IMG/VR virus record: IMGVR_UViG_3300037087_000760
Location: 146,984 to 210,983 of that record
Reading direction: 5' to 3' (one strand)
DNA: 64,000 bases
Shown: positions 1 to 64,000 of the stretch, in pieces
Layout: the number at the start of each line of letters is the position of its first letter
Numbering within the stretch: the stretch's first letter is position 1
Notes under the pieces: model-generated
Told to the model about the DNA's origin: nothing
The model's input: only the letters and a program-made list of their open reading frames with translations
Database searches by the model: none
Made by a program: the position numbers and the translations under genes

Positions 1-1
1 T

Positions 2-868
2 ATAAAGAAGGCTCAGGTTCATCTTTCTGGTGGAATTGATAGTATCATAGTCGCGGTTCTTTGTATCCTCTCTATGGGGAAAGAAAACTGTGTTTTTATA
101 ACAAATCCGACTTCACTTAACACTAAAAGTCTGAAACTTGTTCATAAGATGGTTAAAACTCTTGGAGTTGACTTATACACCGATGAATTAGATGAAATTG
201 TTAACGCTCTCAAAAAGGCTGATACCAAAGCATTCGGAGAAACCACATCCAAAATTCAGGGTGAAATTGAAACAGTGTTTCACGCCGTTGGTAGGACAGT
301 TCAGGGATTAGCGGCCACTCATCGTTTCGGTAGTGGTATAGTCGCCACAGGTAATCATACAGAAATCGTTCTTGGTTGGTGTAACTTTCATGACATTGGT
401 TCAATTGGAGTACATTCAATCATTGGTGATTTAACCAAATTGGAACTCTATCAATTATCTCAGGTATTGAATGATAAATGTCGTGAGATGTACAATGGTG
501 AGAATGTTATTCCTGAGGAATTGTTTAATGGAAAAGTTCTCCCCGCAGCTGATTTACCAGATAGTAAACTTGACCCATTTGATTATTACATTCAGTCTGG
601 ATTATGTGCCGCTTACATTCGTGAAAGAAAATCCAGAAATCAGTTGATCGAAGATTTTAAAAATCACAGATTGAATCCTGATTTCTTTCCCTCAAATGTA
701 TATGAGAAATATACTATGGAACAGTTTATCAAGGAAGTTGAAATCACAATGTCAAGAAGTAGAACTTCCGTATTCAAGGCCGCACAGCATGCACCTATTG
801 TGATATTAAGTCCTCGTAGTAGGGGGTTCTCAAATCGTGAAACCATTTTGAACAAATATATATCATGA
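2..868 (+). CDS. nadE: NAD+ synthetase, C-terminal part (5' truncated by window)
   Basis: Frame open from base 2: IKKAQVHLSGGIDS (PP-loop SGGxDS), ATGNHTE, IGDLTK motifs. Confidence 0.85.
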   Translation: MKKAQVHLSGGIDSIIVAVLCILSMGKENCVFITNPTSLNTKSLKLVHKMVKTLGVDLYTDELDEIVNALKKADTKAFGETTSKIQGEIETVFHAVGRTVQGLAATHRFGSGIVATGNHTEIVLGWCNFHDIGSIGVHSIIGDLTKLELYQLSQVLNDKCREMYNGENVIPEELFNGKVLPAADLPDSKLDPFDYYIQSGLCAAYIRERKSRNQLIEDFKNHRLNPDFFPSNVYEKYTMEQFIKEVEITMSRSRTSVFKAAQHAPIVILSPRSRGFSNRETILNKYIS

Positions 869-1137
869 ATAAAAAAATTGAAATATTCGATGAACTTATT
901 GAATTAACTCAAAATGAGATTGATAAAATTCAGAAAGATATATACAAAATAGAAGATAAGAATCTTTCAAAAAAATCCAAAAGATATTTTATATCCAATT
1001 TAGAAAAGCAAATTAAAAAATTGGAGAGAAATATAAAGAACATCGAAGAAATAAAAAAGGACTTAAAAGATTATTATAAACTGAAAAAGAAAAACAAAAA
1101 GAATATTTAATTATATAATCTAAAAAGAAACTCTGAT

Positions 1138-1860
1138 ATGAACTTAGAATTTACAGAAATCGACAATGTGATAATTGTACCCGAATGTACAGCATCAATG
1201 AATGTAGATCCACAAAAAGGATTTACTCCATTATGTCCTGAAGAACTTCCTGTTCCAGAAGGTGACAAAATTGTCAATGAATTGAATGGTCAAAACTCTA
1301 TCACTAAATATAAACTTGTGTCTAAGGATGTTCATCCTAAAAACGCAGCTTGGATCGCTACACCAGAGAATCCCCAATTATCAGTTGTCGGACTTCCTGA
1401 TGTTGATGTTCGTTGGAACAGACATTGTGAATCTGGTACTCGTGGAATGGAACTTCTTGATGGATTACCAAAAATGACAGAATACGACTTTTTTGTTGGT
1501 AAGGGTTTCGAACCGAATCTTCATCCATATTCAGCTTGTTATCATGATGTGGCAAAAACAATATCTACTGGTGTCATTGAATGGTTGAATCAACATAATA
1601 TTTTAACGGTTATTGTTGGTGGATTGGCACTTAATGTAGAAGAAACCCCTCTTTGCGTTGGTCATACAGTAATTGATCTCGCTGAGGCTGGTTTTCAGGT
1701 CGTTCTTAATTTAGGAGCTGTTCGTGGACTTGGAACAATTGAAGGTCAGGAAAAATTTATTGAAATGTTGAAAAATAAATATAATGTATTTGTTGTTAAT
1801 TCTTATAAAGATATTAGCACCAATCTTACATTTGATTTACCATATACTGGAACAGTTTAA
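1138..1860 (+). CDS. pncA: Nicotinamidase / isochorismatase family
   Basis: VDPQKGF..LPVPEG, D-x-H (KDVHP), W-x-x-HC..GTRG, GKG..YS, VGGLA...CV motifs. Confidence 0.85.
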   Translation: MNLEFTEIDNVIIVPECTASMNVDPQKGFTPLCPEELPVPEGDKIVNELNGQNSITKYKLVSKDVHPKNAAWIATPENPQLSVVGLPDVDVRWNRHCESGTRGMELLDGLPKMTEYDFFVGKGFEPNLHPYSACYHDVAKTISTGVIEWLNQHNILTVIVGGLALNVEETPLCVGHTVIDLAEAGFQVVLNLGAVRGLGTIEGQEKFIEMLKNKYNVFVVNSYKDISTNLTFDLPYTGTV

Positions 1861-3203
1861 TATTCTGTATTATGAACTCAACTGAAAAAATAGAACAGTT
1901 ACAATCTGAAATCGAGAAAGAACAACAAAAGATTAAGAATTGTAAACACACATGGGGTAAAGTGAAATATGATCCATATACAATAAAAGAACCAACTTTT
2001 TCACATTTCATTCCACATGGTTCAGACCCAGAACCAGTTTATAACTGGTCAAATAAAACTGTTTCAAGATGGAGTAGGACTTGTACTGAATGTGGACATA
2101 CTGAATATACAGAAAAAACGGGTCCTGTTGAACCTCTAAAAAATGAACCAAAATTTTAATGTTTGATATAAATAATTTCTTAGAAGGATATGACTTTCTT
2201 CTCAATAAAATGTTTCAAATCTTCGAATTAAAAAAGAAATACTCAACAAAAGTATTACTTAATTTGGATTTGAAAGACGCCTATCTTACTTTTGATAAAC
2301 ATCCCAACGGTAAAATTGAAATTAATCTAAGGAATAAGCAATTCGGGGGAGCCCCTGTTTGTGGTGTATTCAATGATGAAATAGATCAGCCATTGGAGAT
2401 TTTTGAAAAGAATTTAAAAGAATTTCAAGAGGATTTTCTAAAAAAGAAAAAAGAAGAAGAAGCTGATATTACCAAAAAGGGATTTACTGAATTACAGTCA
2501 ATTACAATCGGATTAAAAACTTATCCACAAATTAAGATTATAAAGAGTACTGGTATAATTGATTTTAGAACCAGTAAAATGATAAAATGTTCTTGGGAAA
2601 GACCAATTGAGAAATCAACGGCTGATAAATTATTGAAACTAAAAAAAAGAGATCTGGTTTTAACCGATGGTGATGTGAATTTTATTTGTCATAAGATAAG
2701 TAAAATCGAATTAATAACAAATAAAACATCAGCAGGAACGAATGTTTGTTTCGGTATGACCATTGAATTTAAAAATGGAGAAAGGAAATGATGTATGGAC
2801 AACAGGAGAGAAATATTAGAACAGAGGATTGAAGAACTTAAAAAGAAAAGAGGGGTTGATTGGGTAAGTCCTTATGATCCTGAACTTGGATTTGTAACAG
2901 AAGCTGATGAAATTAGAAAAATTGTTTTAAATGCTCATAAAACAGGTGATACTTCCGAATTGAATAAAATTCATCCAGATAGAGATTTTGTGGGATTATA
3001 TCCTGAGGAAATGAAAACTTATGATAAGGATGGTAAAATAATTGATTTAAAAGATCTTCTCAAAAAAGATCCTTTCTTAGCTATACTTCTTAAAGATAGA
3101 AAAAGACTTAAAGAAAAATTAATAGAGGATGAACAACAAATAGAAAAATTACAAAAAGAACTGAACGATCTCAAAGAACAGTTAAAAAAACAATAAACGA
3201 AAT

Positions 3204-3875
3204 ATGGACGAATTCACAAAATATGCTACCCGACATATGGGTATTAACAGTTTAACACTGGATAAATATAAATCAATAGCCTCAAATTACATTTCACCAA
3301 CTATTATTGAAGAAAGACAACTCAATGTTGTTACGATGGATGTGTTTTCACGATTGATGATGGATAGAATTATTTTTTTGGGTGTTCCCATTGATGATTA
3401 TGTTGCTAATATCATTCAAGCACAATTATTATTCTTAGAATCGGTTGATAGTGGTAAAGATATTCAAATTTATCTTAACAGTCCGGGTGGATCTGTTTAC
3501 GCTGGACTTGGTATCTACGATACAATGCAATATATCAACTCAGAGGTTGCTACTATTTGTACAGGTATGGCCGCCTCAATGGCCGCCATTCTTTTATGTG
3601 CCGGAACAAATGGTAAGAGAACTGCTTTACAACATTCTCGTATTTTGATCCATCAACCTATGGGAATGGCTGAAGGTCAAGCATCAGATATGGAGATCAC
3701 AGTTAAAGAAATTAATAAACTCAAAAAAGAGTTATACGAAATCATAGCTTTACATTCTGGTCAGACTTTTAAAAAAGTGGAGAAAGATTCGGATCGTGAT
3801 TATTGGATGACTTCAATCGAAGCTAAGAATTATGGTATTATTGATGAAATCCTTGAGAAGAAAATAGTCGGATAA
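3204..3875 (+). CDS. clpP: ATP-dependent Clp protease proteolytic subunit (Bacteroidota-like)
   Basis: DVFSRLMMDRIIFLG, YLNSPGGSV, GMAASMAA, IHQP, DRDYWM. Confidence 0.97.
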   Translation: MDEFTKYATRHMGINSLTLDKYKSIASNYISPTIIEERQLNVVTMDVFSRLMMDRIIFLGVPIDDYVANIIQAQLLFLESVDSGKDIQIYLNSPGGSVYAGLGIYDTMQYINSEVATICTGMAASMAAILLCAGTNGKRTALQHSRILIHQPMGMAEGQASDMEITVKEINKLKKELYEIIALHSGQTFKKVEKDSDRDYWMTSIEAKNYGIIDEILEKKIVG

Positions 3876-3898
3876 TTTTTTTATTCAATAATATTTCT

Positions 3899-3906
3899 TA
3901 TATTTG
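3899..3906 (+). promoter_or_regulatory. Bacteroidota-type -7 promoter element TAnnTTTG (also + 7669, 11109, 18142, 45208, 53989; - 23485-23492, 26374-26381)
   Basis: Recurs in intergenic gaps shortly upstream of gene starts; matches the Bacteroidota primary sigma consensus. Confidence 0.7.
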
Positions 3907-4861
3907 AGGAAATAAGAAAATTATGAAGATAAGAATTCAAGTGATTGAAAATAGTAATGAGTCACTATCAATATCCTATACTTTACAGAAACTAACCTTA
4001 GTTGGTTGGGTTAATTTACAATTATCTGATGTCTGGAAAGAAAAACTTCCCTATTTAGATGGAATTTCACCCATCCGATTCTTCGGAAAGGCCGGGAGTA
4101 GTTGTACTGATTCAGAAAAAGCTAAAACAGTCAAGACTTTTTTGAATAAATCCAAATATCTTGATGATTCTATGTACGAACTAATTTTTGGTTATAAACC
4201 TATACATAAGAAAGTTAGTTATCTCTATTAAGATGAAAAAAGAACCAATTCTTATTACAGAAGATGGTGTACCATACTATGATGAAAATAAGTTGGTCTG
4301 GGATACACATGATTTTTCCTCTGGTGATCCTGCTATAATAGTTAATCCTACATTTTTAGATCAAACACCTGTAAAATATGCTAAAAATATTGATCGAATG
4401 TTTTTTCATAGTAAGAAAAAAGCATTGGAATATATGAAAGATAACATAAGATTTTTAGCTTTGACTGACATTGATAAACTATCAAATGGTATTAATGAAG
4501 GAAATATAATTATCAATAGAAAAGATTTAATAAAATTACTCAGAAAAAGAATAAACGATGAAAACTGTTAGTATACCAGCTAATGTTCATTTACCCAAGG
4601 TCGAAGTCGAAATCGATCCACTTGATGTCTTAAAAGAATTAGAGGAAGAATTTTTAGATAAATATGGATGGATTGAAAAAAAAGGAAAGAAATATTTTTT
4701 AATGTATCCAGAACTCAGCTTTGATGAAAAGAGTTATCAAGTACGTCAAGTATCTACGAATGAAGTGAAATTTATTGATGCTATTCATACGATGCAAACT
4801 TTTTTACAAGAAAAAAATAAGAAATCAAAATCAAAACCAAAATCTTAACAAAAAACTCACA

Positions 4862-6907
4862 ATGAAAAAACTCGCAATTATTTTTATGTCATTACTATTT
4901 GTAGTAATGGTTGGTTATTCTCAGAAATTCAATCCTGATTCGGGATACAGATTAACAAAGGATACCTTACAATTAAATGAGGTTACTATCAGTTCCTTTC
5001 TTCCATACCAAGCAACAACCTTGATGCCAATCACTTTTAAGAATTTATATAAAGCTGATTTGGGATTGAAAAATTATGGTCAAGAACCAAGTAGGATTTT
5101 AAATACCACTCCATCTATAACCACTTATTCGGAATCAGGTGGTGATTGGGGTTATTCTTATATAAGATTAAGAGGTATTGATCAAACCAGAATAAACACC
5201 ACTCTTAATGGTGTTCCAATGAATGAACCAGAGGATCAAGGATGTTATTTCTCAAATTATCCTGATTTTCTTCAGTCTGTTGATATGTTACAAATACAGA
5301 GAGGAACAGGAATGACTAAAAATGGGTCAGCCAGTTATGTTGGAAGTATGAATTTCGAATCATATAAACCATCTACATCAAGTGTAGGGGCCTTTTTCGG
5401 AGCTGGATCATTCGGATCAACCAAAATTTCAATGAATACTGAACAAAATTGGAAAAAAGGTGGGTTATATGCTTCATTTTCTGACCTTGAAACAAAAGGT
5501 TATAAATATCATTCTGGTAATCATTCCAGAAGTGCTTTTCTTGTGGGAAATTATACAACTGGAAGAAATCAATTTAAATTTGTTGGTTTTGCTGGTGAAC
5601 AAATGAACCAATTAGCTTGGTTGGGTGTTCCAATAGATAGTATCAATTTAGACCGTAGATATAACACTTGTACCACTCGTGAAAATGATCATTTTAATCA
5701 ATATCATTTGCAATTTCATCACACCTATATTATAGATAATAAATCCAGATTTAATTATTGTGTCTATTATAATTATTTGAATGGTTTCTATACTTATGAT
5801 GGAATTCATAATGGAACATGGGATACTATATCATCTGGTAAATATAATTTATATGCATATCATCTTTATTCTAACTTCTTAGGTACTAATGTAAACTATT
5901 ATATTAAACTTGGACCATTGGATTTTTATACAGGGGTTAATGGTTCTAAGTATGATAGGGAACATCATGGAACAACAAATGATATCTATACTTACAAAAA
6001 TACAGGATTCAGAGATGATTTAAGTGGATTTGTTAAAGGTATTTTAAACGCTGGAAGTTTCAATTTTTATGGTGATGTTCAATATCGTTATACTACTTTT
6101 GTTTATAATGGTGATGTTTATCTACAACATTTTATTTGGAATTTTCTGAATTATAGTGTTGGTGTTGAATATAAAGCCAAACACAACATCCTTTATTATT
6201 CCATTGGTAAAACACATCGAGAACCTATTCGTAATGATATGTTTGGTGGTTATGATAATCTATCGTCTGATCCTCTTGGAAAAGCTGTTTTTTATGATTT
6301 AAAACCAGAATCAGTATTGGATCAGGAATTTGGCTATCGTTATATCATAGGAAATTTAAATTTGAACATCAATCTATATTATATGTTATTCAAAGATGAA
6401 TTAGTATTAACGGGAGCTTACGGGCCAACAGGATTACCACTTCATGAAAATGTAGATAACAGTTTCAGGTCAGGATTTGAATTCGATTTTAAATACAGAT
6501 GGAAATTTGGATTAACATTACTTCAAAATGTATCCTATAATTATAGTAAAATAACATGGACAAATAAACAAACAACTCCTGTCTTAACACCAGAATGGCT
6601 ATCAAATACTGAAGTAAATTATAATTACAAATGGTTTATAATCGGTTTGAGTGGTAGGTATCAAAGTTGGTCTTATATTGATCAAAGAAACAACTTCACC
6701 ATTCCAAGTTTTTATACACTGAATGCTATGATTGGATTAAAATGGTCATGGGGAGAATGGGATATTTATTTGAATAACATAACTGATCAAAAAACTTTAT
6801 CGAGTGGTATGGTTTCTGGTGATGGGACTCCTTATAATCAATTTATTCCTCTGTATTATGTGAATGCACCATTTAATTTCTTTACTGGACTTAAATTTAA
6901 AATGTAA
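4862..6907 (+). CDS. TonB-dependent outer-membrane receptor (resembles vitamin/thiamine-type TBDRs of Bacteroidota)
   Basis: Signal peptide MKKLAIIFMSLL, plug motif IRLRGIDQTRINTTLNGVPMN..QIQRG, LKPES, C-terminal GLKFKM beta strand; start taken at 4862. Confidence 0.9.
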   Translation: MKKLAIIFMSLLFVVMVGYSQKFNPDSGYRLTKDTLQLNEVTISSFLPYQATTLMPITFKNLYKADLGLKNYGQEPSRILNTTPSITTYSESGGDWGYSYIRLRGIDQTRINTTLNGVPMNEPEDQGCYFSNYPDFLQSVDMLQIQRGTGMTKNGSASYVGSMNFESYKPSTSSVGAFFGAGSFGSTKISMNTEQNWKKGGLYASFSDLETKGYKYHSGNHSRSAFLVGNYTTGRNQFKFVGFAGEQMNQLAWLGVPIDSINLDRRYNTCTTRENDHFNQYHLQFHHTYIIDNKSRFNYCVYYNYLNGFYTYDGIHNGTWDTISSGKYNLYAYHLYSNFLGTNVNYYIKLGPLDFYTGVNGSKYDREHHGTTNDIYTYKNTGFRDDLSGFVKGILNAGSFNFYGDVQYRYTTFVYNGDVYLQHFIWNFLNYSVGVEYKAKHNILYYSIGKTHREPIRNDMFGGYDNLSSDPLGKAVFYDLKPESVLDQEFGYRYIIGNLNLNINLYYMLFKDELVLTGAYGPTGLPLHENVDNSFRSGFEFDFKYRWKFGLTLLQNVSYNYSKITWTNKQTTPVLTPEWLSNTEVNYNYKWFIIGLSGRYQSWSYIDQRNNFTIPSFYTLNAMIGLKWSWGEWDIYLNNITDQKTLSSGMVSGDGTPYNQFIPLYYVNAPFNFFTGLKFKM

Positions 6908-7425
6908 TGAAAACGGAAGAAGCCATTAAAATTATAAAGTTAAATGAAAGAAAACCGAGATTCACCAAGAAAGGTGGTTTTATGGTTTCTTTTGAGAAAA
7001 AAGAGGGTCATATTTTAGCATCTCATCATTTTCCTGATAAACATACTGGTGAACCATTGATTCGAACTGAGGAAGAAGCTTGGAATTTAGCTAAAAGATT
7101 TGCCACATCTACTGATGATTCATATGTAAATATATATGTAACCGATAGTGAATGGCGTCCAGTAAAAGGATATTACGAAAAAACAATCAGGAGATATTAA
7201 TGATGGAGAAAACATGGAAAGATCTCAACGAAGATCAAAAAATAAAATACAAAGAATATTGTGATAACAAATATGGTAAAACCGTTGTATTTTGTGAAAC
7301 AGGTGAGCCTTTGTATTTTGATGAAAATATAAATTTAAGAATGTCATGGGTCGTTATCGAATTACTCTTTGGTAATTTAGAACCATTATTTTAATTGAAA
7401 CTTCGTTCTAAAAATATATATAATT

Positions 7426-7509
7426 GGCTGGGTGGCGGAACTGGTAGACGCGCGGGACTTAAAATCCCGTTCCTGTATGGGAGTGTGGGTTCAATTCCCA
7501 TCCCGGCTA
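7426..7509 (+). tRNA. tRNA-Leu(TAA), long variable arm
   Basis: Cloverleaf, anticodon loop CT-TAA-AA; AATATATATAAT motif directly upstream. Confidence 0.92.
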
Positions 7510-7510
7510 C

Positions 7511-7621
7511 AATCTCTGACATGGCACCCACTCTAAGGGACCAATACGAAAAGTTTGGGAGCTATCTGGAACAAGGCCGGAAGGCAGAAGGGATGGTAGT
7601 GGGGAGCCTAAATCAGAGATT
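7511..7621 (+). ncRNA. About 110-nt structured RNA with SRP-helix-8-like apical hairpin
   Basis: Terminal stem AATCTCTGA/TCAGAGATT, CCCACT/AGTGGG, apex CAAG-GCC-GGAA-GGC-AGAA. Confidence 0.5.
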
Positions 7622-7789
7622 TTTTAAATATTTTTATCAAATAATTTTTTTTATTCAGAAATTTGACATAATTTTGTAGTCCCTTGTTTGATAAAGAGTG
7701 TGAGTCAAAGGAAACAATAAAGATTTTTAAGTCTTGAGTTCCGGCTGTAAAGGTAGCATACTCTTGTTCTTTGATTTAATGATGAAAAA

Positions 7790-7998
7790 GTTAGTTCTCG
7801 AAGATTAACGGCACCAGAAAGGTGTACGACACTCGTTGAGAGTGTACGATACTAAGAGGTGTATCAGAATCTTTGAAACGGGTATAAACCCGTTTGGGGA
7901 GGCGAGCAGCCGAACCAAATACAAACTCATATAACTCCGGCCCGCAAGTCGGATGAAAATTGAGTATTCAGTTTTGCGGAACTGTTGGGATAGCTAAC
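7790..7998 (+). ncRNA. About 210-nt multi-branched structured RNA, unknown family
   Basis: Closing stem GTTAGTTCTCGA/TTGGGATAGCTAAC enclosing at least 7 hairpins; GC-rich and non-coding in an AT-rich genome. Confidence 0.65.
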
Positions 7999-8008
7999 AT
8001 AAATTTAT

Positions 8009-8088
8009 TTGTTGTGGTGATAAGTCCAAATCGATATGATTTAGTTCAGGAAGTATCGGACTAATTTGGTGAAAAACAAACACAACAA
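8009..8088 (+). ncRNA. About 80-nt structured RNA
   Basis: TTGTTGTG/CACAACAA closing stem, AGTCC/GGACT inner stem. Confidence 0.5.
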
Positions 8089-8091
8089 CAC

Positions 8092-8155
8092 GGACAGGTA
8101 GCTTAAGAGAGAGCCGTATCAACGAGACGGTGGTTTAAACCCACCTCTGTCCACA
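8092..8155 (+). ncRNA. Mini tRNA-like RNA lacking a normal anticodon arm
   Basis: GGACAGG/TCTGTCC-A acceptor, GCTT/GAGC D stem, GGTGG-TTTAAAC-CCACC T arm. Confidence 0.6.
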
Positions 8156-8326
8156 ATATAAAGGGTGCAAAACTTGTTTTAACAATGTTTTTCGGGACGG
8201 TTTAGTTAAATCGGTTATTCTTAACCAGCCCTTCTTAGAAAATTAGAAGAATCTGATACCCGATGGTGTATAGGATACCCGAAGTACAAGGGATGATCGG
8301 TGGCAACACAATCAACTTCTTTTAAC

Positions 8327-8458
8327 GAGTGTATTAGTGTAACGAAAGCACAGGCTGTTTGATGTTAGAGTAAGTTTTAGACGGCGGTCTTGGTCATTAG
8401 ATTGACAAAACTGAAATATCGTAGGTCGGATGAGGGTTCAAATCCCTCATACATTCCA
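8327..8458 (+). ncRNA. tRNA-like RNA with an 80-nt domain in place of the anticodon arm
   Basis: (G)AGTGTAT/ATACATT(C) acceptor, GTGT/GCAC D arm, GAGGG-TTCAAAT-CCCTC T arm. Confidence 0.65.
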
Positions 8459-8557
8459 AAAGGTGATGTGATGGAATAGTTTTTTCCATCCTGTTTTAAG
8501 GAGAGAACATTTGAGGATAAAGCGAGCCTACATCACAAACAGGATCACCAAATAAGG

Positions 8558-8640
8558 TGAGGGAAACAAAGTAGAGTACCTTTTCTTCGGATTGAGGCCT
8601 TCGGGCCGAGGGAAATGACCTGTTCTCCCTCAACTTTTTT
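8558..8640 (+). ncRNA. Structured RNA with UUCG hairpin, followed by U-tract (end of ncRNA array)
   Basis: TGAGGGA/TCCCTCA closing stem, GGCC-TTCG-GGCC, then T run. Confidence 0.5.
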
Positions 8641-8682
8641 AAAAAACGAAATTAAATTAAACTTTTTGAAAAAAAAGTTCTA

Positions 8683-8720
8683 AAATAGAAAAAAGAGACT
8701 TTATAAGTTAAATATATAAT
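8683..8720 (+). promoter_or_regulatory. Extended promoter of the Ile/Asn/Met/Gln tRNA operon
   Basis: AAATAGAAAAAAGAGACT-N10-AATATATAAT, near-identical to the - strand element at 23441-23478. Confidence 0.75.
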
Positions 8721-8731
8721 AAAAAAACATA

Positions 8732-8802
8732 TCCAGTAGGAACGTAAGTTCCGTTTTGGGACGCTCAGCGACCCAGAGGGGAAAACTCCCCGCAACTGGA
8801 TA
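8732..8802 (+). ncRNA. Four-way junction RNA in the leader
   Basis: TATCCAGT/ACTGGATA closing three hairpins (GGAAC-GTAA-GTTCC; TGGG..CCCA; GGGG..CCCC). Confidence 0.65.
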
Positions 8803-8813
8803 AACTTTTTGAA

Positions 8814-8984
8814 ATGATTATGACACAGAACATCCAAAATATGATTATTAATCAGATACCCGGTAAAAATACCGATTGGATGAACTTTGTCTATAACGAA
8901 TATAGAAAAAACCCAATCGGAAACGATTGGGTTTTTTTGTTTTATATGTCCACCATAGTTTTTAACTGGTGTTCTTTGAAATAA
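8814..8984 (+). CDS. Putative attenuator leader peptide MIMTQNIQNMIINQIPG... (56 aa, not in ORF track)
   Basis: 14 of first 15 codons are Met/Ile/Gln/Asn, using ATG, ATT, ATC, ATA, CAA, CAG, AAC, AAT; overlaps attenuator segments. Confidence 0.75.
   Translation: MIMTQNIQNMIINQIPGKNTDWMNFVYNEYRKNPIGNDWVFLFYMSTIVFNWCSLK
8906..8938 (+). terminator. Intrinsic terminator of attenuator (3:4 hairpin)
   Basis: CCCAATCG-GAAA-CGATTGGG-TTTTTTT; 5' arm also complementary to CCGATTGG at 8872-8879. Confidence 0.9.
8971..8981 (+). promoter_or_regulatory. boxA-like antitermination element GTTCTTTGAAA (also + 7766, 9431; - 22921-22931, 23252-23267)
   Basis: Resembles rrn boxA; copies noticed at entries to RNA-gene arrays. 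Confidence 0.6.
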
Positions 8985-9061
8985 TGATAAATCATATTCG
9001 GATTATAAGTTCAAAACTGATAATCTGAACATAAAATGTAAATAAAAATAAATTAGAAACT

Positions 9062-9439
9062 ATGGAAGATTTAAAAAAATTAGCGGATGATCTGAGTAAT
9101 CTCACCGTATTAGAGTGTTACCAGTTAGCTAAGATAATGAAAGAAGAATACGGAATAGAATCAAATACAAAAATTGTTGGTGTGAATGTATCACCAGTTC
9201 CAACTAAGGTAGTTGAAATTGAAAAAACAAGTTTTGATGTGATTCTAAAATCAGCAGGAACAACCAACAAACTTGGTGTTATCAAATCCATCAAAGAAAT
9301 GACAGGACAAAGTTTATTGGAAATTAAGAATCTCGTTGATAATGCACCAGCGAAACTAAAAGAAAATGTAAGTAAAGATGAAGCTATGTCTTTACTGAAT
9401 ATTCTGAAAGAATTAGGTGCAGAAATTGAAGTTCTTTGA
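9062..9439 (+). CDS. rplL: Ribosomal protein bL12 (L7/L12)
   Basis: NLTVLE..LAKIMKEEYGI, EKTSFDVIL, KLGVIK, ELGAEIEV. Confidence 0.95.
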   Translation: MEDLKKLADDLSNLTVLECYQLAKIMKEEYGIESNTKIVGVNVSPVPTKVVEIEKTSFDVILKSAGTTNKLGVIKSIKEMTGQSLLEIKNLVDNAPAKLKENVSKDEAMSLLNILKELGAEIEVL

Positions 9440-9450
9440 AAATAATAAAA

Positions 9451-9580
9451 AATGTAGTAGCGAGTTTGAGTGTTACTTCGTAGCTCAACAGTCGAGCATC
9501 AATCAGTTAAATTGAAAGTTGTGGGTGCGATTCCCACCGAACCCGAAAGGGTAATATCACTCAATGATTATCTCTACATT
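9451..9580 (+). ncRNA. tRNA-Asn(GTT) mimic embedded in a long terminal stem (Y-RNA-like)
   Basis: D arm, TCAAT-CAGTTAA-ATTGA anticodon arm and T arm on a 4-bp TTCG/CGAA stem continuing into TTGAGTG/CACTCAA and ATGTAG/CTACAT; no free acceptor end. Confidence 0.7.
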
Positions 9581-9588
9581 TTTTTAAT

Positions 9589-9666
9589 GGGTGTGTAGCT
9601 CAGTAGCGTTAGAGCGCGACACTGATAATGTCGAGGTCGTAGGTTCAAGTCCTACCATACCCACCA
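9589..9666 (+). tRNA. tRNA-Ile(GAT)
   Basis: Canonical cloverleaf, encoded CCA. Confidence 0.95.
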
Positions 9667-9676
9667 AAAATAACAC

Positions 9677-9758
9677 TGTGTCGTACGCAGCCGATCCTGA
9701 TAAGATCGAGAACTTGTAACTGGTGTTGAAAATGTGGGTTCGAATCCCACCGGCACAA
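9677..9758 (+). tRNA. Atypical D-armless tRNA-Ile(GAT)-like
   Basis: TGTGTCG/CGGCACA, CGATC-CTGATAA-GATCG, normal T arm, 8-nt D replacement, 25-nt variable region. Confidence 0.7.
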
Positions 9759-9767
9759 CAAAAATTT

Positions 9768-9839
9768 GGGTTGGTAGTACTAATGAAAAACGGCGGCCTG
9801 TTAAGCCGCGAGATGTGGGTTCAAGTCCCACCCGGCCCT
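9768..9839 (+). tRNA. tRNA-Asn(GTT), weak D arm
   Basis: GCGGC-CTGTTAA-GCCGC, intact acceptor and T arms. Confidence 0.8.
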
Positions 9840-9848
9840 CAATATTAT

Positions 9849-9922
9849 TCCTCAGTAGCTCAGCTGGTTAGAGCATTTGACTGTTAATCAAAGGGTCACA
9901 GGTCCAAATCCTGTCTGGGGAG
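9849..9922 (+). tRNA. tRNA-Asn(GTT)
   Basis: Canonical cloverleaf TCCTCAG...CTGGGGA-G. Confidence 0.93.
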
Positions 9923-9928
9923 CAAAAT

Positions 9929-10004
9929 TCGGAATGTTTGTCTGTGATTGGGTGCACCACACAGATAATAAAGGAAAAATGTGGTTCAATTCCACCATTC
10001 CGAG
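9929..10004 (+). ncRNA. tRNA-like RNA (acceptor + T arm + one hairpin), no clear anticodon
   Basis: TCGGAATG/CATTCCGA-G, TGTCTGTG/CACAGATA, GTGG-TTCAATT-CCAC. Confidence 0.55.
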
Positions 10005-10012
10005 CAAAAATA

Positions 10013-10104
10013 GGGAGTGTAGCTGATTTGGTTTAGCGGCAGACCGTTAATCTGTGACTGAAAATATTGAAATAAAGTTGGTTCGACCCCATCCTCTCCC
10101 GCCA
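10013..10104 (+). tRNA. tRNA-Asn(GTT) with long AT-rich variable region
   Basis: GCAGA-CCGTTAA-TCTGT, ends G-CCA. Confidence 0.75.
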
Positions 10105-10112
10105 GTACATAT

Positions 10113-10192
10113 TGTGGTGTATCCCCCATGTCTTATAAACATGCATTAAAAGGGTAATAGCGTGTATGTGGGTTCGAGTCCCACCACCACAA
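10113..10192 (+). tRNA. Atypical D-armless tRNA-Ile(TAT)-like
   Basis: TGTGGTG/CACCACA, CATGT-CTTATAA-ACATG, same architecture as 9677-9758. Confidence 0.7.
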
Positions 10193-10197
10193 CAAAT

Positions 10198-10269
10198 GGT
10201 CGGGTAAGCTAACGGTTAAACTGGATGTCTTATACACATCTTTTAAGAGTTCGAATCTCTTCCTGACTA
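10198..10269 (+). tRNA. tRNA-Ile(TAT)
   Basis: GATGT-CTTATAC-ACATC, cloverleaf. Confidence 0.88.
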
Positions 10270-10274
10270 CAAAT

Positions 10275-10350
10275 GGCGAGATAGCTCAGACGGTTTTAGA
10301 GCGTCGGATTCATAACCCGGAGGTCGAGGGTTCAACTCCCTCTCTCGCTA
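10275..10350 (+). tRNA. tRNA-Met(CAT), elongator type
   Basis: Cloverleaf, loop TTCATAA. Confidence 0.9.
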
Positions 10351-10358
10351 CCCAAAAT

Positions 10359-10430
10359 AGTCCTATGGCGTAACGCGAAGCGTGACTCCCCTTGAAGGAG
10401 ATGGTACTGGTTCGAATCCAGTTAGGACTG
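10359..10430 (+). tRNA. tRNA-Gln(TTG)
   Basis: AGTCCTA/TAGGACT-G, loop CCTTGAA. Confidence 0.82.
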
Positions 10431-10435
10431 CAAAT

Positions 10436-10521
10436 ATCAATGTGAACGGAATGGTTATCGTAGAGGTCTCATAAGCCTTTCAACTCGTTGAGTTGTGGTG
10501 GTTCGAATCCACTCATTGATA
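10436..10521 (+). tRNA. tRNA(CAT) Met or Ile2, long variable arm
   Basis: GAGGT-CTCATAA-GCCTT, CAACTC-GTT-GAGTTG variable hairpin. Confidence 0.8.
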
Positions 10522-10527
10522 CAAAAT

Positions 10528-10598
10528 AGTCCTGTGGTGTAACGGTAGCATGCGAGCCTTTGAAGCTTTGGGTACAGATTCGAATTCTGTCAGGACTG
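10528..10598 (+). tRNA. tRNA-Gln(TTG)
   Basis: Cloverleaf, loop CTTTGAA. Confidence 0.88.
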
Positions 10599-10604
10599 CA
10601 AAAT

Positions 10605-10677
10605 TGTTCTGTCGTATAATTGGCAGTACAGCACCCTCTGAAGGTGTATGGTGTAGGTTCGAGTCCTACTGGAACAG
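10605..10677 (+). tRNA. tRNA-Gln(CTG)
   Basis: Cloverleaf, loop CTCTGAA. Confidence 0.9.
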
Positions 10678-10682
10678 CAAAT

Positions 10683-10754
10683 GGTTCTGTGGTGTAATGC
10701 GTAGCACGAGTGATTCTGAATCACTTGGTTAAGGTTCGAATCCTTACAGAACTA
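10683..10754 (+). tRNA. tRNA-Gln(CTG)
   Basis: Cloverleaf, loop TTCTGAA. Confidence 0.88.
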
Positions 10755-10755
10755 C

Positions 10756-11070
10756 ATGAAAAAGGACATAAGAAAGACATTTCGTAAAGAGGTATTCACC
10801 AGAGATAAGTATACTTGTAAAGGATGTGATCAAAAACTTGATGAATCTGAATTGGATGCACATCACATCACTGACCGCAATGAAATGCCAAATGGTGGAT
10901 ATGTGAAAGAGAACGGTATAACTCTTTGTAAGAAAGATTGTCATATAAAAGCTGAAAAATTTCATATAACAGATGGAAAAGAATGGGTAGAGGGATTTCA
11001 TCCAGATGACTTATACGAGAAGATTGATTCATCTAAGGGGAAGGCTGTTTTAATGTCTCAAATTATTTAG
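10756..11070 (+). CDS. HNH endonuclease
   Basis: VFTRDKYTCKGC..DAHHI..NGITLC..CH. Confidence 0.9.
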   Translation: MKKDIRKTFRKEVFTRDKYTCKGCDQKLDESELDAHHITDRNEMPNGGYVKENGITLCKKDCHIKAEKFHITDGKEWVEGFHPDDLYEKIDSSKGKAVLMSQII

Positions 11071-11436
11071 AATAATGAGAAATAATTTTTTTATTGATTT
11101 AATTTTTGTATCTTTGTATTGTATAAATTTAAATTATATGAAACAGTTTATTAAACCATCAACATTCAAAGAAAGAAAAAAAAGACCAGATAAAACGAAA
11201 GTTGATGAATTTATCGAAAAGTTCAACAAACTTATAAAAAAGGGAGAATTAGAGGCTAATGATGTACTCAATAAACTCCCATACTTAAATGAATCTGAGT
11301 TTAATCTGGCTGTTGCTATTGCTCGTGAAAATGGTTGGCAATTAACTCAATTTGAAGATAATTACAACACGACATCTTACCAACTTACAGAAATAAAACT
11401 TTCTGTTTAAAAAACAATATATAATCATTGTTGTAT

Positions 11437-11507
11437 TGTCCTATGGTGTAATGGCAACACGTGGGTTTTTGGAGCCTTAGTTCTAAGTTCGAATCTTAGT
11501 AGGACAA
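11437..11507 (+). tRNA. tRNA-Gln(TTG), standalone
   Basis: TGTCCTA/TAGGACA, loop TTTTGGA; AATATATAAT upstream. Confidence 0.85.
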
Positions 11508-11512
11508 CTCTA

Positions 11513-11593
11513 TCACAATATACAAGAAGTCAACTACGATGGGAATCGAGGCCAACACGACAAGGATCAAACTTCGTTATAAAGATATTGTGG
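11513..11593 (+). ncRNA. About 80-nt structured RNA between tRNA-Gln and terminator
   Basis: TCACAATAT/ATATTGTGG and GAAGT/ACTTC stems. Confidence 0.45.
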
Positions 11594-11602
11594 ATTTTTT
11601 CT

Positions 11603-11628
11603 CCCAACCCGAAAGGGTTGGGTTTTTT
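11603..11628 (+). terminator. Intrinsic terminator
   Basis: CCCAACCC-GAAA-GGGTTGGG-TTTTTT. Confidence 0.9.
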
Positions 11629-11854
11629 ATTAAATTAATTATGATTAACATGAGTACAATTTTAGAACAGAGAATCAAGATGGATAACGATGTCTTAAAA
11701 CGAATAAGACGCGAGATCTTAAAGAGTGCCAAGAAAGGTAATTTATATTACTATTGGGAAGTTACTGGATTGAATGAATCCACTATCAGATATATTGTTG
11801 ATATATTGGAATCTGAGGGAAAAATGTTTAAGAATAAAGGAAGTTGTAAGATTA

Positions 11855-12847
11855 TCAGGTGGTAATTGGTTGTTTATTACTATATTCATTTTTTAAAATA
11901 TTCATCATATCTATATGATTATGAACAGTTTTTATCTGATAAATATGGTCTAATCCGTATTCCTTTATTATATTATCTATTCTTTCCTTTTCCATTCCAT
12001 GCGAACTATAATCACTTACTCTTCTTCCACCTTCTTCTTTAAAATATAAAATACTTCCCTTTGGGATCTTGAATGATTTATCATTAACAGCCCATTCTCC
12101 CTCAGTTTCGAATGTTACACTATTTATTTCAAAGGCTTTTGAAAAAAGTTTCCTCAGTTCAGGAAATTCTAATTTGTCTTTTATGTAATCTTCAATTGGT
12201 TTCCAATTTTTCCAAGGATAATCCTTTGTCATTGGATAATCAACAACATATTCTTTTAGCATTTCCAAAATTATCTTGACAAAATCATCAAGATTATTTA
12301 TATGTAATTGACCTAAATGATAAAGATCATCTATTTTTTCCGACAAAGTATAATGAATATCCTGAATATAATTAATTATACCGTTTTTATCATGATAAGT
12401 ATCAAATTTAAGTCCACCATCTCTTTTTTTCTTAATATTTCTATAAGCTAAATTTTGAAACAATTTATCTAATGCCCCAGTGAAGGTTATATCTCTTTTA
12501 CGGCCATTTTTATATTCGATAAATTGTGGATCATTCATTACTAATCTTCTCCAGTACTTAAAATTTTGTTTACAAAAGAAATCTGGATTGAAGTATTCTA
12601 TGGGTTCTAAGTTTTTATTCAATTTCAAGACTTCAGAACCATTCATTATGACAAGCAACTCTCTGATGTCAAACCAGTGTTTTGCTATCCCATAATGGTC
12701 TGAAATTCCCTTTAAATTCAAAAATTCCATCCTCATTAAAGAATCCCACACTTTATCATCTCCAACTCTTAAAACTAAATAGAACCAATTAGGTTCATTC
12801 TTGGGAATCCATTTCTTTTCGAATATTTGAAAATCAGTAATCATCAA
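11855..12847 (-). CDS. Hypothetical protein with N-terminal capsid-targeting-like tag
   Basis: MITDFQIFE start; ExE-like ETEGEW near C-terminus. Confidence 0.55.
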   Translation of the reverse strand: MMITDFQIFEKKWIPKNEPNWFYLVLRVGDDKVWDSLMRMEFLNLKGISDHYGIAKHWFDIRELLVIMNGSEVLKLNKNLEPIEYFNPDFFCKQNFKYWRRLVMNDPQFIEYKNGRKRDITFTGALDKLFQNLAYRNIKKKRDGGLKFDTYHDKNGIINYIQDIHYTLSEKIDDLYHLGQLHINNLDDFVKIILEMLKEYVVDYPMTKDYPWKNWKPIEDYIKDKLEFPELRKLFSKAFEINSVTFETEGEWAVNDKSFKIPKGSILYFKEEGGRRVSDYSSHGMEKERIDNIIKEYGLDHIYQIKTVHNHIDMMNILKNEYSNKQPITT

Positions 12848-12872
12848 TGTATATATTATTTTTTATGGGCAC

Positions 12873-12896
12873 AAAAAAACCGTGAATTCACGGTTT
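12873..12896 (-). terminator. Intrinsic terminator
   Basis: AAACCGTG-AATT-CACGGTTT with U-tract on - strand. Confidence 0.75.
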
Positions 12897-13543
12897 AATG
12901 TTATATTATATTAGAAGTTAAAAGTTAATACCAGTATAATCAATAAGATCTTTCATATGTTCATTCTTATGTCCTTCGGCGTGTTCCATAGCTTCAAAGA
13001 TATCTGTCTTACTTCTTTCAGTTTTGAATCCATTTGTAATTATATCAACATATTTAGGATCTGTCCAACTTTTAAATCCAGTTCCATTGATTGCATATGG
13101 GTTGAATCCCCAATGAGCTTTACACTCAACACCATCTTCAATTGTTGGTTGAAAAAAATCCAAAGATCCATAATTTCCAACAAAAAATCTTTTCTTTGTT
13201 AGTTTATCTTCAAACATCAATCTATATACATTCTTTAAGTCTATCCAATAATATCCGTAGCAAATTCTATATCCGTATTTTTGGGTTTCGCTGAATTTAT
13301 TTGGATTGAATGAAACATTTATCTTTTTTGGATTTTTTGCTTCTATTACTTTATAGTAATTGTCGAATGTAATTCCAATCTCATGAAATTGACCATCTAT
13401 TAATCCTGCATAAGATCTCCAACCCAGACCAAAAGCACAATCATACCAATCCCATTCACGGGCAGGGATATTCTCTTTATAAAGTGGTTGAACGACTAAC
13501 TTTCCTTTACGGATAGTCAGTCTTTCAATCGGATTTATTGTTT

Positions 13544-13729
13544 TCATTTTCTGACGGCTAAAAGAATGATACCGAAAATAATTATAATTACTGCAAAAGG
13601 AATCCACAATGGAGAAGTAACCCACCACCATGACCATGTTATAGCACCTGTTAATTTAAGAATTAGGAATACGATGAACAATACTGTTCCGAAACTCATT
13701 CCACCACTTGCTGTTGAATTTTTTGACAT
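13544..13729 (-). CDS. Small phage membrane protein
   Basis: Two hydrophobic helices, LKLTGAITWSWWWVTSPLW. Confidence 0.75.
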   Translation of the reverse strand: MSKNSTASGGMSFGTVLFIVFLILKLTGAITWSWWWVTSPLWIPFAVIIIIFGIILLAVRK

Positions 13730-14253
13730 AATATTAATTTTTAATTGTTATTACTTAATAATTGTTGATAATAATTATATTTGTATTTATCATAGTTATC
13801 TTTTGTCATAAAAAGTAGATATATTGTTCCTTTATTAATATTTTTGATTAACCAACGATATACAAATGTATTTCCTTTTGGTTCTTTCCATATATTATTT
13901 TTCTTGTCAAAATTATCAGCATCCGTAGAATTAATAAAGGCTCTTAGATATTTATTGTCGTAATCTTCAATATAAAGTTTGAAAAGGTCAGTATTATACT
14001 CCATCATAATTATATAGAAGTAACAAAAATCACTCTTAGTAAAATAATATAAATTTGTACTCGATTGAAATTTAATCACTATGGAATAATAACCACTATC
14101 TATTTTTTCGGGTTTACTAATAGAAATAGAAATTGGTTTCAATTGTTTCAGAATGTTTTTTTTGGTTTCACCTATAAATGATTGTGAAAATACGAAATTG
14201 AACATTACAATACCAACGAGTGTTAAAAATAGTTTTTTCATTATCATTTGATT

Positions 14254-15120
14254 TTAGATTCCTAATAAATGTTTTGCTAGTGAAACCTCTGGGATATGTT
14301 GAAAATAGTACATTACTCCGAATAAAGATAGAGCCAATGAAAAGAAGAAAAACAAAGCCCATCCAATTTGTTTGTGGGTCATACTTTGATAATTATGTAA
14401 TTTTTTCCATTCGAACCAAATTTCGATAACTCCCAGAATCATAAGTAAAGCAAATAATCCTATTTTTAACCAGAAAAACAGAACAGTTGAAGCTAATAGT
14501 CCAAATGATAAAATTCCCAATCCCAACCAAGATTTTAATGAGAAACCAATTGATTTAAATATTCTTCCACCATCCAATGGACTTATTGGTAAAAGGTTGA
14601 ATAAATTTACAAAGGCCATCCATCCGGCTATCGCCGCGAATAATGGATTCAGAGTAATAAAATATACTATTCCAGTAATAATAGTTAGGGCAAATCCCCA
14701 AACTGGTCCCATTATAGCAACAACGAATTCCGTATTTCTTGATTTGAAATCATTCTCAATAACAGCGGCACCACCAATGAATGGTATAAAATAAATGCCC
14801 TTAACTTTTAATCCATGTCTTTTGGCAGCCCATATATGACCAGATTCATGAACAAATAAACAAACCATGATAGCTATGGCGAATGTCCAAGTAGTGAGAA
14901 ATGCATAACTCACAACACTTCCAACGGCCAAACCTATTTTTACCACCTTTGCCCCTTTTAATAATTTTGTTACAACTGGAATGGCTTTAGATCCAATTTT
15001 TCCAAGAGCCACAAAAAATCCTACAAAGATATTTTTCTTCTTCGGTTTTTCTTCAATCTTTGGTTGATAATTATAAGATGCTTTTACAAAAATTTTTTCT
15101 GGTTTTTCTCCAATCATCAT
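14254..15120 (-). CDS. Site-2 protease (peptidase M50)
   Basis: HESGH, NLLPISPLDGG, multiple TM segments. Confidence 0.92.
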   Translation of the reverse strand: MMIGEKPEKIFVKASYNYQPKIEEKPKKKNIFVGFFVALGKIGSKAIPVVTKLLKGAKVVKIGLAVGSVVSYAFLTTWTFAIAIMVCLFVHESGHIWAAKRHGLKVKGIYFIPFIGGAAVIENDFKSRNTEFVVAIMGPVWGFALTIITGIVYFITLNPLFAAIAGWMAFVNLFNLLPISPLDGGRIFKSIGFSLKSWLGLGILSFGLLASTVLFFWLKIGLFALLMILGVIEIWFEWKKLHNYQSMTHKQIGWALFFFFSLALSLFGVMYYFQHIPEVSLAKHLLGI

Positions 15121-15731
15121 AATGTAACTTTTTTGAGGTTATAAATTTTTATCCAGTTTATAAATCCATAAATTGCCGTTCCTGTAAAAATCAATGATTC
15201 TATAGCGACAAGGTATATTCCACTAAATCCAAACAAAAAAACACAAACTATATCACTTATTATCCAGACTAACCAAGATTCAATGTATTTAAAGGATAGT
15301 AGGTTGACACCAAGGATACTGAGAACTGTTACTGTGATGTCTAAGAATAGGTTTGCTGACTGTTTTTCTACTGGAAGTATCTGTCGAACTATGAAATCAA
15401 TAACAAAAATGGAAATTATAGTAATTATACTCCAAATTAGACGCTGTTTATTCGTCAACCATCTTAATCCCTTACCTTCGTTTTTATCTGTTTTTCTCCA
15501 ATAAAATATGGCAACAATACAGATGTAAGTAAAGTAAATTTGTAGAATGGCATTAGCGTAAAGTGAATTATTCCAGAAAAGAAAGAAGAAACACACTTGA
15601 CCGATAATACTACAAATCCAATTCCACCAATTAGCTTTTGTGGCAAATATAACGGAAACAAAATTGAAAATCGATCCGATCAATTCCAAGTAAGTTAAAT
15701 GATAACCATATATTGTTAAGGCTGTTTCCAT
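15117..15731 (-). CDS. pnuC: Nicotinamide riboside / vitamin transporter, PnuC family
   Basis: WNW, LYANAILQIYF, ESWLVWIISD, YGFINW. Confidence 0.9.
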   Translation of the reverse strand: METALTIYGYHLTYLELIGSIFNFVSVIFATKANWWNWICSIIGQVCFFFLFWNNSLYANAILQIYFTYICIVAIFYWRKTDKNEGKGLRWLTNKQRLIWSIITIISIFVIDFIVRQILPVEKQSANLFLDITVTVLSILGVNLLSFKYIESWLVWIISDIVCVFLFGFSGIYLVAIESLIFTGTAIYGFINWIKIYNLKKVTL

Positions 15732-16220
15732 TATATTAAGTTAAATTCATAAATTTTTCTCGTAAAGATTCTTCCATATTTTGTAGAAAAATTTGTTTGT
15801 TTTGTAAAACCCATTCAACAGCTTCCTGTGATGATGTGAAATAATCCTTTTCGAGTACAAGATCTTTAATATCCATTATCATATATCGTTTAGGTAATGA
15901 ATATAAAGCTCCATTTCTATCATAACAATTAGATCCCTGAATATTATAATCTGCCACTAAAATGTGTCTCCACACACCATCATCTGATGGTTTCCCAAAA
16001 ATTGTATTACTCCATGCTGGTAAACCAATATTATAAATCTCTAATTCACAAAAATTATTCATTTTTGAATTTTCAGAAAATATAAAATATTGACATAACC
16101 CACAAACAATGCCACAATAGAAATACTGAAAACAACCAAAAAGGATGAAAGAAATCACCATCTAAATATGATTTTTCACCCGGTATAATCATAAATCCAC
16201 CAAAGATTGGTATCCAAAAT

Positions 16221-17018
16221 TTAATTTTTTCCATTTTCTTTTATAAATTCATCAATATGTTTAAGTCCACATTGGGTTTGTAATATATCATTGATATCCA
16301 TGTTGAAATTGGCATAATCCCTATGACTATGATCTTCATTTAATAATTTAGTAATTAATTCAATACAATAATTACCCCATACCCTTTTAATCTCCTTTAC
16401 TCTCCAACTATCATTGAGGGCTTTATTATATTCAAATTCTCGTTTTTCTATCAATGAATTGAATTTCTCTGATAAATCATTTTCATCGAACTTGACTTTT
16501 TTTGACTGTTCGATTTCCCAGAGATAATAATATACAGTATCTAAGTGTGATTTTATTATATCAGAAGAAGAAACCCAATTCCATTTCTCTTTTTTCCATT
16601 CATGTTGACAATCATTACATTTGTTAACTTCATTCGTATCCATTTCTCCGTGCATACTACCACTCATACTACCAGAAAATAAGAAAAAATCTCCTTCCAC
16701 ATGACCATCTACCTGACCTTGAACTCTCTTTATTCTATCGTTTACTTTCGAACTACCACATTTGGGACATTTATTATTGTGTCTGTTAGCATAACCTTTG
16801 TCCTTTTCCTCTTTCTCTGAAGCTTCATTTTTACAAATTTCATCGAATGATTGATATTGATTCTTTAAAACAGCCAATCTTTTTTCCTTAATAACAGGAT
16901 CGACAGATTCGAGTTCTATTTTCTGAAAAGATCTTTTAATTGAATGCCAAACACCATACCAATTAGTAGTGAATATAATGAATAATACTACTACAGCAAC
17001 AATAAAAATATATTCCAT
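16221..17018 (-). CDS. Membrane-anchored zinc-ribbon protein
   Basis: N-terminal TM, CPKC...CNDC. Confidence 0.6.
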   Translation of the reverse strand: MEYIFIVAVVVLFIIFTTNWYGVWHSIKRSFQKIELESVDPVIKEKRLAVLKNQYQSFDEICKNEASEKEEKDKGYANRHNNKCPKCGSSKVNDRIKRVQGQVDGHVEGDFFLFSGSMSGSMHGEMDTNEVNKCNDCQHEWKKEKWNWVSSSDIIKSHLDTVYYYLWEIEQSKKVKFDENDLSEKFNSLIEKREFEYNKALNDSWRVKEIKRVWGNYCIELITKLLNEDHSHRDYANFNMDINDILQTQCGLKHIDEFIKENGKN

Positions 17019-17887
17019 AATTATTTAGTTTATCAATTTTACTAAATGTATGAAAAATAAGTGGAATAAAAAAATTAAATTTGGATAAATTTACCAGTAA
17101 TCATCCCTTTGCGAATCCATCTCATTAGGGTAATAGATTTGAATGTTGGAGTAAAATATATATCTTTGTTCTCTTTCTCGTCAAGAGTATCAATTTGTAA
17201 TTCATAATAAGTATCGTCTACCTTTATATGATAGTAAACCCATCCATTACAAATATGAGATAATTTAGCTGTTGTTCCGTTTACTATTTCAGTTAGTGTG
17301 TGTTTATAGTCCATTACTTTTTTGCTAATTTTTTGGTATATTTAATGATATTTTTTGTGTTGTTATTTAATCTTTTAATTTCGTCTGGAGACATTTTAAT
17401 CAACATCTGTTCTGGTGTCCATTCGGTAATTCTCCTTATAACCTCGACATCTTCTACTATATAATTATATTTGGGTATTTCCTGTTTTAACATTTCTATT
17501 TGATGTTGAATATCTCGTTCCTTTTTAGCGTCATCACAATCACATTCCCAATATTCATCATAATCATCCCATTTTTTCTTTTCTTCTTCACCACAATATA
17601 AGCAAATATGACTTATATAACCTATTTCATCGATGAATTTTCTTTCATTTTTTCTTAGCTTTCTCATAAATCTATGTTGTATTTCTCTTTGATTTCTTCT
17701 TTGGTATATAGGTGATAATTACAATCCTCATATTCTCCCCATTCCAATATACAATGATAAAGTTGAGGTTCGCTCCATCCAGATTTAATAATCTTCAAAC
17801 CAACTATATTTTGAGTATCAATATAAGATCTAACAAGTTGTTCAGAACTTTTTTCAAAATTGAGTTTTATTACATCTAATCCGTCAT

Positions 17888-18088
17888 TCAATCCTGACAT
17901 ACTTCATCCTCCTCTTCTCCATTATTAAATCCTTTGCCATAAAATGGGCCACTGGTTTCATCGGTTTCGATTTTTTCATCATCTTCTAAACCGTTATTAA
18001 AACCTTTACCATAAAAAGGACCAGATTGTTCATCTACTGGTTTCTTTTTCTTTTTAGGTTCATCTTCTTCGTATTTTCCATACCACAT
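17888..18088 (-). CDS. Small acidic protein with duplicated SGPFYGKGFNNG
   Basis: Exact 12-aa internal repeat. Confidence 0.6.
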   Translation of the reverse strand: MWYGKYEEDEPKKKKKPVDEQSGPFYGKGFNNGLEDDEKIETDETSGPFYGKGFNNGEEEDEVCQD

Positions 18089-18431
18089 ACTATTTATATA
18101 TGATTTTTCAAGGAAAGTTTTTTTATTTCACTATTTTTTCGTACTTTTGTAGTCTAATAAATTCTCTTATGAAAATAGATAAGGTAATACATGGATTTAC
18201 TTTCAGGTACAATGTATCTCTTATTCCGAATACGATGAAATGTAAGGTCTATTTCTTATCAAAGGATGAAGAAGTAATCGGAGAAATAAGCCCTGATTTC
18301 AAATATATTATCCTACCCGATACTTACACCAGCCCATATATAACTGATTATGGTAATGTGAAAGTCGGAAAATTAAAGATGAATAAGTTTCAACAGGCAG
18401 ATGCTCGTGATTACAATTCCATAAATACAAA

Positions 18432-18827
18432 ATGAAAATAAGTGATTTTTTAAAAGGACAAGGTGTTTTCAGTAATGAAATTAAAGCCAGATTCCAAAAC
18501 GGACAAATCAAAATAAATGGGGAGTCCGTTAAGGAAGATATTGATTTGAATGTGAAAAAACAAATTCCAGATCCAAAAGTTGATGATATTCCATTTGAAG
18601 CTGGAGATTGGATTTTTCACAATTTAATAACTTCGTTATCAGAGGATAAAAAGAAAAAACTATTTCTCATTACTACCTTATTTGATATTGAAACTCTGTT
18701 CTCAGGTGGATGTCAGATTAACGACAAACCAGTTGAAGATATTTTACCAGAATTGAATATTATGAAAGGTCATATATTTTTAAAAACTTCCAAAAAACAA
18801 TGTTTCATCCTAAAACTTAACAAATAA
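18432..18827 (+). CDS. S4-like RNA-binding protein (resembles TyrRS C-terminal domain)
   Basis: SNEIKARFQNGQIKINGESV and C-terminal FLKTSKKQCFIL. Confidence 0.5.
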   Translation: MKISDFLKGQGVFSNEIKARFQNGQIKINGESVKEDIDLNVKKQIPDPKVDDIPFEAGDWIFHNLITSLSEDKKKKLFLITTLFDIETLFSGGCQINDKPVEDILPELNIMKGHIFLKTSKKQCFILKLNK

Positions 18828-18835
18828 AAACTAAT

Positions 18836-19825
18836 ATGACTAACAAAAAAGATAAAAAAATAGGACTTGTATTTGGAAAGTTCATGCCCCTTCATAATGG
18901 ACACATGGCCTTGATTCGATTTGCACAATCTCAGTGTGATAAACTATATGTATTGTTATGTGAGGCTAATGATGAACCAATATGTGGAAAAATTCGATTA
19001 GGATGGTTATTGGACACATTCAAAGATGATTTGAACATAGAAGTGAGAATTACTGATGTTCAATTACCATTAGTTCCCTATTCATCTAAATTAATAGCTA
19101 AAATGTGGGCCAAATTTTTCAAGGAAGAATTTCCTGATGTGAATATTCTATTTACTTCGGAAAGATATGGTGATTTCACAGCAGAATTCATGGGTATAAA
19201 ACATATACTTTTTGATAATGACAGAGAAGAAGTTTTTGTATCAGCCACCAAGATTCGTAATCATCCACTCATTTATTGGGATTATATTCCCGACATTGTA
19301 AAACCGTACTTTGTTAAGAAAATTTGTATTTGTGGAACAGAATCAACGGGAAAAAGTATATTAACCGAAAAACTTGCTAAGAGATTTCATACTAACTTTG
19401 TTCCAGAATGGGGTAGAACTTTATGTCCGTCTACAACTGAATGTACCATAGATATAATTAAACAAATCGGTAAATCCCACGCTACTGACATTCACAATAA
19501 AATACAATTCTCACATAAATTTTTATTTTCAGATACCGACCTGAATACAACAAAAATGTATTCCTATTTCTTATTCAATGAAATACCGAAATTTGATGAT
19601 TGGATTGAACAAGAAAATAAGTTCGATTTGTACATTTTTCTTGAAAACGATGCCCCTTTTATTCAGGATGGAACACGACTGACAAAAGAAAGAAGGGATG
19701 AACTACGAGATTACCATTACGACTACCTTATATCTCAAGGATGTAAAGTTGAAATTGTAACTGGTAGTGATTGGGAAATCAGGTATGAAAAAGCTGTCAG
19801 AATAATTGAGGAAAATTTCGGATAA
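18836..19825 (+). CDS. nadR: NadR-type NMN adenylyltransferase / ribosylnicotinamide kinase (no HTH)
   Basis: FGKFMPLHNGH, SATKIR, P-loop GTESTGKS, EWGR, DTD, QDGTR. Confidence 0.93.
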   Translation: MTNKKDKKIGLVFGKFMPLHNGHMALIRFAQSQCDKLYVLLCEANDEPICGKIRLGWLLDTFKDDLNIEVRITDVQLPLVPYSSKLIAKMWAKFFKEEFPDVNILFTSERYGDFTAEFMGIKHILFDNDREEVFVSATKIRNHPLIYWDYIPDIVKPYFVKKICICGTESTGKSILTEKLAKRFHTNFVPEWGRTLCPSTTECTIDIIKQIGKSHATDIHNKIQFSHKFLFSDTDLNTTKMYSYFLFNEIPKFDDWIEQENKFDLYIFLENDAPFIQDGTRLTKERRDELRDYHYDYLISQGCKVEIVTGSDWEIRYEKAVRIIEENFG

Positions 19826-19830
19826 GAATC

Positions 19831-20121
19831 ATGAGAAATTACAAATTAGAAAAATTACAAGCCGGAGAAAGTTTCGTTACCAGTGAAAAAGGTAATTCCA
19901 TGTCACCAATTATTAAGTCGGGACAAAAACATAAACTTGTTCCCGCCACTTGGAGAGATGTAGATGTAGATGATATAGTCTATTGTAAAGTCAAAGGAAA
20001 CTTCTACACTCACCTTGTAAAAGCAAAAAATGAAGATAAGGGTTGCTTAATAGGTAACAACAAAGGTGGAGTTAACGGATGGACTAAACAAGTCTATGGT
20101 AAGGTTGTAAAAATCCTTTAA
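19831..20121 (+). CDS. S24/S26 peptidase-like small protein
   Basis: GNSMSPII, DIVYC, THLV. Confidence 0.55.
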   Translation: MRNYKLEKLQAGESFVTSEKGNSMSPIIKSGQKHKLVPATWRDVDVDDIVYCKVKGNFYTHLVKAKNEDKGCLIGNNKGGVNGWTKQVYGKVVKIL

Positions 20122-21377
20122 ATATAAATATTCAGAATTTCATTCAGTTTAATTTTGGTTTCCTCATTCAGTGATTTCCCCTTATTTTCATTATACAGAA
20201 TCATAAAGGAACTTACCACTTTATTGAATTTGAAACTATCCGTATAACCAAATACAGTTTCCTTAAACTTTTCAATATCAACAGTTTCCTTACCAGTTCT
20301 TGACATCCATTCATCCCATTTTTTGAAGAATCTGATGATACCATTGATGTTCTGGTCTGACCATTGACCACCATCGAAATAATGTCCGATGAACATCAGA
20401 TAAAACCTCAGAACCTTTGGATCATAGTTATCTGGATTAACAATATTTCCTTTACTTTTGGCCATCTTGATTCCATTATTCAGAATCATTCCCTGATGCA
20501 CCACTTTTTTAAAAGGTTCTTCCTCACTGATCATCCCAATATCATACAGGAACATATTAATAAAACGAGCATATATCAGGTGCATGCAAGCGTGTTCACT
20601 TCCCCCGATGTACAGATCAACTTGTTTATATTTATCTTTACTACACAGTTCATTTTCGTTGTACGAATCACAATAACGGATAAAATAGAAACTACTATCT
20701 ACGAAAGTATCCAGAGTATCAGTCTCACCTTCAATTGGAATAGGACATCCCCAACTTCTTTGTCTACTGACACACCAATCATGTTGATTCTCCAGCCAAT
20801 CTCTTTGAGAATTGATTGTTTTCTTTGGGTAATCAATCCAATCCAGATTTTTTATCAGTCGGTCTTTATATTCGGTGATTTTAAAATACCATTGTTCCAT
20901 TTGACGAATTTCAATGGTCGTATTACATCTATCACATTTACCATCTTTGACCTGTTCACGAGCCAGAACAGTTCCACAACTTGGACACCAATTTACTTCA
21001 CCCCAAGCTTTGTAAGCCAGTCCATGTTCTTTCAGTTTGATAAATATCCATTGTGTCCACTTCTGGTAAGATGGATCTGAAGTAATTACTTTTTCTTCAA
21101 AAGAAGTGTCCATTCTTTCCATCTGTTTACGGAAATTCTCAATGTTTTCATAGGTAACTTCTCTGGGATCTCTATTGACTGATTTGGCGTAATTTTCAGC
21201 TGGAAGTCCAAAGGAATCATACCCAAACGGTTGAAAAACTTTAACTCCTTTATATCTTTGGTATCGACAATAACTGTCTACGATAGCGTAATTATAATAA
21301 TGTCCGATGTGCAGTCCGTTTCCGCTCGGATAAGGAAACATGACAACCACCATTTTTTCATTTTTTATGTCGTTCAT
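20118..21377 (-). CDS. leuS: Minimal leucyl-tRNA synthetase (no CP1 editing or C-terminal domain)
   Basis: MFPYPSG.GLHIGH, GYDSFGLPAEN, DWCVSRQRSWG, DTFVDSS, GGSEHA..HL, KMAKSKGN; only 419 aa. Confidence 0.92.
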   Translation of the reverse strand: MNDIKNEKMVVVMFPYPSGNGLHIGHYYNYAIVDSYCRYQRYKGVKVFQPFGYDSFGLPAENYAKSVNRDPREVTYENIENFRKQMERMDTSFEEKVITSDPSYQKWTQWIFIKLKEHGLAYKAWGEVNWCPSCGTVLAREQVKDGKCDRCNTTIEIRQMEQWYFKITEYKDRLIKNLDWIDYPKKTINSQRDWLENQHDWCVSRQRSWGCPIPIEGETDTLDTFVDSSFYFIRYCDSYNENELCSKDKYKQVDLYIGGSEHACMHLIYARFINMFLYDIGMISEEEPFKKVVHQGMILNNGIKMAKSKGNIVNPDNYDPKVLRFYLMFIGHYFDGGQWSDQNINGIIRFFKKWDEWMSRTGKETVDIEKFKETVFGYTDSFKFNKVVSSFMILYNENKGKSLNEETKIKLNEILNIYI

Positions 21378-22137
21378 TGTCTTTTAATTTGTTTGAGAAA
21401 TGTTCAATTGAGATATTATGTTTTTTGATTGTTTTATAAATAAGACTTCTATTACTTTCGTTATATTCCATATTTAAATTTTTCATAATATCTCTATAAG
21501 ATTTTGATTTAGAAATAATCCCTTTAAAAAGATTAATATCATAATCGAAATAATCATAATTTCTTTTATTTGTGAAATCTTTCCAATCATCTTTTTCAAT
21601 TATTTCCTTATCTTCGTATCTAAAATAACACCCACCAGCCGTCCCTTTCAATTGACAACTAAATTTAATTTGTTGTCTAAAAATACCTGTTTCTCTTTCA
21701 GCTCCTCGAAGGCTAATGAATTTTTTTAAAGGAGTAAAATTTTTATCATACATTATAATTGATTTCTTATTTGGATTGGATATTTTCATTAGTTTTTTAC
21801 TTTTATCAGAATGTTTTTTTCCTGTCCAATCTACACCATCTCCACCATCTGTACTATTCTTCAATCTAAATCCCCAGCATTTAAATTGAGAAATCCAATA
21901 TCTTTCTAATGAATCAATATTATTTTTATCACCGATATCAAGTATTTCTATTATTGGTGAAAGATTTTTATTTTTGAGATATTTTAACCATTTATTTTTT
22001 CTTGTCCAAGGTTCTTGACGGATACTCCAATTTGACATATGTCCCCTCAATCTTTTTTCTAAATTTTTGGTCTTACCTACATATTTTATAATTTTATCTT
22101 CTGGGTCTGTTAATGTATAAATATAAAATTCCATCAT
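21358..22137 (-). CDS. GIY-YIG homing endonuclease with NUMOD-like repeats
   Basis: YIYTL..KYVGKT..RL..H, E.YWI, LKNSTDGGDG, KKHS. Confidence 0.88.
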   Translation of the reverse strand: MMEFYIYTLTDPEDKIIKYVGKTKNLEKRLRGHMSNWSIRQEPWTRKNKWLKYLKNKNLSPIIEILDIGDKNNIDSLERYWISQFKCWGFRLKNSTDGGDGVDWTGKKHSDKSKKLMKISNPNKKSIIMYDKNFTPLKKFISLRGAERETGIFRQQIKFSCQLKGTAGGCYFRYEDKEIIEKDDWKDFTNKRNYDYFDYDINLFKGIISKSKSYRDIMKNLNMEYNESNRSLIYKTIKKHNISIEHFSNKLKDNERHKK

Positions 22138-22186
22138 AGATTTTTATTTCTATATATAAAAATTTATGTGTAATGTTTCATAGTTG

Positions 22187-22260
22187 TAACCCCACCCGGA
22201 CTTGAACCGAGATATTTAGTTTCTAAAACTAACGCCGCTAACCAATTAGGCCATGGGGTC
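22187..22260 (-). tRNA. tRNA-Leu(TAG), short variable loop (atypical)
   Basis: 74 nt, TTAGT-TTTAGAA-ACTAA, A73. Confidence 0.85.
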
Positions 22261-22270
22261 ATTATTTTAG

Positions 22271-22344
22271 TAGTTCTGTTCGGACTTGAACCGAAATATT
22301 TGGTTTTTGAAACCAACGCCGCTAACCAATTAGGCCACAGAACC
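22271..22344 (-). tRNA. tRNA-Leu(CAA), short variable loop (atypical)
   Basis: 74 nt, TTGGT-TTCAAAA-ACCAA, A73. Confidence 0.85.
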
Positions 22345-22349
22345 TTTTG

Positions 22350-22434
22350 TATCGATGGTGGGACTCGAACCCACACCCTCGTAATGAGGAACGGCTTCTG
22401 AGGCCGTCGCGTCTACCAATTCCGCCACACCGAC
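22350..22434 (-). tRNA. tRNA-Leu(CAG)
   Basis: Class II cloverleaf. Confidence 0.93.
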
Positions 22435-22486
22435 AAATTTCAAATATTTACCAGTTTTTTGAAAAACTGTTCAAAATTTGATTTTG

Positions 22487-22560
22487 TAGCACCTGTCGGA
22501 TTCGAACCGACAAACTTGGATTTTAAGACCAATATGGTTGCTCTATTACATCAAGGTGCC
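22487..22560 (-). tRNA. tRNA-Leu(TAA), short variable loop (atypical)
   Basis: 74 nt, loop CTTAAAA, A73. Confidence 0.8.
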
Positions 22561-22565
22561 ATTTG

Positions 22566-22649
22566 TAGCCTCTGTGGGAATCGAACCCACACGGTCTTTC
22601 GACCACTGGATTTTGAGTCCAGAGCGTCTACCAATTCCGCCAAGAGGCC
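22566..22649 (-). tRNA. tRNA-Leu(CAA)
   Basis: Class II cloverleaf. Confidence 0.93.
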
Positions 22650-22654
22650 ATTTG

Positions 22655-22739
22655 TGGGAGTTGATGGAGTTGCACCACCCGAGCCCTGAGGACAACAGAT
22701 TTACAGTCTGCCCCGCTACTACTTACGGAATAAACTCCC
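22655..22739 (-). tRNA. tRNA-Tyr(GTA)
   Basis: Class II cloverleaf, loop CTGTAAA. Confidence 0.88.
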
Positions 22740-22743
22740 AAAG

Positions 22744-22828
22744 TGACCAAGGTGGGATTCGAACCCACACGGGCGTAAAGCCCAACGGATTTTAAGTCCG
22801 TCGCGTCTACCAGTTCCGCCACAAGGCC
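22744..22828 (-). tRNA. tRNA-Leu(TAA), two U-U mismatches in acceptor stem
   Basis: Class II cloverleaf. Confidence 0.85.
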
Positions 22829-22836
22829 AATTTCAG

Positions 22837-22918
22837 TGTCCATAGGGGGACTCGAACCCCCACGCCTTTCGACAATAGTTTCTTAGGCTATCGCGTCTAC
22901 CAGTTCCGCCATACGGAC
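22837..22918 (-). tRNA. tRNA-Leu(AAG)
   Basis: Class II cloverleaf, loop CTAAGAA. Confidence 0.88.
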
Positions 22919-22935
22919 AATTTCAAAGAACTCAG

Positions 22936-23007
22936 TGGGAATAGAAGGATTCGAACCTACAAATCACGATTTTACAGACCGCTGAGCGACCACTGCTCAA
23001 TATTCCC
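22936..23007 (-). tRNA. tRNA-Tyr(GTA), short variable loop (atypical)
   Basis: 72 nt, GCGGT-CTGTAAA-ATCGT. Confidence 0.82.
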
Positions 23008-23012
23008 GTTTG

Positions 23013-23085
23013 TGGAAGTACAAGGATTCGAACCTCGAATACACGGTGTTACAAGCCGCTGAGCGACCATCCGCTCACTACTTCC
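23013..23085 (-). tRNA. tRNA-Tyr(GTA), short variable loop (atypical)
   Basis: 73 nt, loop TTGTAAC. Confidence 0.8.
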
Positions 23086-23086
23086 T

Positions 23087-23242
23087 TGGTGGGGGTGGAT
23101 GGAATTTCACACATCGGATGATAAGTTTACAGCTTACGAAGTAACTGTTTTACATCACTACAATTGATTGGCCTTCGATAAAGGAAACAGTCCAATTCAG
23201 AATCCTTATCAATCGAGATACTTTGGTACAGTAATCACCCCC
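23087..23242 (-). ncRNA. tRNA-Tyr(GTA) mimic with D arm replaced by a 100-nt stem
   Basis: GGGGGTG/CACCCCC-A-CCA, TAAG-CTGTAAA-CTTA; shares TGTAGT..GTTACTTCG and TATCTC with 9451-9580. Confidence 0.7.
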
Positions 23243-23274
23243 TTTTATTTTCAATATGTTTAAGAACATGCAAC

Positions 23275-23304
23275 AAAAAACCCATCACTTTTTCAAGGAC
23301 GGGT
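23275..23304 (-). terminator. Intrinsic terminator of Leu/Tyr attenuator
   Basis: ACCCGTC-loop-GATGGGT-TTTTT on - strand; 5' arm also pairs with AGGATGGGTT in leader. Confidence 0.85.
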
Positions 23305-23333
23305 CTTTCTGATTCTATGATAATATTTAAAGT

Positions 23334-23420
23334 TTATCTTTCAGCAATACTAACCCATCCTCGATTTTGATAGAGGTATAAATACAAATAATATAGGTTA
23401 ATATTTACTCTGTTTTTCAT
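23334..23420 (-). CDS. Putative attenuator leader peptide MKNRVNINLYYLYLYLYQNRGWVSIAER (28 aa, not in ORF track)
   Basis: Nine consecutive Leu/Tyr codons CTA TAT TAT TTG TAT TTA TAC CTC TAT upstream of a Leu/Tyr-only tRNA operon. Confidence 0.85.
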   Translation of the reverse strand: MKNRVNINLYYLYLYLYQNRGWVSIAER

Positions 23421-23440
23421 AACTTTTATTCTTTCTGAAA

Positions 23441-23478
23441 ATTATATATTAAATAATTTTAGTCTGTTTTTTCTATTT
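23441..23478 (-). promoter_or_regulatory. Extended promoter of the Leu/Tyr tRNA operon
   Basis: AAATAGAAAAAACAGACT-N10-AATATATAAT. Confidence 0.75.
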
Positions 23479-23516
23479 ATACGACAAAGGTATGTAAAAG
23501 TTTTAAAATAAAAAAA

Positions 23517-24113
23517 TTATTTTGAAGTTTTCTTGAAATAGTCTATCACTTCTTTGAATTTAACATCAGATTTTATTTCATTAAAATCTAAATCATAGAT
23601 GTCATATACATATTCTTTTGTGTTGTTTTGGTCTACATATATATAAACTATAAACTTGGGATTAACAAGTCTAACATCGAATATGACCTGTGATTCTTTA
23701 TCTTGATCGTTATAGGATTTTATTGCCTCTGGTGAAGTGAATACTAATCCATATCTACCATAAGAACCCAGATTCTTAGTGTATCTACTGTCCATTTTCT
23801 TAGTAGTACAATCCCAAGCCACACTGAAATTACCTGATTGTACTTCTTTCATTCCTGTTTTGGTTTTAGTCAGGGATGAATACCAAGAACCGATACCTCT
23901 GAATCCTGTTTTAAGGATTCCCTCGATATTTTCTTTTTTGGTAAAGTGTATAATGGGTGAATCGGATGGTAATTTTTTAGAACCTATCCAAGAAAATCCT
24001 CTTTGTGGTCTTTTATTCTCAAAAGAAAGGATACAATTATGAAAATCATCGATTGTTTCGATTCTTTGGATGACTTCCTTATTCTTTCTGGTAAACTCAG
24101 TGAAATTATCCAT
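23517..24113 (-). CDS. Tagged protein, ADP-ribosyltransferase-like fold
   Basis: MDNFTEF start; IIHFT..IEGILKTGF..ESQVIF. Confidence 0.5.
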   Translation of the reverse strand: MDNFTEFTRKNKEVIQRIETIDDFHNCILSFENKRPQRGFSWIGSKKLPSDSPIIHFTKKENIEGILKTGFRGIGSWYSSLTKTKTGMKEVQSGNFSVAWDCTTKKMDSRYTKNLGSYGRYGLVFTSPEAIKSYNDQDKESQVIFDVRLVNPKFIVYIYVDQNNTKEYVYDIYDLDFNEIKSDVKFKEVIDYFKKTSK

Positions 24114-24564
24114 ATACTGAAGGTTCATTTTCAGTATATATTAAATCAAATTGAATGGTTTATTTTCAATTTCCTTATACCATTCGAGTATTATTTCAGC
24201 GTTTCTTTTATTAGAATATCCTTCAAAACTATCAGCTATCTTCCATGAATAACCAGCAGCACCGCCCGAAAGAATAGTTCGCCATCTCCATCTTATTTTT
24301 ATCTGAGGATAAAACATACCACCTTTCTCACGGATTCTACTTTTTCTCATAATTAATTTTTTGAGGCCTGATCATTCTCCATATTTTTTTTAAGACTTGG
24401 AATGAGAACATCTTTGGTGAATTCTCGTACCTTATCGGCCAATAACCCGGCTTGTCCAGAAAGAATTGAACCACCCAAAGAATGAATAACGATCAAAAAA
24501 TTAGGATCATTATATTTTTTCTCCAGTTCTTCCAAGTCTTGAATAATAAATTTTTCCTGATCTG

Positions 24565-25050
24565 TCATGATTTCCAATTTTTGAATGGGATTTTAGCTAA
24601 ATTACAATTATAATATTTACTATCCCCTGTAACTTCTTCTTTAATCCAATCTGGTTTTTCAAATGATTCATTTTCAGAATCCAGTTCAATCTCAGCTACT
24701 ATTAATCCACCGTTATGTCCAAAAAACACATCAACTTCCCAAGTATGTCCTTTGTATGGAATGATGTATCTCGATTTGACAATGAAATTTTTCTCACAAT
24801 AGTCTACGATAAGATCAACGGCATCCCCAAAAGGAATTTCATATTCATATTCTTTTCGTGATATAAGTCCAGATCCTTTGACAGTCATGAATCCTTTCTT
24901 TCCAAAAGTTCTAATTCGAACTAATTTTTCATTATCTTCGAACATGAAACCTTGACGAACCTCCACAGATTTATATTTATCTTTAATCTGTAAAAACTTT
25001 TCTTCGTCAACAAGAAATTTTCTTTCGATTTCTAAATTTTTATTTTTCAT
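24565..25050 (-). CDS. CYTH domain protein
   Basis: EIERKFLV, VRIR, EYEYEI, WEVDVF, VAEIEL, EVTGD. Confidence 0.93.
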   Translation of the reverse strand: MKNKNLEIERKFLVDEEKFLQIKDKYKSVEVRQGFMFEDNEKLVRIRTFGKKGFMTVKGSGLISRKEYEYEIPFGDAVDLIVDYCEKNFIVKSRYIIPYKGHTWEVDVFFGHNGGLIVAEIELDSENESFEKPDWIKEEVTGDSKYYNCNLAKIPFKNWKS

Positions 25051-25455
25051 AATCTGTCGAGCTCATCTTCTAAGAAAGAGATTGATCCATATAATACTCC
25101 GAGTAAAGTGGAATTTAAAATAAAGGCCCTTTGTTCTGATTTACTTCCGTGTTTAACTGGTGTAATTTTTCTACGAATTAATTCCTTTTTTTCATCGATA
25201 TAATCAGAATATGAATAAATATCATATTTTTTAAATTTATTCAGAATATATGATGACGATGATTGATCTCTTATAGTGGATGATAGGAAGAAATCAAGAA
25301 TTTCTAAATCAATTGATTTTTCGATTCCATGTTCCAAACGGCTTCTAATAATCTTTAAACCTTCAACAGTAAGATTAGGATTTTCATCTTTTCCAAGATG
25401 TCTATCGGTATCTTCGTGTTTTTTCGAAGAAAAACATTTTAAAATTGACATAGTA

Positions 25456-26301
25456 TTAATCAATAAAAGCGTTGATAGTATTATTTGAATTGTTTTCAGT
25501 AGAGAGATGAATTTCGTGCCATCCGATAAGTTCGATTGTATGATGATCAGGATGTTTTACTTTACCACGACCAAGAACCCTTGCTCCACTAACTCTTTGG
25601 GTGTATCCTATACGATCAAATGGTTTAAGTTTGTTGTATTGGAGTACGGAAATAATCGAATCCCCTTTAACATAGACTGTTTCACCACCAGAACGAACAA
25701 CTTCAGCTACATAGTGAGGTTTTCCACCAGTAGGTCTTGAAATAGGTTCATTTTTATGAATGATAGTGTTTTTATCGGGTTCGAAATGTACAGGAACGAA
25801 AAACCATTCACCCTGACGGACAAATCCTTTGTTTTTACGTTTTCTCCATTCTTTGGTTTTAACACCTTTCTGTTGCATTGCCACGGTTACGGCTTTTGGA
25901 CGAAGTAAGGAGAAAGCTTCACGAATATTTTTAGCCACGGTAACACCTGCGACAAACCAGTGCATTTCATCACGACCAACCAGAAGTCTTTCGGTTGTCG
26001 TATCACCATGTTTGAAATCTTTTACTCTTTCAGTGATCATATGACCACCAGACCATCTTTGATTCATTCTTGGTGAACGAACAAGAAGTAACATTTGTCT
26101 TAATTTCGGATCGTAATCGAGAACATTGATATTAATTTCGGAATCATCAATATCGGGATGAATAGTGAGAGTAAAATGTTCACCTTGTTTATCGGTGGCA
26201 ACATTTAATCTCAGAATACCACCTCTTGGTGAAGTACCTTTGCGGATGGTGATTCTTGCTCCCATCTTCTCGAATTGTTTTTCTAACCAATTTCTTTCCA
26301 T
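25456..26301 (-). CDS. Conserved-looking phage hypothetical protein
   Basis: 281-aa ORF with RQGEWFFVP and HPDH motifs; host-type promoter upstream. Confidence 0.6.
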   Translation of the reverse strand: MERNWLEKQFEKMGARITIRKGTSPRGGILRLNVATDKQGEHFTLTIHPDIDDSEININVLDYDPKLRQMLLLVRSPRMNQRWSGGHMITERVKDFKHGDTTTERLLVGRDEMHWFVAGVTVAKNIREAFSLLRPKAVTVAMQQKGVKTKEWRKRKNKGFVRQGEWFFVPVHFEPDKNTIIHKNEPISRPTGGKPHYVAEVVRSGGETVYVKGDSIISVLQYNKLKPFDRIGYTQRVSGARVLGRGKVKHPDHHTIELIGWHEIHLSTENNSNNTINAFID

Positions 26302-27174
26302 GACACTATATATTGTAACAAATTTATCTTAAATTTCCATTTTCATTTAAAAATATTTCTTTTCCATGAGTTACAAAGATAAGAAATACTTTCAAATAAA
26401 AAAATTATAAATCAACTTTTTCGAACAACTTCTTATTAAGTTCCAAAAACTTAGTTTCAAAAAGAGCCTTCACATATACTCCATCATTTTTAAGGAACAC
26501 TTCGTTTTCGAAACAAATTAATGTCGTGCCGGGTTTAGCGGTGATGTGATTTGAATCATCAACTGGTATATTAAAAAATTGAGTTGTCTTATATACCTTA
26601 ATGTCTCTTTCTGTTTTTGAAACTTTCTGTGCTTCAATTGGTCTCCTACTTTCGTTTATAAATTCCATAGGTGATTTAATATTTTTATAATCCATTCCAT
26701 ATTATTATTTTTTTGTAAGAAAGTCTACGATATCACTCACTGAGTTCTTAGCTGTTTTGTAAGCACTTTCTGAATCAAAACCTAATGACTGTATATATTC
26801 ATAATAATTGTACCTCTTTTTATTGAAGATGTACCAAAAACAAATATTAATCTTTTTCATCTATTCTATCGTTTAAAAATTTAGCTAATTTTTTAGCTTC
26901 CTCAGATTCCAAAACAATTTGATCATCATATATTCTACCAGTAAAAAGATGATAAAAAGCGTATCTGATACGACCAAAAATCAAACTCCTTATAGTCTGT
27001 TGACCATTAGTATATATGGCAATGTAAAACAATTTATCTTCTTCATCGTACTGAATTTGGATCAAATGAGTTCCACAACTACACTCTGATACATGCTTCG
27101 TTTTCATGTTGAATAAATTTTTATGGTTTTATATTATATCCTTGAATATAGTGAAATGTTTCGAAATAAAAAAT

Positions 27175-28137
27175 TTATTTGATTTCTATTTTTATGTTTG
27201 GTATGAAAATATTTACTTTATCAAGATCATCTATTAAATCTTTCTTGTATAATTTAGGATACCAATTTGAATCATATTCGATACCAATTATATATTTATT
27301 AATACCTTTTATACAATCAAAATTATTTGATGGATCATATTTCAAATTAAGTTCAGTATGAGAATTACATTCTACTCTTTCTTCAGCTTCGTGTTTAAAA
27401 TATGGATCTTTATGATATAAATGAGATCTAATTTTAAAATGATGGCTCATTCTATCACCATCGAATGTTATTTTAACTGGATGGTTATTATAATTTAGAT
27501 TTTTATTTCTCGAAAAAGATATAAAATGAAATAAGGAAATCATTCTATCATCTTTTAAAATATTCTTCAAATTATCCAAAGTTGTCCAATGATATAAGAA
27601 TCCAACCTGTTTTGACTCTTTTAATTCACAACCCCAATTATAATTTCTCTCCCTTTGATATTGTTTTATTATTTCAACTAAACTTGACCAAAAGACAACA
27701 GCTGTAGTTCCTACCCCTTCTTTAAATTTTATTGAATCGTATCCTTTCTTTTTAAGTTTGGGAACTATATGATATTCCCTATCCAATATTTCTAAAACTT
27801 TATATGGTGAAAAATAATCATAACCATAGAATCTTTGTTTCCTCATAAGATCATTTAATTCTGTTTCGGGTATAGGTAACGATCTCAATAATTTTTCATA
27901 ATTATCAATTCCTTGCTCTCCATAAGGTGTTAAATCCAATGTTTTTTCCAAGTGAAGTTTAACTACATAGATATATTTTCCATATCTTTTCGATTCCTTT
28001 TCCGTATCGGAGAAATATATTCCCATTCTACTTTTTGTAGTATCTCGTCTGGTTTTAAATGATGTAATATCATCATTATAACTTCCATGATACCAAATTT
28101 CATTATCATTATTGAATTTTTCAAAAGTGGTTAACAT
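27175..28137 (-). CDS. Tagged protein with two ART-like domains
   Basis: WYHGS..GIYFS..YG..GYDSI; LYHWT..ISFSR..EAEERV. Confidence 0.6.
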   Translation of the reverse strand: MLTTFEKFNNDNEIWYHGSYNDDITSFKTRRDTTKSRMGIYFSDTEKESKRYGKYIYVVKLHLEKTLDLTPYGEQGIDNYEKLLRSLPIPETELNDLMRKQRFYGYDYFSPYKVLEILDREYHIVPKLKKKGYDSIKFKEGVGTTAVVFWSSLVEIIKQYQRERNYNWGCELKESKQVGFLYHWTTLDNLKNILKDDRMISLFHFISFSRNKNLNYNNHPVKITFDGDRMSHHFKIRSHLYHKDPYFKHEAEERVECNSHTELNLKYDPSNNFDCIKGINKYIIGIEYDSNWYPKLYKKDLIDDLDKVNIFIPNIKIEIK

Positions 28138-29122
28138 ATGATGTATTTATCTTTTCTTTCTATCTGGTTGATCATATGGAATGACATATCCAATCTTATT
28201 CTTATCATCATATACACCGAATACGAATCCGAATTGCTTTATCATATCTAAATATGGAATATGCTGATTCTTTTCATCATTTACCCAAGAATGTCCACAA
28301 CTAAAAAATCTACAATTTTGGATAGCCTTATCATATTCTTCTTTACTATGAACGACTGTAACCTGTGGATGCTTTTTTAAATGTTCCTCGGCTATTTTAT
28401 AACCATAAATATCACTTTCAACTCTTAATTCTGGATGTTCGTTTGTTCCGATTTCAGGAAATTCGAGTAATCCCGGCATTGGTTTTTGACCCAACATTAA
28501 ATCTTCATTTGTTTCATCCTCTAAATCAAAAACAACATCATATAATAATTCTCTGACATATTCTATTTCTTTTGGATATAAATAAGTTCTGTATTTAAAA
28601 AGAACTTGTCTTACAATCTTTTTGAATTTATTATAATCATCATCATTCATTATCATAGCCCCAATATATGGCTGAATTTGTGGATCTTGTTTAATTCTTT
28701 CAAACCATTTTTTGGCTCTTTCGTAGGTGAAAACAGGTTCATCTTCAAATCTTTCATTAACAAATTCTTGAAACTTTTTCATGATGTTGTTTTTTATTGA
28801 TATATATAAAATAAAAAAACCGGATGTTATCCGGCTCAAATGTAAAGATCATATATTAATAACATATGATCTCTAAAATTTTCTCGATCCACACTATCAC
28901 CAGCAAATTCGTGTTTCTTGATATATTTATTATACCATCCATTAAATAAATCATTAACCATTTTTCGAGTTAATTGATTTCGGAAAATATCACTATGAAC
29001 TTTCCCTTTACAATAAAACTCACATACATAATCAATAAACTCTTTTTTCATTTCTGGTGAAAGATCTGAATTTTCATTTAAAGACTGAGAGAAAGATTCA
29101 AAAGTTTTTAAGTTTTTCATTC

Positions 29123-30208
29123 TTATTTTTTCTTCTTTTTTTCTTCTGGTATTGATGGTGGAAAATATTCCAATAACCAAGAATCTAAATTATCAGCAGA
29201 TGGTTTATAATTATGTTTTGAATATAAATGACGAACCTTATCGAATTCATCATCAGTTACTTTTGTTCCACAATCTGTACATTCAACTGTCTTGGCTGGT
29301 TTTGGAACTGAATTTTCAACAAGTTCATCTTCAATATTGATATCAATATCATCAATATTTATATCTTCTTCGATAGTATCTGGTTTTATATGAAGTCTAT
29401 TCATTATAAAATCTGAAAATTTTTCTATCTTAATTTCTTTTTTTTCACCAATATCATCACTATCATGATTTCTTCCGAGATATTCTTCTTCTGGTTCACC
29501 ATTTATCATCAAAATAACATCCTCACCAGCAGCTCTTCCGTGTCCTGATTTAGATTGTTCCACATATTCTTGATATGTTTTTCTTGCCTCTTCTTCTGTA
29601 TCACAAGGAATATTACCGATGTTTCCTACATTTACAATGAATTCATCTGGAACAATCACTTTTTCTTCGATAGGTTTTTCAACTGATTCTAAGATTTCAT
29701 CTTCTTCAACTTCCTTAATAGCCTTAACGGTATTAGCCGCGAAATTTTCCCATTTCTTTTCCCAAAGTTGTTTTTCCTCAGACTTTTTTTCATTCAGGTT
29801 TAATATTTTACTTAAAAGATCTTTATCGGTTTCATTTAATTCTGGTTGTTTTACTTCCTCTACATTAATAGTAGATTCATAAGTTTTTTCTGCATCCTTC
29901 TTTTCTTTCTTATAAGCTTTATGAAACTCTTTTAAAAATTCGGGTAATGAATATTCTTTGATTTCTTTACTCAATCTATCTTCTACATAAACGATACTAT
30001 CTTTTACACTTTTGATTATACCATCTATCTTATCGGTTGTAATTTGGCGACCTCTAATACCTAAATTATCAAGAGGATCTAAATCACCCCTATTGATGGT
30101 CTGTCTTGGAGATGGTTTGATAAATAAATCAGTATCACCACCAACACCCTTACCTTTATTTTCGGTACTTTCTTTCATGAAATCTTCAAATTTTTTAATA
30201 TTCTTCAT
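29123..30208 (-). CDS. Acidic tagged protein, likely head-associated
   Basis: MKNIKKFEDFMKES start, internal KIEKFSDF. Confidence 0.55.
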   Translation of the reverse strand: MKNIKKFEDFMKESTENKGKGVGGDTDLFIKPSPRQTINRGDLDPLDNLGIRGRQITTDKIDGIIKSVKDSIVYVEDRLSKEIKEYSLPEFLKEFHKAYKKEKKDAEKTYESTINVEEVKQPELNETDKDLLSKILNLNEKKSEEKQLWEKKWENFAANTVKAIKEVEEDEILESVEKPIEEKVIVPDEFIVNVGNIGNIPCDTEEEARKTYQEYVEQSKSGHGRAAGEDVILMINGEPEEEYLGRNHDSDDIGEKKEIKIEKFSDFIMNRLHIKPDTIEEDINIDDIDINIEDELVENSVPKPAKTVECTDCGTKVTDDEFDKVRHLYSKHNYKPSADNLDSWLLEYFPPSIPEEKKKKK

Positions 30209-31041
30209 TTTGTTATTCTTTCTTTTTAGACTATATATTGAAATAATTAGTCCTCATCTTCCCACTTATATCCCCTTTTTCGTGTAATTTTTAATATCAT
30301 CTATCCAAGTTTGGATTTTCCCCTCATCTTCGGTTGCATCTGCTGCCTCTTGAAGCCTTCTCAATAAAATATCAACCTCTGATTTATGAAAATTGAAAAC
30401 ATATCTATGACCATTTTTAAAAAAATTTGATTTTACAAAACCTTCTAAATGAGAATCAATTCCTTTATTAATCATATCTTTAAACAACTTAAAATCATCA
30501 GATCCGATGGGAGTTGTTATTTCCATGAACTCACTTTCGTTCTCTTTTTCTTCTTTTATAAAATCTTTAAATCTTTTCATTATTTATAATGACTTATTTT
30601 ACCAGTTAAAGCATTTCTTCCACCAGATGATTTCATAGATTTATTTTTTCCTGATTTCTTTCCCAACTTTTTAATTTTCTTTACTGTCGAACTTCTTGGT
30701 AAAGCTGGTGAATTTGGTGATCCCGTGCCGATGCAGCTACATCTCCACTTCCACCTCCACCACCTCCGGCACATTCTTGAACACCCTCTTCTTCTCTTTC
30801 AATAATTAATCGAAATGGGACACCCATGTATTTAAAAGTGATTTCCGCTGTTTCCATATCCAGAGTATTATCTTCTACCTGAGAAGTACTAAATGTATCT
30901 CCACCATTATTCATGATAGTGTCGTAAATCAATTCTATCATTTTTAATTTACTGATAGGATCATCATTACGATAATCATTATCTGTCAATTTCTCAACTA
31001 ATTCTTCGAATGTTTTCAAATATTTCAGCTTCGTATTCATA

Positions 31042-31578
31042 TTATTTTAATCTTTTATGTTGTTCAGGATCACCTAATAAACCAAGTGATCTTAAATGTT
31101 TACAGGAACGAACTCCATTTCTTGCATTTCTCCATCCCGGACAATCACAACCCCACTCACCAGTTTTTTTATTCTGTGCAACTGTGTAAACTCTATCACT
31201 GGTTTCTGATTCGATTTCAAATCTATTTGTCCATAGAGCATTATCATCTAATTTATGTTTACCTCTTAAAGATGCTGGTACTGGATAGTTATGTTCATGT
31301 TCTTCATCGTGCTCTTTCACGATGTCTAAACCAACCTCAGTACGCTTTGTTTTCTTTTGATCTTCGGGTTCCCATTCCTTTTCAAAATTTTCGAAATCCA
31401 AGAGATTATTTAATTTTTTGTCAATGCCACCTTTTAAATCAGAAACTGCGATTCCCGGTTCATTTTCTTCCTTAACAATGTCTAAACCAACTTCAGTTCT
31501 TTTGGTTTTCTTTTGTTCTTCGGGTTTCCAATCTTTTGAAAATTCATCGAAGTTTAATAAATTGTTGAGCTTTTCCAT
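31042..31578 (-). CDS. Repeat-module protein with C-terminal SWIM zinc finger
   Basis: Two KLNNLL.F..F...W.PE.QKKTKRTEVGLDIVKE repeats; CDCPGW...CKH. Confidence 0.75.
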   Translation of the reverse strand: MEKLNNLLNFDEFSKDWKPEEQKKTKRTEVGLDIVKEENEPGIAVSDLKGGIDKKLNNLLDFENFEKEWEPEDQKKTKRTEVGLDIVKEHDEEHEHNYPVPASLRGKHKLDDNALWTNRFEIESETSDRVYTVAQNKKTGEWGCDCPGWRNARNGVRSCKHLRSLGLLGDPEQHKRLK

Positions 31579-33237
31579 TTTTTATTTTTTATTTTTTAAC
31601 AACTTCTAAACCACTCGTATTGGTATCAGTTGATTTAGGCATTTTCTTTGGGTCTTTTTCTGGGATATCAGTTGGTACTGGTTTTTTATCATCATCCACA
31701 GTATAACCTAAACTCTTTCGAGCATCATTTTTAACAAAATCTTCATAAGAACAAATATATCTATCAATTGGATTATCCCACCAGAATAAATTATTTTGTT
31801 GATGTTTTTTTAAATCAGAAATTACCCTATCACCAATATCAGAATGCATCGTTTTGGTTTCTGGACCAATTTTTACTTCTTGATTCCCCATGATTTCTGC
31901 ACGAATTCTTTTCAACTGATCAACAGTTGATTGTCTTGGTAAACTTTCATACAATTTATCTCTAAATATGCTAAATTTTGCAATCATATGGGTATATATT
32001 AATTTTTTAAATCAAATATTCGTAATCTATTCTATCAGTAGTATCTATATCAAATCCAGTAACAACACTAATCCAAAATAAGATATCACCAATTTGAACA
32101 TCTCCATCATTCACTCTTGCTTGAGATGGATCTCCATTAGCTGACACTGAAGTGAAATAAGTTCCTATTTTTCCCCAAGGTCCATCTGGAATACCAGCAT
32201 ATACTTGACCTCCAGAATTAACGATAATCTTAACTCTCGATTTTGGTTTTTGTAAAACTGGAGCATTTCCGTACAAAGCAGGTGTTCCACCACTAACAAA
32301 CATAGGTGTAATACCTGATGTTGATTGACAAATCATTTGAATGTTCAATGTATTAAATGTAGGTCTTTCTCCTTCCACCATTTCACCAGTTTGAACAAGT
32401 AATGTTTTTCTTATAGATTCTAATTTATCCAATGCAAGTTGGGCCGTTTCACGAGAATCGAAACTCAACATAATATCATTTCGATTAGTAATTTTGATAA
32501 CCACACAATTATTCTTAACAAACCAATGAGATAAATCCAGAATAATACTATATCTGAAATTCCCATCCTTATCCACTATAATTATTCTGGTTGTATCTCC
32601 ATTTGGAATTGAAACAAAATTCTCTAATTTGTAATTGTATGTCATTCTTTTTTATTTTTTAATTTTTTATTTCATCATCGGAATAATTTCACTATCTTCC
32701 CCTACTGTTGATACTATTTGCCATCCCATCTTTAACCAAGATTTTAACTCCGCTTCCAATTCTTCCACTTCTTTTAATACATCTTTTAATTCATATTCAC
32801 CAACTGGTAATCTTAAATAAGTGGAATTAAATCTCAAACCTTCATTAATAGATTTGGACTCTTTTATAATGTCTTTAAATCTTTTTACTTTATAACTCTC
32901 TTTATGTATATCTGAATCACTACTTCTATGATTCTGATGTGGTTTAAATCCCATTTCGAAATCCAAAATTCTGGCATATTTATTAAATAACATTTTTTCA
33001 TCACCCTCTAAATATTTCCAAAGTTCATCGTCATAAGCGTCCATTCCACCAATAGAACCTTCGTGCCCACTTCCATGTAAATCATCATTCAATAACTTTA
33101 GAGCTTTTCTTCTAAGTTCTCTATATTTTATTCTGAGTTCGTCTTTATCGAAACTTTTGAGTTTAAGATATTCATCATAATACTCTTTATCCCTTTTGAA
33201 AAATTCATCATCTATCATATTCATTTAATTATTTTTA

Positions 33238-34431
33238 TTAAACACTAATATAAACCGTTACCCATGTTGTACTGTTTGCCCAATAACCAGTTATCCATTG
33301 TCCACCAACATATGTGGCTATAACTATATATTTTTGTTCTGTCCTGAAATTATTTGCTAAATCGTTTATTTCAAAATACACATCATAAATTCCAATATCT
33401 GTCATTCCAGTTATTGGAACTAAATCATTATACCCATATATCGTGATAACAGAATCATATTTACTAATTATTCCATCTACATTATCTGTTATTCCAGAAA
33501 TAAATATATCTTGAAGATTAATTGAATTATATGTTGTTCCACTTGTAAGAATAAAAGCGGTTGTTGAACCACTGGTGATTCCAGTTGTTACCCCAGAAAG
33601 AACAGGATTCCATGTAAAAACAGGTGGAGTAGTATCAATTGGAGGATTATTAATAGTTAAGTTTCTATATCTTTCAGATCTCAATACCCAATTTATTCTA
33701 CTATTTGCTTGGTCTGTATTAAATTCACTTAGGAATTGCAATTTCACTTTTTCTTCTGTATCTAAACCAATCAATAATGTCAAAGCATCAATTTTTTCAA
33801 TGGTTCTGATATTAGCATATGGTATATAAATTAATGAATTACCATCTATATCAATAACTTTTAATTCGGTAGAACCAGTTGAGGTTGGGATTGTATAATT
33901 AACATAATCAGATATAATTGAATTGTAATAAAGTCCACTGAAGAAACTTGTTCTTTTGAATTGATCAGGATTTGATAGTGAACTTTGTCCAAGGTTTGCC
34001 ATAAGTATTTCCAAAACCACTTTGTTCTTCGTTGATTTATTATTGAAATAAATTTGTGGAATTCTTTTAGCACTATTACCAGTTAAAACTAACATTTGAC
34101 CCATTGTTCTTATTTGAGTTGGATCATCAGCGTAATAATATTCTATGTATTGTTCGGTTTCTTGAACCCACATCGGATCTATTGGAGTATATTTTGCTCT
34201 AACCATTAAAAAAGTTATATTATTACCCAAGAATCCATATAAAAGTGGTTGATCAGAAGATTCAGGATTTAATATCATTTGAGCCAGATTAAAATTTTCA
34301 TAATGAAACTCTAATCCCTCTAAATTTAATTTACCTTTTAAGTTAGGTCCTTCTACCACAATCATTGCACATTCATAAGGTCTAATAATCTTATCAGCGG
34401 CGTAGAACATATTTGGTTGTATATATGGCAT
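33238..34431 (-). CDS. Putative virion structural protein
   Basis: S/G/T-rich, DTTPPV Ig-like segment. Confidence 0.5.
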   Translation of the reverse strand: MPYIQPNMFYAADKIIRPYECAMIVVEGPNLKGKLNLEGLEFHYENFNLAQMILNPESSDQPLLYGFLGNNITFLMVRAKYTPIDPMWVQETEQYIEYYYADDPTQIRTMGQMLVLTGNSAKRIPQIYFNNKSTKNKVVLEILMANLGQSSLSNPDQFKRTSFFSGLYYNSIISDYVNYTIPTSTGSTELKVIDIDGNSLIYIPYANIRTIEKIDALTLLIGLDTEEKVKLQFLSEFNTDQANSRINWVLRSERYRNLTINNPPIDTTPPVFTWNPVLSGVTTGITSGSTTAFILTSGTTYNSINLQDIFISGITDNVDGIISKYDSVITIYGYNDLVPITGMTDIGIYDVYFEINDLANNFRTEQKYIVIATYVGGQWITGYWANSTTWVTVYISV

Positions 34432-34442
34432 TTTATTTTAAT

Positions 34443-34832
34443 TTATTTTTTATTTGGATTTTTTTGGGCCCATTCAACTCCAGCTTTAAAAGTATCTACT
34501 ATCATATGTTCTAAATAAGTTGGATGCATTTCTTTCATATCCGGTCCCGTCTCTTTTCTCACATGATTAATTTGAACATTATCAACTAATAAATCTTTAC
34601 AATAATTCCAAGCAGCTCCCTGTGAATTTCCAGCTGATAGAGTTTCTGGTGTTAATTCTTCTTTAATTACATCAAGACCAGTTTCAGTCCTCTTAGTCTT
34701 TTTTTGTTCTTCTGGATTCCATGTTTTTTCGAAATCTTCAAAATCCATAAGATTGTTCAATTTTTTATCAGAACCAGCTTTCATTTGAGAAACTTCGATT
34801 CCCGGTTCATTACACTCATTCTTTATTTTCAT
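34443..34832 (-). CDS. Paralog carrying one copy of the 31042-31578 repeat module
   Basis: NEPGI.VS..K.G.DKKLNNL...KKTKRTE.GLD.IKE. Confidence 0.7.
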   Translation of the reverse strand: MKIKNECNEPGIEVSQMKAGSDKKLNNLMDFEDFEKTWNPEEQKKTKRTETGLDVIKEELTPETLSAGNSQGAAWNYCKDLLVDNVQINHVRKETGPDMKEMHPTYLEHMIVDTFKAGVEWAQKNPNKK

Positions 34833-35503
34833 TTTTATTTTAATTTATTTTTGATCACCGAATAAAACATTATCTATAAGTGGATTATACGGATGAAAGT
34901 TTACATCAATAATTGTTTCTCCTTTATATATATTTCCAATTAAATACTTTAATTTAGCCTTTTCAAATTGTCCCTTTGTATTCAATAGTATTCTGATACT
35001 TCCAAATCTGATATCAAATGGTTTATCGGGATGATTTGTCGAAAATTCTTTCTTAGTTCTGTCTGTAACTATTAAGCAAACCCATTTCTTTCCTATCTTT
35101 CTTCGTATCTTTTGATACTCTTTTGCATATGCAGTCATCTTAGGCTTTTTCGGTTTCTTCAATTTCTTTTTTTCTAATAAGAATTCATCAAATCTTAATA
35201 TTATCATATTCGTATAATTTTATTTTCCCCAATCTTTTCCCTCAGGTGAAATTTTTACCAGTTCTTTAATTCTTGTTATTGCTTTATCAAAACAATCAAA
35301 GAGCTCATCGTCACCTACTAAATTATAGAGTTCACCCTTTAAAGATTCTATTGTTTTAATATAAGACTTAGCCACTTTTTGTTCTTCTGGATTTTTGGGT
35401 AATGCCCATGTTCCTTCATTAACAAACTCATTAAATTTCTTCATTTTCATGGATTTTGATTTCTTTTCTTTAATATATATTAAAAAACTAAAATACTTTT
35501 TCA

Positions 35504-37972
35504 ATGAATTATCTTCTTAGTAAAAAATATGATGGAACATTCACTATTAACTTTATCGGAACTGAAATGTTAAGCCAAACAGGTAATACTTTGAAATTGG
35601 TTACTACAGCTCCAATTAGTGGAATAAAGGATATATATCTAACAGGGGCAACGATTGATGGGTCTAATAGTTATCAATATTTGAAGATATTCTTTAAATA
35701 TAAAAATATACCAGATATAAATGATCTAAAATGTGGAGATTGTTGGAGTGATTTAATACCGATTGAACAAATAACAGGTATAACTTTCAGTGAAAGTGTT
35801 CCTTTTAACATCGAATTATACATATATCGAATTGATGATGGTCCTTTTGATAGTTTTCATCCGAGATCGTCCATTTACATTTCAAACATAACTTTATATG
35901 GTGATTACGATTTGAATTATACTGATGGGGCATTTACCATAAGTGGAACAACAGAATCAATCATTCTAAAACCAAAAGATATCTATAAAGTATTTTCAGT
36001 ATCAGATTTTCAAGTTATCGGAAATTTAAATATTTCAAACCTTGATATTAAATGGCGTGTTACACAAACTGATGGAAGAACATTCTCACAATGGGAGCCA
36101 TTAACAAAAGAAAATATATCTTCATATAAATTCAATGAATTGAGATTTGCACAGGTTCAATATCTTATAACTCCACTAACCAATGATCCTGAACCAGCAA
36201 ATATTTACGATATTATATTAATCGGTGATTTTCAGAATGTATCGGCCAATTATTTAAAAACTAATAAATATGGATTAAGAGAAGATTGTTTAACAACATA
36301 TTTACAAGCAACTGGAACAACACAAATTTGTGGCTTGAATGTACAATCAACTGATCCGAATGATCCTTCAAATTGGAATACAGTAAAACCAGCCAATGCA
36401 CCTCTTAGTGATCGTGAATTAAACTTGAATGCTTATACACAAGGATTGAGTTGTTATAGTAATCCAGACGCTAATGTGGAGGGTGCTTTAACGGCTGAAA
36501 ATACAGCCAACTCTTCTACTTTTTGGCAACCGTATAATATAGATGCAATAACGGCCTATTATAATTCATTAGCCAATCAAGTAAGTCAATTATTTGGATG
36601 GAATGTTGACTACCACTTGACAGATCCAGATAGAAATGGTATAGATTATATCTTACACGAATACCAGTTGAAGAATATTATTGATGTAAAAACTATAAGA
36701 GTAATTGTTCCAGAAAATAAATTTCCAGAAAATCAACCAAGAGCAAATACGGTTTATTTAGATTTATTTGACAAATTCGAAATTCATATATTAAAAGATG
36801 AATTCAAAAGTAAATTCGGTGTTCATCGCCGTCCAAGTGAAGATGATATTATCTTTTTCTGTCCTTTAAATAGGTTATATTATGTTTCAAGTTCAAATGT
36901 ATACAGAGATGTTATGAACGCTGGAATATATTATAAAGTCATGTTAGAAAAATACGAACAGAAAGCCAATATTCTTAATCTTTCCGCTGAAAGTAAAGCC
37001 AAATTGGGAGATCTTACAAGAAGTACAACAATGGAAGAATTATTTGGTCAGGAAATTAAAGAAGATTCCGACAAAATAGCAAATAAAGATCAATTCAAAC
37101 CATTTACCTTCGATGTAATGAGATATATTGTGAATAATAAGGTAATTCGTGTAAAGCAAGACATTTGGAATGGGAATATAAACTATGCGGTGAATTATTA
37201 TAACTTTAAAGATGCCATCAGTAAACAATGTGTTTTATACAAAAAAACAGATAACTCAGTTAAGGTATCAGATAACAGAAGTTTCACTTTATGGTTTAAT
37301 TTTAATAATGGTTGGGATGCTTTGAATCCAGCCAGAAATGCTTGGAAACAATATGACATAGACCAGACTACTAATTTCCAATTGTTGAATAATTTTGATG
37401 AAACAAATAAATTGGGATATAGAATTTGGTATTTCAAAAAAGATATCAATTTCCAAATCAACAATTCATTTTATAAATTACAAAATCTGTCATTACTAAC
37501 AAATATTTGGTATGGATTAGTTGTCATGTTAGATAACAGACAAAGAGTAGTTGAATTGAAATTATACCAGAGAGATAATGATTATGATATTACTTTCATT
37601 GAACCTAACAGTTATCAGGTCGAAACTATTTCTTGGATGGATACAACTGGTTATACTTCATTAATAAGTAGTGGGTTTAAACCAGTTAATAATACAGAAC
37701 TTCATTCAGTAAATACAACATTCAAGACGATAAACGAAACATTTTATGATGGATTTGATCCATTTAGTTTTGATCATGATGTTGATATTCAAATTTTGGG
37801 AAGTAATATAAAATATACGAATCTCAGAATATTTAACGATGTTATTCCTACTGATGAAATTAATAATACATTGAATGAAAATATTATCAGGAATGCCGAT
37901 AAGTTGATATTGGCAGATAATGCGGATAAGAATATTTACGCTGAAAACTTTGTAAATCTTAATTGGGTGTAA
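35504..37972 (+). CDS. Putative virion protein (neck/head-closure-like central domain, LamG-like C-terminus)
   Basis: FGWNVDY..DYILHEY, RPSEDDIIF; SFTLWF..W..LRIFN. Confidence 0.5.
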   Translation: MNYLLSKKYDGTFTINFIGTEMLSQTGNTLKLVTTAPISGIKDIYLTGATIDGSNSYQYLKIFFKYKNIPDINDLKCGDCWSDLIPIEQITGITFSESVPFNIELYIYRIDDGPFDSFHPRSSIYISNITLYGDYDLNYTDGAFTISGTTESIILKPKDIYKVFSVSDFQVIGNLNISNLDIKWRVTQTDGRTFSQWEPLTKENISSYKFNELRFAQVQYLITPLTNDPEPANIYDIILIGDFQNVSANYLKTNKYGLREDCLTTYLQATGTTQICGLNVQSTDPNDPSNWNTVKPANAPLSDRELNLNAYTQGLSCYSNPDANVEGALTAENTANSSTFWQPYNIDAITAYYNSLANQVSQLFGWNVDYHLTDPDRNGIDYILHEYQLKNIIDVKTIRVIVPENKFPENQPRANTVYLDLFDKFEIHILKDEFKSKFGVHRRPSEDDIIFFCPLNRLYYVSSSNVYRDVMNAGIYYKVMLEKYEQKANILNLSAESKAKLGDLTRSTTMEELFGQEIKEDSDKIANKDQFKPFTFDVMRYIVNNKVIRVKQDIWNGNINYAVNYYNFKDAISKQCVLYKKTDNSVKVSDNRSFTLWFNFNNGWDALNPARNAWKQYDIDQTTNFQLLNNFDETNKLGYRIWYFKKDINFQINNSFYKLQNLSLLTNIWYGLVVMLDNRQRVVELKLYQRDNDYDITFIEPNSYQVETISWMDTTGYTSLISSGFKPVNNTELHSVNTTFKTINETFYDGFDPFSFDHDVDIQILGSNIKYTNLRIFNDVIPTDEINNTLNENIIRNADKLILADNADKNIYAENFVNLNWV

Positions 37973-38003
37973 ACATTTTTCTTATTTTTTGATATAATAT
38001 ATT

Positions 38004-38810
38004 ATGATAAAGAAATTTAATGCCTATAAATCATTGACATTGAAATACATGATATTTGATTGGGATAACAACATTCTACATATGCCCACTCCAATTCATA
38101 TCGAAGTCTTAAAAAAAGGCAAATGGATTCCAAAAGATATACTACCAGAAGAATTTGCCAAAATAAGAACAAATGAAAATTGGAGAAACAGGAATAATGA
38201 TTTTGTATTGACATTTCAAGAATTTAGAGATACAGGGCCAAGGGGTAATAAATCTTTTCTCGAAGATGCTAAGAAATCTGTTTTGAGGGGTAATTTTGGT
38301 CCCTGTTTTCAAGATTTTATCAAAACATTAATCAATGGTAATATTTTTCTTATTATTACCGCTCGTGGTCATGAACCAGAAACAATAAAACATTTTGTTA
38401 AATGGCTGATTTGTAATTATTTGACTCCAGAACAAAGAATAAAAATGAAAAAAAATCTGGAGAAATTTCAAAAACTTTTTAATTCAAAAGATTCCACCAT
38501 TCATTCTTATTTGGATACTTGTGAGTTTATTGGTATTATGTCTCAATATTTTAGAAATAGATTTGGATTGGACTTTGAGAATACCCAAAATGTTGAAGAG
38601 GGTAAGGAATTGGCCATTGATTCATTCTTGATTAGATTACAAAATTTTGCCACTAAAATCGGAGCTAAATTAAAAGTAGGTTTCTCCGATGATGATGAAA
38701 ATACTGTAAGACATATGACAGATTTCTTTAAAGAGAAAGATCTTGATGTCGCTGTTGATTATTATATTTTCAATACTTCAAATAAGGGGAAAGAAAAAGT
38801 TAAGATATAA
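38004..38810 (+). CDS. HAD-superfamily hydrolase
   Basis: FDWDNNI, ITARGH, K, GFSDDD. Confidence 0.75.
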   Translation: MIKKFNAYKSLTLKYMIFDWDNNILHMPTPIHIEVLKKGKWIPKDILPEEFAKIRTNENWRNRNNDFVLTFQEFRDTGPRGNKSFLEDAKKSVLRGNFGPCFQDFIKTLINGNIFLIITARGHEPETIKHFVKWLICNYLTPEQRIKMKKNLEKFQKLFNSKDSTIHSYLDTCEFIGIMSQYFRNRFGLDFENTQNVEEGKELAIDSFLIRLQNFATKIGAKLKVGFSDDDENTVRHMTDFFKEKDLDVAVDYYIFNTSNKGKEKVKI

Positions 38811-39333
38811 CCTCTATTTTCAATATATCTGAATAAAAAGTATCAAACACTAATATTTCTTTTTCTGAATTATATTCAGACCATCCAGAGATTTGTGATC
38901 TGGTTATTGGATTTGTTATTAATTTTTTTTGTCTTTCAGTTATTTTATCCATAACCAAATCCAAAGATACTGGATATTTAACATCTTTTAAGTCTAAGGT
39001 ATATAAGTAAGAAAACATATCTTCCGAATCTGGTTCAATAAAACCCATGGCAATTTCCTTTTCGTATGACCAAGATATACCAGCGTTGTTCTTAGGTGAA
39101 AATCTAATTGGTTTCGTTATTTCATAATCTCTTGATTCTCCCCTATAAACTAAAGTATTTTTTGTCATTTCTTTAACTAAGTTATAACTTTCCTGAAACA
39201 AATTTGAAGGTATTTTGTTTACATCTTCAATAAACTTTATAGTTTGTTGTGCAAAGAAATCCATAAACCAGATGGCTAATTCATCTGGTATTGATTCTTT
39301 CATTCCCTCAAATACTTTAAAATTTACAATCAT
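38800..39333 (-). CDS. Tagged R-S-ExE type ADP-ribosyltransferase-like protein
   Basis: LVYRG, ISWS...A..F, SEKEILV. Confidence 0.7.
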   Translation of the reverse strand: MIVNFKVFEGMKESIPDELAIWFMDFFAQQTIKFIEDVNKIPSNLFQESYNLVKEMTKNTLVYRGESRDYEITKPIRFSPKNNAGISWSYEKEIAMGFIEPDSEDMFSYLYTLDLKDVKYPVSLDLVMDKITERQKKLITNPITRSQISGWSEYNSEKEILVFDTFYSDILKIEVIS

Positions 39334-39503
39334 AGATTTATATATTAAAATCCACAATTATTTTCTTATCGTCTGGACTGAATTCGATATTCACTGAATG
39401 AATATGATTTTTTAATTCCTCTGTTAATTCCAAAACTCTTTTCATTATTTTTGATTTAATCTGATCGTTGTTCATTTTATCTTTTTATTTTTATATATAG
39501 AAA

Positions 39504-41060
39504 GTGATGAAGTTAGACAAAGAAACATATGAGAAAATCATTCATTCCAAAGAGTTTAAGGATTGGTTTGGTGATTGGGAACATCCGAATAAAAAGACCA
39601 GTAAAATAGTGGATAAAAATGGTAAACCATTGGTAGTTTATCATGGAAGCCCTTATAAATTCACAGAATTCAAATATGGTATGAATGATACTTCTGGTCA
39701 GATGGGTGCTGAATATGCTTTTTGGTTTTCAAACCTGAATGTTGCAACACATTATTCACAATGTTATCCAAGATCGTATTACAATGAAAGGAATGAGGTT
39801 AACGAGAAATATAACGAGAAAATAGAAAAAGACAAGATTGAATTTTTAAAGACGGTAGATATGTCGGTATGGGATGGAATGTTATCTTTCATAGAAAAGG
39901 AGTATGGTAAGTCTACTGGTTATTATAATTTAAGTAGTTGGGTGAAATCAGATAATTGGAAAGAAGTATCAAAGACATTGATGGATTTATTGTTTTGGAT
40001 AGGTAAGAAGAACATAGATGAAATCAGTCCAAAACTAAGTGAATTTGTACACTTGGATAAAAAATACGATATTGAATTGAATAAGGAATTGGAAGAAATT
40101 CAAAGTAAATACGACAATCAAGAGGGTTACATATATCCATGCTTTATAAAAGCGACAATTATTGAGGAAGAAGATGGGGAGAATGTAGGTGTGGGTTTAA
40201 ATCGAGTTCCAGATAGTAGTATTCATTGTAAAATAATCAGGAATGCGGACACTGGAGCACAGTTCGCTGATGAATATGTGGTAACAAATCCTAAACGAAT
40301 AAAAATAGCAACTGGTGAAAACACAACTTTCAATGGAAAGAGTAAAAATATTTATGAAAATCATCATAGAATGATAATCAATTTTGGAGAATTTGAATTT
40401 GTATTATTAGAGAAGAATAATGAATCGATAGATGGTCAGACTATGTATAACAAGTTAATAAAAAGGTTTCCTGAAATTAACATTGACAGACCAGAAGGTA
40501 TAAGTGGTGAATCCATAACGATATGGGGTATTTATAAAGGTCATGATAAATATGAAGATATTTACAAGTGGTATGAAGATTTAGATGATAAAGAGTTTAT
40601 TGACAAGTTATTGAAATACATAAACAAATTTGGTTGGTATTCAAGGGCATCAATGACAAGGATTAAGAACACACATACATTAAGTATTTCTCCGAAGTGG
40701 AGTAAGGGGTATGTATTAATTCCAGATACATTATATCATGCTTGTCCAATGTCCAGATTAAATGATATTTTGAAACATGGTTTAAAATCCAAGTCGGAAG
40801 ATATTCGACACAAGTACCCACCGAGAATCTATATGTCTACGAACAAAGAGGTTTTATATTCATTAATAAAGGAATTAAAAGTATGGAAGCAGATAGATAA
40901 AACAGATAAAGAACCATATGCGATTGTGGGTATAAATACAGATGATTTGAATTTAGGTATATTATATAAAGACCAAATGAGTTTATTTACAGGTAATTGT
41001 TACATACAAGGAAAGAGCATACCAGCTAAATACTTATGGGTAGTTGATAAAAATATATAA
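39504..41060 (+). CDS. Multidomain protein: ART-PolyVal-like N-terminus plus Tpt1/ART-like C-terminus
   Basis: FKDWFGDW..DKNGKPLVVYHGS..IKIATGENTTF; LYHA..ILKHGL..RIYMS..IPAKYL. Confidence 0.7.
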   Translation: MMKLDKETYEKIIHSKEFKDWFGDWEHPNKKTSKIVDKNGKPLVVYHGSPYKFTEFKYGMNDTSGQMGAEYAFWFSNLNVATHYSQCYPRSYYNERNEVNEKYNEKIEKDKIEFLKTVDMSVWDGMLSFIEKEYGKSTGYYNLSSWVKSDNWKEVSKTLMDLLFWIGKKNIDEISPKLSEFVHLDKKYDIELNKELEEIQSKYDNQEGYIYPCFIKATIIEEEDGENVGVGLNRVPDSSIHCKIIRNADTGAQFADEYVVTNPKRIKIATGENTTFNGKSKNIYENHHRMIINFGEFEFVLLEKNNESIDGQTMYNKLIKRFPEINIDRPEGISGESITIWGIYKGHDKYEDIYKWYEDLDDKEFIDKLLKYINKFGWYSRASMTRIKNTHTLSISPKWSKGYVLIPDTLYHACPMSRLNDILKHGLKSKSEDIRHKYPPRIYMSTNKEVLYSLIKELKVWKQIDKTDKEPYAIVGINTDDLNLGILYKDQMSLFTGNCYIQGKSIPAKYLWVVDKNI

Positions 41061-42256
41061 TACAACTTTCAATGGAAAGAGAAAAAATATTTATGAAAAA
41101 TCATATGATAACAAAATTTAAAATGTTTGAATATCACGAAGAAAATATAAATAAAATATTGGATAAAATAAACAAACACGGTAAAGATTCTTTAACGGAT
41201 TTTGAAAAAGAAATACTTCAGAATCAGGGTGATATAAAGATACAAAAATATTATGAAAAAGGACATTTTGAATTTGATTATGACTCTACAAAAAATGAGG
41301 ATAAAAAAATAATTGTCAATGGAACTTTAAAATATAAAGGAAAAGAATATCATGGTTGTTTCACCTATCCCCAAGAAATAGAACATGAATCGTCAATAGA
41401 TGATAAATTTTATAGTGCATCTTATGGATTCTGGAAATTCTTTGATGAAAGAAATCTTGAATTTGAACCAGATGATGATGATTTTTATGATTTAGATGAT
41501 TTGATGCAGGAAGTAGAAGCCAACTTTGTAAATTAATATATACATTCATGATAAAGGATTTTTTAACATATATAAAGGAAAATCAGGGATCACCCGTAGA
41601 TGGTCGTTACGGATTCTATATGTTTTTACACACATTAGATGAAATGAAATTTTCATTTATTAAATCTGGAAATTATTTGAATACTGGAAACTTCCTTTAT
41701 TTTTTTAGAACCGAGTGGATAAAAAAACCAATAGATGTATTAGATGGATTTGAATTTAAAGATTCTGTTAAGAATACATTCAGAACATATGGTAAAATCA
41801 GTAATGAGAAATTATCTTTTTATTTCGGTATCAGGAATGGTATTTTAGAATATGGTTTTTATAATGATCTAAAAGATGTTATTTATAAAACTGGACAATT
41901 AAATATAAAAGACAATGAATTGAGACAAATAAAATCATATAGTTGTTTAGCTATGATAAGTGGGGTACTGAGAATAGCATCCACTAAAACATTAACTTTA
42001 TTACATGAAATCAAAAAAGATCTAAAATATTTCTTTGAAGATAAGACCAGTAAAGGAATAATCATCTTAACAACTATGAGACTCAGAAAAGTCATTTCAA
42101 AAGAATTATTAAAAGATAATATGAAAAATTCCGATGATCTAACTAATACTTTTGTTGAATGGTGTAATAAATATCCTTGGGGTAAAAAGATAGAAGCATA
42201 CATTGATGATTCCGAGGATGATGTTTCTTTCTACATAAAAATAAAATCCAAGAATA

Positions 42257-42841
42257 GTGATAAACCTGTTGTCTTATAATAGTTTCATTAATGAATCTAA
42301 AATATATGAACATCCATTATTTCATGGTTCTGGCCGTAAATTTGATATCTTTGACTTTAATAGATTGGGTCAAGATGGTCATTTATTAAGTTTTCTTGGG
42401 ATTCATTTTACTGAAAATGATACTGTTGCTGAAAGATTTACAAATCCACCTGATTATATTATCTACGAAATAGAATTGAAATATAACAAATTCTTGAAAA
42501 TAAAAGAGGGTAATTTAGTCAAAGAAATGTTGAAGTTTGGACTTGAAAAAAAGATAATCGATTTATCAATTTTTCCATCAAAAAACATATTTGATTTACC
42601 ATATTTTGGAACAAAGAATTGTTTAATGAATCAATTATTTAATTTAACAGATGGAAAAGCAAAAGAAATTTCATTGGAATATAAAAACCACCTAATGAAT
42701 CAAGGATATGATTGTATTAAGTATATAAATGAAATAGAATCACCAGACATTAAAAGATTTGATTGGATTATCTTTAAATCAGAACAAATAAAAGTATTAA
42801 AAGTGTGGGATTTAAAACCAAGATTGGAAATAAAATGGTAA
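42257..42841 (+). CDS. Tagged ART-like protein
   Basis: LFHGS..FLGIHFT..GYDCIKYINEIE..WIIF..QIK. Confidence 0.65.
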   Translation: MINLLSYNSFINESKIYEHPLFHGSGRKFDIFDFNRLGQDGHLLSFLGIHFTENDTVAERFTNPPDYIIYEIELKYNKFLKIKEGNLVKEMLKFGLEKKIIDLSIFPSKNIFDLPYFGTKNCLMNQLFNLTDGKAKEISLEYKNHLMNQGYDCIKYINEIESPDIKRFDWIIFKSEQIKVLKVWDLKPRLEIKW

Positions 42842-43425
42842 CGAAATTTTACATATTTGAAAAAAAAAACAATATAGTTGGTCCATTATATCATGGAAGT
42901 GGAATAGTATTCGATAAATTTTCAAATGAAAAATTAGGAAGTAGCCGAAATGTTGTACATTTAATGGATTTTCTTGGAATTCACTTCACCCCCGATAAAA
43001 AAATGGCCGAAAGATTATTCTCAAAACCACCCAATTATGTTGTTTATGAAGTTGAAATCAAGGTTAACAAGATTTTAAAAAAGAGAGAAAGTCAATTAGT
43101 GAGGGATATGCTGAAATGGGGAGGTGAAAATGACTATGTTGACAAGGAATTCATTGAAAAGAATTACTTATTATATAGAACATATAGTAATATAACACCA
43201 TTCGATAGAGAAAATAAAATAATTTCATTGAATCATTTTCTATTAGAAGATAACACATTTGATAAAAAGAAATTAACACTTGATTACAAACAATATTTAA
43301 TTGAACAGGGTTATGATTCCATACATTATTTGAATGAAATAGAATGGTCATCAGATGAAAGATGGGATTGGATAGTTTTTAATGATAACCAGATAAAAAT
43401 AATTAATATATACAAGGGTAAATAA
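42835..43425 (+). CDS. Tagged ART-like protein, tandem paralog of 42257
   Basis: LYHGS..FLGIHFT..GYDSIHYLNEIE..WIVF..QIK. Confidence 0.65.
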   Translation: MVTKFYIFEKKNNIVGPLYHGSGIVFDKFSNEKLGSSRNVVHLMDFLGIHFTPDKKMAERLFSKPPNYVVYEVEIKVNKILKKRESQLVRDMLKWGGENDYVDKEFIEKNYLLYRTYSNITPFDRENKIISLNHFLLEDNTFDKKKLTLDYKQYLIEQGYDSIHYLNEIEWSSDERWDWIVFNDNQIKIINIYKGK

Positions 43426-45235
43426 AAAATAAAATCAATATATGAAACACATTAAAGAATTTGAATTGAATGAAAATGCAACTCCAGTTGATTCTTTCAG
43501 AAAAGAAATTATGGATGCATATATTTGGATAAGAAAAAACAATAGTACCATTCCAGATGAAGTTTTAGATTTCATGAAAGACGCTGCCATTGAAAAATTA
43601 GATTCTAAAACTAAAGAAAGTATACTTTTGCTTAAATTTAGAACAGAAGATATTTATCATAATAAACACACTTTGGCTGTTAATCAGAGGTCAGATGATT
43701 CAATTGGATATTCATTTTTCTCTGGATGGCAAAGTTCTGGTATGGGTAATGCTTTGAGTAATATGATGATGAAGAAATCTTTACCATCAAGTGTAAAAGG
43801 TTTCTCCAATATAAAACAATTACAAAGTGAAATTCAAAGTTGTATCGATTCTGGTGTTGGTGAGAAGGTAATGAAAGTTGAAGAAATAAATAAGATAAGG
43901 AAATAAATGAAGAATATCCTGACATACAATGAATTTATAAATGAAGATTATCGTGATGTTGTTGGTTGTGGTAGTGGGGGTATACACGCGGATGACCGTC
44001 AACAACCTATTATAGCAAGTGGTAAATATAGTAGTGGAAGTATTACCAGTATTAGTAGTATCGGTGATTGGAACGGAGATAAAAAGGTATTAGGAACAGA
44101 AGAAATAAAGGATGTTAAGAGTGATTATTTTAATCAAAGAAGAAGGAGAAAAAAGAAAGAAACACCAATAGAAGAAGAAAAGAAAAAGAGAATGAGAAGA
44201 AAAGTATATAAAAATTTATTAGCTCTTGATAAAGCGGTAGAAGAAGATAAAGATAATAATATAACAACAAAATTTGCTGATTTTAAAGAGGATAAAATAA
44301 AGAAATTCGACAAGACCAAGGAATTTGATCCCTTATCCGATGATATCATGGTATTTCAAGAACTCGAAGATGGTGAAATTGAAAAAGTTAAAGAACCAGT
44401 AAAAATTTTACAAGTCACTGGAATCATAACTGATCCAGAAAAGATTAAGAAACTTGAATCTGTTAGTGGTGGACCTGTTTTTTCTACCGAATTAAAAGTA
44501 AAATCTGTTAAAAGAGGTGATATAATATGGTTAACAGCCTTATTGGAAAGACCACATGCAACTACATCTTGGAATGCTCAAACAATGGGTGTAATCAAAG
44601 CAAGAGTTGTTGATTACTATTACGGTTTAAATAAATTGAAATATGTATGATTATAAGATTCAAAAAATTTAATGAAAAATTAGATCTTGTTAAAGATGTT
44701 GACAAATTGTTGGAAATATCCAAATGCAAAGCTTTTTATATCATTTTCAATAATAAAACAAAACAAGAAATTAGTATTCCATTAGATTATTGTAGTGGTG
44801 AATATGCCGCACTTCTTAAAGGTTATTCTGTTAAACCATATAAAAAAAGTAATTTGATTCCAATTACTGAAAAGAATGCACTCATGTTAATAGTAGATTG
44901 GGATTATTCATATGAAATAAAATCAGATCTTGCTGATGAAAAACGTAAAATTCTTATTATTCAATACGATTTACCAGATAAATTACCAGAAATGAAAGAG
45001 AATTTATTAAATGAATCTGATACTCAGACATATAGGAAACTCCAATTCATAAGAGAACAAATCAGAAATATAACAAAAACTATTCGTGAAGTTGATTGGA
45101 AAAAAACTACTGACGGTGAGAAAAGTGATATATCTGATTCTTTGGAAAATTTAGTTTCTTTGGTAAAAAATAAAGCCAAATAATTTTTTTATGTTAGAGA
45201 AATATAGTATTTTTGTAGTTCAAATCCCTACCAAC

Positions 45236-47170
45236 ATGGAAAAGTCAGATAGAATCGTGAGTGATTACCCTACATTTCTCAAAGAAGAAGCCCAAAATCA
45301 AGAAGTCGGAATAGGTACTCGATTCTATCATCAGAATGGATGGTGGGTTGTAAAGAGTAAAGGAATTCCTGACCATTGGGGATGTGTAAGCGAAAAGACT
45401 AATGCATTCGTGACCTTTTCTACTCAAGAAATTCTTGATTCTGAAAATCCAGTTGATGACAATCAGGGTAAAGATATAAAATTATTCTATACCGTAGAAA
45501 CAAAGAGGATTGAGATTCCTGTTGGTAGTGATACACACAAAAGTAGTGACGATAAGAAAAAAACATTTGAAAAAATATTCAGAAGAATAGCGAAAGTATC
45601 CAAGTTTATTAAAGTCCCCGAACCCACACTTACTCTTATTGAAAAGAAAAAATATTTCGCCTGTTGTCATCCAAGTGAAAGAGGATTATCATACGACAGG
45701 AAAACCGTTTCAAAGAAAGAAAAACCAGAAGAAACAGATAGGGTGGTGATTGTTTATACAGATATAAACGAAGCCACCGATAGATGTAATTTTCTCAATA
45801 AAGATTCTATTGAAAAACAAAAAAAGTCAAAATTGGGAATGGAAGTTTGGAATGATGATGAAGATAATAAATTGTTTGAACCTTGGAGAGTAGTATCCAA
45901 AGAAGTTGAAGTATATGACCTGAAAATGGCTACCGTCCTTAAACCTGAGGATGAATGGTTAATTTTGGGTACTATTGATCACAAAGACGGACTTTTGAAA
46001 AATGCTCCGGGTCAACAAGTTCCAATTAGTTTAGTTCCTGACCAGATGATAGGTCATTCATATTGTGATCATTGTAAAAGAACCATATACAGAAACAAGA
46101 CTGTTTTTGTTCAGAAAATAAAGACAGGTGAGATCCTCAGGGTTGGGGGTTCATGTATTCGTAACTATTTGGGATATGATTATGAAAAGGTATTATCCTA
46201 TTTAACCGATATTTCATTCCTTGATGAAAGTTACGGTGATTTCGATGGTGGTGGTGATGATTGGGATGAAGGATTTAGTGGTGGTTGGGGTCCAAAATTT
46301 GATGTGGAGATCTCAACTAATGAGGTAATCAAGTATTTCTATTGGTTCTACAAAAAGAATGGATATATGTCCAAAGCAACAGCTGAGAAGATTAATCAAA
46401 AAAGAGACCAAGATTATCTCGCTGACCCTGATCATCCAAAAGAAGAATATTATAATAAAAAAGAAGTTAAATCAACATCAGGTAGAGTACAAGATGATGT
46501 TGATTACGCTCATAACCCCCCTGACAGAAGAAATTATCATGGTAAAAGTTCATCAGAATATCAAGAAGATTTTAATAGATGGTCTGATTTTGTCACAATA
46601 TACAATGAGAGATTAGAAACCACATCCGATGAAGAATTACAATGGGTTATTGATTTCATTCACGCCAATCGTGATAATAACTTCATCTTTAACGCCAGTA
46701 ACATGATTAAGGCCGGTGCCGTTCAGAAACATCTCCTGTATTACATTACAGGTGCTTGTTCTTGGTACTTCGGTAAACTCTCTCAGGAAGATAGGAAAAG
46801 AAGAGAAGCTGAAGAAGCTCTCTCTGGTGGTAAGAAAGAATCAGAATATGTTGGTACAGTTGGAGAAAAATCAAGACTTGAAAATCTTGAAGTGGTTCAT
46901 ATCAGTGGATACCAAACAGAATGGAATTGGTCAAATGTATATAAATTAAAAGACCAGATAGGAAATATTTATACTAAGTTTGGTACTATTGGTTCTCAGT
47001 TCATTGTAAAACCTACTGAACAAGGTAGACAAAAAGACGAACAGGGGAATCTCATTATTAATGATATTTTAGTAGGTGATGTGGTATCAGCTACAGCTGA
47101 AATTAAGAGACATGAGGAATATCAGGGAAAGAAACAAACCACTCTGGGTCGTTTTTCAAAACTTAAATAA
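45236..47170 (+). CDS. Large hypothetical protein with Zn-binding motif and C-terminal OB-like fold
   Basis: CDHC...VGGSC; YVGTVGEK..IKRHEEYQGKKQT; start moved downstream of the promoter at 45208. Confidence 0.55.
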   Translation: MEKSDRIVSDYPTFLKEEAQNQEVGIGTRFYHQNGWWVVKSKGIPDHWGCVSEKTNAFVTFSTQEILDSENPVDDNQGKDIKLFYTVETKRIEIPVGSDTHKSSDDKKKTFEKIFRRIAKVSKFIKVPEPTLTLIEKKKYFACCHPSERGLSYDRKTVSKKEKPEETDRVVIVYTDINEATDRCNFLNKDSIEKQKKSKLGMEVWNDDEDNKLFEPWRVVSKEVEVYDLKMATVLKPEDEWLILGTIDHKDGLLKNAPGQQVPISLVPDQMIGHSYCDHCKRTIYRNKTVFVQKIKTGEILRVGGSCIRNYLGYDYEKVLSYLTDISFLDESYGDFDGGGDDWDEGFSGGWGPKFDVEISTNEVIKYFYWFYKKNGYMSKATAEKINQKRDQDYLADPDHPKEEYYNKKEVKSTSGRVQDDVDYAHNPPDRRNYHGKSSSEYQEDFNRWSDFVTIYNERLETTSDEELQWVIDFIHANRDNNFIFNASNMIKAGAVQKHLLYYITGACSWYFGKLSQEDRKRREAEEALSGGKKESEYVGTVGEKSRLENLEVVHISGYQTEWNWSNVYKLKDQIGNIYTKFGTIGSQFIVKPTEQGRQKDEQGNLIINDILVGDVVSATAEIKRHEEYQGKKQTTLGRFSKLK

Positions 47171-47174
47171 TCAA

Positions 47175-47588
47175 TTAAACTTCATCTATAATTCTATCTG
47201 GTGGTATGTTTCTTTCTACATAAACAGCTTTACCATCTTCACCTTTTGAAAATTGAGAACTCCATTCACTCATATCACTTGCTTCTTCATCCTTAATTAA
47301 ATCATAACCTGATAAATCGACTTTCCATATTGTCATCTCTTGTGGATTATATCCATCTTCTTCATTGAATTCTTTAAACCATTCAGCATATTTCAAATCC
47401 AACCAAAAATAATTTCTTATTGGTGACATTTCTTTTTTACCAAGTCTGGAATATCTTTCTTTTGGTATCTTTTTAATACCCTCTTTTAAAATTTTGGAAT
47501 CTAATTTCGATGGAGCTACATGATAACCAACGATTATCTTCTCAGAATTCTCATTTATACTTAAATAATCATCAAAGTTCAGAATCAT
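47175..47588 (-). CDS. Tagged ART/Tpt1-like protein
   Basis: GYHVA..ILKEGI..NYFW..NIPPDRI. Confidence 0.55.
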   Translation of the reverse strand: MILNFDDYLSINENSEKIIVGYHVAPSKLDSKILKEGIKKIPKERYSRLGKKEMSPIRNYFWLDLKYAEWFKEFNEEDGYNPQEMTIWKVDLSGYDLIKDEEASDMSEWSSQFSKGEDGKAVYVERNIPPDRIIDEV

Positions 47589-48211
47589 CGTCACCATCAC
47601 TCGTTTGGAAAAAAGTATTTAAATCTTCAATATGAACTTTCTTTCTACCAGATGATACGGGTTTTCCCTCTTCTTCTGGTTCTTCTGGAATTAAATCTTC
47701 ATCATCTGGATCTGGTTTATTCCAAACATCATCTTCTTCTTCCTGTTCATGTTCTGTATTTTCATCATCAGATAATTCCTTTGGTTTAAATTCTATTTTG
47801 TAAATAAGTTCTCCACCGACTTTAGAATGACCTGATGAATCTTTACTTTTTTCTTTTTCTCTTTCGGTAGCTTCAATTGCCTGAACAAATATTAGAGTAA
47901 CATCGAATTTTCTTTTCTTTGATGGACCTTCTCCCAATTCCAGTTCAAGATGTTGTTGAGGATCAACATAATTAAAATCTTCGGGATTAACTTTAAATCT
48001 TATCATATCACCATCAAAAGTTTTCTTTAAAGCATGATCAAAATTACCATCTACTATGGTCTTTGCACTTTTGGTCACTTCTTCTGGTAATTCGGCTATA
48101 GTTGTTTTTTTATTTTCTTTAATGAAGGAATCAAAATTCATAATGAACTTGTTCATGACTAATTGGTTTTTCTTTTTATATATTAAAATAAAAAAATCAA
48201 TTTTCAACCTG

Positions 48212-48664
48212 TCAAATATAATTTACTTGAACTCCACTTTCTTCAAAAAGAACCTGAGTTATTTTGAAATCTTCACCCCATCTTTCATCTTCGAAATTAG
48301 GCTTACTACAAAAGATAGTTGAAACACCAGATTGAATAATTGCTCTTGCACAATCGCAACAAGGATACCATTCAATATACATAACAGAACCTCGTAGTTT
48401 TATTCCATTACGAGCCGCATTATAAATAGAGTTCCTTTCAGCGTGTTCGGTGTACTTATATTTTACCGATCTTTCGTATCTTTCGTTAATTGAATCATCA
48501 ACACCACGAGGAAATCCATTATATCCGATTGACAGAATTGCATTACTCTCAGGATCTATAATGACAGCCGATGTCTGTGTCGATTTATCCTTACTCCATT
48601 TTTTTATAAAAGAGGCGAGATCTAAAAATTTTTTATCCCAATTTTCTAAGACATTATTTAGCAT
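48212..48664 (-). CDS. dCMP deaminase
   Basis: GYNGFPRG, HAERN, PCCDCARAIIQSG. Confidence 0.95.
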   Translation of the reverse strand: MLNNVLENWDKKFLDLASFIKKWSKDKSTQTSAVIIDPESNAILSIGYNGFPRGVDDSINERYERSVKYKYTEHAERNSIYNAARNGIKLRGSVMYIEWYPCCDCARAIIQSGVSTIFCSKPNFEDERWGEDFKITQVLFEESGVQVNYI

Positions 48665-49854
48665 TATCTAATTATTATTTTATTTCACCGTATGGTGCAA
48701 GAAGAAATCAAAAGTATCATCATCATAATAATACAATGTAAATACAGCGGTATATTGACGATTCATGTTGAAATCACTCAATTCCAGACCAGATACATCA
48801 CTAACATTAATAGTATTTTTGAAAAAGACAGTTTCAAGGAATATAATTTCCTCTGGGGTTAATCCTCTTTTAAATAAATAATTGAAATTTACATGAAATC
48901 CCTGCCTTGTGTCTATGACTTTGAACTTGGATTTAAAATCCAAACCGTGCTTTAATTCTTTATCTTTTTTGTTTTCATCGAGTATATCTTCTAATATATC
49001 CATAATTGTGTTTTCCCTTCAATTATTATAGAAAAAGAAAGGGAATAAGTTTAAGATTTTATTAAAAAATTACCTGTCTGCCACCTACCGTCTGAACATA
49101 TTTCATTGAGTTGTTCGAGGCTTAGATTATTGGGGTCCCACCCTTTCTTTTTAGCATATTCTCGTTTAAAGACTTCTCTTAATTCTTCTATCTCTTTTTC
49201 CGATAAAGCGGAATCTTTAATTATTTCATATTCTTCTTCCATTTTATTTGTGTTTATTTTTAGGAACAGATTTAGTAAATACATTATATTTTTCGCAAAA
49301 TAAATATTCTAATCTACTACCCATATCCATTACCCCTAATAAATTTTCTTCATTCCCACCTATCATAGATTCATCATAATCTACGAAATCTTTTTTACAA
49401 GTTTCAATATCTTCAATCATGTTTTTCAAAAATTGGGATTGGTCCATATTAGCCGTTTCTATCAAATAAATAAATTCGTTAGTTTTTTTAATTGATTCTT
49501 CTTTCGTTATCATATTGTTATTTTATTTTTTAATGTTTCAGTACATTCTTGACTCATTTTATCTGTGAATTTCATATTATCAATACTTTTTATTTGTATA
49601 TATTAATTATTCAACATGAATACGAGTGTTTTCATTTTTTTAATTTTTCTGATTTGTTCAAAATATATGTCCAATTAATTAAATTTGAATCCCCGATCAT
49701 ATTCTGAATTTCTTCATTTGTGAATCTAATATATTCCTCAGTTGTCAGGTGTTTCATTATGAATCGGAGGAGCATCAGATAATATTCCTTCTGATTTTAA
49801 TTTTTCTATTTCTTTTTCCATTTCATCCTTTGTCATAAGATTTTTGATTATTTT

Positions 49855-50340
49855 TTAGTCAATATGTATACGAGAATGTAAATACATCCTTGGTGTCCAT
49901 TCCTCTGTTGAAATGATACTTATTGATTGAGCGATGGTTGTAAGATACAAATTATTTTTAGTTTCTAATTCTTTGTTTATATAGTCAACTAATTTATCAA
50001 CTAATATCCTTTCTAACTGTTGAACGATGGTTGAACTATCCAAAGAAGATTCTTTAATTGCTGTTATTTGAGCACTATCAACCTCAACATCGAAACTTAA
50101 AGTTGGTAATCCTTCTTTCAATATAACATTTTTATCCTTTATATTTAATTGAGATAGAATTTTTAAAGAAACTGGTAATAAGTTTTGAGCAATATCATCC
50201 TCACCAAGTTTTGTTACTATTAAATTTTCAATTTCATGTTTAAGATGAAATTCAGCGTATTCAGCCATAATTTTTCTAACTTTTTCGTCTGTTACTTTTA
50301 GAGCGTCCATAATAGGACTCCATTTTGTGTAAATATCCAT
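49855..50340 (-). CDS. Hypothetical protein resembling the N-terminal arm of gp23-like capsid proteins
   Basis: KWSPIMDAL...MAEYAEFH...LLPVSLKI. Confidence 0.4.
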   Translation of the reverse strand: MDIYTKWSPIMDALKVTDEKVRKIMAEYAEFHLKHEIENLIVTKLGEDDIAQNLLPVSLKILSQLNIKDKNVILKEGLPTLSFDVEVDSAQITAIKESSLDSSTIVQQLERILVDKLVDYINKELETKNNLYLTTIAQSISIISTEEWTPRMYLHSRIHID

Positions 50341-50386
50341 AATTGTTATTTATTATTTTTTTAATTATATATTACCTAATAATGGT

Positions 50387-50569
50387 TCAAATTATTTCGT
50401 TAGTATTTATACCTTTTTCATTCAAATATTTCCTTATAAGATTTTCCACTATCTTCGATTTATTAACTCCATTATCTTCTGATTCTTTATTTAATAAATC
50501 ATACAATTTTGGATTGATTGTAACACACAATCCCTTTCTTTTATCTTCATCTTGTAATTTATGTCTCAT
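50387..50569 (-). CDS. Ribbon-helix-helix DNA-binding protein
   Basis: LCVTINPKLYDLL..NKSKIVENLI. Confidence 0.7.
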   Translation of the reverse strand: MRHKLQDEDKRKGLCVTINPKLYDLLNKESEDNGVNKSKIVENLIRKYLNEKGINTNEII

Positions 50570-50699
50570 AAATAAATTTTGTTTTTAGCTTTATACTAAA
50601 TATTATAAAATTTGTTTTATTTATAAAATAATGTAAAAATAATTCAAAAATAACGACTTTTGACTTTTAAATATTTATATATAAGAATAAACAATCATT

Positions 50700-50864
50700 A
50701 TGAAACAAGAAAATAAAAAAATAAGAACGACATTCACAATCAATCCCGATATTGTGAATATTTTAAATGAACAACATATCAGAAATCATTCTAAACTTAT
50801 TGAATGGTTACTTCTCAACCATTTTAAAGAAGTTGATATGGATGTAAAAAATATAATTTTGTGA
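50700..50864 (+). CDS. Ribbon-helix-helix protein (54 aa, not in ORF track)
   Basis: MKQENKKIRTTFTINPDIVNIL..NHSKLIEWLL. Confidence 0.65.
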   Translation: MKQENKKIRTTFTINPDIVNILNEQHIRNHSKLIEWLLLNHFKEVDMDVKNIIL

Positions 50865-50865
50865 A

Positions 50866-51960
50866 ATGGGAAAAAGTTTAACCCAAGAAGAATTTATTGA
50901 AAGATGTAAATTGGCTCACGGTGATAAATATGATTATTCTAAAACTGTTTATAAAAATAGTTATTCTAAAGTTAAAATAATTTGTAAGAAACATGGAGAG
51001 TTCGAACAATTATCATCAGGACATATAGAAGGTCGTGGATGTTCTAAATGTTCAAATAATAAAAAACTAACAATCGAAGAATTTATTGAAAGATCCATTA
51101 AAGTTCATGGAGATATTTATGATTATTCAAAAGTGAATTATATCAATTTGGATACAAAGGTAAATATATTATGCAAAGAACATGGAGAATTTAAACAAAT
51201 ACCAGAACATCATATGAAAGGTCATGGATGTCCGTTTTGTAGTAAAATGGGTAGAAAAACCACCGAACAATATATAGAAATTGCTAAAAAAGTACATAAT
51301 AATTTTTATGATTATTCTCAAACGATTTTTATCAATAACAAAAAAAAGGTAAAAATAATTTGTCCGAAACACGGAGAATTTTTACAAGATCCCAAACATC
51401 ATTTAAGTGGTTCTGGATGTCCATTTTGTAATATTGTAACAACTGATGATTTTATCAAAAAATCAAAAGATATTCACGGTAATCTTTATGATTATTCAAA
51501 AGTAAATTATATTAGAGCAAACGAGAAGGTAATTATAATATGCCTTAAACATGGTGATTTTAAGCAAGTACCAAATAATCACATACAAGGCCGTGGATGT
51601 CCAAAATGTAAATTGAGTAACGGTGAAAAAACTATAAATAAATTTTTGTCAGATAATGATATTAAATTTGAAATACAGAAAAAATTTAATAAATGTATAT
51701 TTCAAAAATATTTAAAATTTGATTTTTTCCTATTTGACTATAATATTTGTATTGAATATGATGGGGAACAACATTTTACACCAATAGATCATTTCGGTGG
51801 GAAAGATAGATTTGAAATAACAAAGATAACTGACCAAATAAAAACAACATTTTGTGAAAAAAATGGTATATTCTTATTGAGAATAAATTATAAAGAAAAT
51901 ATAGAAGAAAGATTACAATGGCTGATGAATTATTTGAAAACACCAATAAAAAAGAATTAG
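50866..51960 (+). CDS. Homing-endonuclease-like protein: four Zn-binding repeats plus PD-(D/E)xK/Vsr-like domain
   Basis: HG..YDYSK..Y...KV.IIC..HG.F.Q...H..G.GCP.C x4; FDF..IEYDGEQHF. Confidence 0.85.
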   Translation: MGKSLTQEEFIERCKLAHGDKYDYSKTVYKNSYSKVKIICKKHGEFEQLSSGHIEGRGCSKCSNNKKLTIEEFIERSIKVHGDIYDYSKVNYINLDTKVNILCKEHGEFKQIPEHHMKGHGCPFCSKMGRKTTEQYIEIAKKVHNNFYDYSQTIFINNKKKVKIICPKHGEFLQDPKHHLSGSGCPFCNIVTTDDFIKKSKDIHGNLYDYSKVNYIRANEKVIIICLKHGDFKQVPNNHIQGRGCPKCKLSNGEKTINKFLSDNDIKFEIQKKFNKCIFQKYLKFDFFLFDYNICIEYDGEQHFTPIDHFGGKDRFEITKITDQIKTTFCEKNGIFLLRINYKENIEERLQWLMNYLKTPIKKN

Positions 51961-53135
51961 ACATTAACTACATTGTAAATATTGTTCAAAGTGTCTTAGA
52001 TAAAGTTCATTCTAATTCTCAAAAAAAAATGTTAAAAATAAGACCCAATGAACAAACGCCCAAGGAAATTTCAATGGCCTGTGCAGTATGTGGAGATAGT
52101 CATGATAAAATGAATGCCAAGCGTTCACATTTATATTTAAAAAATATGTATGTGAAGTGCTATAATGAACAATCGTGTAGTATGTTTTTTACTAAATGGT
52201 GTGATCATTTTGGTATTAAATTAGATCCAGAAAAAAAACTTCAAATTTATGATTACATAAGTCAAAATATTTCCTTTACTTCGAAAGAAGATTTCGCTGT
52301 TGAAAACTTAGACAGATTATTAGATGCTAAAGAATACATGGATTTTTTAAATTCTCGTAAGGGGTGTTTTCTTACTAATATATCACCAATAAAAAAAGGT
52401 TCATTTGCTTTTGATTATTTGAAAAAAAGAAAAATTCAGAATTATAGTAATATTCTTCAAGGAATCTACCACATTACTAATCGATGGGCTGAGTCTGTCA
52501 TTATTATATTAAACCGAAGAGGAAACAAGTTACTTGGTTTTCAATTAAGAAATTTGAAAGACGATAAAACTAAAAGAATTTATAAGGAATATGAGTTTGA
52601 ATATTTGTATAACTATAAGAACACGACTGATTCCTTGGATGAACTGGAATCAATATCATATAATAAACTATCCCATTTATTCAATATATTGAATGTTGAT
52701 TTTAATCAACCAATAAACGCCTTCGAGGGTTATTTGGATAGTGTTTTTTTTCCTAATTCTATATCGTTAATTGGATTGGATACAAATATAGATCTTATTC
52801 AGAATGACAATCTGGAACTTCGATTTGTTTTTGATAATGATGAACCGGGATTACGAAAAGCTAAGAAAATGTTAGAACAGGGAAAATCCGTCTTTCTGTG
52901 GCGAAAACTTATTGATGATTTAGCTAAGGGGGATTATGTTTATCTCAATACCCTCAATAACATAAAAGATATGAATCAATTAGTTATTTTACTGAATAAT
53001 CCAAATATTTATTTTGATTTGAATCTGGAAAATTATTTTTCAAGAGATAGATTTGATATGATTTATTTGGAAGATATTACTAAGAAAAAAACAAAAAAGA
53101 CTGATCCGTCTCAATGGGATAATATCATTTTGTAA
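51918..53135 (+). CDS. DNA primase (T4 gp61-like)
   Basis: CAVCGDS..KCYN..C zinc finger; TOPRIM EGYLDS, FDND, KDMN. Confidence 0.85.
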   Translation: MADELFENTNKKELDINYIVNIVQSVLDKVHSNSQKKMLKIRPNEQTPKEISMACAVCGDSHDKMNAKRSHLYLKNMYVKCYNEQSCSMFFTKWCDHFGIKLDPEKKLQIYDYISQNISFTSKEDFAVENLDRLLDAKEYMDFLNSRKGCFLTNISPIKKGSFAFDYLKKRKIQNYSNILQGIYHITNRWAESVIIILNRRGNKLLGFQLRNLKDDKTKRIYKEYEFEYLYNYKNTTDSLDELESISYNKLSHLFNILNVDFNQPINAFEGYLDSVFFPNSISLIGLDTNIDLIQNDNLELRFVFDNDEPGLRKAKKMLEQGKSVFLWRKLIDDLAKGDYVYLNTLNNIKDMNQLVILLNNPNIYFDLNLENYFSRDRFDMIYLEDITKKKTKKTDPSQWDNIIL

Positions 53136-53183
53136 ACTTCTATCCTATTAAAATGTATAAAGTAAAAAATATTTCAGAATATA

Positions 53184-53963
53184 ATGGCTAAAAGTGAGAA
53201 TATTAAATTTGAAATTTCACAATCAAATTTAAAGAAATTATTAGATAAGATAAAGGATTTGGCTAAGATTCATGAGAAGAAAATTGTCGTAATGAAATTC
53301 GAAAAAGACAGTTTAATACTCTTTTCATTTGTCGGAAAAACTTTCAAAAATATTTATGCCTTTAAAAATTATATTTTCAAATATGATGAAATTTTTAGTT
53401 TTATTACAGATATACCAGAACCAGTTTCATATATAGCAAAGAATGGTATAAAGCTTTATCATACCATAAATCAGTTTTTAGAATATGATTCGGTAAGTTG
53501 TGAAATATCTGTAAGTAATACAGCTCCCGGATTTGCTGATTCGTGGAGAATCCATCATGAAGATATTTTCGATACAACATTGATAGCTGGAGATAATCTA
53601 ATTGTCGGGAAAGACATTAATATGGATGATATTAATCGTCTAATGGACACATCAACTGCTTTATTTAATTTTAATCTATCCAATGCTAATTATGAAAAGA
53701 TAAAGAAAATGTCAACGATTGATGTAAAGGAAAATGACATTCTTACAATCACTGTTGAGAAGAATAAATTATATATGGGTGAAAAATGGAGATTGAAGAT
53801 TTCTGATAATATAGAACAACCTGATTATACATATACATTTCCAAAAAGATACTTTAATACCATCTCGACCACAACCGATATTGAGATTTTTGTTTTTGAA
53901 CAGTATATTCTTACTAAATATGATGATTATAACCTCATGATAGTGTTAGAAACCTCAGTATAA
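53184..53963 (+). CDS. Putative DNA sliding clamp
   Basis: 259 aa, two-fold beta-alpha-beta pattern, directly after primase. Confidence 0.45.
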   Translation: MAKSENIKFEISQSNLKKLLDKIKDLAKIHEKKIVVMKFEKDSLILFSFVGKTFKNIYAFKNYIFKYDEIFSFITDIPEPVSYIAKNGIKLYHTINQFLEYDSVSCEISVSNTAPGFADSWRIHHEDIFDTTLIAGDNLIVGKDINMDDINRLMDTSTALFNFNLSNANYEKIKKMSTIDVKENDILTITVEKNKLYMGEKWRLKISDNIEQPDYTYTFPKRYFNTISTTTDIEIFVFEQYILTKYDDYNLMIVLETSV

Positions 53964-54017
53964 ATTTTTTTATTCCATAAATTCTTCGTACCTTTGTACT
54001 ATCAATGTTAATAGTAC

Positions 54018-54455
54018 ATGCAGATGTATAATCTTTTTCTCGATGATGATAGGTTTCCGTTTAATGGGGGTACAGATGTTCCCGTTGATTTCGAATTAGA
54101 CAGTGCTTATGATTTGACAAGAGATAAAAGATATAAAGATCTTGATTGGGTAATCGTCAGAAGTTTTCCACAGTTTGTTGAGATGATAGAAAAAAGAGGA
54201 TTACCAGAAATGATTTCTTTTGATCACGATCTTAAAGATGAACATTATTATCATTACAGAACATTCACAATATTTACTGGTTGGATTGATTATACCGTAG
54301 TAGAGGGAACAGGACATGAATGTGCAAAATGGTTAATTAATTATTTACTTAATAACGATTTGGATTGTCCTACAATTCTTATACATACACAAAACACCAC
54401 AGGTGCAAAAAATATCTGGAAACTATTTGAAAACTTTAATGAAAACAGGAAATGA
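54018..54455 (+). CDS. Cyclic-phosphate-processing receiver-like domain
   Basis: LFLDDDR, ISFDHDL, TG.ECAKWL, IHTQN. Confidence 0.75.
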   Translation: MQMYNLFLDDDRFPFNGGTDVPVDFELDSAYDLTRDKRYKDLDWVIVRSFPQFVEMIEKRGLPEMISFDHDLKDEHYYHYRTFTIFTGWIDYTVVEGTGHECAKWLINYLLNNDLDCPTILIHTQNTTGAKNIWKLFENFNENRK

Positions 54456-55945
54456 AAACGACAAATATTTTCGAAGTTGATGTTGACGGTTTACGCCAAC
54501 TTCAAGAAGGTAAACCGAAATGGTTTATCATTCGTGAACTTCTTCAAAACGCAATCGATGAAAACATTACAACCTGTGATATTCATCTGGATTGGCAACG
54601 AGGAAAGGCCTTTATTCAGGTCAATGATGATTCACCTACTGGATTTCGTGATTTATCCGATGCTTATACTCTTTTCAAAGACACATATAAAAGAAGTGAT
54701 GTCAAGAAAAGAGGAAGATTCAATTTCGGTGAAAAACAGGTATTGTGTCTTTGTGATTCCGCCACCATTTTAACTACTACGGGTTGTGTTGAGTTCGATA
54801 TTAAAAAGGGTGTTAAGACCCTTACTAAAAACAAGACACCAAAGGGTAGTATGGTTTTTGTAACCGTAAAAATGACACACGAAGAATTCGTTGAATGTTG
54901 TAAATACTGTGATAGTATCCTTGTTCCTGATAATATTAAAGTTGATATCATTGTCGGAAATATGGGGGCTGGTATTGAAAAAGTAGATGGTCATGATTGG
55001 ATGGGAACAGTCGCGAAGGGTACATGGAAAACCTTGTCTTATCAGAAACCTCATAAAATCTTCACCACTAAACTCCCAACTGAATTGAAAGAGGGTGATA
55101 GAATGAGGAATGTTACAAGGGAAACCGCTGTTCATATTCATAATAAGAACGGTTCAGCTTATATTTATGAAATGGGTATTCCTATCTGTGAAATCGAATG
55201 TGATTATTCAATTGATATTCAACAGAAAGTTCCCCTTTCTAATGATAGGGATAAAGTGGATGGTAAGTACCTGAAAGTTCTTTATGGTGAAATCCTAAAT
55301 CATACTCATGAAGAAATTACCGAAGAACAAAGTAGTCGTATCTGGGTAAGAACTGGAACTACATCTGATAGAGTAACAAAAGAAACCGTTCAGGATGTTA
55401 TTACTAAACGATTCGGAGAAAATGCTCTTATCGCTAATCCATTAGATCCAAGAAGTATGGACGAAGCCATTAGTAACGGACACAATGTTATTTATGGTAG
55501 GGAAATGGATAAGGATGAATGGACAAAAGTAAAAGGTTTCGATCTCCTTGAAACAACTTCTCAGAAATATAAAGTAGGTATCACCGAAAGTAAAAAGGTA
55601 AATCCCTCAGACGATCAGAAAAAAATAGCTGAATTCGCTAAGAAAATATCTAAAGAATTCTTACACTTTGATCTGAGTGTTGAGTTCATATCATCATCTG
55701 ATGCTTCAACAGTGGCTGATTTCGGTGGTAATAACCTACGATTTAATGTTCCAAAGATAACCAAGTCAATGTGGACACCATCAGAAGATGGTTATATCAA
55801 ACAAACCATGTTAGACCTTCTCATTCATGAAATAGGACATAAGGCTGGATGGCATTATGAACACGCTTACCATGAATGTATTACAAAACTTGGTAGTCAG
55901 TTAACAATTAAGGCATTAACTGAACCAAATTGGTTCATTTTATAA
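54452..55945 (+). CDS. GHKL (HSP90-like) ATPase with C-terminal HExxH
   Basis: IRELLQNAID, D..G, RGRFNFGEK; LLIHEIGH. Confidence 0.75.
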   Translation: MKTTNIFEVDVDGLRQLQEGKPKWFIIRELLQNAIDENITTCDIHLDWQRGKAFIQVNDDSPTGFRDLSDAYTLFKDTYKRSDVKKRGRFNFGEKQVLCLCDSATILTTTGCVEFDIKKGVKTLTKNKTPKGSMVFVTVKMTHEEFVECCKYCDSILVPDNIKVDIIVGNMGAGIEKVDGHDWMGTVAKGTWKTLSYQKPHKIFTTKLPTELKEGDRMRNVTRETAVHIHNKNGSAYIYEMGIPICEIECDYSIDIQQKVPLSNDRDKVDGKYLKVLYGEILNHTHEEITEEQSSRIWVRTGTTSDRVTKETVQDVITKRFGENALIANPLDPRSMDEAISNGHNVIYGREMDKDEWTKVKGFDLLETTSQKYKVGITESKKVNPSDDQKKIAEFAKKISKEFLHFDLSVEFISSSDASTVADFGGNNLRFNVPKITKSMWTPSEDGYIKQTMLDLLIHEIGHKAGWHYEHAYHECITKLGSQLTIKALTEPNWFIL

Positions 55946-56491
55946 AACACATATGTACAAAAGAGAATCATTAAAAACCAGATGTAAAAGGTGGGTTGGA
56001 TCAATGACAAGATCCGACAGACCAACATGGGTGGAATTATTAAGTGCAGATTTCTCTTGGTTTCCACCTTTGGTTTCTTCGAGAACTGGAAAGAAATATG
56101 AAGAATGGAAAGAGTGTGTTGAAGATGCTACTGATGATGAATTGGAAAAATTATGGCATGAAATTGAGGAATACAGAATGAGAAAATTATATGAACATTA
56201 AGATTATATTTTTTTTATTGAGATTTTTTACTTATTATTGTAATAATTATAAATGAAATATTTATGTTAACTGAAGTGATCGAGGCACAAACCTACCTCA
56301 AGAAAAAATTCAATGGTAATGATGTCCCAGCTGGAACTTATGCCATTCCAACAGAAACAAGTAAAGGTAAGGCTTTCATGAAAGTTACAGTAAATCCAGA
56401 AGGATATTTGGGTGGATTTGATTTATTTTGGGATGAAGAGTTCACTCAATCTTGGTATGAAAAGAAAAATAAAAAATAAAAATAAATTCAA

Positions 56492-56962
56492 ATGGTAGGA
56501 ACAATATTAATTATTATCGGTATCATTGTAGTACTTATTGTACTTGGTTGTATTTGGGTTTCGAGAATACGAAAGAGAGAATCGGCTAAACCGTTCCCTG
56601 AACATCCACCTATACCTTTCTATACAGATCCTTACGCTACTAAAAAATTTCCCAGCCACACAAACCCACTTCCACCTCCTCCCCAAATAAATCCACTTTC
56701 ACCCCCACAAGAGGATGATGGATTCACTACTTCTATGGCAATAGGTGCACTTACAGATAATGCTTTATTGGGGACAGCCTTGGGTGGTAATATGGCCGGT
56801 GCCATGATTGGTCAGGAATTACATGATATAATGGATACTCCACCATCACCACAAGATGAACAACCCTCAGACATATCTCCTGATACACCCGATACACCCG
56901 ATACACCCGATACTCCCGATACCGATTTCAATTCGGATTCGACATCAGTTTCAGATTTTTAA
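56492..56962 (+). CDS. Membrane-anchored Pro/Asp-rich protein
   Basis: N-terminal TM, (PDT)n from 9-bp tandem repeat near 56879-56923. Confidence 0.6.
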   Translation: MVGTILIIIGIIVVLIVLGCIWVSRIRKRESAKPFPEHPPIPFYTDPYATKKFPSHTNPLPPPPQINPLSPPQEDDGFTTSMAIGALTDNALLGTALGGNMAGAMIGQELHDIMDTPPSPQDEQPSDISPDTPDTPDTPDTPDTDFNSDSTSVSDF

Positions 56963-57794
56963 AAATAAAAATTAATTTAACAAAAATAAATTATTATGAC
57001 AACAAAAACTAAAATTATCATTTGGGCGATAGTACTATTCGTATTATTCGTGATTGGTTTCTTCTGGTTATTGAGCCACGCCTTCGTCATCATGACATTC
57101 GGAACTATTTTTAAAATTGCCGGAGCCTTTATCCTTGCAGTATTTATTTCTTACTGGATTGGTTATGGGGTTTGTCATCATAAAATAACTACGAAAAATG
57201 AAAAAGGATAAAATTAAAGAATGTATTGGAGAATGTAAATTCAATTTATATGTGAGTTTATTTCTATTCTTCGGATTCTGGTTCATTTTCATGTTTTTCT
57301 TGGCCTTCGTAATTAGTTGGTGGTCTATTCCAATTGGGATTTTTATGGGATTACTTGTCACAATTACAAGAGGTGGGGATGCTTATTTTACTTATCAGGA
57401 TTCAACAACAAATGTAAATGTGGGTCAAATGACCAGTTCATCTTCCAAGTTGAGTTATATCAATTTAAAAATAGTTGGGGATAGTGATGAATTTGGTAAA
57501 ATGATTTGTAAGGTTGAAAGTATTGATGGTAAATATATTGATGGTGTTACACTGAAATTACCTAAATCTGAAATTTTCGTGAAGAAAAGATACTTTTGGA
57601 AACAAACTTTTAAAGCTATCGGGTAATGAAAATGAAAATACCAGTAGCAATAATAGTTTTTGTTACGATGTTATTCGAATTTTTAATGAGTATTTGTTTG
57701 TTCATTGTACAGGATTACATTATGTCCATAGTTTTATTCACTATATCTGGAATATTATTTTGGATATTAATAATTTTAATTAAAAAACTAATAA

Positions 57795-58241
57795 ATGAAT
57801 CTCGAAGAGAAGATTAATTCCGATATCAAAGAATCAATTTTAAGACAAGAAAACGAAAAATTAGAGGCTCTTAGATTGATTAAATCTACTATTCAGGTTG
57901 AAAAAGCCAAAGATGGTAAAGAACTATTGACTGATGAACAAGTAATGAAAGTTATTCAGAAAATGGTTAGTCAGAGTACAGAATCCGCTACTCAATATGC
58001 TCAAGGGGGTAGAGTGGATTTGGTTGATCATGAAATGCTTCTTATTACAGTCTATAAAACATATCTTCCAGAACAATTATCAGTTGAAGAAATCACTGAA
58101 AAAGTGAAAGAAATCATAACTGAAACTGGAGCCACTTCAATTCGTGATATGGGTAAGGTGATGGGTGTGGCCACCAAATTCTTTTCTGGTCGTGCAGATA
58201 ATAAAACTATTGGTTCAATCGTAAAAACTATACTATCATAA
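57795..58241 (+). CDS. GatB/YqeY domain protein
   Basis: ALRLIKS, YLPEQLS, DMGKVMG, GRAD. Confidence 0.93.
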   Translation: MNLEEKINSDIKESILRQENEKLEALRLIKSTIQVEKAKDGKELLTDEQVMKVIQKMVSQSTESATQYAQGGRVDLVDHEMLLITVYKTYLPEQLSVEEITEKVKEIITETGATSIRDMGKVMGVATKFFSGRADNKTIGSIVKTILS

Positions 58242-58947
58242 CATTTTAAAAAATAAAAAATAATCTTATGGAAGATACTTTCAAGTTTCAGATAATGTTG
58301 GAGGCAGGAACACATATAAAATATGTAAAACTTACCGATATCGTAAAACATTTAGATGCTCAAATTAAAGCAATAGATTCAGATGATATAAAAGAAGTGC
58401 TCGAGCATATAAGAAGTGAATATATCAAATTATTATAAACTCCATTTAAACTTTTTTGTTCATGAAAATCTGGAAATATAAATTAACCAAAAATCCGAAT
58501 GATTATGAAGGTGATGGATTCACCATTCAGGAAGAAAATCATGGTAAGAAACCCAACAAAAAGACTTACAGCATTTGGCACGATCCATTTGAAGGGGGTC
58601 AGGCTTATGATTCTGATTGGACTATTGTAAACGAAGAAACATTCCCAAATTTAAATCTCCCAGATTTAGGTGAATGGAAATCATTCGATGAAGCATACAA
58701 ATGGATTGTTGATAATTTCGGTGAAATAACAGAAATCGAAATTGATTGATTTTGTTAGAATAAATTAAAGTTGATTGATTATGAGTAAAGAAGATTTATT
58801 AAAAATATGGCAACAAAGGGCAAAAGAATTACACGAAATTGCTGATAATGAGAGGATAAATTTTCCAGATAGAATTGAAGCCGGTGCAAAAGCAAATCAA
58901 TTATTACAATGTATGCTCGATATAAAACAATTTTTAGAGGAAAAAAT

Positions 58948-59790
58948 ATGAATATAAAACAATTTGAAATAAACGGTAAGGGAAAAGTTGATATTAATTT
59001 AAATGATATTGATTTGAATGATGTCGATTCCGATATTACCGAACAAATAGAGGGGAACATAAAAAGCCTCATTGATTTACAGGATAAGTTATATGCTGAT
59101 GGTAAATATTCAATACTATTAATTATTCAAGCGCTTGATACGGCTGGTAAAGACGGAATCGTTAAGCATGTAATGTCGGGTCTTAATCCCCAAGCAACTC
59201 AGGTTTATAGTTTTAAACAACCCACTTCAGAGGAATTGAATCATGATTTCTTATGGAAAGCTCACAAAAGTTTACCAGAGAGAGGACACATTGGTATCTT
59301 TAATCGTTCCTATTATGAAGAAGTTCTCGTAGTTAAGGTTCATGATCTGATAAAATTTCAGAGAATTCCAACCGTTTTGATTCATAAGGATATCTTTGAA
59401 GAAAGATATGAACAGATAAGAAATTTTGAAAAGATGCTTCATAAAAATGGAACAGTCGTTATAAAAATATTCTTGAACATATCCAAAAAAGAACAAAAAG
59501 AAAGATTACTGGAGAGGATTGATGATAAATCTAAGAATTGGAAATTTTCGGAATCTGACTTAAAAGAGCGTCAGTTCTGGGGTGATTATATGAAATGTTA
59601 TGAAGATCTGATTAATGAAACATCCACCGATGATTGTCCTTGGTATGTTGTTCCGGCCAATCATAAAAAAACATCACGACTTATTGTTTCGAAAATTTTG
59701 GTTGAGAGAATGAAAAAATTAAATCTGGAATATCCTCAATTAACAAAAGAGCAAGAACAGAATTTATTGAAATGTAAGGAACAATTATAA
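58948..59790 (+). CDS. ppk2: Polyphosphate kinase 2 family
   Basis: QALDTAGKDG, FKQP..EE..HDFLW, FNRSYYE, PWYVVPA. Confidence 0.95.
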   Translation: MNIKQFEINGKGKVDINLNDIDLNDVDSDITEQIEGNIKSLIDLQDKLYADGKYSILLIIQALDTAGKDGIVKHVMSGLNPQATQVYSFKQPTSEELNHDFLWKAHKSLPERGHIGIFNRSYYEEVLVVKVHDLIKFQRIPTVLIHKDIFEERYEQIRNFEKMLHKNGTVVIKIFLNISKKEQKERLLERIDDKSKNWKFSESDLKERQFWGDYMKCYEDLINETSTDDCPWYVVPANHKKTSRLIVSKILVERMKKLNLEYPQLTKEQEQNLLKCKEQL

Positions 59791-59825
59791 AAGAAAAAGG
59801 GGTGTCAACGACATCCCTTTTCTTT
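59790..59825. terminator. Bidirectional terminator between convergent genes
   Basis: AAAGAAAAAGGGGTGTC-AAC-GACATCCCTTTTCTTT. Confidence 0.8.
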
Positions 59826-59840
59826 AAAGTTTATTGAGAA

Positions 59841-60089
59841 TTACTTCTTCACAACTTTCTTTGTTTTCTTTGTACATTTCTTTGTACATTTGGTAATAGA
59901 ATCAGCCTTCTTAATAGAATCAGCCTTTTGAGTTAAAACTAAAACCTTCTGAATTGAATCTTTCTTAATAGAATCAACTCTGATAGAATCTGTTTTTGCT
60001 TTAGCCACAGCTTCCTCTTTGACTGTGTTGTTACAAGCCGTAAAAGAAACAATCATTAAAATACTTAAAATTGCAATTAACTTTTTCAT
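59841..60089 (-). CDS. Small lipoprotein
   Basis: Signal peptide ending FTAC, repeated DSI motifs. Confidence 0.75.
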   Translation of the reverse strand: MKKLIAILSILMIVSFTACNNTVKEEAVAKAKTDSIRVDSIKKDSIQKVLVLTQKADSIKKADSITKCTKKCTKKTKKVVKK

Positions 60090-60256
60090 AATTTTTATTT
60101 GTTTTATTATTTTTTATACCTGTTATATCACAGGTTTCAATATTTGTTTTAAAAAATTTTAACATTTTTTAACATTTGTATATATATTATAATTTTTCCA
60201 AAAATTTTCCAAATTGGAAAACAATATATATTCTAATAAAACTAATCAGTGTTTTT

Positions 60257-61078
60257 ATGATAAGATATACTCAAATAAAAGAAATGTTAGACAAGAAGAT
60301 AAATCAAAGAGAATACAACGATGTACTCAAGCAAATGGGAGTAATGAGCGAGGATGGTAAGGTGGATCTTCAAAACATGAAGAAAAAAATCGGTGATTTC
60401 TTAGAAGTTGAATCCAATAGAACTAAATTTTTAAAAGAAGTTGAAGAAAATGACATAGAGGGAGAAAAGGTCAAAATAAGGGCTAAGAAACTCAATCCCG
60501 GTCAGACAACCATTTACTTGGACCAAATTATATCAAGGATTCTAAGTAACGCAGAATTCGTCAAGGATGTTATTAAAGGTAAGTATAATGACAGAGATAT
60601 CTTAATCAGTTCAGATAACTATATTATTGATGGTCATCACCGATGGGGTTCTGTATTTATCCTAAACCCAAAATGTAAAATTAAATGTACCAAAATTAAT
60701 CTTCCAATAGAAAAGGCACTACCTATTTTGAATGCTATTTTAAAAGAATATCAATCCAGAACTCAAGATCAAACTGGTGAACAGAAGTACAATCTTTATA
60801 AATTAGCAAAAGAGGAAAAATTACCAGATAAACTTCAAAAGATAATTAAAAAAATGGCTGATGAAGATCCTTGGAGAACAGGTAAGGATAAAACTAAAAT
60901 GGTTGAAGATCTCTATGAAAAAATCTTTCATAAAGATAAGAAAAAATTAAGTCCAACTGAATATCTAGCTAAAAACATTAAAAAAATTCCAAGTCCTCAT
61001 AGTGAATTCACCGAGAGAAAGGAAATGCCACAATTAAAGAAAAAAGATGTTGAAAAAATAGTTAAGGAAAAAGATTAA
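60257..61078 (+). CDS. ParB/Srx-like domain protein
   Basis: L.PGQ, ILISSDNYIIDGHHRW. Confidence 0.75.
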   Translation: MIRYTQIKEMLDKKINQREYNDVLKQMGVMSEDGKVDLQNMKKKIGDFLEVESNRTKFLKEVEENDIEGEKVKIRAKKLNPGQTTIYLDQIISRILSNAEFVKDVIKGKYNDRDILISSDNYIIDGHHRWGSVFILNPKCKIKCTKINLPIEKALPILNAILKEYQSRTQDQTGEQKYNLYKLAKEEKLPDKLQKIIKKMADEDPWRTGKDKTKMVEDLYEKIFHKDKKKLSPTEYLAKNIKKIPSPHSEFTERKEMPQLKKKDVEKIVKEKD

Positions 61079-61108
61079 TGATGTCCCTTACCTTTATAAT
61101 CAATCAAT

Positions 61109-62008
61109 CTAAAATTTTCTAATTTTTTCTACGAAGCTGAATAATTTTCTAATATATTCATCTTTCTTATATGAACTGGTCATTAAATAAACACAATAAA
61201 CAAAATACATCATTTTATTAATTACAATATTTTCATTTATATTTTCTCCACCAACTTGACGAAATTCTACATAGTTTTTATTGAATAATTTCCAAAAATT
61301 AATATTATAAGTTTTTTGAGTGGATGTAAATATTTTTTGAATAATTTGTTCAATAAGGTTCTCTATTTGATTCTTATTCATGTCAGTTATATTTCTATTA
61401 TTAGATGTCTTTTGATAATTTTTATCATTGTTTATTATCATCATAAAAATCTCAGTCTTTAAACTACTACAATATCCACAGGTTTTTCGAGCTTCAATGT
61501 TTTTAAATGTATAATCATCCGATAACATCATAACACCTTTAACAACATTCCATCTTGATTTCGGTTTTTTTGTACCGATATTAATATGAATACTTGTTTT
61601 ATCATTAAAAAACCATTTATTTTGTTTTTCAAAATCTTCGAAAAATATTTTAATGAATTCTTTAGATTCTTGTAAGCTATGAAATGGTGGAGTTACAAAT
61701 TCCATTCCAGATGAAACTGTCCCTTCATAATGATATTCCAAAATATCGAAATATTTTCGGAAGAAATTTGGAAAATTATTTTTGATATCCATCACTTTTC
61801 TTCTATCCTGAATCGATAATACATTTAATTTCTTCGATTCATTGGTTATTATTTTTGGGGGAGTAGGTAGACTTCTAATTCTTCTATGGTCAGTGTCCAT
61901 TTCAATTTCAAATCCGATGGTAAAATAGTCATCCAAAGTCTCTAACAACGAAACATCTTTTTTCTGAAATTCCAAGAGAAATTCATCATATGTTCTAAAA
62001 TTTTTCAT
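61109..62008 (-). CDS. Tagged putative amidoligase (COOH-NH2 ligase)
   Basis: TIGFEIE, EFVTPP, SIHINIG, YNINF, VEFR. Confidence 0.75.
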   Translation of the reverse strand: MKNFRTYDEFLLEFQKKDVSLLETLDDYFTIGFEIEMDTDHRRIRSLPTPPKIITNESKKLNVLSIQDRRKVMDIKNNFPNFFRKYFDILEYHYEGTVSSGMEFVTPPFHSLQESKEFIKIFFEDFEKQNKWFFNDKTSIHINIGTKKPKSRWNVVKGVMMLSDDYTFKNIEARKTCGYCSSLKTEIFMMIINNDKNYQKTSNNRNITDMNKNQIENLIEQIIQKIFTSTQKTYNINFWKLFNKNYVEFRQVGGENINENIVINKMMYFVYCVYLMTSSYKKDEYIRKLFSFVEKIRKF

Positions 62009-62445
62009 AAATATCTTATTGATGTTTCTTTTGTTATTTTTTCTTTGAATACTTCTTTAAATTTACTTGAATCAATTCCCATAATTACAAATGTTCCTAC
62101 TGCATTGTAAGAATCTAACCATGTTTCAAAAAATGATCTGTTCCCATCATCATCATCAACTACCCATTCTAAATTTAATATTTCTTCATCTATCACAATT
62201 TCAAACACGACAGCCGTTAATTTATCGTATTCCTTATCCCCATTATGTATCATTCCCTCTGTTCGACTTATAGCGTGATATTGAGCATGTTCTTCTTCAT
62301 CTGTTACAAATAAATAACTTTTCTCCAATTCTCTCCAAGTTTCTAAGGTAGTACCATGATACATTTTTTTACCAAATAATTCTTCTTTGGTTTTTATGTT
62401 GGTAGATTCAAGTAAAAAGTCTTTAAATGTTTTAAAATGGTCCAT
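62005..62445 (-). CDS. Tagged ART-like protein
   Basis: MDHFKTFKDFLLES; MYHGT..LFVT...A..HA. Confidence 0.55.
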   Translation of the reverse strand: MDHFKTFKDFLLESTNIKTKEELFGKKMYHGTTLETWRELEKSYLFVTDEEEHAQYHAISRTEGMIHNGDKEYDKLTAVVFEIVIDEEILNLEWVVDDDDGNRSFFETWLDSYNAVGTFVIMGIDSSKFKEVFKEKITKETSIRYL

Positions 62446-63025
62446 CTATGAATTTTATATTCTTTTTATCATATACTCCATATGATATGCCATAATCCTC
62501 TTTTTCAGTTATATAATCTGTTAAAGAATTTTGAAAATATTGAAATGAATTGTATTTCAAATAATTATGTATGAAATAATCGAAATACTTACTTGATTCT
62601 ACATGACGAGTGTATATGGTATCAAAAAATTCTCCCATCTGAATAGTATCTTTAAATTCACTTTCAAAATTATAATTCTGTAATTCTCTCAAATATGTTG
62701 GATTCTTATTCTCTAATATGATACGAAAATCATTTAAAAGACGGTTCGCTTCAAATACTGGTATCTCACGATTCATGTCCAATAAAGGTTCTTCCAATGT
62801 TATTTCAAATTTACAAGTATATATTTTTTTACCTCCCCTCATCGGATAAAATCTTATATCTGGACTGCTGGAAAAATAAATGGCACGACCAAATATGGAA
62901 ATATCACTACTATGGTCCATTTTGAAATCAGCTTTTAACATATGTTCCAATTGGTTAGATAAGTGATAAGCTATTACTTTCTTACCCCCCTTAGCTTCCA
63001 ATAAAAATTCAGTAAATGTTTTCAT
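62432..63025 (-). CDS. Tagged ART-like protein
   Basis: MKTFTEFLLEA; AYH..FGRAIYFS..YGVYD..NIK. Confidence 0.6.
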   Translation of the reverse strand: MKTFTEFLLEAKGGKKVIAYHLSNQLEHMLKADFKMDHSSDISIFGRAIYFSSSPDIRFYPMRGGKKIYTCKFEITLEEPLLDMNREIPVFEANRLLNDFRIILENKNPTYLRELQNYNFESEFKDTIQMGEFFDTIYTRHVESSKYFDYFIHNYLKYNSFQYFQNSLTDYITEKEDYGISYGVYDKKNIKFIDGPF

Positions 63026-63544
63026 ATTTTGTATTTATCAATTACATCTTGTAATTCTTTCTTAAATTGTTCTATGGTATCACCAGCTATTACACAAATT
63101 GTTCCCTCACTTACCACTCTTACTTCAGTATCAGAAACCTCACTACCATACAAATCAGAAATGAGTTCCACTTCAACACCAGTTATTTCAGTTCCGAAAT
63201 GAAATCTATCAGTTCTGGCTTTTGCTCTGTACTCTTTTTCTTCTTTTACAAATTGAGTAAATCTTTTCATAATAATTATCCTTTATTTTTCAATGAAATT
63301 TTTACGGATGTAATCAGCCGCGTCATATAATCCAAAATGATTGGCTACATGATATAAATCTTGCATTTGTTCAGATAGTGAATCCTGTCTTTGTGGAAGT
63401 TTTTGGATTTTTTTTAATTCCTTATGACCCAACCATTCGGAATTTTCCTTGAGTAAATCTGAAAATTTATCCATAAACACTAAATTTATTTCGCTTTATA
63501 TATTAAAATGTTAAACCAGTAATTAGTTTTCATCTATAAAAAGA

Positions 63545-64000
63545 ATGAGGACTTTATTAATTATATTACTATTAATGTTTTGTATCACTACAAAATCACA
63601 AACGGGATTGGGTGATTTTAAATTAAACAAAACGAAAGTGGATTTTGTTATTTCTAAATATCCATGTATTAAAGAAATAACAGATTCTACGGATTGCCCT
63701 CTTGTTAGAAAATTTGTATGTCAAAGATACAAGATGCTAAATATTGATATATTGAATATACGATTGATTTTTTATAATGATATTCTTATTGATTTCAAAT
63801 GTGATAGAGATCCATTAATTGAAAAATATTTTGTTTCTAAACATGGTAGACCCCACATAAAGCAAGATAACCATTCAGTTATCTTCGAAAATGTTTCTTA
63901 TTCAGAAGAAATTAACGAATTTAAATGGATTGATAAAAATATAACTACTATTTCTACTTATACTAAACAATTTAATGAATTTTTTAATATCATAGTAGAT
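63545..64000 (+). CDS. Secreted hypothetical protein (3' truncated)
   Basis: MRTLLIILLLMFCITTKSQ signal-like start, frame appears open to window end. Confidence 0.55.
   Translation, partial: MRTLLIILLLMFCITTKSQTGLGDFKLNKTKVDFVISKYPCIKEITDSTDCPLVRKFVCQRYKMLNIDILNIRLIFYNDILIDFKCDRDPLIEKYFVSKHGRPHIKQDNHSVIFENVSYSEEINEFKWIDKNITTISTYTKQFNEFFNIIVD

What the first reader, a model, noticed from the sequence alone, without database searches (positions are those of the whole stretch)
20118..23492. Leu/Tyr tRNA operon gated by a Leu/Tyr leader-peptide attenuator (tRNA-depletion sensor)
Seen: all 11 RNAs in this - strand operon carry Leu (TAA x2, CAA x2, TAG, CAG, AAG) or Tyr (GTA x4) anticodons. Upstream is a 28-aa ORF (23420-23334) with nine consecutive codons CTA TAT TAT TTG TAT TTA TAC CTC TAT, i.e. 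four different Leu codons and both Tyr codons. Three alternative helices exist: 1:2 AATATTAACCTAT/ATGGGTTAGTATT (13 bp), 2:3 AGGATGGGTT/GACCCGTCCT (10 bp), and a 3:4 terminator ACCCGTC/GATGGGT plus U-tract. Known: this is the architecture of trp/his/leu attenuators, which control amino-acid biosynthesis genes. Inference: stalling on Leu/Tyr codons (host tRNA cleavage by anticodon nucleases, or uncharging) antiterminates and releases replacement tRNAs and possibly the downstream LeuRS. I know of no described phage tRNA operon regulated this way.
Basis: partly seen in the sequence, partly recalled or inferred. Interest (0 to 1): 0.96.

Follow-up and report, generated by a model that had tools for sequence, protein, structure and literature searches.

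The report
Codon-matched attenuators gate phage tRNA operons
A huge uncultured phage places a tiny "test" gene made of leucine and tyrosine codons, followed by a switchable stop signal, in front of its leucine/tyrosine tRNA genes, and related phages do the same for every other tRNA cluster with matching codons, which points to a previously undescribed way for viruses to make tRNAs on demand.

Summary
Downstream lie 10 Leu/Tyr tRNAs, one odd tRNA-like RNA, a GIY-YIG endonuclease gene and a truncated LeuRS gene.

The decisive evidence is comparative:
- The unit belongs to a family found in about 40 metagenomic contigs and in two published, unannotated megaphage genomes (LR745206.1 and LR756501.1).
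- Every unit has the same 5' block, a short ORF, a copy of the terminator's 3' arm inside the ORF just after the codon run, and a terminator.
- The codon run changes with the tRNAs downstream. GGGCGRDDR precedes Gly/Cys/Arg/Asp tRNAs, NIQNMIINQI precedes Asn/Ile/Gln/Met, SKHSKHFSSSSKWF precedes Ser/Lys/His/Phe/Trp, and a 20-codon run precedes Thr/Met/Asn/Leu/Val/Ile/Arg.
- The mean cognate run is 9.2 codons against 2.9 when leaders and arrays are permuted (0 of 300,000 permutations reach it). The signal exists only in the ATG frame.
- Region 2 co-varies with region 3.

This is best read as classical ribosome-mediated attenuation applied to phage tRNA operons. I found no prior description. Function in vivo is untested, and the proposed trigger (host tRNA cleavage) is speculation.

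The parts
23485..23492 (-). TACCTTTG, a Bacteroidota-type -7 promoter box (TAnnTTTG); probable start of the leader transcript a few nt downstream
   Evidence: Read. TAnnTTTG lies within 70 nt upstream of the conserved block in 22 of 38 units, against 5.9% of random 72-nt windows. Its promoter function is inferred.
23442..23478 (-). Conserved 5' block AAATAGAAAAAACAGACT-N9-TAATATATAA shared by all units of the family; role unknown (5'-UTR element or promoter part)
   Evidence: The same block precedes otherwise unrelated leaders in about 40 contigs.
23334..23420 (-). Leader ORF, 28 codons plus stop: MKNRVNINLYYLYLYLYQNRGWVSIAER*
   Evidence: It is conserved in frame at 27-28 codons in L023, L056, L068, L084 and L086; L084 has a 3-nt deletion and L086 a synonymous TAC>TAT change inside the run.
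23370..23396 (-). Sensor run of nine Leu/Tyr codons: CTA TAT TAT TTG TAT TTA TAC CTC TAT
   Evidence: The probability of such a run is below 5e-6. Every codon can be read by a tRNA of the array (tag, gta, caa, taa, aag).
23393..23405 (-). Region 1 (AATATTAACCTAT), which pairs with region 2
   Evidence: The helix has 10-13 bp and -16 to -18 kcal/mol in the Leu/Tyr leaders. One column shows T-A, T-G and C-G in different phages.
23346..23363 (-). Region 2 (CGAGGATGGGTTAGTATT), inside the ORF 3' of the run. It imitates the terminator's 3' arm and pairs with region 1 or region 3.
   Evidence: The 2:3 duplex is -17 to -20 kcal/mol, z = -5.5 against shuffled upstream sequence.
23294..23305 (-). Region 3 (GACCCGTCCTTG), the terminator's 5' arm and the antiterminator partner
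23275..23286 (-). Region 4 (GATGGGTT) plus the T6 tract; together with region 3 it forms an intrinsic terminator
   Evidence: The simple scanner missed it because the loop is 11 nt.
23245..23267 (-). Post-terminator box GTTCTTAAACATATTGAAAATAA, conserved after nearly all terminators of the family; role unknown
23087..23242 (-). Non-canonical tRNA-like RNA (GGGGGTG...CACCCCC-ACCA with a CUGUAAA loop); first gene after the terminator
   Evidence: It is conserved in L023, L056 and L086 with covariation in the acceptor stem. No tRNA tool calls it.
22186..23084 (-). Array of ten tRNA genes: Tyr gta x3 (two weak), Leu aag, taa, caa, taa, cag, caa, tag
21358..22137 (-). GIY-YIG homing-endonuclease-like ORF (259 aa)
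20118..21377 (-). Truncated LeuRS (419 aa: catalytic core, no editing domain or C-terminal domains), probably the last gene of the operon
   Evidence: A 76%-identical homologue in LR745206.1 has its own Leu-rich leader. In LR756501.1 it follows a Leu tRNA array.
8683..8938 (+). Second unit of the same family in this window. Block at 8683-8719; leader starts at ATG 8820 (MTQNIQNMIINQI...); region 2 at 8871-8879; terminator at 8910-8938. It gates the bL12 gene (9062-9439) and the Ile/Asn/Met/Gln tRNAs (9477-10755).

Best explanation
The leader is a ribosome-mediated (leader-peptide) transcription attenuator that gates a phage operon of Leu and Tyr tRNA genes, and probably the GIY-YIG and mini-LeuRS genes behind them.

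Proposed mechanism. Steps 1-3 are inferred from the anatomy, from covariation and from constrained folding; none is shown experimentally.
1. Transcription starts just upstream of the conserved block, and a ribosome loads on the 28-codon ORF.
2. If charged Leu or Tyr tRNAs are scarce, the ribosome dwells on the nine-codon run and covers region 1. Region 2 stays free and pairs with region 3 as soon as region 3 emerges. The terminator cannot form, and RNA polymerase reads on into the tRNA genes.
3. If decoding is fast, the ribosome runs over region 2 (or region 2 is captured by region 1 behind it). Region 3 then pairs with region 4, and transcription stops at the T tract.

The result is a negative feedback loop: the operon's own products relieve the stall that induces it.

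The unit is one member of a modular family in Mahaphage-type megaphages. Each tRNA cluster, sometimes together with the bL12 or LeuRS gene, has its own leader, and the codons of that leader list the amino acids of the cluster's tRNAs.
For: Anatomy in the window.

A homologous leader in a second phage shows compensatory changes in 2:3 and 3:4. Each region 2 pairs with its own region 3 at -18 to -20 kcal/mol, against -10 to -15 with another phage's region 3.

Leader-to-array matches across the family:

| Source | Leader run | tRNAs downstream |
|---|---|---|
| L023 | GGGCGRDDR | Asp, Arg, Gly x5, Cys |
| window, L070 and others | NIQNMIINQI | Ile, Asn, Met, Gln |
| L061 | TTTTATRPVGTTGRPA | Pro, Thr, Arg, Ala, Val, Gly |
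| L073 | LQCLYIEMDDNQI | Met, Tyr, Leu, Gln, Asn, Glu, Ile, Asp, Cys |
| LR745206.1 | TTMNLNMTMNLTLNVVNITL | Asn, Arg, Leu, Val, Ile, Thr, Met |
| LR745206.1 | PQPQDQDP | Pro, Asp, Gln |
| LR756501.1 | SKHSKHFSSSSKWF | Trp, His, Phe, Lys, Ser |
| LR756501.1 | all six Leu codons | five Leu tRNAs, then LeuRS |
| LR756501.1 | YNDYCIND | Ile, Cys, Asp, Asn, Tyr |

Statistics:
- The mean longest cognate run is 9.2 codons, against 2.9 for permuted leader-array pairs (0 of 300,000 permutations reach it).
- The run is 11.5 codons in the ATG frame, against 2.5 and 1.7 in the other two frames.
- Region 2 lies at nt 50-90 of the ORF (nt 50-70 in most families), just 3' of the run. The 2:3 duplex scores z = -3 to -7 against shuffled sequence in most families and about -2 to -3 in the Arg/Pro/His/Ala family (L060, L078, L080, L088, L096).

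Constrained folding of the transcript lacking region 4: region 3 is sequestered (P 0.6-1.0) while the A site is anywhere up to the end of the run. It is released (P 0-0.5) once the ribosome covers region 2. This holds in all 13 leaders tested.
Against: - Nothing shows that the ORF is translated or that the terminator works. Only 8 of 39 leaders have a Shine-Dalgarno-like sequence, though Bacteroidota rarely use one (own knowledge).
- At equilibrium the full-length leader switches with ribosome position only in the Leu/Tyr and Gly/Cys/Arg/Asp families. In most others the terminator always dominates, so antitermination there would have to be kinetic.
- Without a ribosome, most leaders are predicted to be antiterminated. 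A strong 1:2 helix exists only in the Leu/Tyr family. The logic may therefore be simpler than in trp.
- The window's second unit has a 1-nt insertion that lets its ORF run through the terminator.
- One array in LR745206.1 carries the block but no leader.
- Three leaders (L092, L094, L095) match their arrays poorly. Their contigs are short and ARAGORN misses non-canonical tRNAs.
Confidence: 0.85

Rival explanations
1. The mechanism is the same, but its purpose is defence sensing. The leader detects loss of host Leu/Tyr tRNAs to anticodon nucleases or host shut-off and releases replacement tRNAs.
For: The design reports slow decoding whatever its cause. [quoted passage not shown] All tRNA clusters are gated in this way, not only those for rare codons.
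Against: Nothing in the sequence points to nucleases in particular. The leaders together cover nearly all amino acids (19 of the 20 occur in the cognate runs or their arrays), which fits general supply-and-demand control better than a response to nucleases that target a few anticodons. This reading is not exclusive of the best explanation.
Confidence: 0.25
2. The leader RNA works without translation. Its triplets pair directly with the anticodons of tRNAs (T-box-like, or as a tRNA sponge), or a protein binds the leader.
For: No experimental evidence of translation exists. The block conserved in all units could be a binding site for a factor.
Against: - The cognate triplets are contiguous and in a single frame that starts at an ATG and ends at a stop. 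The other frames carry no signal.
- Indels inside the run are multiples of three (L084). Substitutions stay within the cognate set, for example GGGCG, VDCGCG and TICGCG.
- No T-box or other Rfam family matches.
- The leaders are too short for a T-box-like scaffold.
Confidence: 0.04
3. The short ORFs are translated but act in another way: as functional micropeptides, by controlling Rho-dependent polarity or RNA processing, or as translational rather than transcriptional switches.
For: A few C-terminal residues are conserved within a family (..NRGWV.IA..). The conserved post-terminator box has an unknown role.
Against: - The conserved C-terminal codons coincide with region 2, which co-varies with region 3.
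- In the window's second unit a frameshift changes the peptide but not the RNA helices.
- Across families the peptides share nothing except composition that tracks the tRNAs.
- Every unit carries a canonical hairpin plus T tract.
- tRNA genes have no translation to switch.
Confidence: 0.06
4. It is coincidence or insulation. An AT-rich spurious ORF happens to lie between a promoter and a terminator that merely ends the upstream gene's transcript.
For: Leu and Tyr codons are AT-rich and the genome is about 30% GC. Other tRNAs in the window, such as Leu taa at 7426, have no leader.
Against: The permutation, run-length and frame statistics argue against it. GC-rich runs such as GGGCGRDDR and RPVGTTGRPA occur in the same AT-rich genomes, exactly where Gly, Arg, Pro and Ala tRNAs follow. 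Conservation and covariation add to this.
Confidence: 0.02

Closest known systems
Leader-peptide transcription attenuators of enterobacterial amino-acid operons (trp, his, leu, thr, ilvGMEDA, ilvBN, pheA)
   Same: Both have a short promoter-proximal ORF with a run of regulatory codons. Both have mutually exclusive 1:2, 2:3 and 3:4 helices and an intrinsic terminator before the first structural gene. Multivalent leaders are also known: thr senses Thr and Ile; ilv senses Leu, Val and Ile. These are textbook features, stated from own knowledge; the anatomy here comes.
   Different: - The regulated genes are tRNA genes (plus bL12 and LeuRS), not biosynthetic enzymes. The signal is therefore relieved directly by the operon's own RNA products.
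- The system is in a virus.
- Leaders list up to nine different amino acids and often sample several synonymous codons.
- All units share a conserved 5' block.
- The 1:2 helix is weak or absent in most families.
- There is no sequence or Rfam homology. The best hit is Thr_leader at 24 bits, below its threshold of 55, on the other unit in the window.
pheST (pheM leader) attenuator of E. coli
   Same: A leader peptide with cognate codons controls a gene of the translation apparatus (an aminoacyl-tRNA synthetase) by attenuation (own knowledge). Here LeuRS lies behind Leu-sensing leaders in the window, in LR745206.1 (leader MINNNVNILLLPLT) and in LR756501.1.
   Different: In the window the synthetase is the last gene of a tRNA operon. 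The main cargo is tRNAs.
T-box riboswitches
   Same: They link the expression of translation-related genes to the charging state of a specific tRNA through a terminator/antiterminator switch (own knowledge).
   Different: T-boxes read a single specifier codon by direct RNA-tRNA contact, without a ribosome, and have a large conserved scaffold. None of that is present here: there is no Rfam hit, and the signal is tied to one reading frame.
tRNA arrays of large phages (T4, T5, huge phages of Al-Shayeb et al. 2020)
   Same: This is the same kind of cargo. LR745206.1 and LR756501.1, which carry the system, come from that study, and their tRNAs, synthetases and bL12 were reported there (PMC7162821).
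   Different: That paper describes no regulation of the arrays: the words 'attenuat' and 'leader' do not occur in it. The GenBank records carry no annotation.

Membership tests
Ribosome-mediated (leader-peptide) transcription attenuators | Short ORF with a start codon close behind the promoter and ahead of the regulated genes | tested here: met
   The ORF is at 23420-23334, 65 nt after a TAnnTTTG box. All 39 units with enough sequence have an ATG-started ORF of 14-56 codons.
Ribosome-mediated (leader-peptide) transcription attenuators | Run of codons cognate to the regulated function | tested here: met
   The window has nine Leu/Tyr codons ahead of Leu/Tyr tRNAs. Over 15 units the mean cognate run is 9.2 against 2.9 permuted (0 of 300,000), and the signal is frame-specific.
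Ribosome-mediated (leader-peptide) transcription attenuators | Intrinsic terminator between the leader and the first structural gene | tested here: met
   In the window: GACCCGTC, an 11-nt loop, GATGGGTT and T6. In other units: hairpins of -8.5 to -18 kcal/mol followed by T5-T7. This is in silico only.
Ribosome-mediated (leader-peptide) transcription attenuators | Antiterminator (2:3) mutually exclusive with the terminator, maintained in evolution | tested here: met
   The 2:3 duplex is -11 to -20 kcal/mol; z is -3 to -7 in most families and about -2 to -3 in the L060/L096 family. Own 2:3 pairing is 5-9 kcal/mol better than cross-phage pairing. Compensatory changes are seen.
Ribosome-mediated (leader-peptide) transcription attenuators | Anti-antiterminator or pause helix 1:2 overlapping the regulatory codons | tested here: inconclusive
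   It is clear in the Leu/Tyr leaders: 10-13 bp, -16 to -18 kcal/mol, with one covarying column. It is weak in most other families, where the ribosome-free state is predicted to be antiterminated.
Ribosome-mediated (leader-peptide) transcription attenuators | Ribosome position on the run versus beyond it selects the structure | tested here: met
   This rests on constrained folding only. In all 13 leaders region 3 is sequestered while the A site is up to the end of the run and is freed when region 2 is covered. The full-length equilibrium switch appears only in two families.
Ribosome-mediated (leader-peptide) transcription attenuators | The leader is translated and read-through responds to charged-tRNA supply in vivo | not testable with these tools
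   This needs Term-seq, Ribo-seq, reporter assays or in vitro coupled transcription-translation assays.
Curated Rfam leader families (e.g. Thr_leader RF00506) | Match to the covariance model at the gathering score | tested here: not met
   No leader family matches in 19000-24500 at E <= 1, and none matches at gathering score in the whole window. Thr_leader scores 24.3 bits against its threshold of 55 on the other unit.
T-box riboswitch | Stem I with specifier loop and conserved T-box sequence (Rfam model) | tested here: not met
   There is no T-box hit at E <= 1. The leader from ATG to T tract is only about 145 nt, and the signal is bound to one reading frame.

The most novel reading that the evidence does not exclude
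Megaphages of the Mahaphage clade run an autonomous system that makes tRNAs on demand. Their tRNA repertoire is split into operons. Each operon is gated by a leader peptide whose codons are a 'barcode' of the tRNAs behind it, so that slow decoding of any listed codon opens that operon, and in places also the genes for ribosomal protein bL12 and LeuRS. If so, these would be the first attenuators known to control tRNA genes and the first family of leader-peptide attenuators in viruses. They would also be a natural, modular set of codon-specific translation-speed sensors covering nearly all amino acids.
Probability: 0.8. Interest if true: 0.95.

Novelty: new variant of a known kind. Interest (0 to 1): 0.92.

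Why it matters
- It would show that viruses regulate their own tRNA supply by sensing decoding speed. That adds a feedback layer to the long-standing question of why large phages carry tRNA arrays, synthetases and ribosomal proteins.
- It extends leader-peptide attenuation, so far tied to amino-acid biosynthesis and a few synthetase genes, to tRNA genes, with multi-amino-acid leaders of up to nine specificities.
- The leader-to-array correspondence is a free functional annotation. It predicts which non-canonical tRNA-like genes in these arrays decode what.
- It gives a natural library of codon-specific stall sensors for synthetic biology.
- It implies transcription-translation coupling in the predicted Bacteroidota hosts.
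- The system sits unannotated in published genomes (LR745206.1, LR756501.1), so it can be tested at once.

Tried and rejected
- Megablast of the region against 50,697 phage records found only tRNA-sized matches.
- A degenerate peptide-like DNA pattern in IMG/VR returned 19 unrelated hits inside a protein gene, plus the two true leaders.
- An exact protein look-up with a mis-called start found nothing.
- The block pattern in 185,579 reference genomes gave four chance hits inside coding genes of Asgard and Oscillospiraceae MAGs. None has a leader or tRNAs nearby. I therefore found no cellular or prophage copy.
- PHROGs and tblastn of large window proteins gave almost nothing useful for taxonomy. 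The LeuRS core was the link to LR745206.1.
- The sigma-70 promoter and terminator scanner was uninformative and missed the terminator because of its 11-nt loop.
- A search for a longer phage promoter consensus was not significant.
- Column-based pair counting on the MAFFT alignment failed. Region 3 is misaligned by an indel, and region 2 is so similar to region 4 that the script picked the wrong copy. I replaced it with per-sequence duplex calculations; a first attempt with badly cut segments was discarded.
- Equilibrium folding of full-length leaders does not reproduce a switch in most families.
- The first 194 kb of LR745206.1 hold one tRNA and no unit. I did not fetch 194-352 kb or 498-635 kb, so the census of that genome is incomplete.
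- A structured-looking stretch at 8488-8646 is not better folded than shuffles.
- Eight literature searches found no description of attenuators on tRNA operons or in phages. The library is large but not complete.

Full report
**1. The observation**

On the - strand, ORF 23420-23334 encodes MKNRVNINLYYLYLYLYQNRGWVSIAER*. Codons 9-17 are CTA TAT TAT TTG TAT TTA TAC CTC TAT.

- 1:2, 23405-23393 with 23358-23346, 13 bp including G-U pairs.
- 2:3, 23363-23353 with 23304-23294, 11 bp.
- 3:4, GACCCGTC / GATGGGTT followed by T6 (23305-23275).

The 221-nt leader folds better than all 200 shuffles (z = -3.5). Its minimum-free-energy structure contains 2:3, while its centroid contains 1:2 plus 3:4, so the alternatives compete.

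Downstream, ARAGORN finds 8 tRNAs at default settings and 10 at a relaxed threshold: Tyr gta x3 and Leu aag, taa, caa, taa, cag, caa, tag. Rfam agrees, weakly for two of them. It has a 7-bp acceptor-like stem and an ACCA end, and no tool calls it.

After the array come a GIY-YIG endonuclease ORF (22137-21358) and a 419-aa LeuRS catalytic core (21377-20118). The core matches PDB 1h3n at 1e-83 and TIGR00396 at 9e-114, which is below that model's cutoff because the editing and C-terminal parts are missing.

**2. Is it more than chance?**

Leu plus Tyr make up 13% of this phage's proteins. A run of nine such codons in a 27-codon ORF never appeared in 200,000-400,000 simulations. The stronger evidence, however, is comparative.

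**3. Relatives**

The window is part of IMG/VR contig 3300037087_000760, which is 211 kb long.

A second phage (L003/L026, identical in L023-L025) has a homologous leader, MKNIVNTNLYYLYLYLYPNRDWVDIAMK*, of the same length. It is followed by a different terminator (AACCCGGTCT / GGATCGGGTT) and again by a Tyr/Leu tRNA array.

Region 2 changes in step with region 3. The sequences are GAGGATGGGT in the window, GAGACTGGGT in L023, GAGGCTGGGT in L056 and GAGGTTGGGT in L086. Each region 2 pairs with its own region 3 at -18 to -20 kcal/mol, but at only -10 to -15 with another phage's region 3. In L086, region 3 GG>AA is matched by CT>TT in both region 2 and region 4.

Inside the run, the only changes seen are a 3-nt deletion (L084) and a synonymous TAC>TAT (L086).

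**4. A family of leaders that track their tRNAs**

In L023 two further units share the 5' block AAATAGAAAAAANAGACT-N9-WAATATATAA:
- MKNILTIGGGCGRDDRFLIGFVLR* lies ahead of Met, Asp x2, Leu, Arg, Gly x5, Met and Cys tRNAs.
- MTQNIQNMIINQIPVKIPIG* lies ahead of a bL12 gene and Asn, Met and Gln tRNAs.

The second of these also exists in the window. Its block is at 8683, its ATG at 8820 and its terminator at 8910-8938. It lies ahead of bL12 (9062-9439) and of Ile, Asn x3, Ile, Met and Gln tRNAs.

Scanning metagenomes for the block returned 41 loci with about 40 distinct units in at least 11 leader families. The LeuRS core led to LR745206.1 (634,780 bp), and then to LR756501.1 (735,411 bp). Both are unannotated Mahaphage-clade genomes.

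Examples of leader and array:

| Source | Leader run | tRNAs downstream |
|---|---|---|
| L061 | TTTTATRPVGTTGRPA | Pro, Thr, Arg, Ala, Val, Gly |
| L073 | LQCLYIEMDDNQI | Met, Tyr, Leu, Gln, Asn, Glu, Ile, Asp, Cys |
| L096 | RMSRHMAPA..HAPQGSG | Arg, Pro, His, Ala, Gln, Gly, Met, Ser |
| LR745206.1 | TTMNLNMTMNLTLNVVNITL | Asn, Arg, Leu, Val, Ile, Thr, Met |
| LR745206.1 | PQPQDQDP | Pro, Asp, Gln |
| LR745206.1 | ILLLPL | mini-LeuRS gene |
| LR756501.1 | SKHSKHFSSSSKWF | Trp, His, Phe, Lys, Ser |
| LR756501.1 | MIQEQMQQIQ | Met, Gln, Ile, Glu |
| LR756501.1 | YNDYCIND | bL12, then Ile, Cys, Asp, Asn, Tyr |
| LR756501.1 | all six Leu codons | five Leu tRNAs and LeuRS |

Over 15 units the mean longest cognate run is 9.2 codons, against 2.9 when leaders and arrays are permuted (0 of 300,000 permutations). 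The mean cognate fraction is 0.52 against 0.26.

The signal is confined to the ATG frame: 11.5 codons against 2.5 and 1.7 in the other frames.

The poor matches (L092, L094, L095) come from short contigs. L092's leader is homologous to the LR756501.1 Ser/Lys/His/Phe/Trp leader, whose array is complete.

**5. Architecture across families**

In every family a copy of the terminator's 3' arm (region 2) lies inside the ORF, at nt 50-90 from the ATG (nt 50-70 in most families) and immediately 3' of the run. It can form 9-13 bp with the terminator's 5' arm. The z-scores against shuffled sequence are -3 to -7 in most families and about -2 to -3 in the Arg/Pro/His/Ala family (L060, L078, L080, L088, L096).

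I folded the nascent transcript up to the terminator loop with a 28-nt ribosome mask. In all 13 leaders region 3 is sequestered (P 0.6-1.0) while the A site is anywhere up to the end of the run. It is released (P 0-0.5) once the ribosome covers region 2.

Full-length equilibrium folding gives a clean switch only for the Leu/Tyr and Gly/Cys/Arg/Asp leaders. Elsewhere the terminator always wins. In those families the antiterminator would have to act kinetically, as it does in trp (own knowledge).

Without a ribosome, most leaders are predicted to be antiterminated. A strong 1:2 helix is a feature of the Leu/Tyr family only.

**6. Context**

A Bacteroidota-type -7 box (TAnnTTTG) lies mostly 15-21 nt upstream of the block in 22 of 38 units, against a 5.9% background. 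In the window it is TACCTTTG at 23492-23485. The block is therefore probably the start of the transcript. Its role is unknown. One array in LR745206.1 carries it without any leader.

A box GTTCTTWRAA..TGAAA follows nearly every terminator.

According to the literature, LR745206 comes from a Japanese sub-surface sample (PMC9723777). [quoted passage not shown]

**7. Mechanism**

The best reading is classical ribosome-mediated attenuation:
- A ribosome slowed on the run leaves region 2 free to capture region 3, and transcription reads through.
- A fast ribosome covers region 2, the terminator forms, and transcription stops.

Because the products are the very tRNAs that decode the run, the circuit is a negative feedback on decoding capacity. 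Limitation of any one of the listed amino acids or tRNAs opens the whole operon, so the control is multivalent.

What is shown: the sequence anatomy, the conservation, the covariation, the codon-to-anticodon correspondence and the frame specificity. What is inferred: translation of the leader, terminator function, and the direction of the response.

**8. Comparison and novelty**

The system works like the trp, his, leu, thr, ilv and pheST attenuators. It meets the structural criteria I could test, but it has no sequence or Rfam relationship to them. It is not a T-box.

It differs from them in four ways: the cargo is tRNA genes, the system is in viruses, the leaders are 'barcodes' of up to nine amino acids, and all units share a 5' block.

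Eight full-text searches, and the paper that published two of the genomes, contain no description of it.

**9. Verdict**

I class it as a new variant of a known kind of regulation. Interest is high, and experimental proof is still needed.

Noticed in passing
window 23242-23087 (-): A tRNA-like RNA of about 156 nt (GGGGGTG...CACCCCC-ACCA with a CUGUAAA loop) is the first gene after the terminator. Shorter homologues in L023, L056 and L086 show covariation in the acceptor stem. No tRNA tool calls it, and its fold scores only z = -1.9.
   Followed up: partly
window 22560-22486, 22344-22270, 22260-22186 (-): Three 75-nt tRNAs carry Leu anticodons (taa, caa, tag) but lack the long variable arm of bacterial tRNA-Leu. 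They lie in the same operon as a LeuRS that lacks its editing and C-terminal domains. Who charges them, and with what, is open.
   Followed up: no
window 21377-20118 and 22137-21358 (-): A minimal 419-aa LeuRS core is 76% identical to one in LR745206.1 and has more distant copies in other huge phages. A GIY-YIG homing-endonuclease ORF lies just upstream and overlaps its start by 20 nt.
   Followed up: partly
window 8820-8984 (+): The Gln/Asn/Ile/Met leader of this window has CCC at 8859-8861 where six relatives have CC. Its ORF therefore does not stop in region 2 but runs through the terminator. This is either a real variant or an assembly error in a homopolymer.
   Followed up: partly
window 8728-8805 (+); L093 about 140-215 of the - strand unit: A hairpin-rich insert of about 80 nt lies between the conserved block and the leader ATG. 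L093 has an unrelated insert at the same place. Rfam gives no match.
   Followed up: no
window 9062-9439 (+); L023, L059, L070, L082, L093; L109 about 20330-19950 (-): A phage gene for ribosomal protein bL12 sits between the leader and the tRNAs. The arrangement is conserved as far as LR756501.1, even though the tRNA set and the leader codons differ there.
   Followed up: partly
window 23267-23245 (-), 8963-8985 (+), and most related loci: A conserved box GTTCTTWRAA..TGAAA lies 10-40 nt after the terminators. Its role is unknown: a processing site, a pause site or a promoter part.
   Followed up: no
window 23150-23120 (-), 9445-9475 (+); L023 about 2030 and 2360: The motif GTAGTG...GTTACTTCG recurs in stretches between called tRNAs that look like non-canonical tRNA genes.
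   Followed up: no
window 8328-8456 (+): A 129-nt match to the tRNA model (30.5 bits) is probably a tRNA with an insert. In phage B a tRNA-Thr occupies this position, just before the block of the next unit.
   Followed up: no
L106 (LR745206.1 about 364,800): An array of Met, Glu, Tyr, Ile, Gly and Ala tRNAs is preceded by a block-like motif (GGGAGACAACCTTTTTAATATATA) but has no leader ORF or terminator. Not every array is gated, and the block is not only a leader-translation element.
   Followed up: partly
window 18836-19825 (+), 24565-25050 (-): Neighbouring genes include a NadR-like protein (cytidylyltransferase plus AAA_28 domains) and a CYTH-domain protein.
   Followed up: no

What the first reader, a model, noticed from the sequence alone, without database searches (positions are those of the whole stretch)
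23087..23242. Permuted counterpart: tRNA-Tyr mimic with the same stem motifs replacing the D arm
Seen: perfect acceptor stem with ACCA and a GTA anticodon loop. The TATCTC motif precedes TGTAGT..GTTACTTCG (reverse order to 9451-9580) inside a 100-nt stem where the D arm should be. It is also the first RNA of its operon. Inference: one protein-binding module grafted onto tRNA bodies in two topologies; this one might be chargeable.
Basis: partly seen in the sequence, partly recalled or inferred. Interest (0 to 1): 0.66.

Follow-up and report, generated by a model that had tools for sequence, protein, structure and literature searches.

The report
Phage Y RNA on tRNA scaffold
This 156-base phage RNA looks like a tRNA-Tyr whose D arm has been replaced by the conserved stem that phage "Y RNAs" most likely use to bind the Ro60 (TROVE) protein, so it is a circularly permuted, tRNA-ended variant of a known RNA class rather than an ordinary tRNA.

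Summary
Window 23242..23087 (minus strand) has a 7-bp acceptor stem plus ACCA and a 5-bp stem with loop CUGUAAA (GUA). An 87-nt arm carrying UAUCUC, GUAGUGA and GUUACUUCG sits where the D arm should be.

These motifs mark a large phage RNA family. I found 152 covariance-model hits in 99 IMG/VR loci, and the two helices covary strongly. A bulged-U helix shows exception-free covariation (A-U 101 / G-C 23; G-C 118 / A-U 6).

In 41 of 41 loci that hold both, the nearest module lies on the same strand as a TROVE (Ro60) gene, at a median of 166 nt. This genome also has a TROVE gene, with two modules directly upstream. The layout matches published YrlA Y RNAs: a 5'-strand motif, then YUAY, then tRNA-like parts.

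This RNA ("element B") carries the module as a closed hairpin inside a D-armless cloverleaf. At least eight analogues exist in other phages, and one shares the same anticodon loop and ACCA. A model trained only on those analogues recovers B exactly (30.2 bits, E 4e-5).

Best reading: a permuted Y RNA and Ro60 partner. Ro60 binding, expression and charging are untested. It is a new variant of a known kind.

The parts
23087..23242 (-). Whole RNA 'element B' (156 nt): a D-armless tRNA-Tyr-like cloverleaf carrying a hairpin-topology Y-RNA module
   Evidence: Sequence. A family-guided fold gives -35.0 kcal/mol against an MFE of -39.1. Model R3, trained without B, matches exactly these ends (30.2 bits, E 4e-5).
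23236..23242 (-). Acceptor stem 5' strand, GGGGGUG (RNA 1-7)
   Evidence: Pairs with RNA 146-152; all 7 are standard pairs.
23228..23235 (-). Linker AUUA (RNA 8-11) and helix P1 5' strand CUGU (RNA 12-15)
   Evidence: Matches the family consensus A-rich..AUA-C before P1. C12-G98 is the near-invariant closing pair (G-C or G-U in 123 of 124 sequences).
23215..23227 (-). J5' strand ACCAAAG-UAUCUC (RNA 16-28); the last three bases form the bulged helix
   Evidence: Family consensus is NRN-UUUUCYC. C28-G82, U27-A84 and C26-G85 correspond to alignment columns 237-9, 236-11 and 235-12. The first two covary without exception.
   Evidence: 7 standard pairs. In stand-alone family members P2 is the terminal 5'/3' stem, and it covaries strongly.
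23149..23161 (-). J3' strand GUAGUGA-UGUAAA (RNA 82-94): the presumed Ro60-contact strand, with bulged U83
   Evidence: Consensus is G95% U93% R G99% Y R A99%. It stands in the same position as the GNCGAA motif of YrlA (PMC4201824).
23137..23148 (-). P1 3' strand ACAG (RNA 95-98) and the invariant UUAC-UUCG (RNA 99-106)
   Evidence: UUAC is 94-100% conserved and UUC 95-100%. It equals the YUAY element of YrlA. Exact motif hit at 23137-23145.
23121..23137 (-). Anticodon-like arm GUAAG/CUGUAAA/CUUAU (RNA 106-122); GUA at window 23128-23130
   Evidence: 5 standard pairs and a 7-nt loop with U33 and A37. The loop is identical to that of the neighbouring tRNA-Tyr and of analogue L079.
23098..23120 (-). 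Variable region CAUCC (RNA 123-127) and T-like arm (RNA 128-145; 5 bp with bulged U132; loop UGAAAUU)
   Evidence: The loop keeps U at position 1 and A at position 5 but lacks the U55-C56 equivalents. Similar loops occur in analogues L298 (UGAAACU) and L079 (UGCAAUU).
23087..23097 (-). Acceptor 3' strand CACCCCC (RNA 146-152) plus A73-CCA (RNA 153-156)
   Evidence: CCA is encoded for only 5 of the 65 tRNAs scored in this genome, against 5 of 11 B-like RNAs.
23275..23304 (-). Terminator-like hairpin plus U-run of the upstream gene; B starts a new unit after it
   Evidence: Read: ACCCGUC..GAUGGGU then UUUUUU. The scan tool missed it because the loop is 11 nt.
23262..23267 (-). GTTCTT box about 20 nt upstream of G1; recurrent upstream of first modules in other phages
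   Evidence: 18 of 126 loci against a 3.9% background, and also present before element A. Its function is unknown.
9449..9582 (+). Element A: the open-ended (canonical Y-RNA topology) counterpart, with a tRNA-Asn-like cap
   Evidence: R1 gives 48.7 bits, E 1.9e-8. Rfam's tRNA model matches 9477-9541 inside it.
22936..23084 (-). Two GUA-anticodon tRNAs directly downstream of B (23084-23015 sub-threshold; 23007-22936 tRNA-Tyr), followed by seven Leu-anticodon tRNAs

Best explanation
Element B is a phage Y RNA, the non-coding partner of the Ro60/TROVE protein, built in a circularly permuted form on a tRNA-Tyr-like scaffold.

The 87-nt arm in the D-arm position is the family's Ro60-binding module. 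It consists of helix P1, an internal region containing a conserved bulged-U helix (G-C, bulged U, R-Y, G-C) with the strand GURGYRA, and helix P2. In ordinary members P2 carries the RNA's two ends, and P1 is capped by a small hairpin or a tRNA-like domain. In B, P2 is closed by a loop, and the only ends lie at a tRNA-type acceptor stem with encoded ACCA.

Inferred mechanism:
1. The phage TROVE protein (gene at genome 99.2-100.8 kb) binds the bulged helix.
2. The acceptor/T minihelix lets host RNase P and 3' processing define the ends, and gives a nuclease-resistant fold.
3. The tRNA-like body, with a genuine-looking anticodon loop and CCA end, presents Ro60 (and whatever Ro60 recruits, for example host PNPase) to factors that recognise tRNA. 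Alternatively it simply mimics tRNA.

Shown here: the family, its structure, its gene linkage and B's membership. Inferred only: Ro60 binding, processing and function.
For: 1. Family and structure.
- R1 finds 152 copies in 99 loci.
- P1 and P2 are 87% paired against 53% in shuffles. The covariation score is 0.874, against 0.228 in shuffles and 0.11-0.17 with slid partners.
- Two further pairs covary without exception, which defines a bulged-U helix.

2. Linkage to TROVE.
- TROVE genes occur in 63 of 279 pattern-derived loci. Among strictly module-positive loci the figure is 41 of 77.
- In those 41 loci the nearest module is on the same strand 41 times out of 41, upstream 33 times out of 41, at a median of 166 nt and within 500 nt in 38.

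3. Own genome.
- It has a 539-aa TROVE ORF.
- Two modules lie directly upstream of that ORF on the same strand, and there are 10 modules in all.
- The protein's best match among solved structures is the Ro60 of Thermus phage phiLo (E 7.5e-11). That protein binds phage Y-like RNAs and forms a ternary complex with them and host PNPase (PMC12135203).

4. Same family next to TROVE in named phages.
- Bacillus phage G has at least 4 modules in the gap upstream of gp540, which is 49% identical to our TROVE.
- crAss-like phage cr111_1 also carries modules before its TROVE gene.

5. Match to published YrlA.
- Both have a conserved 5'-strand motif, then YUAY, then V/T/acceptor/D parts.
- M. smegmatis YrlA is cut by RNase P and gains CCA. 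That gives ends at the acceptor stem, as B has natively.

6. B itself.
- It carries every near-invariant residue of the family, except an A in place of a 96%-conserved U in J5' (the UAUCUC variant it shares with element A), and it forms all the helices.
- At least eight analogues from other phages form the same D-armless cloverleaf with compensatory acceptor, P1 and T stems.
- R3, trained on those eight alone, finds B full-length at exactly 23087-23242 (30.2 bits, E 4e-5). That is above the best plain tRNA in the window, 26.8 bits.
- Of the eleven analogue-bearing records checked besides this genome, four hold TROVE-type genes above the Pfam cut-off (L023, G008, G011, G012) and G010 has a sub-threshold match. 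The other six have none: five are fragments, and one (G007, 33 kb) is a complete genome.

7. Negative correlate. The relative G001 (288 kb, complete) has neither modules nor TROVE.
Against: - No binding, expression or processing data exist. All 14 runs holding the phage are DNA.
- B lies about 70 kb from the TROVE gene, unlike classical Y RNAs, which lie within 4 kb.
- The conserved strand GURGYRA is not the published GNCGAA or GGUCCGA motif.
- R1 does not detect the loci of Gordonia phage Rabbitrun or Thermus phage phiLo, where YrlA-type RNAs are expected. Homology to YrlA therefore rests on architecture and gene linkage, not on sequence.
- Some module-bearing records lack a TROVE gene, including one complete 33-kb genome. 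They would have to use a host Ro60.
- B has no ortholog with sequence variation, so its own helices are supported only by analogy.
- The hairpin-only model R2 hit B weakly and out of register because P2 is long (20.4 bits).
- The family-guided fold is 4 kcal/mol above the MFE.
Confidence: 0.72

Rival explanations
1. The module is real but is not a Ro60 ligand. It would be a tRNA-array element with another job, such as a processing, stability or antitermination signal, or a site for a different protein. TROVE genes would then merely share its neighbourhood.
For: Modules sit at the heads of tRNA arrays and inside tRNAs. Four of five hairpin-bearing records checked showed no TROVE gene, including a complete 33-kb genome. 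The sequence motif differs from published Ro sites. A recurrent GTTCTT box upstream hints at a transcription-linked role.
Against: Same-strand linkage is 41 of 41 at a median of 166 nt. In phage G, 4-5 modules fill the gap before the TROVE gene, with the nearest tRNAs about 3 kb away. A relative lacking TROVE also lacks modules. A bulged helix with a conserved 5' strand near the RNA ends is the defining design of Y RNAs.
Confidence: 0.12
2. B is a working tRNA-Tyr that is charged and used on the ribosome, and it merely carries an extra arm. In that reading Ro60 binding, if any, regulates or protects a decoding tRNA.
For: B has G1-C72, A73 and an encoded CCA, and CCA is encoded for only 5 of the 65 tRNAs scored in this genome. 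Its loop CUGUAAA is identical to that of the adjacent tRNA-Tyr. Seven of the nine full-length B-like RNAs (B plus eight analogues) keep a 7-nt loop with U33 and R37, with varied anticodons. Three complete tRNAs in this genome carry the same module between nt 26 and 27.
Against: There is no D arm, and the T loop lacks the elbow-forming U55-C56 equivalents. Two GUA tRNAs without the arm lie immediately downstream, so B is redundant for decoding. An 87-nt arm at the elbow side is unprecedented for a ribosomal substrate. No phage TyrRS was found.
Confidence: 0.09
3. The arm is an intron-like insert that is cut out, leaving a small tRNA.
For: In the three module-bearing complete tRNAs, removing the insert between nt 26 and 27 would restore a canonical tRNA.
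Against: For B, excision would leave a 60-70-nt RNA with no D arm at all. The module is most often a free-standing RNA with its own ends (129 of 154 regex-verified copies). No bulge-helix-bulge structure or group I features are present, there are no Rfam ribozyme hits, and this genome has no RtcB.
Confidence: 0.05
4. B is a decayed tRNA pseudogene that shares motifs with element A by chance.
For: tRNA finders do not call it, and no ortholog with sequence variation is available.
Against: All of about 25 near-invariant family positions but one (col 233, A for U; the UAUCUC variant) are present, and all helices form. An independent model recovers its exact ends. An analogue in an unrelated contig has the same design, anticodon loop and ACCA.
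Confidence: 0.02

Closest known systems
YrlA / YrlB bacterial and phage Y RNAs (Chen et al. 2014, PMC4201824; structure preprint 10.1101/312249)
   Same: - Partner of Ro60/TROVE, usually encoded just upstream on the same strand.
- A helix carrying a conserved 5'-strand motif, followed by YUAY (here UUAC).
- Fusion to tRNA-like parts.
- M. smegmatis YrlA is cut by RNase P and gains CCA, so a Y RNA with acceptor-stem ends already has a precedent.
   Different: - B is one continuous chain whose only ends are at the acceptor stem, and the Ro-type stem is closed by a loop, so it is a circular permutation.
- B keeps an anticodon arm, which YrlA lacks, and has no D arm, which YrlA has.
- The conserved strand is GURGYRA with a bulged U, not GNCGAA.
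- My family model does not detect the actinophage locus tested.
- B lies 70 kb from the TROVE gene.
Yrl1/Yrl2 and phiRo60 of Thermus phage phiLo (PMC12135203; PDB 9KOP, 9L5Y)
   Same: A phage-encoded Ro60, which is the closest solved relative of this phage's TROVE protein. Y-like RNAs lie upstream of the gene, and binding to them has been shown experimentally. It also forms a complex with host PNPase.
   Different: Those RNAs are simple stem-bulge-stem forms with a CGAA motif. No tRNA body, anticodon loop or CCA end is described, and R1 does not match them.
D. radiodurans Yrn1
   Same: A Y RNA with tRNA-like features, including an anticodon-arm-like stem-loop. It tethers Ro60 to PNPase.
   Different: Its ends are at the Ro-binding stem, it has no acceptor stem with CCA, and its sequence motif differs.
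tmRNA tRNA-like domain
   Same: An acceptor/T minihelix with CCA, with a reduced D region replaced by other structure. It is a non-canonical RNA that is charged.
   Different: B has no G3-U70, no tag reading frame and no pseudoknots. ARAGORN and Rfam do not call it. B also has an anticodon loop.
D-armless mitochondrial tRNAs
   Same: Cloverleaf without a D arm, and a T loop freed from elbow contacts.
   Different: Those simply lack the arm. B replaces it with an 87-nt conserved module of a protein-linked RNA family.

Membership tests
Y RNA / YrlA (Ro60-associated ncRNA) | Encoded within a few kb of a Ro60/TROVE gene, on the same strand (family level) | tested here: met
   In 41 of 41 loci the nearest module is on the same strand; 38 of 41 lie within 500 nt, median 166 nt. 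The same holds in this genome, Bacillus phage G and cr111_1.
Y RNA / YrlA (Ro60-associated ncRNA) | The same gene linkage for element B itself | tested here: not met
   B is at genome 170.07-170.23 kb and the TROVE ORF is at 99.2-100.8 kb. The two share a genome but are not adjacent.
Y RNA / YrlA (Ro60-associated ncRNA) | Conserved Ro-contact motif on the 5' strand of a bulged helix (GGUCCGA in animals; GNCGAAN0-1G in YrlA) | tested here: inconclusive
   A bulged helix with a conserved 5' strand is present and covaries, but the sequence is GURGYRA. R1 misses the Gordonia-phage and phiLo loci.
Y RNA / YrlA (Ro60-associated ncRNA) | Conserved YUAY directly after the stem | tested here: met
   UUAC is 94-100% conserved in the 124 distinct family sequences and is present in B at RNA 99-102.
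Y RNA / YrlA (Ro60-associated ncRNA) | tRNA-like domain in the order V-T-closed acceptor stem-D, with RNA ends at the Ro stem | tested here: not met
   B has an open acceptor stem with ACCA, no D arm, an anticodon arm, and a loop-closed P2. Some other family members do meet this (L032, L039, L068), whereas element A's tRNA-like cap runs in the ordinary D-anticodon-T order.
Y RNA / YrlA (Ro60-associated ncRNA) | Physically bound by Ro60 | not testable with these tools
   No RNA-protein binding or RNA-seq data exist; only DNA runs hold the phage.
Phage Y-module family defined here (models R1-R3) | Near-invariant residues, plus P1, the bulged helix and P2 | tested here: met
   All near-invariant residues but one (A for U at col 233, the UAUCUC variant) are present, and every proposed pair is a standard pair.
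Phage Y-module family defined here (models R1-R3) | Recognised by a model trained without it | tested here: met
   R3 (eight analogues from other phages) matches 23087-23242 minus strand, full length, 30.2 bits, E 4e-5. R2 gives only 20.4 bits and is out of register.
Canonical tRNA (Rfam RF00005, ARAGORN) | Detected by tRNA models; D arm with G18-G19 contacting T-loop U55-C56 | tested here: not met
   No call. B has no D arm, and its T loop is UGAAAUU.
Canonical tRNA (Rfam RF00005, ARAGORN) | 7-bp acceptor stem, discriminator plus CCA, and a 5-bp anticodon stem with a 7-nt loop carrying U33 and R37 | tested here: met
tmRNA | G3-U70, tag ORF, pseudoknots, detection by ARAGORN or Rfam | tested here: not met
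   Position 3-70 is G3-C150, and there is no call.
tRNA intron (archaeal BHB type or group I) | A splice motif, and an excision product that is a complete tRNA | tested here: not met
   No bulge-helix-bulge structure and no Rfam intron or ribozyme hit. Excision would leave no D arm. Actual splicing could not be tested because no RNA runs exist.

The most novel reading that the evidence does not exclude
B-like RNAs are genuine adaptor hybrids. They would be matured like tRNAs, aminoacylated (B with tyrosine) and bound by Ro60 at the same time. The phage could then couple a Ro60 ribonucleoprotein to the charging, EF-Tu or ribosome machinery. Alternatively it could use Ro60 binding to gate or protect a subset of its tRNAs, including the three complete tRNAs that carry the module at nt 26/27, for instance against host tRNA-cleaving defences.
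Probability: 0.12. Interest if true: 0.85.

Novelty: new variant of a known kind. Interest (0 to 1): 0.6.

Why it matters
Y RNAs and Ro60 are conserved from bacteria to humans, yet what the variable end of a Y RNA does is still unclear. These phage RNAs show one Ro-type module joined to tRNA parts in every possible way:
- as a free RNA;
- capped by a tRNA-like domain;
- inserted into complete tRNAs;
- replacing the D arm of a CCA-ended cloverleaf.

That has four consequences.
1. It gives natural intermediates for the proposed origin of Y RNAs from tRNAs.
2. It predicts that Ro60 particles in phages work on or with the tRNA machinery.
3. It shows that some 'tRNA genes' annotated in phage genomes are parts of Y RNAs. 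An example is the tRNA-Gln of crAss-like phage cr111_1.
4. It offers cultured systems, Bacillus phage G and crAss-like phages, where this can be tested.

Tried and rejected
- tmRNA: rejected. There is no G3-U70 and no ARAGORN or Rfam call.
- Known small ribozymes, riboswitches and Rfam families: nothing matched, even at E up to 10.
- Kink-turn or box C/D, hairpin, hammerhead and HDV-like folds: considered from memory and dropped. The conserved strands do not fit, and the topology is a simple nested rod.
- Intron or permuted-tRNA splicing: my working idea. It was dropped once the TROVE linkage appeared, because most copies are free-standing and excision from B gives no tRNA.
- MITE or DNA-level repeat: rejected because of GNRA-capped helices and base-pair covariation.
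- BLAST of the region against GenBank phages: no hit.
- Exact motif in the 630-735-kb relatives LR756501, LR745206 and LR756502: no enrichment over the control.
- The two first IMG/VR pattern scans were dominated by chance hits, with hundreds expected from the size of the collection. Only loci with verified helices or several copies were used.
- B orthologs sought by neighbouring proteins and by DNA: none found. Population variants in peat runs: none in B. So B itself yields no covariation.
- RNA evidence: no RNA run holds the phage.
- RtcB and TyrRS genes in this genome: none found, though the record is only 71% complete.
- The hairpin-only model R2 mis-registered B because of its long P2.
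- Not used: the large protein searches, structure prediction and complex prediction. No alternative genetic code was invoked.

Full report
**What is there.** On the minus strand, window 23242..23087 encodes a 156-nt RNA. RNA position i corresponds to window position 23243 - i.
- Positions 1-7 (GGGGGUG) pair perfectly with 146-152 (CACCCCC) and are followed by ACCA.
- Positions 106-122 form a 5-bp stem with the loop CUGUAAA, which has U33, GUA and A37.
- Positions 128-145 form a 5-bp T-like stem with one bulged U and the loop UGAAAUU.
- There is no D arm. Between the acceptor stem and the anticodon arm lies an 87-nt arm (12-98) carrying UAUCUC, GUAGUGA and GUUACUUCG.
- Element A (window 9449-9582, plus strand) carries the same three motifs in the opposite order, and they flank a tRNA-Asn-like core.
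- ARAGORN and Rfam do not call B.
- Independent peat-metagenome contigs cover B with no differences, so it is not an assembly artefact.

**The motifs are not a coincidence between two elements.** The window is part of a 210,983-bp IMG/VR virus record with 67 ARAGORN tRNAs.
- GTTACTTCG occurs 7 times in that genome, each at or within 1 kb of the head of a tRNA array.
- Three of these copies sit inside otherwise complete tRNAs, between the D stem (nt 26) and the anticodon stem (nt 27), as a hairpin whose tip is often a GNRA loop.
- Two copies are short free-standing RNAs. One is element A and one is B.

Pattern scans of IMG/VR then recovered many loci with several copies inside tRNA arrays. Chance hits were expected to dominate the single-copy matches, so I kept only copies with verified helices.

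**Structure of the module.** A covariance model of the short free-standing form (R1) finds 152 copies at E <= 0.001 in 99 loci.
- On the 124 distinct sequences the two helices are 87% paired, against 53% in shuffles.
- The covariation score is 0.874, against 0.228 in shuffles and 0.11-0.17 when the partners are slid. The MAFFT-only seed gives the same picture.
- The consensus is: P2 strand - G U R G Y R A - NN - P1 strand ending in G - UUAC UUCG - variable cap - A-rich - C + P1 strand - NRN UUUUCYC - P2 strand.
- Two further pairs covary without a single exception. Column 9 with 237 is G-C 118 times and A-U 6 times. Column 11 with 236 is A-U 101 times and G-C 23 times. The U between them is left bulged.

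The core is therefore a bulged helix with a highly conserved 5' strand, placed next to the RNA's paired ends.

**Which protein.** I clustered the ORFs of the module-bearing loci, and the commonest neighbour was a TROVE-domain (Ro60) protein.
- With a profile of that cluster, TROVE genes occur in 63 of 279 pattern-derived loci, and in 41 of 77 strictly module-positive loci.
- In those 41 loci the nearest module is always on the same strand as the gene. It is upstream in 33, the median distance is 166 nt, and 38 lie within 500 nt.
- This genome encodes a 539-aa TROVE protein, and R1 finds two modules directly upstream of it on the same strand.
- Its closest solved relative is the Ro60 of Thermus phage phiLo. 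That protein was shown to bind phage Y-like RNAs and to form a ternary complex with them and host PNPase (PMC12135203).
- Its closest cultured relative is gp540 of Bacillus phage G, at 49% identity. The 1-kb gap upstream of gp540 holds at least four modules.
- A crAss-like phage, cr111_1, has two modules before its TROVE gene, and one of them encloses the annotated tRNA-Gln.
- A 288-kb relative without TROVE has no modules.

**Agreement with published Y RNAs.** Chen et al. 2014 (PMC4201824) describe YrlA as follows:
- a 5' motif thought to contact Ro60;
- then a conserved YUAY;
- then variable, T, closed acceptor and D elements;
- then the 3' strand of the stem;
- encoded within 4 kb of the Ro60 gene, on the same strand.

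The present family has the same order, and UUAC is its YUAY. Many members carry 'permuted' tRNA parts of exactly that kind. M. smegmatis YrlA is cut by RNase P in its acceptor-like stem and receives CCA.

The sequence of the conserved strand differs (GURGYRA against GNCGAA), and R1 does not detect the Gordonia-phage or phiLo loci. I therefore treat this as a distinct lineage of the Y-RNA kind, not as a proven homolog.

**Where B fits.** B carries every near-invariant residue of the module, except an A in place of a 96%-conserved U in J5' (the UAUCUC variant it shares with element A), and forms all of its helices:
- P1: 12-15 with 95-98;
- bulged helix: C28-G82, bulged U83, U27-A84, C26-G85;
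- P2: 29-35 with 75-81.

Its P2 is closed by a loop, and P1 opens into a cloverleaf junction together with the acceptor, anticodon and T arms. This fold costs 4 kcal/mol more than the MFE. The MFE instead pairs parts of the module with the anticodon region.

B is not unique. Hairpin-topology modules occur in complete tRNAs of unrelated phages (L266, L287, L118/L301/L074, L169). D-armless, B-like RNAs occur in at least eight other contigs.
- Four of them fold into the same cloverleaf without any constraint.
- Their acceptor, P1 and T stems differ by compensatory changes.
- L079:6668-6787 is the closest analogue. It has GGGGGAG/CUCCCCC, encoded ACCA, the identical loop CUGUAAA and a similarly non-canonical T loop.
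- A model built only from those eight (R3) recovers B at exactly 23087-23242, full length, with 30.2 bits and E 4e-5. The best ordinary tRNA in the window scores 26.8 bits.
- R3 also picks out the three module-bearing tRNAs of this genome at 50-58 bits.
- Of eleven analogue-bearing records checked, four hold TROVE genes above the Pfam cut-off (L023, G008, G011, G012). G010 has a sub-threshold match, and the other six have none; five of those are fragments and G007 is a complete 33-kb genome.

**Is it a tRNA?** It is not a canonical one. The D arm is missing, and the T loop lacks the residues that build the elbow. Yet several features look selected.
- CCA is encoded in B and in 5 of 11 B-like RNAs. 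It is encoded for only 5 of the 65 tRNAs scored in this genome, and for neither of the two GUA tRNAs next to B.
- Seven of the nine full-length B-like RNAs keep a 7-nt loop with U33 and a purine at 37, with varied anticodons.

One reasonable inference is that a weakened elbow makes CCA addition inefficient, so a needed CCA end is hard-wired. Whether that end is charged, or only protects the RNA, cannot be decided here. No phage TyrRS or RtcB was found in the 71%-complete record.

**Conclusion.** B is best explained as a circularly permuted Y RNA on a tRNA-Tyr-like scaffold, a presumptive partner of the phage Ro60 protein (confidence 0.72). The rivals are:
- a Ro60-independent role for the module (0.12);
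- a truly decoding tRNA with an extra arm (0.09);
- an excised insert (0.05);
- a pseudogene (0.02).

The chargeability idea remains open. No RNA-level data exist for this peat phage, so expression, ends, binding and charging all need experiments, and Bacillus phage G offers a cultured entry point.

Noticed in passing
window 9062-9439 (+): Phage-encoded ribosomal protein bL12 (Pfam PF00542 at 1e-20, plus the N-terminal dimerisation domain). Y-RNA element A starts about 10 nt after its stop codon, and that stop codon lies inside a GTTCTTTGA box.
   Followed up: partly
window 22186-23007 (-) and the whole genome: The tRNA set is odd. There are 67 tRNAs grouped by amino acid. Normal class-II Leu tRNAs (83-86 nt, 55-59% GC) sit beside 75-nt class-I-shaped tRNAs with Leu anticodons (44-48% GC). 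The Tyr tRNAs lack the long variable arm. Many 83-92-nt versions of class-I tRNAs are present.
   Followed up: partly
window 8328-8456 (+); L004:1297-1424 (genome 89296-89423): Two further tRNA-model hits of about 129 nt carry roughly 55-nt inserts that are not the Y module. One insert lies in the anticodon-loop region. Their nature is unknown.
   Followed up: no
L004:937-1065, L004:1550-1679, L002:4353-4486 (-): Three otherwise complete tRNAs of this genome (Arg-UCU, a UAA-anticodon tRNA and Arg-CCU) carry the Y module as a hairpin exactly between nt 26 and 27. Removing it would restore canonical tRNAs.
   Followed up: partly
L004:10615-10879 (genome 98614-98878), just before the TROVE ORF at L252:808-2427: Two modules of a GAAGCGG subtype lie directly upstream of the TROVE gene. 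Bacillus phage G has the same subtype.
   Followed up: yes
L317:4254-4759 (Bacillus phage G, NC_023719, about 406.7-407.2 kb): At least four tandem Y modules lie in the unannotated 1-kb gap upstream of gp540 (TROVE). This is a cultured system for experiments.
   Followed up: partly
L319:1713-1848 and 2082-2155 (crAss-like phage cr111_1, NC_055880): The annotated tRNA-Gln lies inside a Y module, and a second module and then the TROVE gene follow. Some annotated phage tRNAs may therefore be Y-RNA domains.
   Followed up: partly
window 23262-23267 (-) and upstream of modules in 18 of 126 loci: A GTTCTT(T/A)RA box lies 10-35 nt upstream of the first module, against a 3.9% background. It may be a promoter, start or processing signal.
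   Followed up: partly
L286:3871-4001, L114:2072-2203, L060:2045-2185: In some B-like RNAs a 4-bp GUUU/AAAC helix encloses the module. There the D stem is kept and only the D loop is replaced.
   Followed up: no
L023:1414-1513 (+): A 100-nt mini version: an 8-bp acceptor stem with GCCA, the module and one small hairpin, with no anticodon or T arm. It lies about 250 nt downstream of a TROVE gene.
   Followed up: partly
L312-L316 (bacterial MAG contigs): Exact short-form pattern hits occur in only five genome contigs, from Saprospiraceae, other Bacteroidota and a Patescibacteria MAG. This hints at Bacteroidota hosts, or at phage contigs binned into MAGs.
   Followed up: no
window 45189-45239 (-): A weak R1 hit (18.9 bits, E 0.1), probably chance.
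   Followed up: no
window 21358-22137 (-); L087, L079 and L252:2482-3204: GIY-YIG and NUMOD3 homing-endonuclease-like genes recur beside the tRNA and Y-RNA arrays.
   Followed up: no

Follow-up and report, generated by a model that had tools for sequence, protein, structure and literature searches.

Phage ADP-ribosyltransferases (ARTs) are often packaged in the head (PMC9503650). In bacteriophage T4, the head-packaged ART Alt is processed by gp21 (PMC5694885; PMC9026906), and a capsid-targeting sequence (CTS), MKTYQEFIAE (PMC8442874), acts chiefly through residues 4 and 7 in targeting and through residues 8 and 10 in processing (PMC9026906). Several families relevant to the locus described here (DUF952, DUF3990, Tpt1, PARP, Pertussis_S1 and RES) all belong to the ART clan of Pfam (PMC7955679), and the Thoeris anti-defence protein Tad6 binds ThsB (PMC13728456).

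The locus lies in a large uncultured phage, represented by a 211-kb IMG/VR record (IMGVR_UViG_3300037087_000760) of ~30% GC that is ~71% complete; contigs of up to 736 kb also carry a protein of this record. The window, a 64,000-nucleotide stretch (positions 146,984 to 210,983 of the record), holds 21 tRNA genes. The ART proteins between 23.5 and 63 kb appear to fall into three kinds or more. One comprises ART-PolyVal-like modules (27175-N, 39504-N, 42257, 42805 and the divergent 62432), another consists of minimal PARP/Tpt1/DUF952-like modules (47175 and 62005), and a third is a previously unannotated HYD1/DarT/Tpt1-like family (27175-C, possibly 23517). Proteins are named by window coordinate, with N and C for the two domains of a protein (Table 1).

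Motif survey of the window

A sequence-only reading of the window had proposed at least nine ARTs from short motifs. All nine of its coordinates are boundaries of real open reading frames (9/9), with likelier starts at 42835 for the ORF listed from 42805 (GTG), at ATG 39333 for 38800 and at 47588 for 47175. The H-type motifs it named are found as described. Their combined pattern ([YFIL]H[GFWALV][ST], 12-60 residues, then [ILVFAM][YHWF][FM][ST]) is enriched over shuffled sequences, matching 9 of the 353 ORFs of the record (200 shuffles: mean 0.21, maximum 2). Of these matches, five are candidates of the earlier reading and three fall beyond the window; the ninth, PnuC (15117), was rejected as a false positive.

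Five proteins (23517, 38800, 47175, 62005 and 62432) and both second domains (27175-C and 39504-C) have no match in Pfam, PHROG, NCBIfam or PADLOC. Structural or profile evidence was needed for them, and it favours some of these candidates and not others. The ART fold has HMM, structural or family-level support in seven of the nine proteins and eight of the eleven domains. The proposed count of at least nine is not established: 23517 and 39504-C show weak signals, and 38800 has nothing beyond its motif. Structure models favour the ART fold for 62432 and, moderately, for 47175 and 62005; the model of 23517 gives weak matches, and that of 38800 has a low pLDDT.

Table 1. Features of the window, with coordinates in window positions
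Feature	Position	Strand	Basis
NAD synthase (NadE-like), 3' part; gene begins before window	1..868	+	PF02540 E 5.1e-9
Isochorismatase-family protein, nicotinamidase candidate	1138..1860	+	PF00857 E 3.5e-8
PnuC-type nicotinamide riboside/NMN transporter	15117..15731	-	PF04973 E 6.1e-42
NadR-like: cytidylyltransferase-like and AAA_28 kinase-like domains	18836..19825	+	PF01467 E 6.3e-5, PF13521 E 5e-20
23517, 203-aa ORF, IIHFT motif, loose tag MDNFTEF	23517..24128	-	motif level
27175-C, C-terminal module, putative ART-like family without annotation	27178..27660	-	family profile
27175-N, N-terminal module, predicted ART-PolyVal (WYHGS ... IYFS)	27673..28137	-	Pfam
Strict-tag protein MKKFQEFVNE	28147..28782	-	tag pattern
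38800, 177-aa ORF, tag MIVNFKVFE, R-S-ExE motif (YRGE.R / GISWS / SEKEILVF)	38800..39333	-	motif
39504-N, predicted ART-PolyVal domain with ~100-aa insertion	39612..40331	+	Pfam
39504-C, C-terminal domain (LYHACP ... ILKHGLK ... RIYMST ... IPAKYL)	40680..41057	+	motif level
243-aa protein, strict tag MIKDFLTYIKE	41548..42279	+	tag pattern
42257, 194-aa ART-PolyVal-like protein, strict tag MINLLSYNSFINE	42257..42841	+	Pfam, near cut-off
42805, 196-aa predicted ART-PolyVal protein, tag MVTKFYIFE	42835..43425	+	Pfam
47175, 137-aa minimal protein, predicted ART fold, tag MILNFDDYLSINE, GYHVAPS motif	47175..47588	-	ESM Atlas model
Acidic protein, strict tag MNKFIMNFDSFIKE	47572..48156	-	tag pattern
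299-aa protein, strict tag MKNFRTYDEFLLE	61109..62008	-	tag pattern
62005, 146-aa minimal protein, predicted ART fold, strict tag MDHFKTFKDFLLE, MYHGTT motif	62005..62445	-	ESM Atlas model
62432, 197-aa predicted divergent ART-PolyVal/PARP-like protein, strict tag MKTFTEFLLE	62432..63025	-	structure

Fold assignment of the modules

Five copies of ART-PolyVal (PF18760, gathering score 31.2 bits) occur in the record, and profile matches firmly predict the ART fold for 27175-N, 39504-N and 42805. The 320-aa protein 27175, in which the loose tag MLTTFEKF precedes the ART-PolyVal domain, matches the family over aa 15-151 (E 3.7e-10, 41.2 bits) and the polyvalent-protein profile with an hhalign value of 98%. 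The 518-aa protein 39504 begins with the polyvalent-protein linker FKDWFGDW and bears no tag, strict or loose; its N-terminal domain matches over aa 37-276 (E 1.5e-9, 39.2 bits), its own profile gives E 1.4e-29, and 110 IMG/VR loci match its first ~50-140 residues only. Matches to the family are also found in 42805 (E 4.4e-10, 40.9 bits; hhalign 98.8% against the polyvalent profile) and, 0.2 bits below the cut-off, in 42257 (E 4.9e-7, 31.0 bits; hhalign 97.9%). PF18760 has no match at E<=1 in 62432, 62005, 47175, 23517 or 38800. Visual comparison with the E-Y-V-V-F segment places Asp (42257 and 42805) or Thr (27175-N) at the third catalytic position. Polyvalent ART-PolyVal domains also vary at this position, with Glu in 16 of 48, so catalytic competence is not readable from sequence.

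Structure modelling firmly predicts a divergent ART-PolyVal/PARP-like fold, including the split beta-sheet ART core, for 62432. The protein carries the motifs AYHLS and IYFSS and lacks Glu at the third catalytic position; Ser replaces it throughout the family, where Q165, N166, T169 and D170 are invariant. Its AF2 model (pLDDT 77.5, 14 orthologs) has a 'PolyVal ADP-Ribosyltransferase' as the best BFVD match (E 3.6e-7, TM 0.55/0.56) and several 'ART-PolyVal-like' clusters in AFDB (E 2e-5 to 3e-3), along with DUF3990, RES and PARP. The same three families are among its ESM Atlas matches (TM 0.55-0.63), and comparison with the tankyrase catalytic domain gives a VIA Z of ~9 over 116 aa at 2.8-2.9 A. 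The split beta-sheet core is predicted with moderate confidence for the two minimal modules as well. The ESM Atlas model of 47175 (pTM 0.70) returns structural rows for DUF952 (TM 0.56/0.60), PARP, Tpt1 and a Tad6 cluster, with PARP and Arr-ms clusters as feature matches, and that of 62005 (pTM 0.65) returns DUF3990 (TM 0.58), Tpt1, DUF952, Pertussis_S1/Scabin, PARP and RES.

The module 27175-C, before which stands L-K-E-S-K-Q-V-G, displays the motifs YH.T / SFTRN / DGD / E.EE and belongs to a large phage family (276 representative clusters at E<=1e-3) for which no Pfam or PHROG model exists. Weak ART-clan matches are found for 14 of 72 family members (Tox-ART-HYD1 10, DarT 2, Tpt1 2), and unrelated families match one member apiece. 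Four of the best five PDB matches of the profile are Tpt1 or DarT (E 0.2-0.8), tied by three collagenase rows, and hhalign against the 62432 family gives 87%. Standalone members have the same tag directly before the domain. These weak HYD1/DarT/Tpt1 matches across a large family argue with moderate strength for an ART-like module. A distant member of this family might be 23517 (hhalign 46%), a weak ART-like candidate whose ESM Atlas model (pLDDT 0.63) finds Tox-ART-HYD1 and AbiGi as best structural rows (TM 0.38-0.41) and whose one feature match is a DarT/PARP cluster (0.90).

The remaining two candidates stand at the level of motifs. With a single homolog (42% identity), 39504-C weakly suggests a Tpt1/KptA-like domain: four of its six PDB profile matches are RNA 2'-phosphotransferases (E 0.6-1.4), all at the H motif, and its HMM ranks other ART candidates of the genome directly after itself, at non-significant values (E 0.012-0.22). 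Membership of 39504-C and 47175 in Tpt1/KptA itself (PF01885) was rejected, as neither has a Pfam match and both are single-lobed, at ~125-140 aa. The R-S-ExE signature reported at 38800 exists, and 10 orthologs, with identities as low as 53%, keep its motifs unchanged or almost so, but no tool backs an ART fold: there is no ART match in PDB, Pfam, PHROGs, PADLOC or NCBIfam, and AF2 with the 10 orthologs reaches a pLDDT of 34. The spacing (23 residues from R to S, 70 from S to ExE) is one we take to be atypical of R-S-E ARTs (C3, iota, cholera-type). An ART assignment for 38800 is unsupported.

The N-terminal tag and its genomic context

The tag takes the form aromatic-x-x-aromatic-[ILVM]-x-E and resembles the T4 CTS at the critical residues, with F4, F7, L8 and E10 in 62432 set against Y4, F7, I8 and E10 in T4; orthologs of 62432 share the consensus MKTYTEFLLE, in which F7 and E10 hardly vary. 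By this analogy we read it as a putative T4-type capsid-targeting sequence. The strict form is present on 23 of the 353 ORFs of the record (1.8 expected from shuffled N-termini), compared with 2 of 864 internal Met positions, and ~60 ORFs carry a loose form; in 42257, 62005 and 20 other ORFs the strict core is shifted by 1-3 residues. The assertion that nearly all ART candidates are tagged holds strictly for 42257, 62005 and 62432 and loosely, by an aromatic-x-x-aromatic N-terminus, for 27175, 38800, 42805, 47175 and 23517, but not for 39504. In most candidates the ART domain starts directly after the tag. An [ILVMF]-x-E junction also occurs within multi-module proteins, distant from start codons: metagenome proteins of 1200-1829 aa contain 4-5 tandem modules, most of them joined by [ILVMF]-x-E-[GA]-K-Q-x-G.

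Further tagged genes adjoin those of the ART candidates. The 61109 ORF lies directly downstream of 62005 and 62432 on the same strand, overlapping 62005 by 4 nt, and the 41548 ORF opens a same-strand run (41548-43425); neither product has a Pfam or PHROG match. Immediately upstream of 27175, and sharing its strand, is the 28147 ORF, and the 47572 ORF lies directly upstream of 47175. An ATATATA element precedes both of the latter, stands 5 nt upstream of the 41548 ORF and 6 nt upstream of 23517, and in many tagged genes is only ~5 nt from the ATG, suggesting leaderless transcripts.

Searches of the 211-kb record (~71% complete) found no Peptidase_S77 or S78 prohead protease, T4-type portal or gp19 tail tube; gp23-like fragments are present, and in a related contig a T4 gp13-like gene adjoins a 62432 homolog. 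The record yielded no Macro domain. NAD salvage genes, to which the ARTs had been tentatively tied, are confirmed by Pfam (the NadE-like ORF spans positions 146079-147851 of the record), and their coupling to the ARTs is conjectural. Phage NAD salvage is also known to counter NAD-depleting host defence.

Interpretation and comparison with known systems

We consider it fairly probable that the locus encodes a diversified set of small, NAD-using ART-superfamily proteins that bear a T4-type CTS tag and are packaged and injected with the DNA. The tag would dock an ART protein onto the scaffolding core while the prohead assembles, the prohead protease would cleave after its Glu, and the mature module would be retained in the head until its ejection, along with the DNA, into the host. 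Once inside, the modules would use NAD+ in modifying proteins, nucleic acids or small molecules of the host, or might instead interfere with NAD/ADP-ribose-based defence. The diversified injected set of the sequence-only reading is borne out as far as the ART fold or family of seven proteins and the shared tag, with injection a probable extension; packaging, cleavage, NAD use, targets and the coupling to NAD salvage genes are likewise what we infer. A bolder proposition, which we hold only tentatively and think rather unlikely, is that the tag and the [ILVM]-x-E junction form a modular 'address and cut' system for dozens of cargo proteins, at a scale undescribed before. If true, multi-module proteins would be polyproteins, split by the prohead protease into ART modules inside the capsid. 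The metagenome proteins with tandem modules would be examples, as would 27175, whose two ART domains are joined by L-K-E-S-K-Q-V-G, and the 27175-C type (276 clusters at 50% identity) would represent new, widespread injected ART-like effectors.

The chances are only slightly below even that at least one of 38800, 23517 and 39504-C is no ART and displays short motifs by chance, in which case the window would hold seven such proteins, not nine. The failed searches, low pLDDT and motif spacing of 38800 point that way, as do the TM of <=0.41 for 23517 and the single motif behind the PDB matches of 39504-C; against this, the 38800 motifs are near-invariant across orthologs, and the weak matches of the other two all fall in ART-clan families and are not scattered. 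We find it unlikely that many of the proteins have ART folds without being transferases and, packaged or not, instead bind NAD/ADP-ribose or inhibit the NAD-based immunity of the host (TIR, SIR2, RES or Thoeris-type). The third catalytic residue varies, and the 62432 family lacks Glu at the expected strand, but ART-PolyVal itself tolerates non-Glu there. The first structural row of the 47175 model is the Tad6 cluster, yet this match spans just part of a 374-aa protein (TM 0.24). The investment of the phage in NAD salvage fits an NAD-centred conflict, whereas the H and [ST] motifs, which bind NAD in ARTs, are retained in most copies.

It is more doubtful still that the tag is unrelated to capsid targeting and marks ordinary cytoplasmic enzymes acting after infection, like T4 ModA and ModB, with the tag serving as a leaderless-mRNA start context or as a different localisation, degradation or assembly signal. 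The head protease and portal are absent from searches of the incomplete record, the first codons might matter given the ATATATA so close to many tagged ATGs, and an AT-rich genome favours K/N/F/I-rich N-termini. However, the conserved tag positions are those mapped in T4 (aromatic 4 and 7, aliphatic 8, Glu 10), tags of orthologs vary in a protein-like manner (F/Y, L/I), the junction recurs far from start codons, and strict tags greatly exceed the number in shuffled N-termini.

For the favoured reading of packaged, injected ARTs, several described systems offer parallels. The modules share with Tpt1/KptA, DarT and Tox-ART-HYD1 a hydrophobic-YH-x-T motif, an L..IL..G helix and a second [ST]-bearing strand, and 27175-C, 39504-C, 47175 and 62005 have weak HMM, PDB or structural matches to these families. 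No match attains any family threshold, there is no DarG-like antitoxin context, and the modules are too short for the N-terminal RNA-binding lobe of Tpt1; they are superfamily relatives, not members. The ART-PolyVal domains (PF18760) in polyvalent proteins of phages and conjugative elements are linked to them by HMM membership of 3-4 proteins, the structural similarity of 62432 and a presumed role in delivery with DNA (PMC9503650). Only 39504 retains the FKDWFGDW lead-in, and in place of giant polyvalent proteins we find multiplied paralogs of 194-518 aa, standalone or two-module, with a T4-like tag. Like the head-packaged phage ARTs of PMC9503650, the proteins are proposed to be capsid-loaded and co-injected by a phage that also encodes an NAD network, but the ART families are different ones, and packaging would proceed via a short cleavable peptide where those ARTs are fused to a structural domain. 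The CTS-dependent internal head proteins of T4 provide a parallel to the tag: ~10 N-terminal residues with aromatics three apart, an aliphatic and Glu, on diverse, fast-evolving cargo that includes the processed and injected ART Alt. Most modules of the record are H-type, unlike Alt, an R-S-E enzyme that has a short propeptide of its own, and neither a gp21-like protease nor a T4-type portal was found in the ~71% complete record. In contrast to the handful of tagged proteins in T4, the record has its 23 strictly and ~60 loosely tagged ORFs and at least 11 ART-like modules. Head-packaged phage ARTs are already known; it is the copy number and the use of the tag that are unusual here.

Candidate ADP-ribosyltransferases and their support

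The motif signal for ADP-ribosyltransferases (ARTs) in this phage is well above chance, yet short motifs alone mislead. A combined H-motif and [YF]F[ST]-motif pattern is found in 9 of 353 crude ORFs of the record, whereas 0.21 were expected from shuffled sequences. The nine matches comprise five of the candidates proposed by the sequence-only reading, three ORFs outside the window and the PnuC transporter, a false positive of the pattern. All nine coordinates in that reading, used here as names of the candidates (23517, 27175 and so on, by window position), are boundaries of real ORFs, and the signatures read as described. What that reading noticed is real and broadly correct, but its proposed total of at least nine ARTs is too high: support covers seven proteins (eight domains), two further domains are weak candidates, and the protein 38800 lacks support. 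The candidates are too diverged to be linked directly, as pairwise phmmer detects no significant paralogy among them. Searches of the unassigned candidates against PHROGs, PADLOC and NCBIfam returned nothing meaningful, and six-frame searches of the record with Tox-ART-HYD1, Tpt1 and DUF3990 models gave weak matches only, all in ORFs outside the window.

Three candidates match the Pfam ART-PolyVal model: 27175 (residues 15-151, E 3.7e-10), 39504 (residues 37-276, with a long insertion inside, E 1.5e-9) and 42805 (E 4.4e-10), an ORF listed from GTG with a likelier start at 42835. With 31.0 bits, 42257 falls just short of the cut-off (31.2). Our own profile, built from 69 polyvalent-protein domains, recovers these four and two copies outside the window, and hhalign probabilities for ART-PolyVal copies are 98-99%. 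The 39504 protein retains the FKDWFGDW lead-in that precedes ART-PolyVal in giant polyvalent proteins; at full length it matches 110 loci in IMG/VR, all of them polyvalent proteins sharing only the first ~50-140 residues.

Structure searches bear out the ART reading for 62432 (AlphaFold2) and, moderately, for 47175 and 62005 (ESM Atlas), and leave 23517 weak. No HMM search matched 62432, and its family profile found no ART among PDB sequences. Its AlphaFold2 model with 14 orthologs (pLDDT 77.5) has as its best viral structural match a 'PolyVal ADP-Ribosyltransferase' (E 3.6e-7, TM 0.55/0.56); matching AFDB clusters are ART-PolyVal-like, DUF3990, RES and PARP. VIA-align superimposes it on the tankyrase catalytic domain with Z ~9 over 116 residues at 2.8-2.9 A, and ESM Atlas comparisons with DUF3990, ART-PolyVal and RES give TM 0.55-0.63. 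The predicted fold is a divergent ART-PolyVal/PARP-like one. The family keeps YH.S and IYFSS, while its third position lacks Glu; instead, the family has an invariant Q165, N166, T169 and D170. The residue at the third catalytic position differs from copy to copy, and Glu is variable even in polyvalent ART-PolyVal domains; we therefore dropped the third motif as a guide to catalytic competence. The top PDB match of 62432, a cyanophage A4 pre-ejectosome chain, was likewise dropped as a clue to capsid storage, because its paper describes no ART domain.

The Atlas models of 47175 (pTM 0.70) and 62005 (pTM 0.65) moderately support minimal ART folds. Structural neighbours of 47175 are DUF952, PARP, Tpt1 and a Tad6 cluster, and its feature neighbours are PARP and Arr-ms; those of 62005 are DUF3990 (TM 0.58), Tpt1, DUF952, Pertussis_S1/Scabin, PARP and RES. 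The Pfam ART clan takes in almost all of these families (PMC7955679). The IMG/VR scan found no relatives of 47175.

The C-terminal domain of 27175 (27175-C) is taken, from its sequence, as the type of a new H-type ART-like family. An exhaustive phmmer search yields 276 representative clusters conserving YH.T, SFTRN, DGD and E.EE, with no Pfam or PHROG model. Among 72 members scanned singly, weak matches fall to Tox-ART-HYD1 (10), DarT (2) and Tpt1 (2), and unrelated families each match one member. Against PDB, the family profile ranks chiefly Tpt1 and DarT at the top, together with three collagenase rows, none at a significant E-value. Alignment to the 62432 family by hhalign reaches 87% and covers the N-terminal tag described below, the His motif, a helix and the [ST] strand. 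A second domain of this type (E 6e-18) lies in a tagged protein outside the window.

The remaining candidates fare less well. The low-confidence Atlas model of 23517 reaches TM <=0.41 to Tox-ART-HYD1 and AbiGi; one DarT/PARP feature match and 46% hhalign probability to the 27175-C family leave it a weak candidate, with no relatives in the JGI metagenome scan. The C-terminal domain of 39504 (39504-C) has a single homolog and no relatives in the IMG/VR scan. Four of the six PDB matches of its profile are RNA 2'-phosphotransferases (E 0.6-1.4, one motif), and in searches with its HMM the next-ranked proteins are other ART candidates, though below significance, making it a weak possible ART as well. 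Ten orthologs of 38800 conserve YRGE.R, GISWS and SEKEILVF, but the AlphaFold2 model built with them has a pLDDT of 34, below use for fold search. It has no match in Pfam, PHROGs, PADLOC or NCBIfam, its family profile finds no ART among PDB sequences, and it stays an unsupported, motif-only candidate.

A T4-like N-terminal tag and possible packaging

The capsid-targeting sequence of T4, MKTYQEFIAE, is removed inside the prohead, and cargo fused to it gets packaged (PMC8442874). Mutagenesis assigns residues 4 and 7 mainly to targeting and residues 8 and 10 to processing (PMC9026906); cleavage follows Glu behind a short motif and removes N-terminal propeptides from Alt and internal proteins (PMC5694885, PMC9026906). 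The N-terminus of 62432, MKTFTEFLLE (ortholog consensus MKTYTEFLLE), has the same residue kinds at positions 4, 7, 8 and 10. A strict tag pattern—M, 1-6 residues, aromatic-x-x-aromatic-aliphatic-x-E—occurs in 23 of 353 ORFs of the record, 13 of them within the window, against a mean of 1.8 and a maximum of 6 with shuffled N-termini, and at 2 of 864 internal Met positions. A second form (MITKFKLFE, MIVNFKVFE, MVTKFYIFE) likewise ends in [LIV]-x-E; the cleavage consensus of T4 gp21 is [LI]-x-E. That nearly all candidates are tagged holds strictly for 42257, 62005 and 62432 and more loosely for 27175, 38800, 42805, 47175 and 23517, but 39504 has no tag. In nearly all tagged candidates the first strand of the ART domain begins within about ten residues past the tag. 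In the protein P0008 (L087 10001-11026) of one relative, a tagged domain of 140 aa (YRAGD ... motif) is fused in front of the 62432 homolog, and an internal I-L-E-S-K-K junction occupies the usual place of the tag's end.

We infer packaging of the tagged ARTs from the tag and not from a demonstrated head-assembly system, because head protease, T4-type portal and gp19 went undetected: searches of the 211-kb record for Peptidase_S77, Peptidase_S78, Portal_T4 and T4 gp19 found none. Similarity to gp23 is partial; two short ORFs align to different parts of the T4 Gp23 model, in the wrong order (28 and 19 bits), and the record has no full-length gp23. On a related contig, a T4 gp13-like gene lies beside a 62432 homolog.

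Standalone 27175-C-type proteins from many metagenomes carry the tag directly before K-Q-V-G-x-LYH.T. The metagenomic proteins P0028, P0030, P0038 and P0051 (291-1829 aa) contain 2-5 tandem modules of the 27175-C type each, mostly joined by [ILVMF]-x-E-[GA]-K-Q-x-G-x-LYH.T, and the two ART modules of 27175 are joined by L-K-E-S-K-Q-V-G. Because these junctions resemble the tag's end, tandem-module proteins may be polyproteins cut by a prohead protease. One standalone protein, P0151 (Logan SRR21524771; tag MKTYNEFINE), adjoins a gene for DUF2441, another ART-clan family (PMC7955679), so small ART-like genes also cluster in other phages.

Throughout the window, ATATATA, often after an A-run, occurs at a spacing of about 5 or about 20 nt before start codons. 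It precedes 25 of 67 loosely tagged ORFs and 37 of 286 others (Fisher p 1.1e-5). Genome-wide the element shows no excess, and we therefore regard it as a probable phage promoter; the short 5-nt spacing hints at leaderless transcripts.

Coordinates of features within and outside the window
Feature	Window	Whole record (G000:C1)
Strong ART-PolyVal copy		91732-92607
Tagged ART-like copy, R replacing His		71965-72450
Weak ART-like ORFs, one Tpt1-like, one HYD1-like		17562-18293, 108435-109232
552-aa protein with second 27175-C-type domain		118998-120656
Adjacent gp23-like ORFs, 70 and 98 aa (L089 1486-1984)		125652-126150
Junction between the ART modules of 27175	27600-27660	
cREC_REC (cyclic-phosphate processing receiver) protein	54018-54455	
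CYTH protein	24565-25050	
PPK2 polyphosphate kinase	58909-59790	
ATATATA examples	24135-24141, 39339-39345, 39493-39499, 41536-41542, 12850-12856	
tRNA arrays	7426-11508 (+), 22186-23007 (-)	

Genome setting and NAD genes

The record spans 210,983 bp, of which the window takes bases 146,984-210,983; the window has ~30% GC and both its strands are densely filled with ORFs. Completeness of the record is ~71% (CheckV), and a protein identical to 38800 is found on contigs from other assemblies, 230 kb and up to 736,551 bp long; the record is therefore incomplete and the phage large. With contigs of this length, the complete genome, or its host context, may far exceed 211 kb; in IMG/VR the record is classed as a provirus. 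GenBank phages show no match to window 35.5-47.2 kb (megablast) or to 27175 (tblastn). The 21 tRNA genes form two arrays and are heavily redundant (8 Leu, 6 Gln, 3 Asn).

The NAD salvage genes to which the sequence-only reading refers were confirmed in the first 20 kb of the window (1-20 kb): NAD synthase, PnuC, a NadR-like protein and, as nicotinamidase candidate, an isochorismatase-family protein. They may supply the ARTs, or counter NAD-depleting defence. The cREC_REC, CYTH and PPK2 genes handle nucleotides or signals and may be part of one NAD/nucleotide conflict network with them. A search of the record for Macro domains found none.

Comparison with known systems

If these readings are true, the phage would offer a wealth of new ADP-ribosylation specificities and of counter-defence mechanisms against NAD-based immunity, and at least one large unannotated ART-like family would gain a predicted role. 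As a simple sequence mark, the tag could serve to single out candidate injected proteins of uncultured T4-related and huge phages; as a short packaging signal that can be transferred, if working beyond T-even phages, it would help to load cargo into phage capsids. T4 Alt, polyvalent-protein ARTs and MuF-fused ARTs already embody the concept itself. New are the number of ART modules in one phage, the joining of a T4-type tag to freed ART-PolyVal modules and to other ART modules, the unannotated 27175-C-type family and, possibly, polyprotein processing. Whereas T4 has a single Alt, this phage, if its proteins are packaged and active, would introduce some ten distinct NAD-using enzymes into its host as infection begins.
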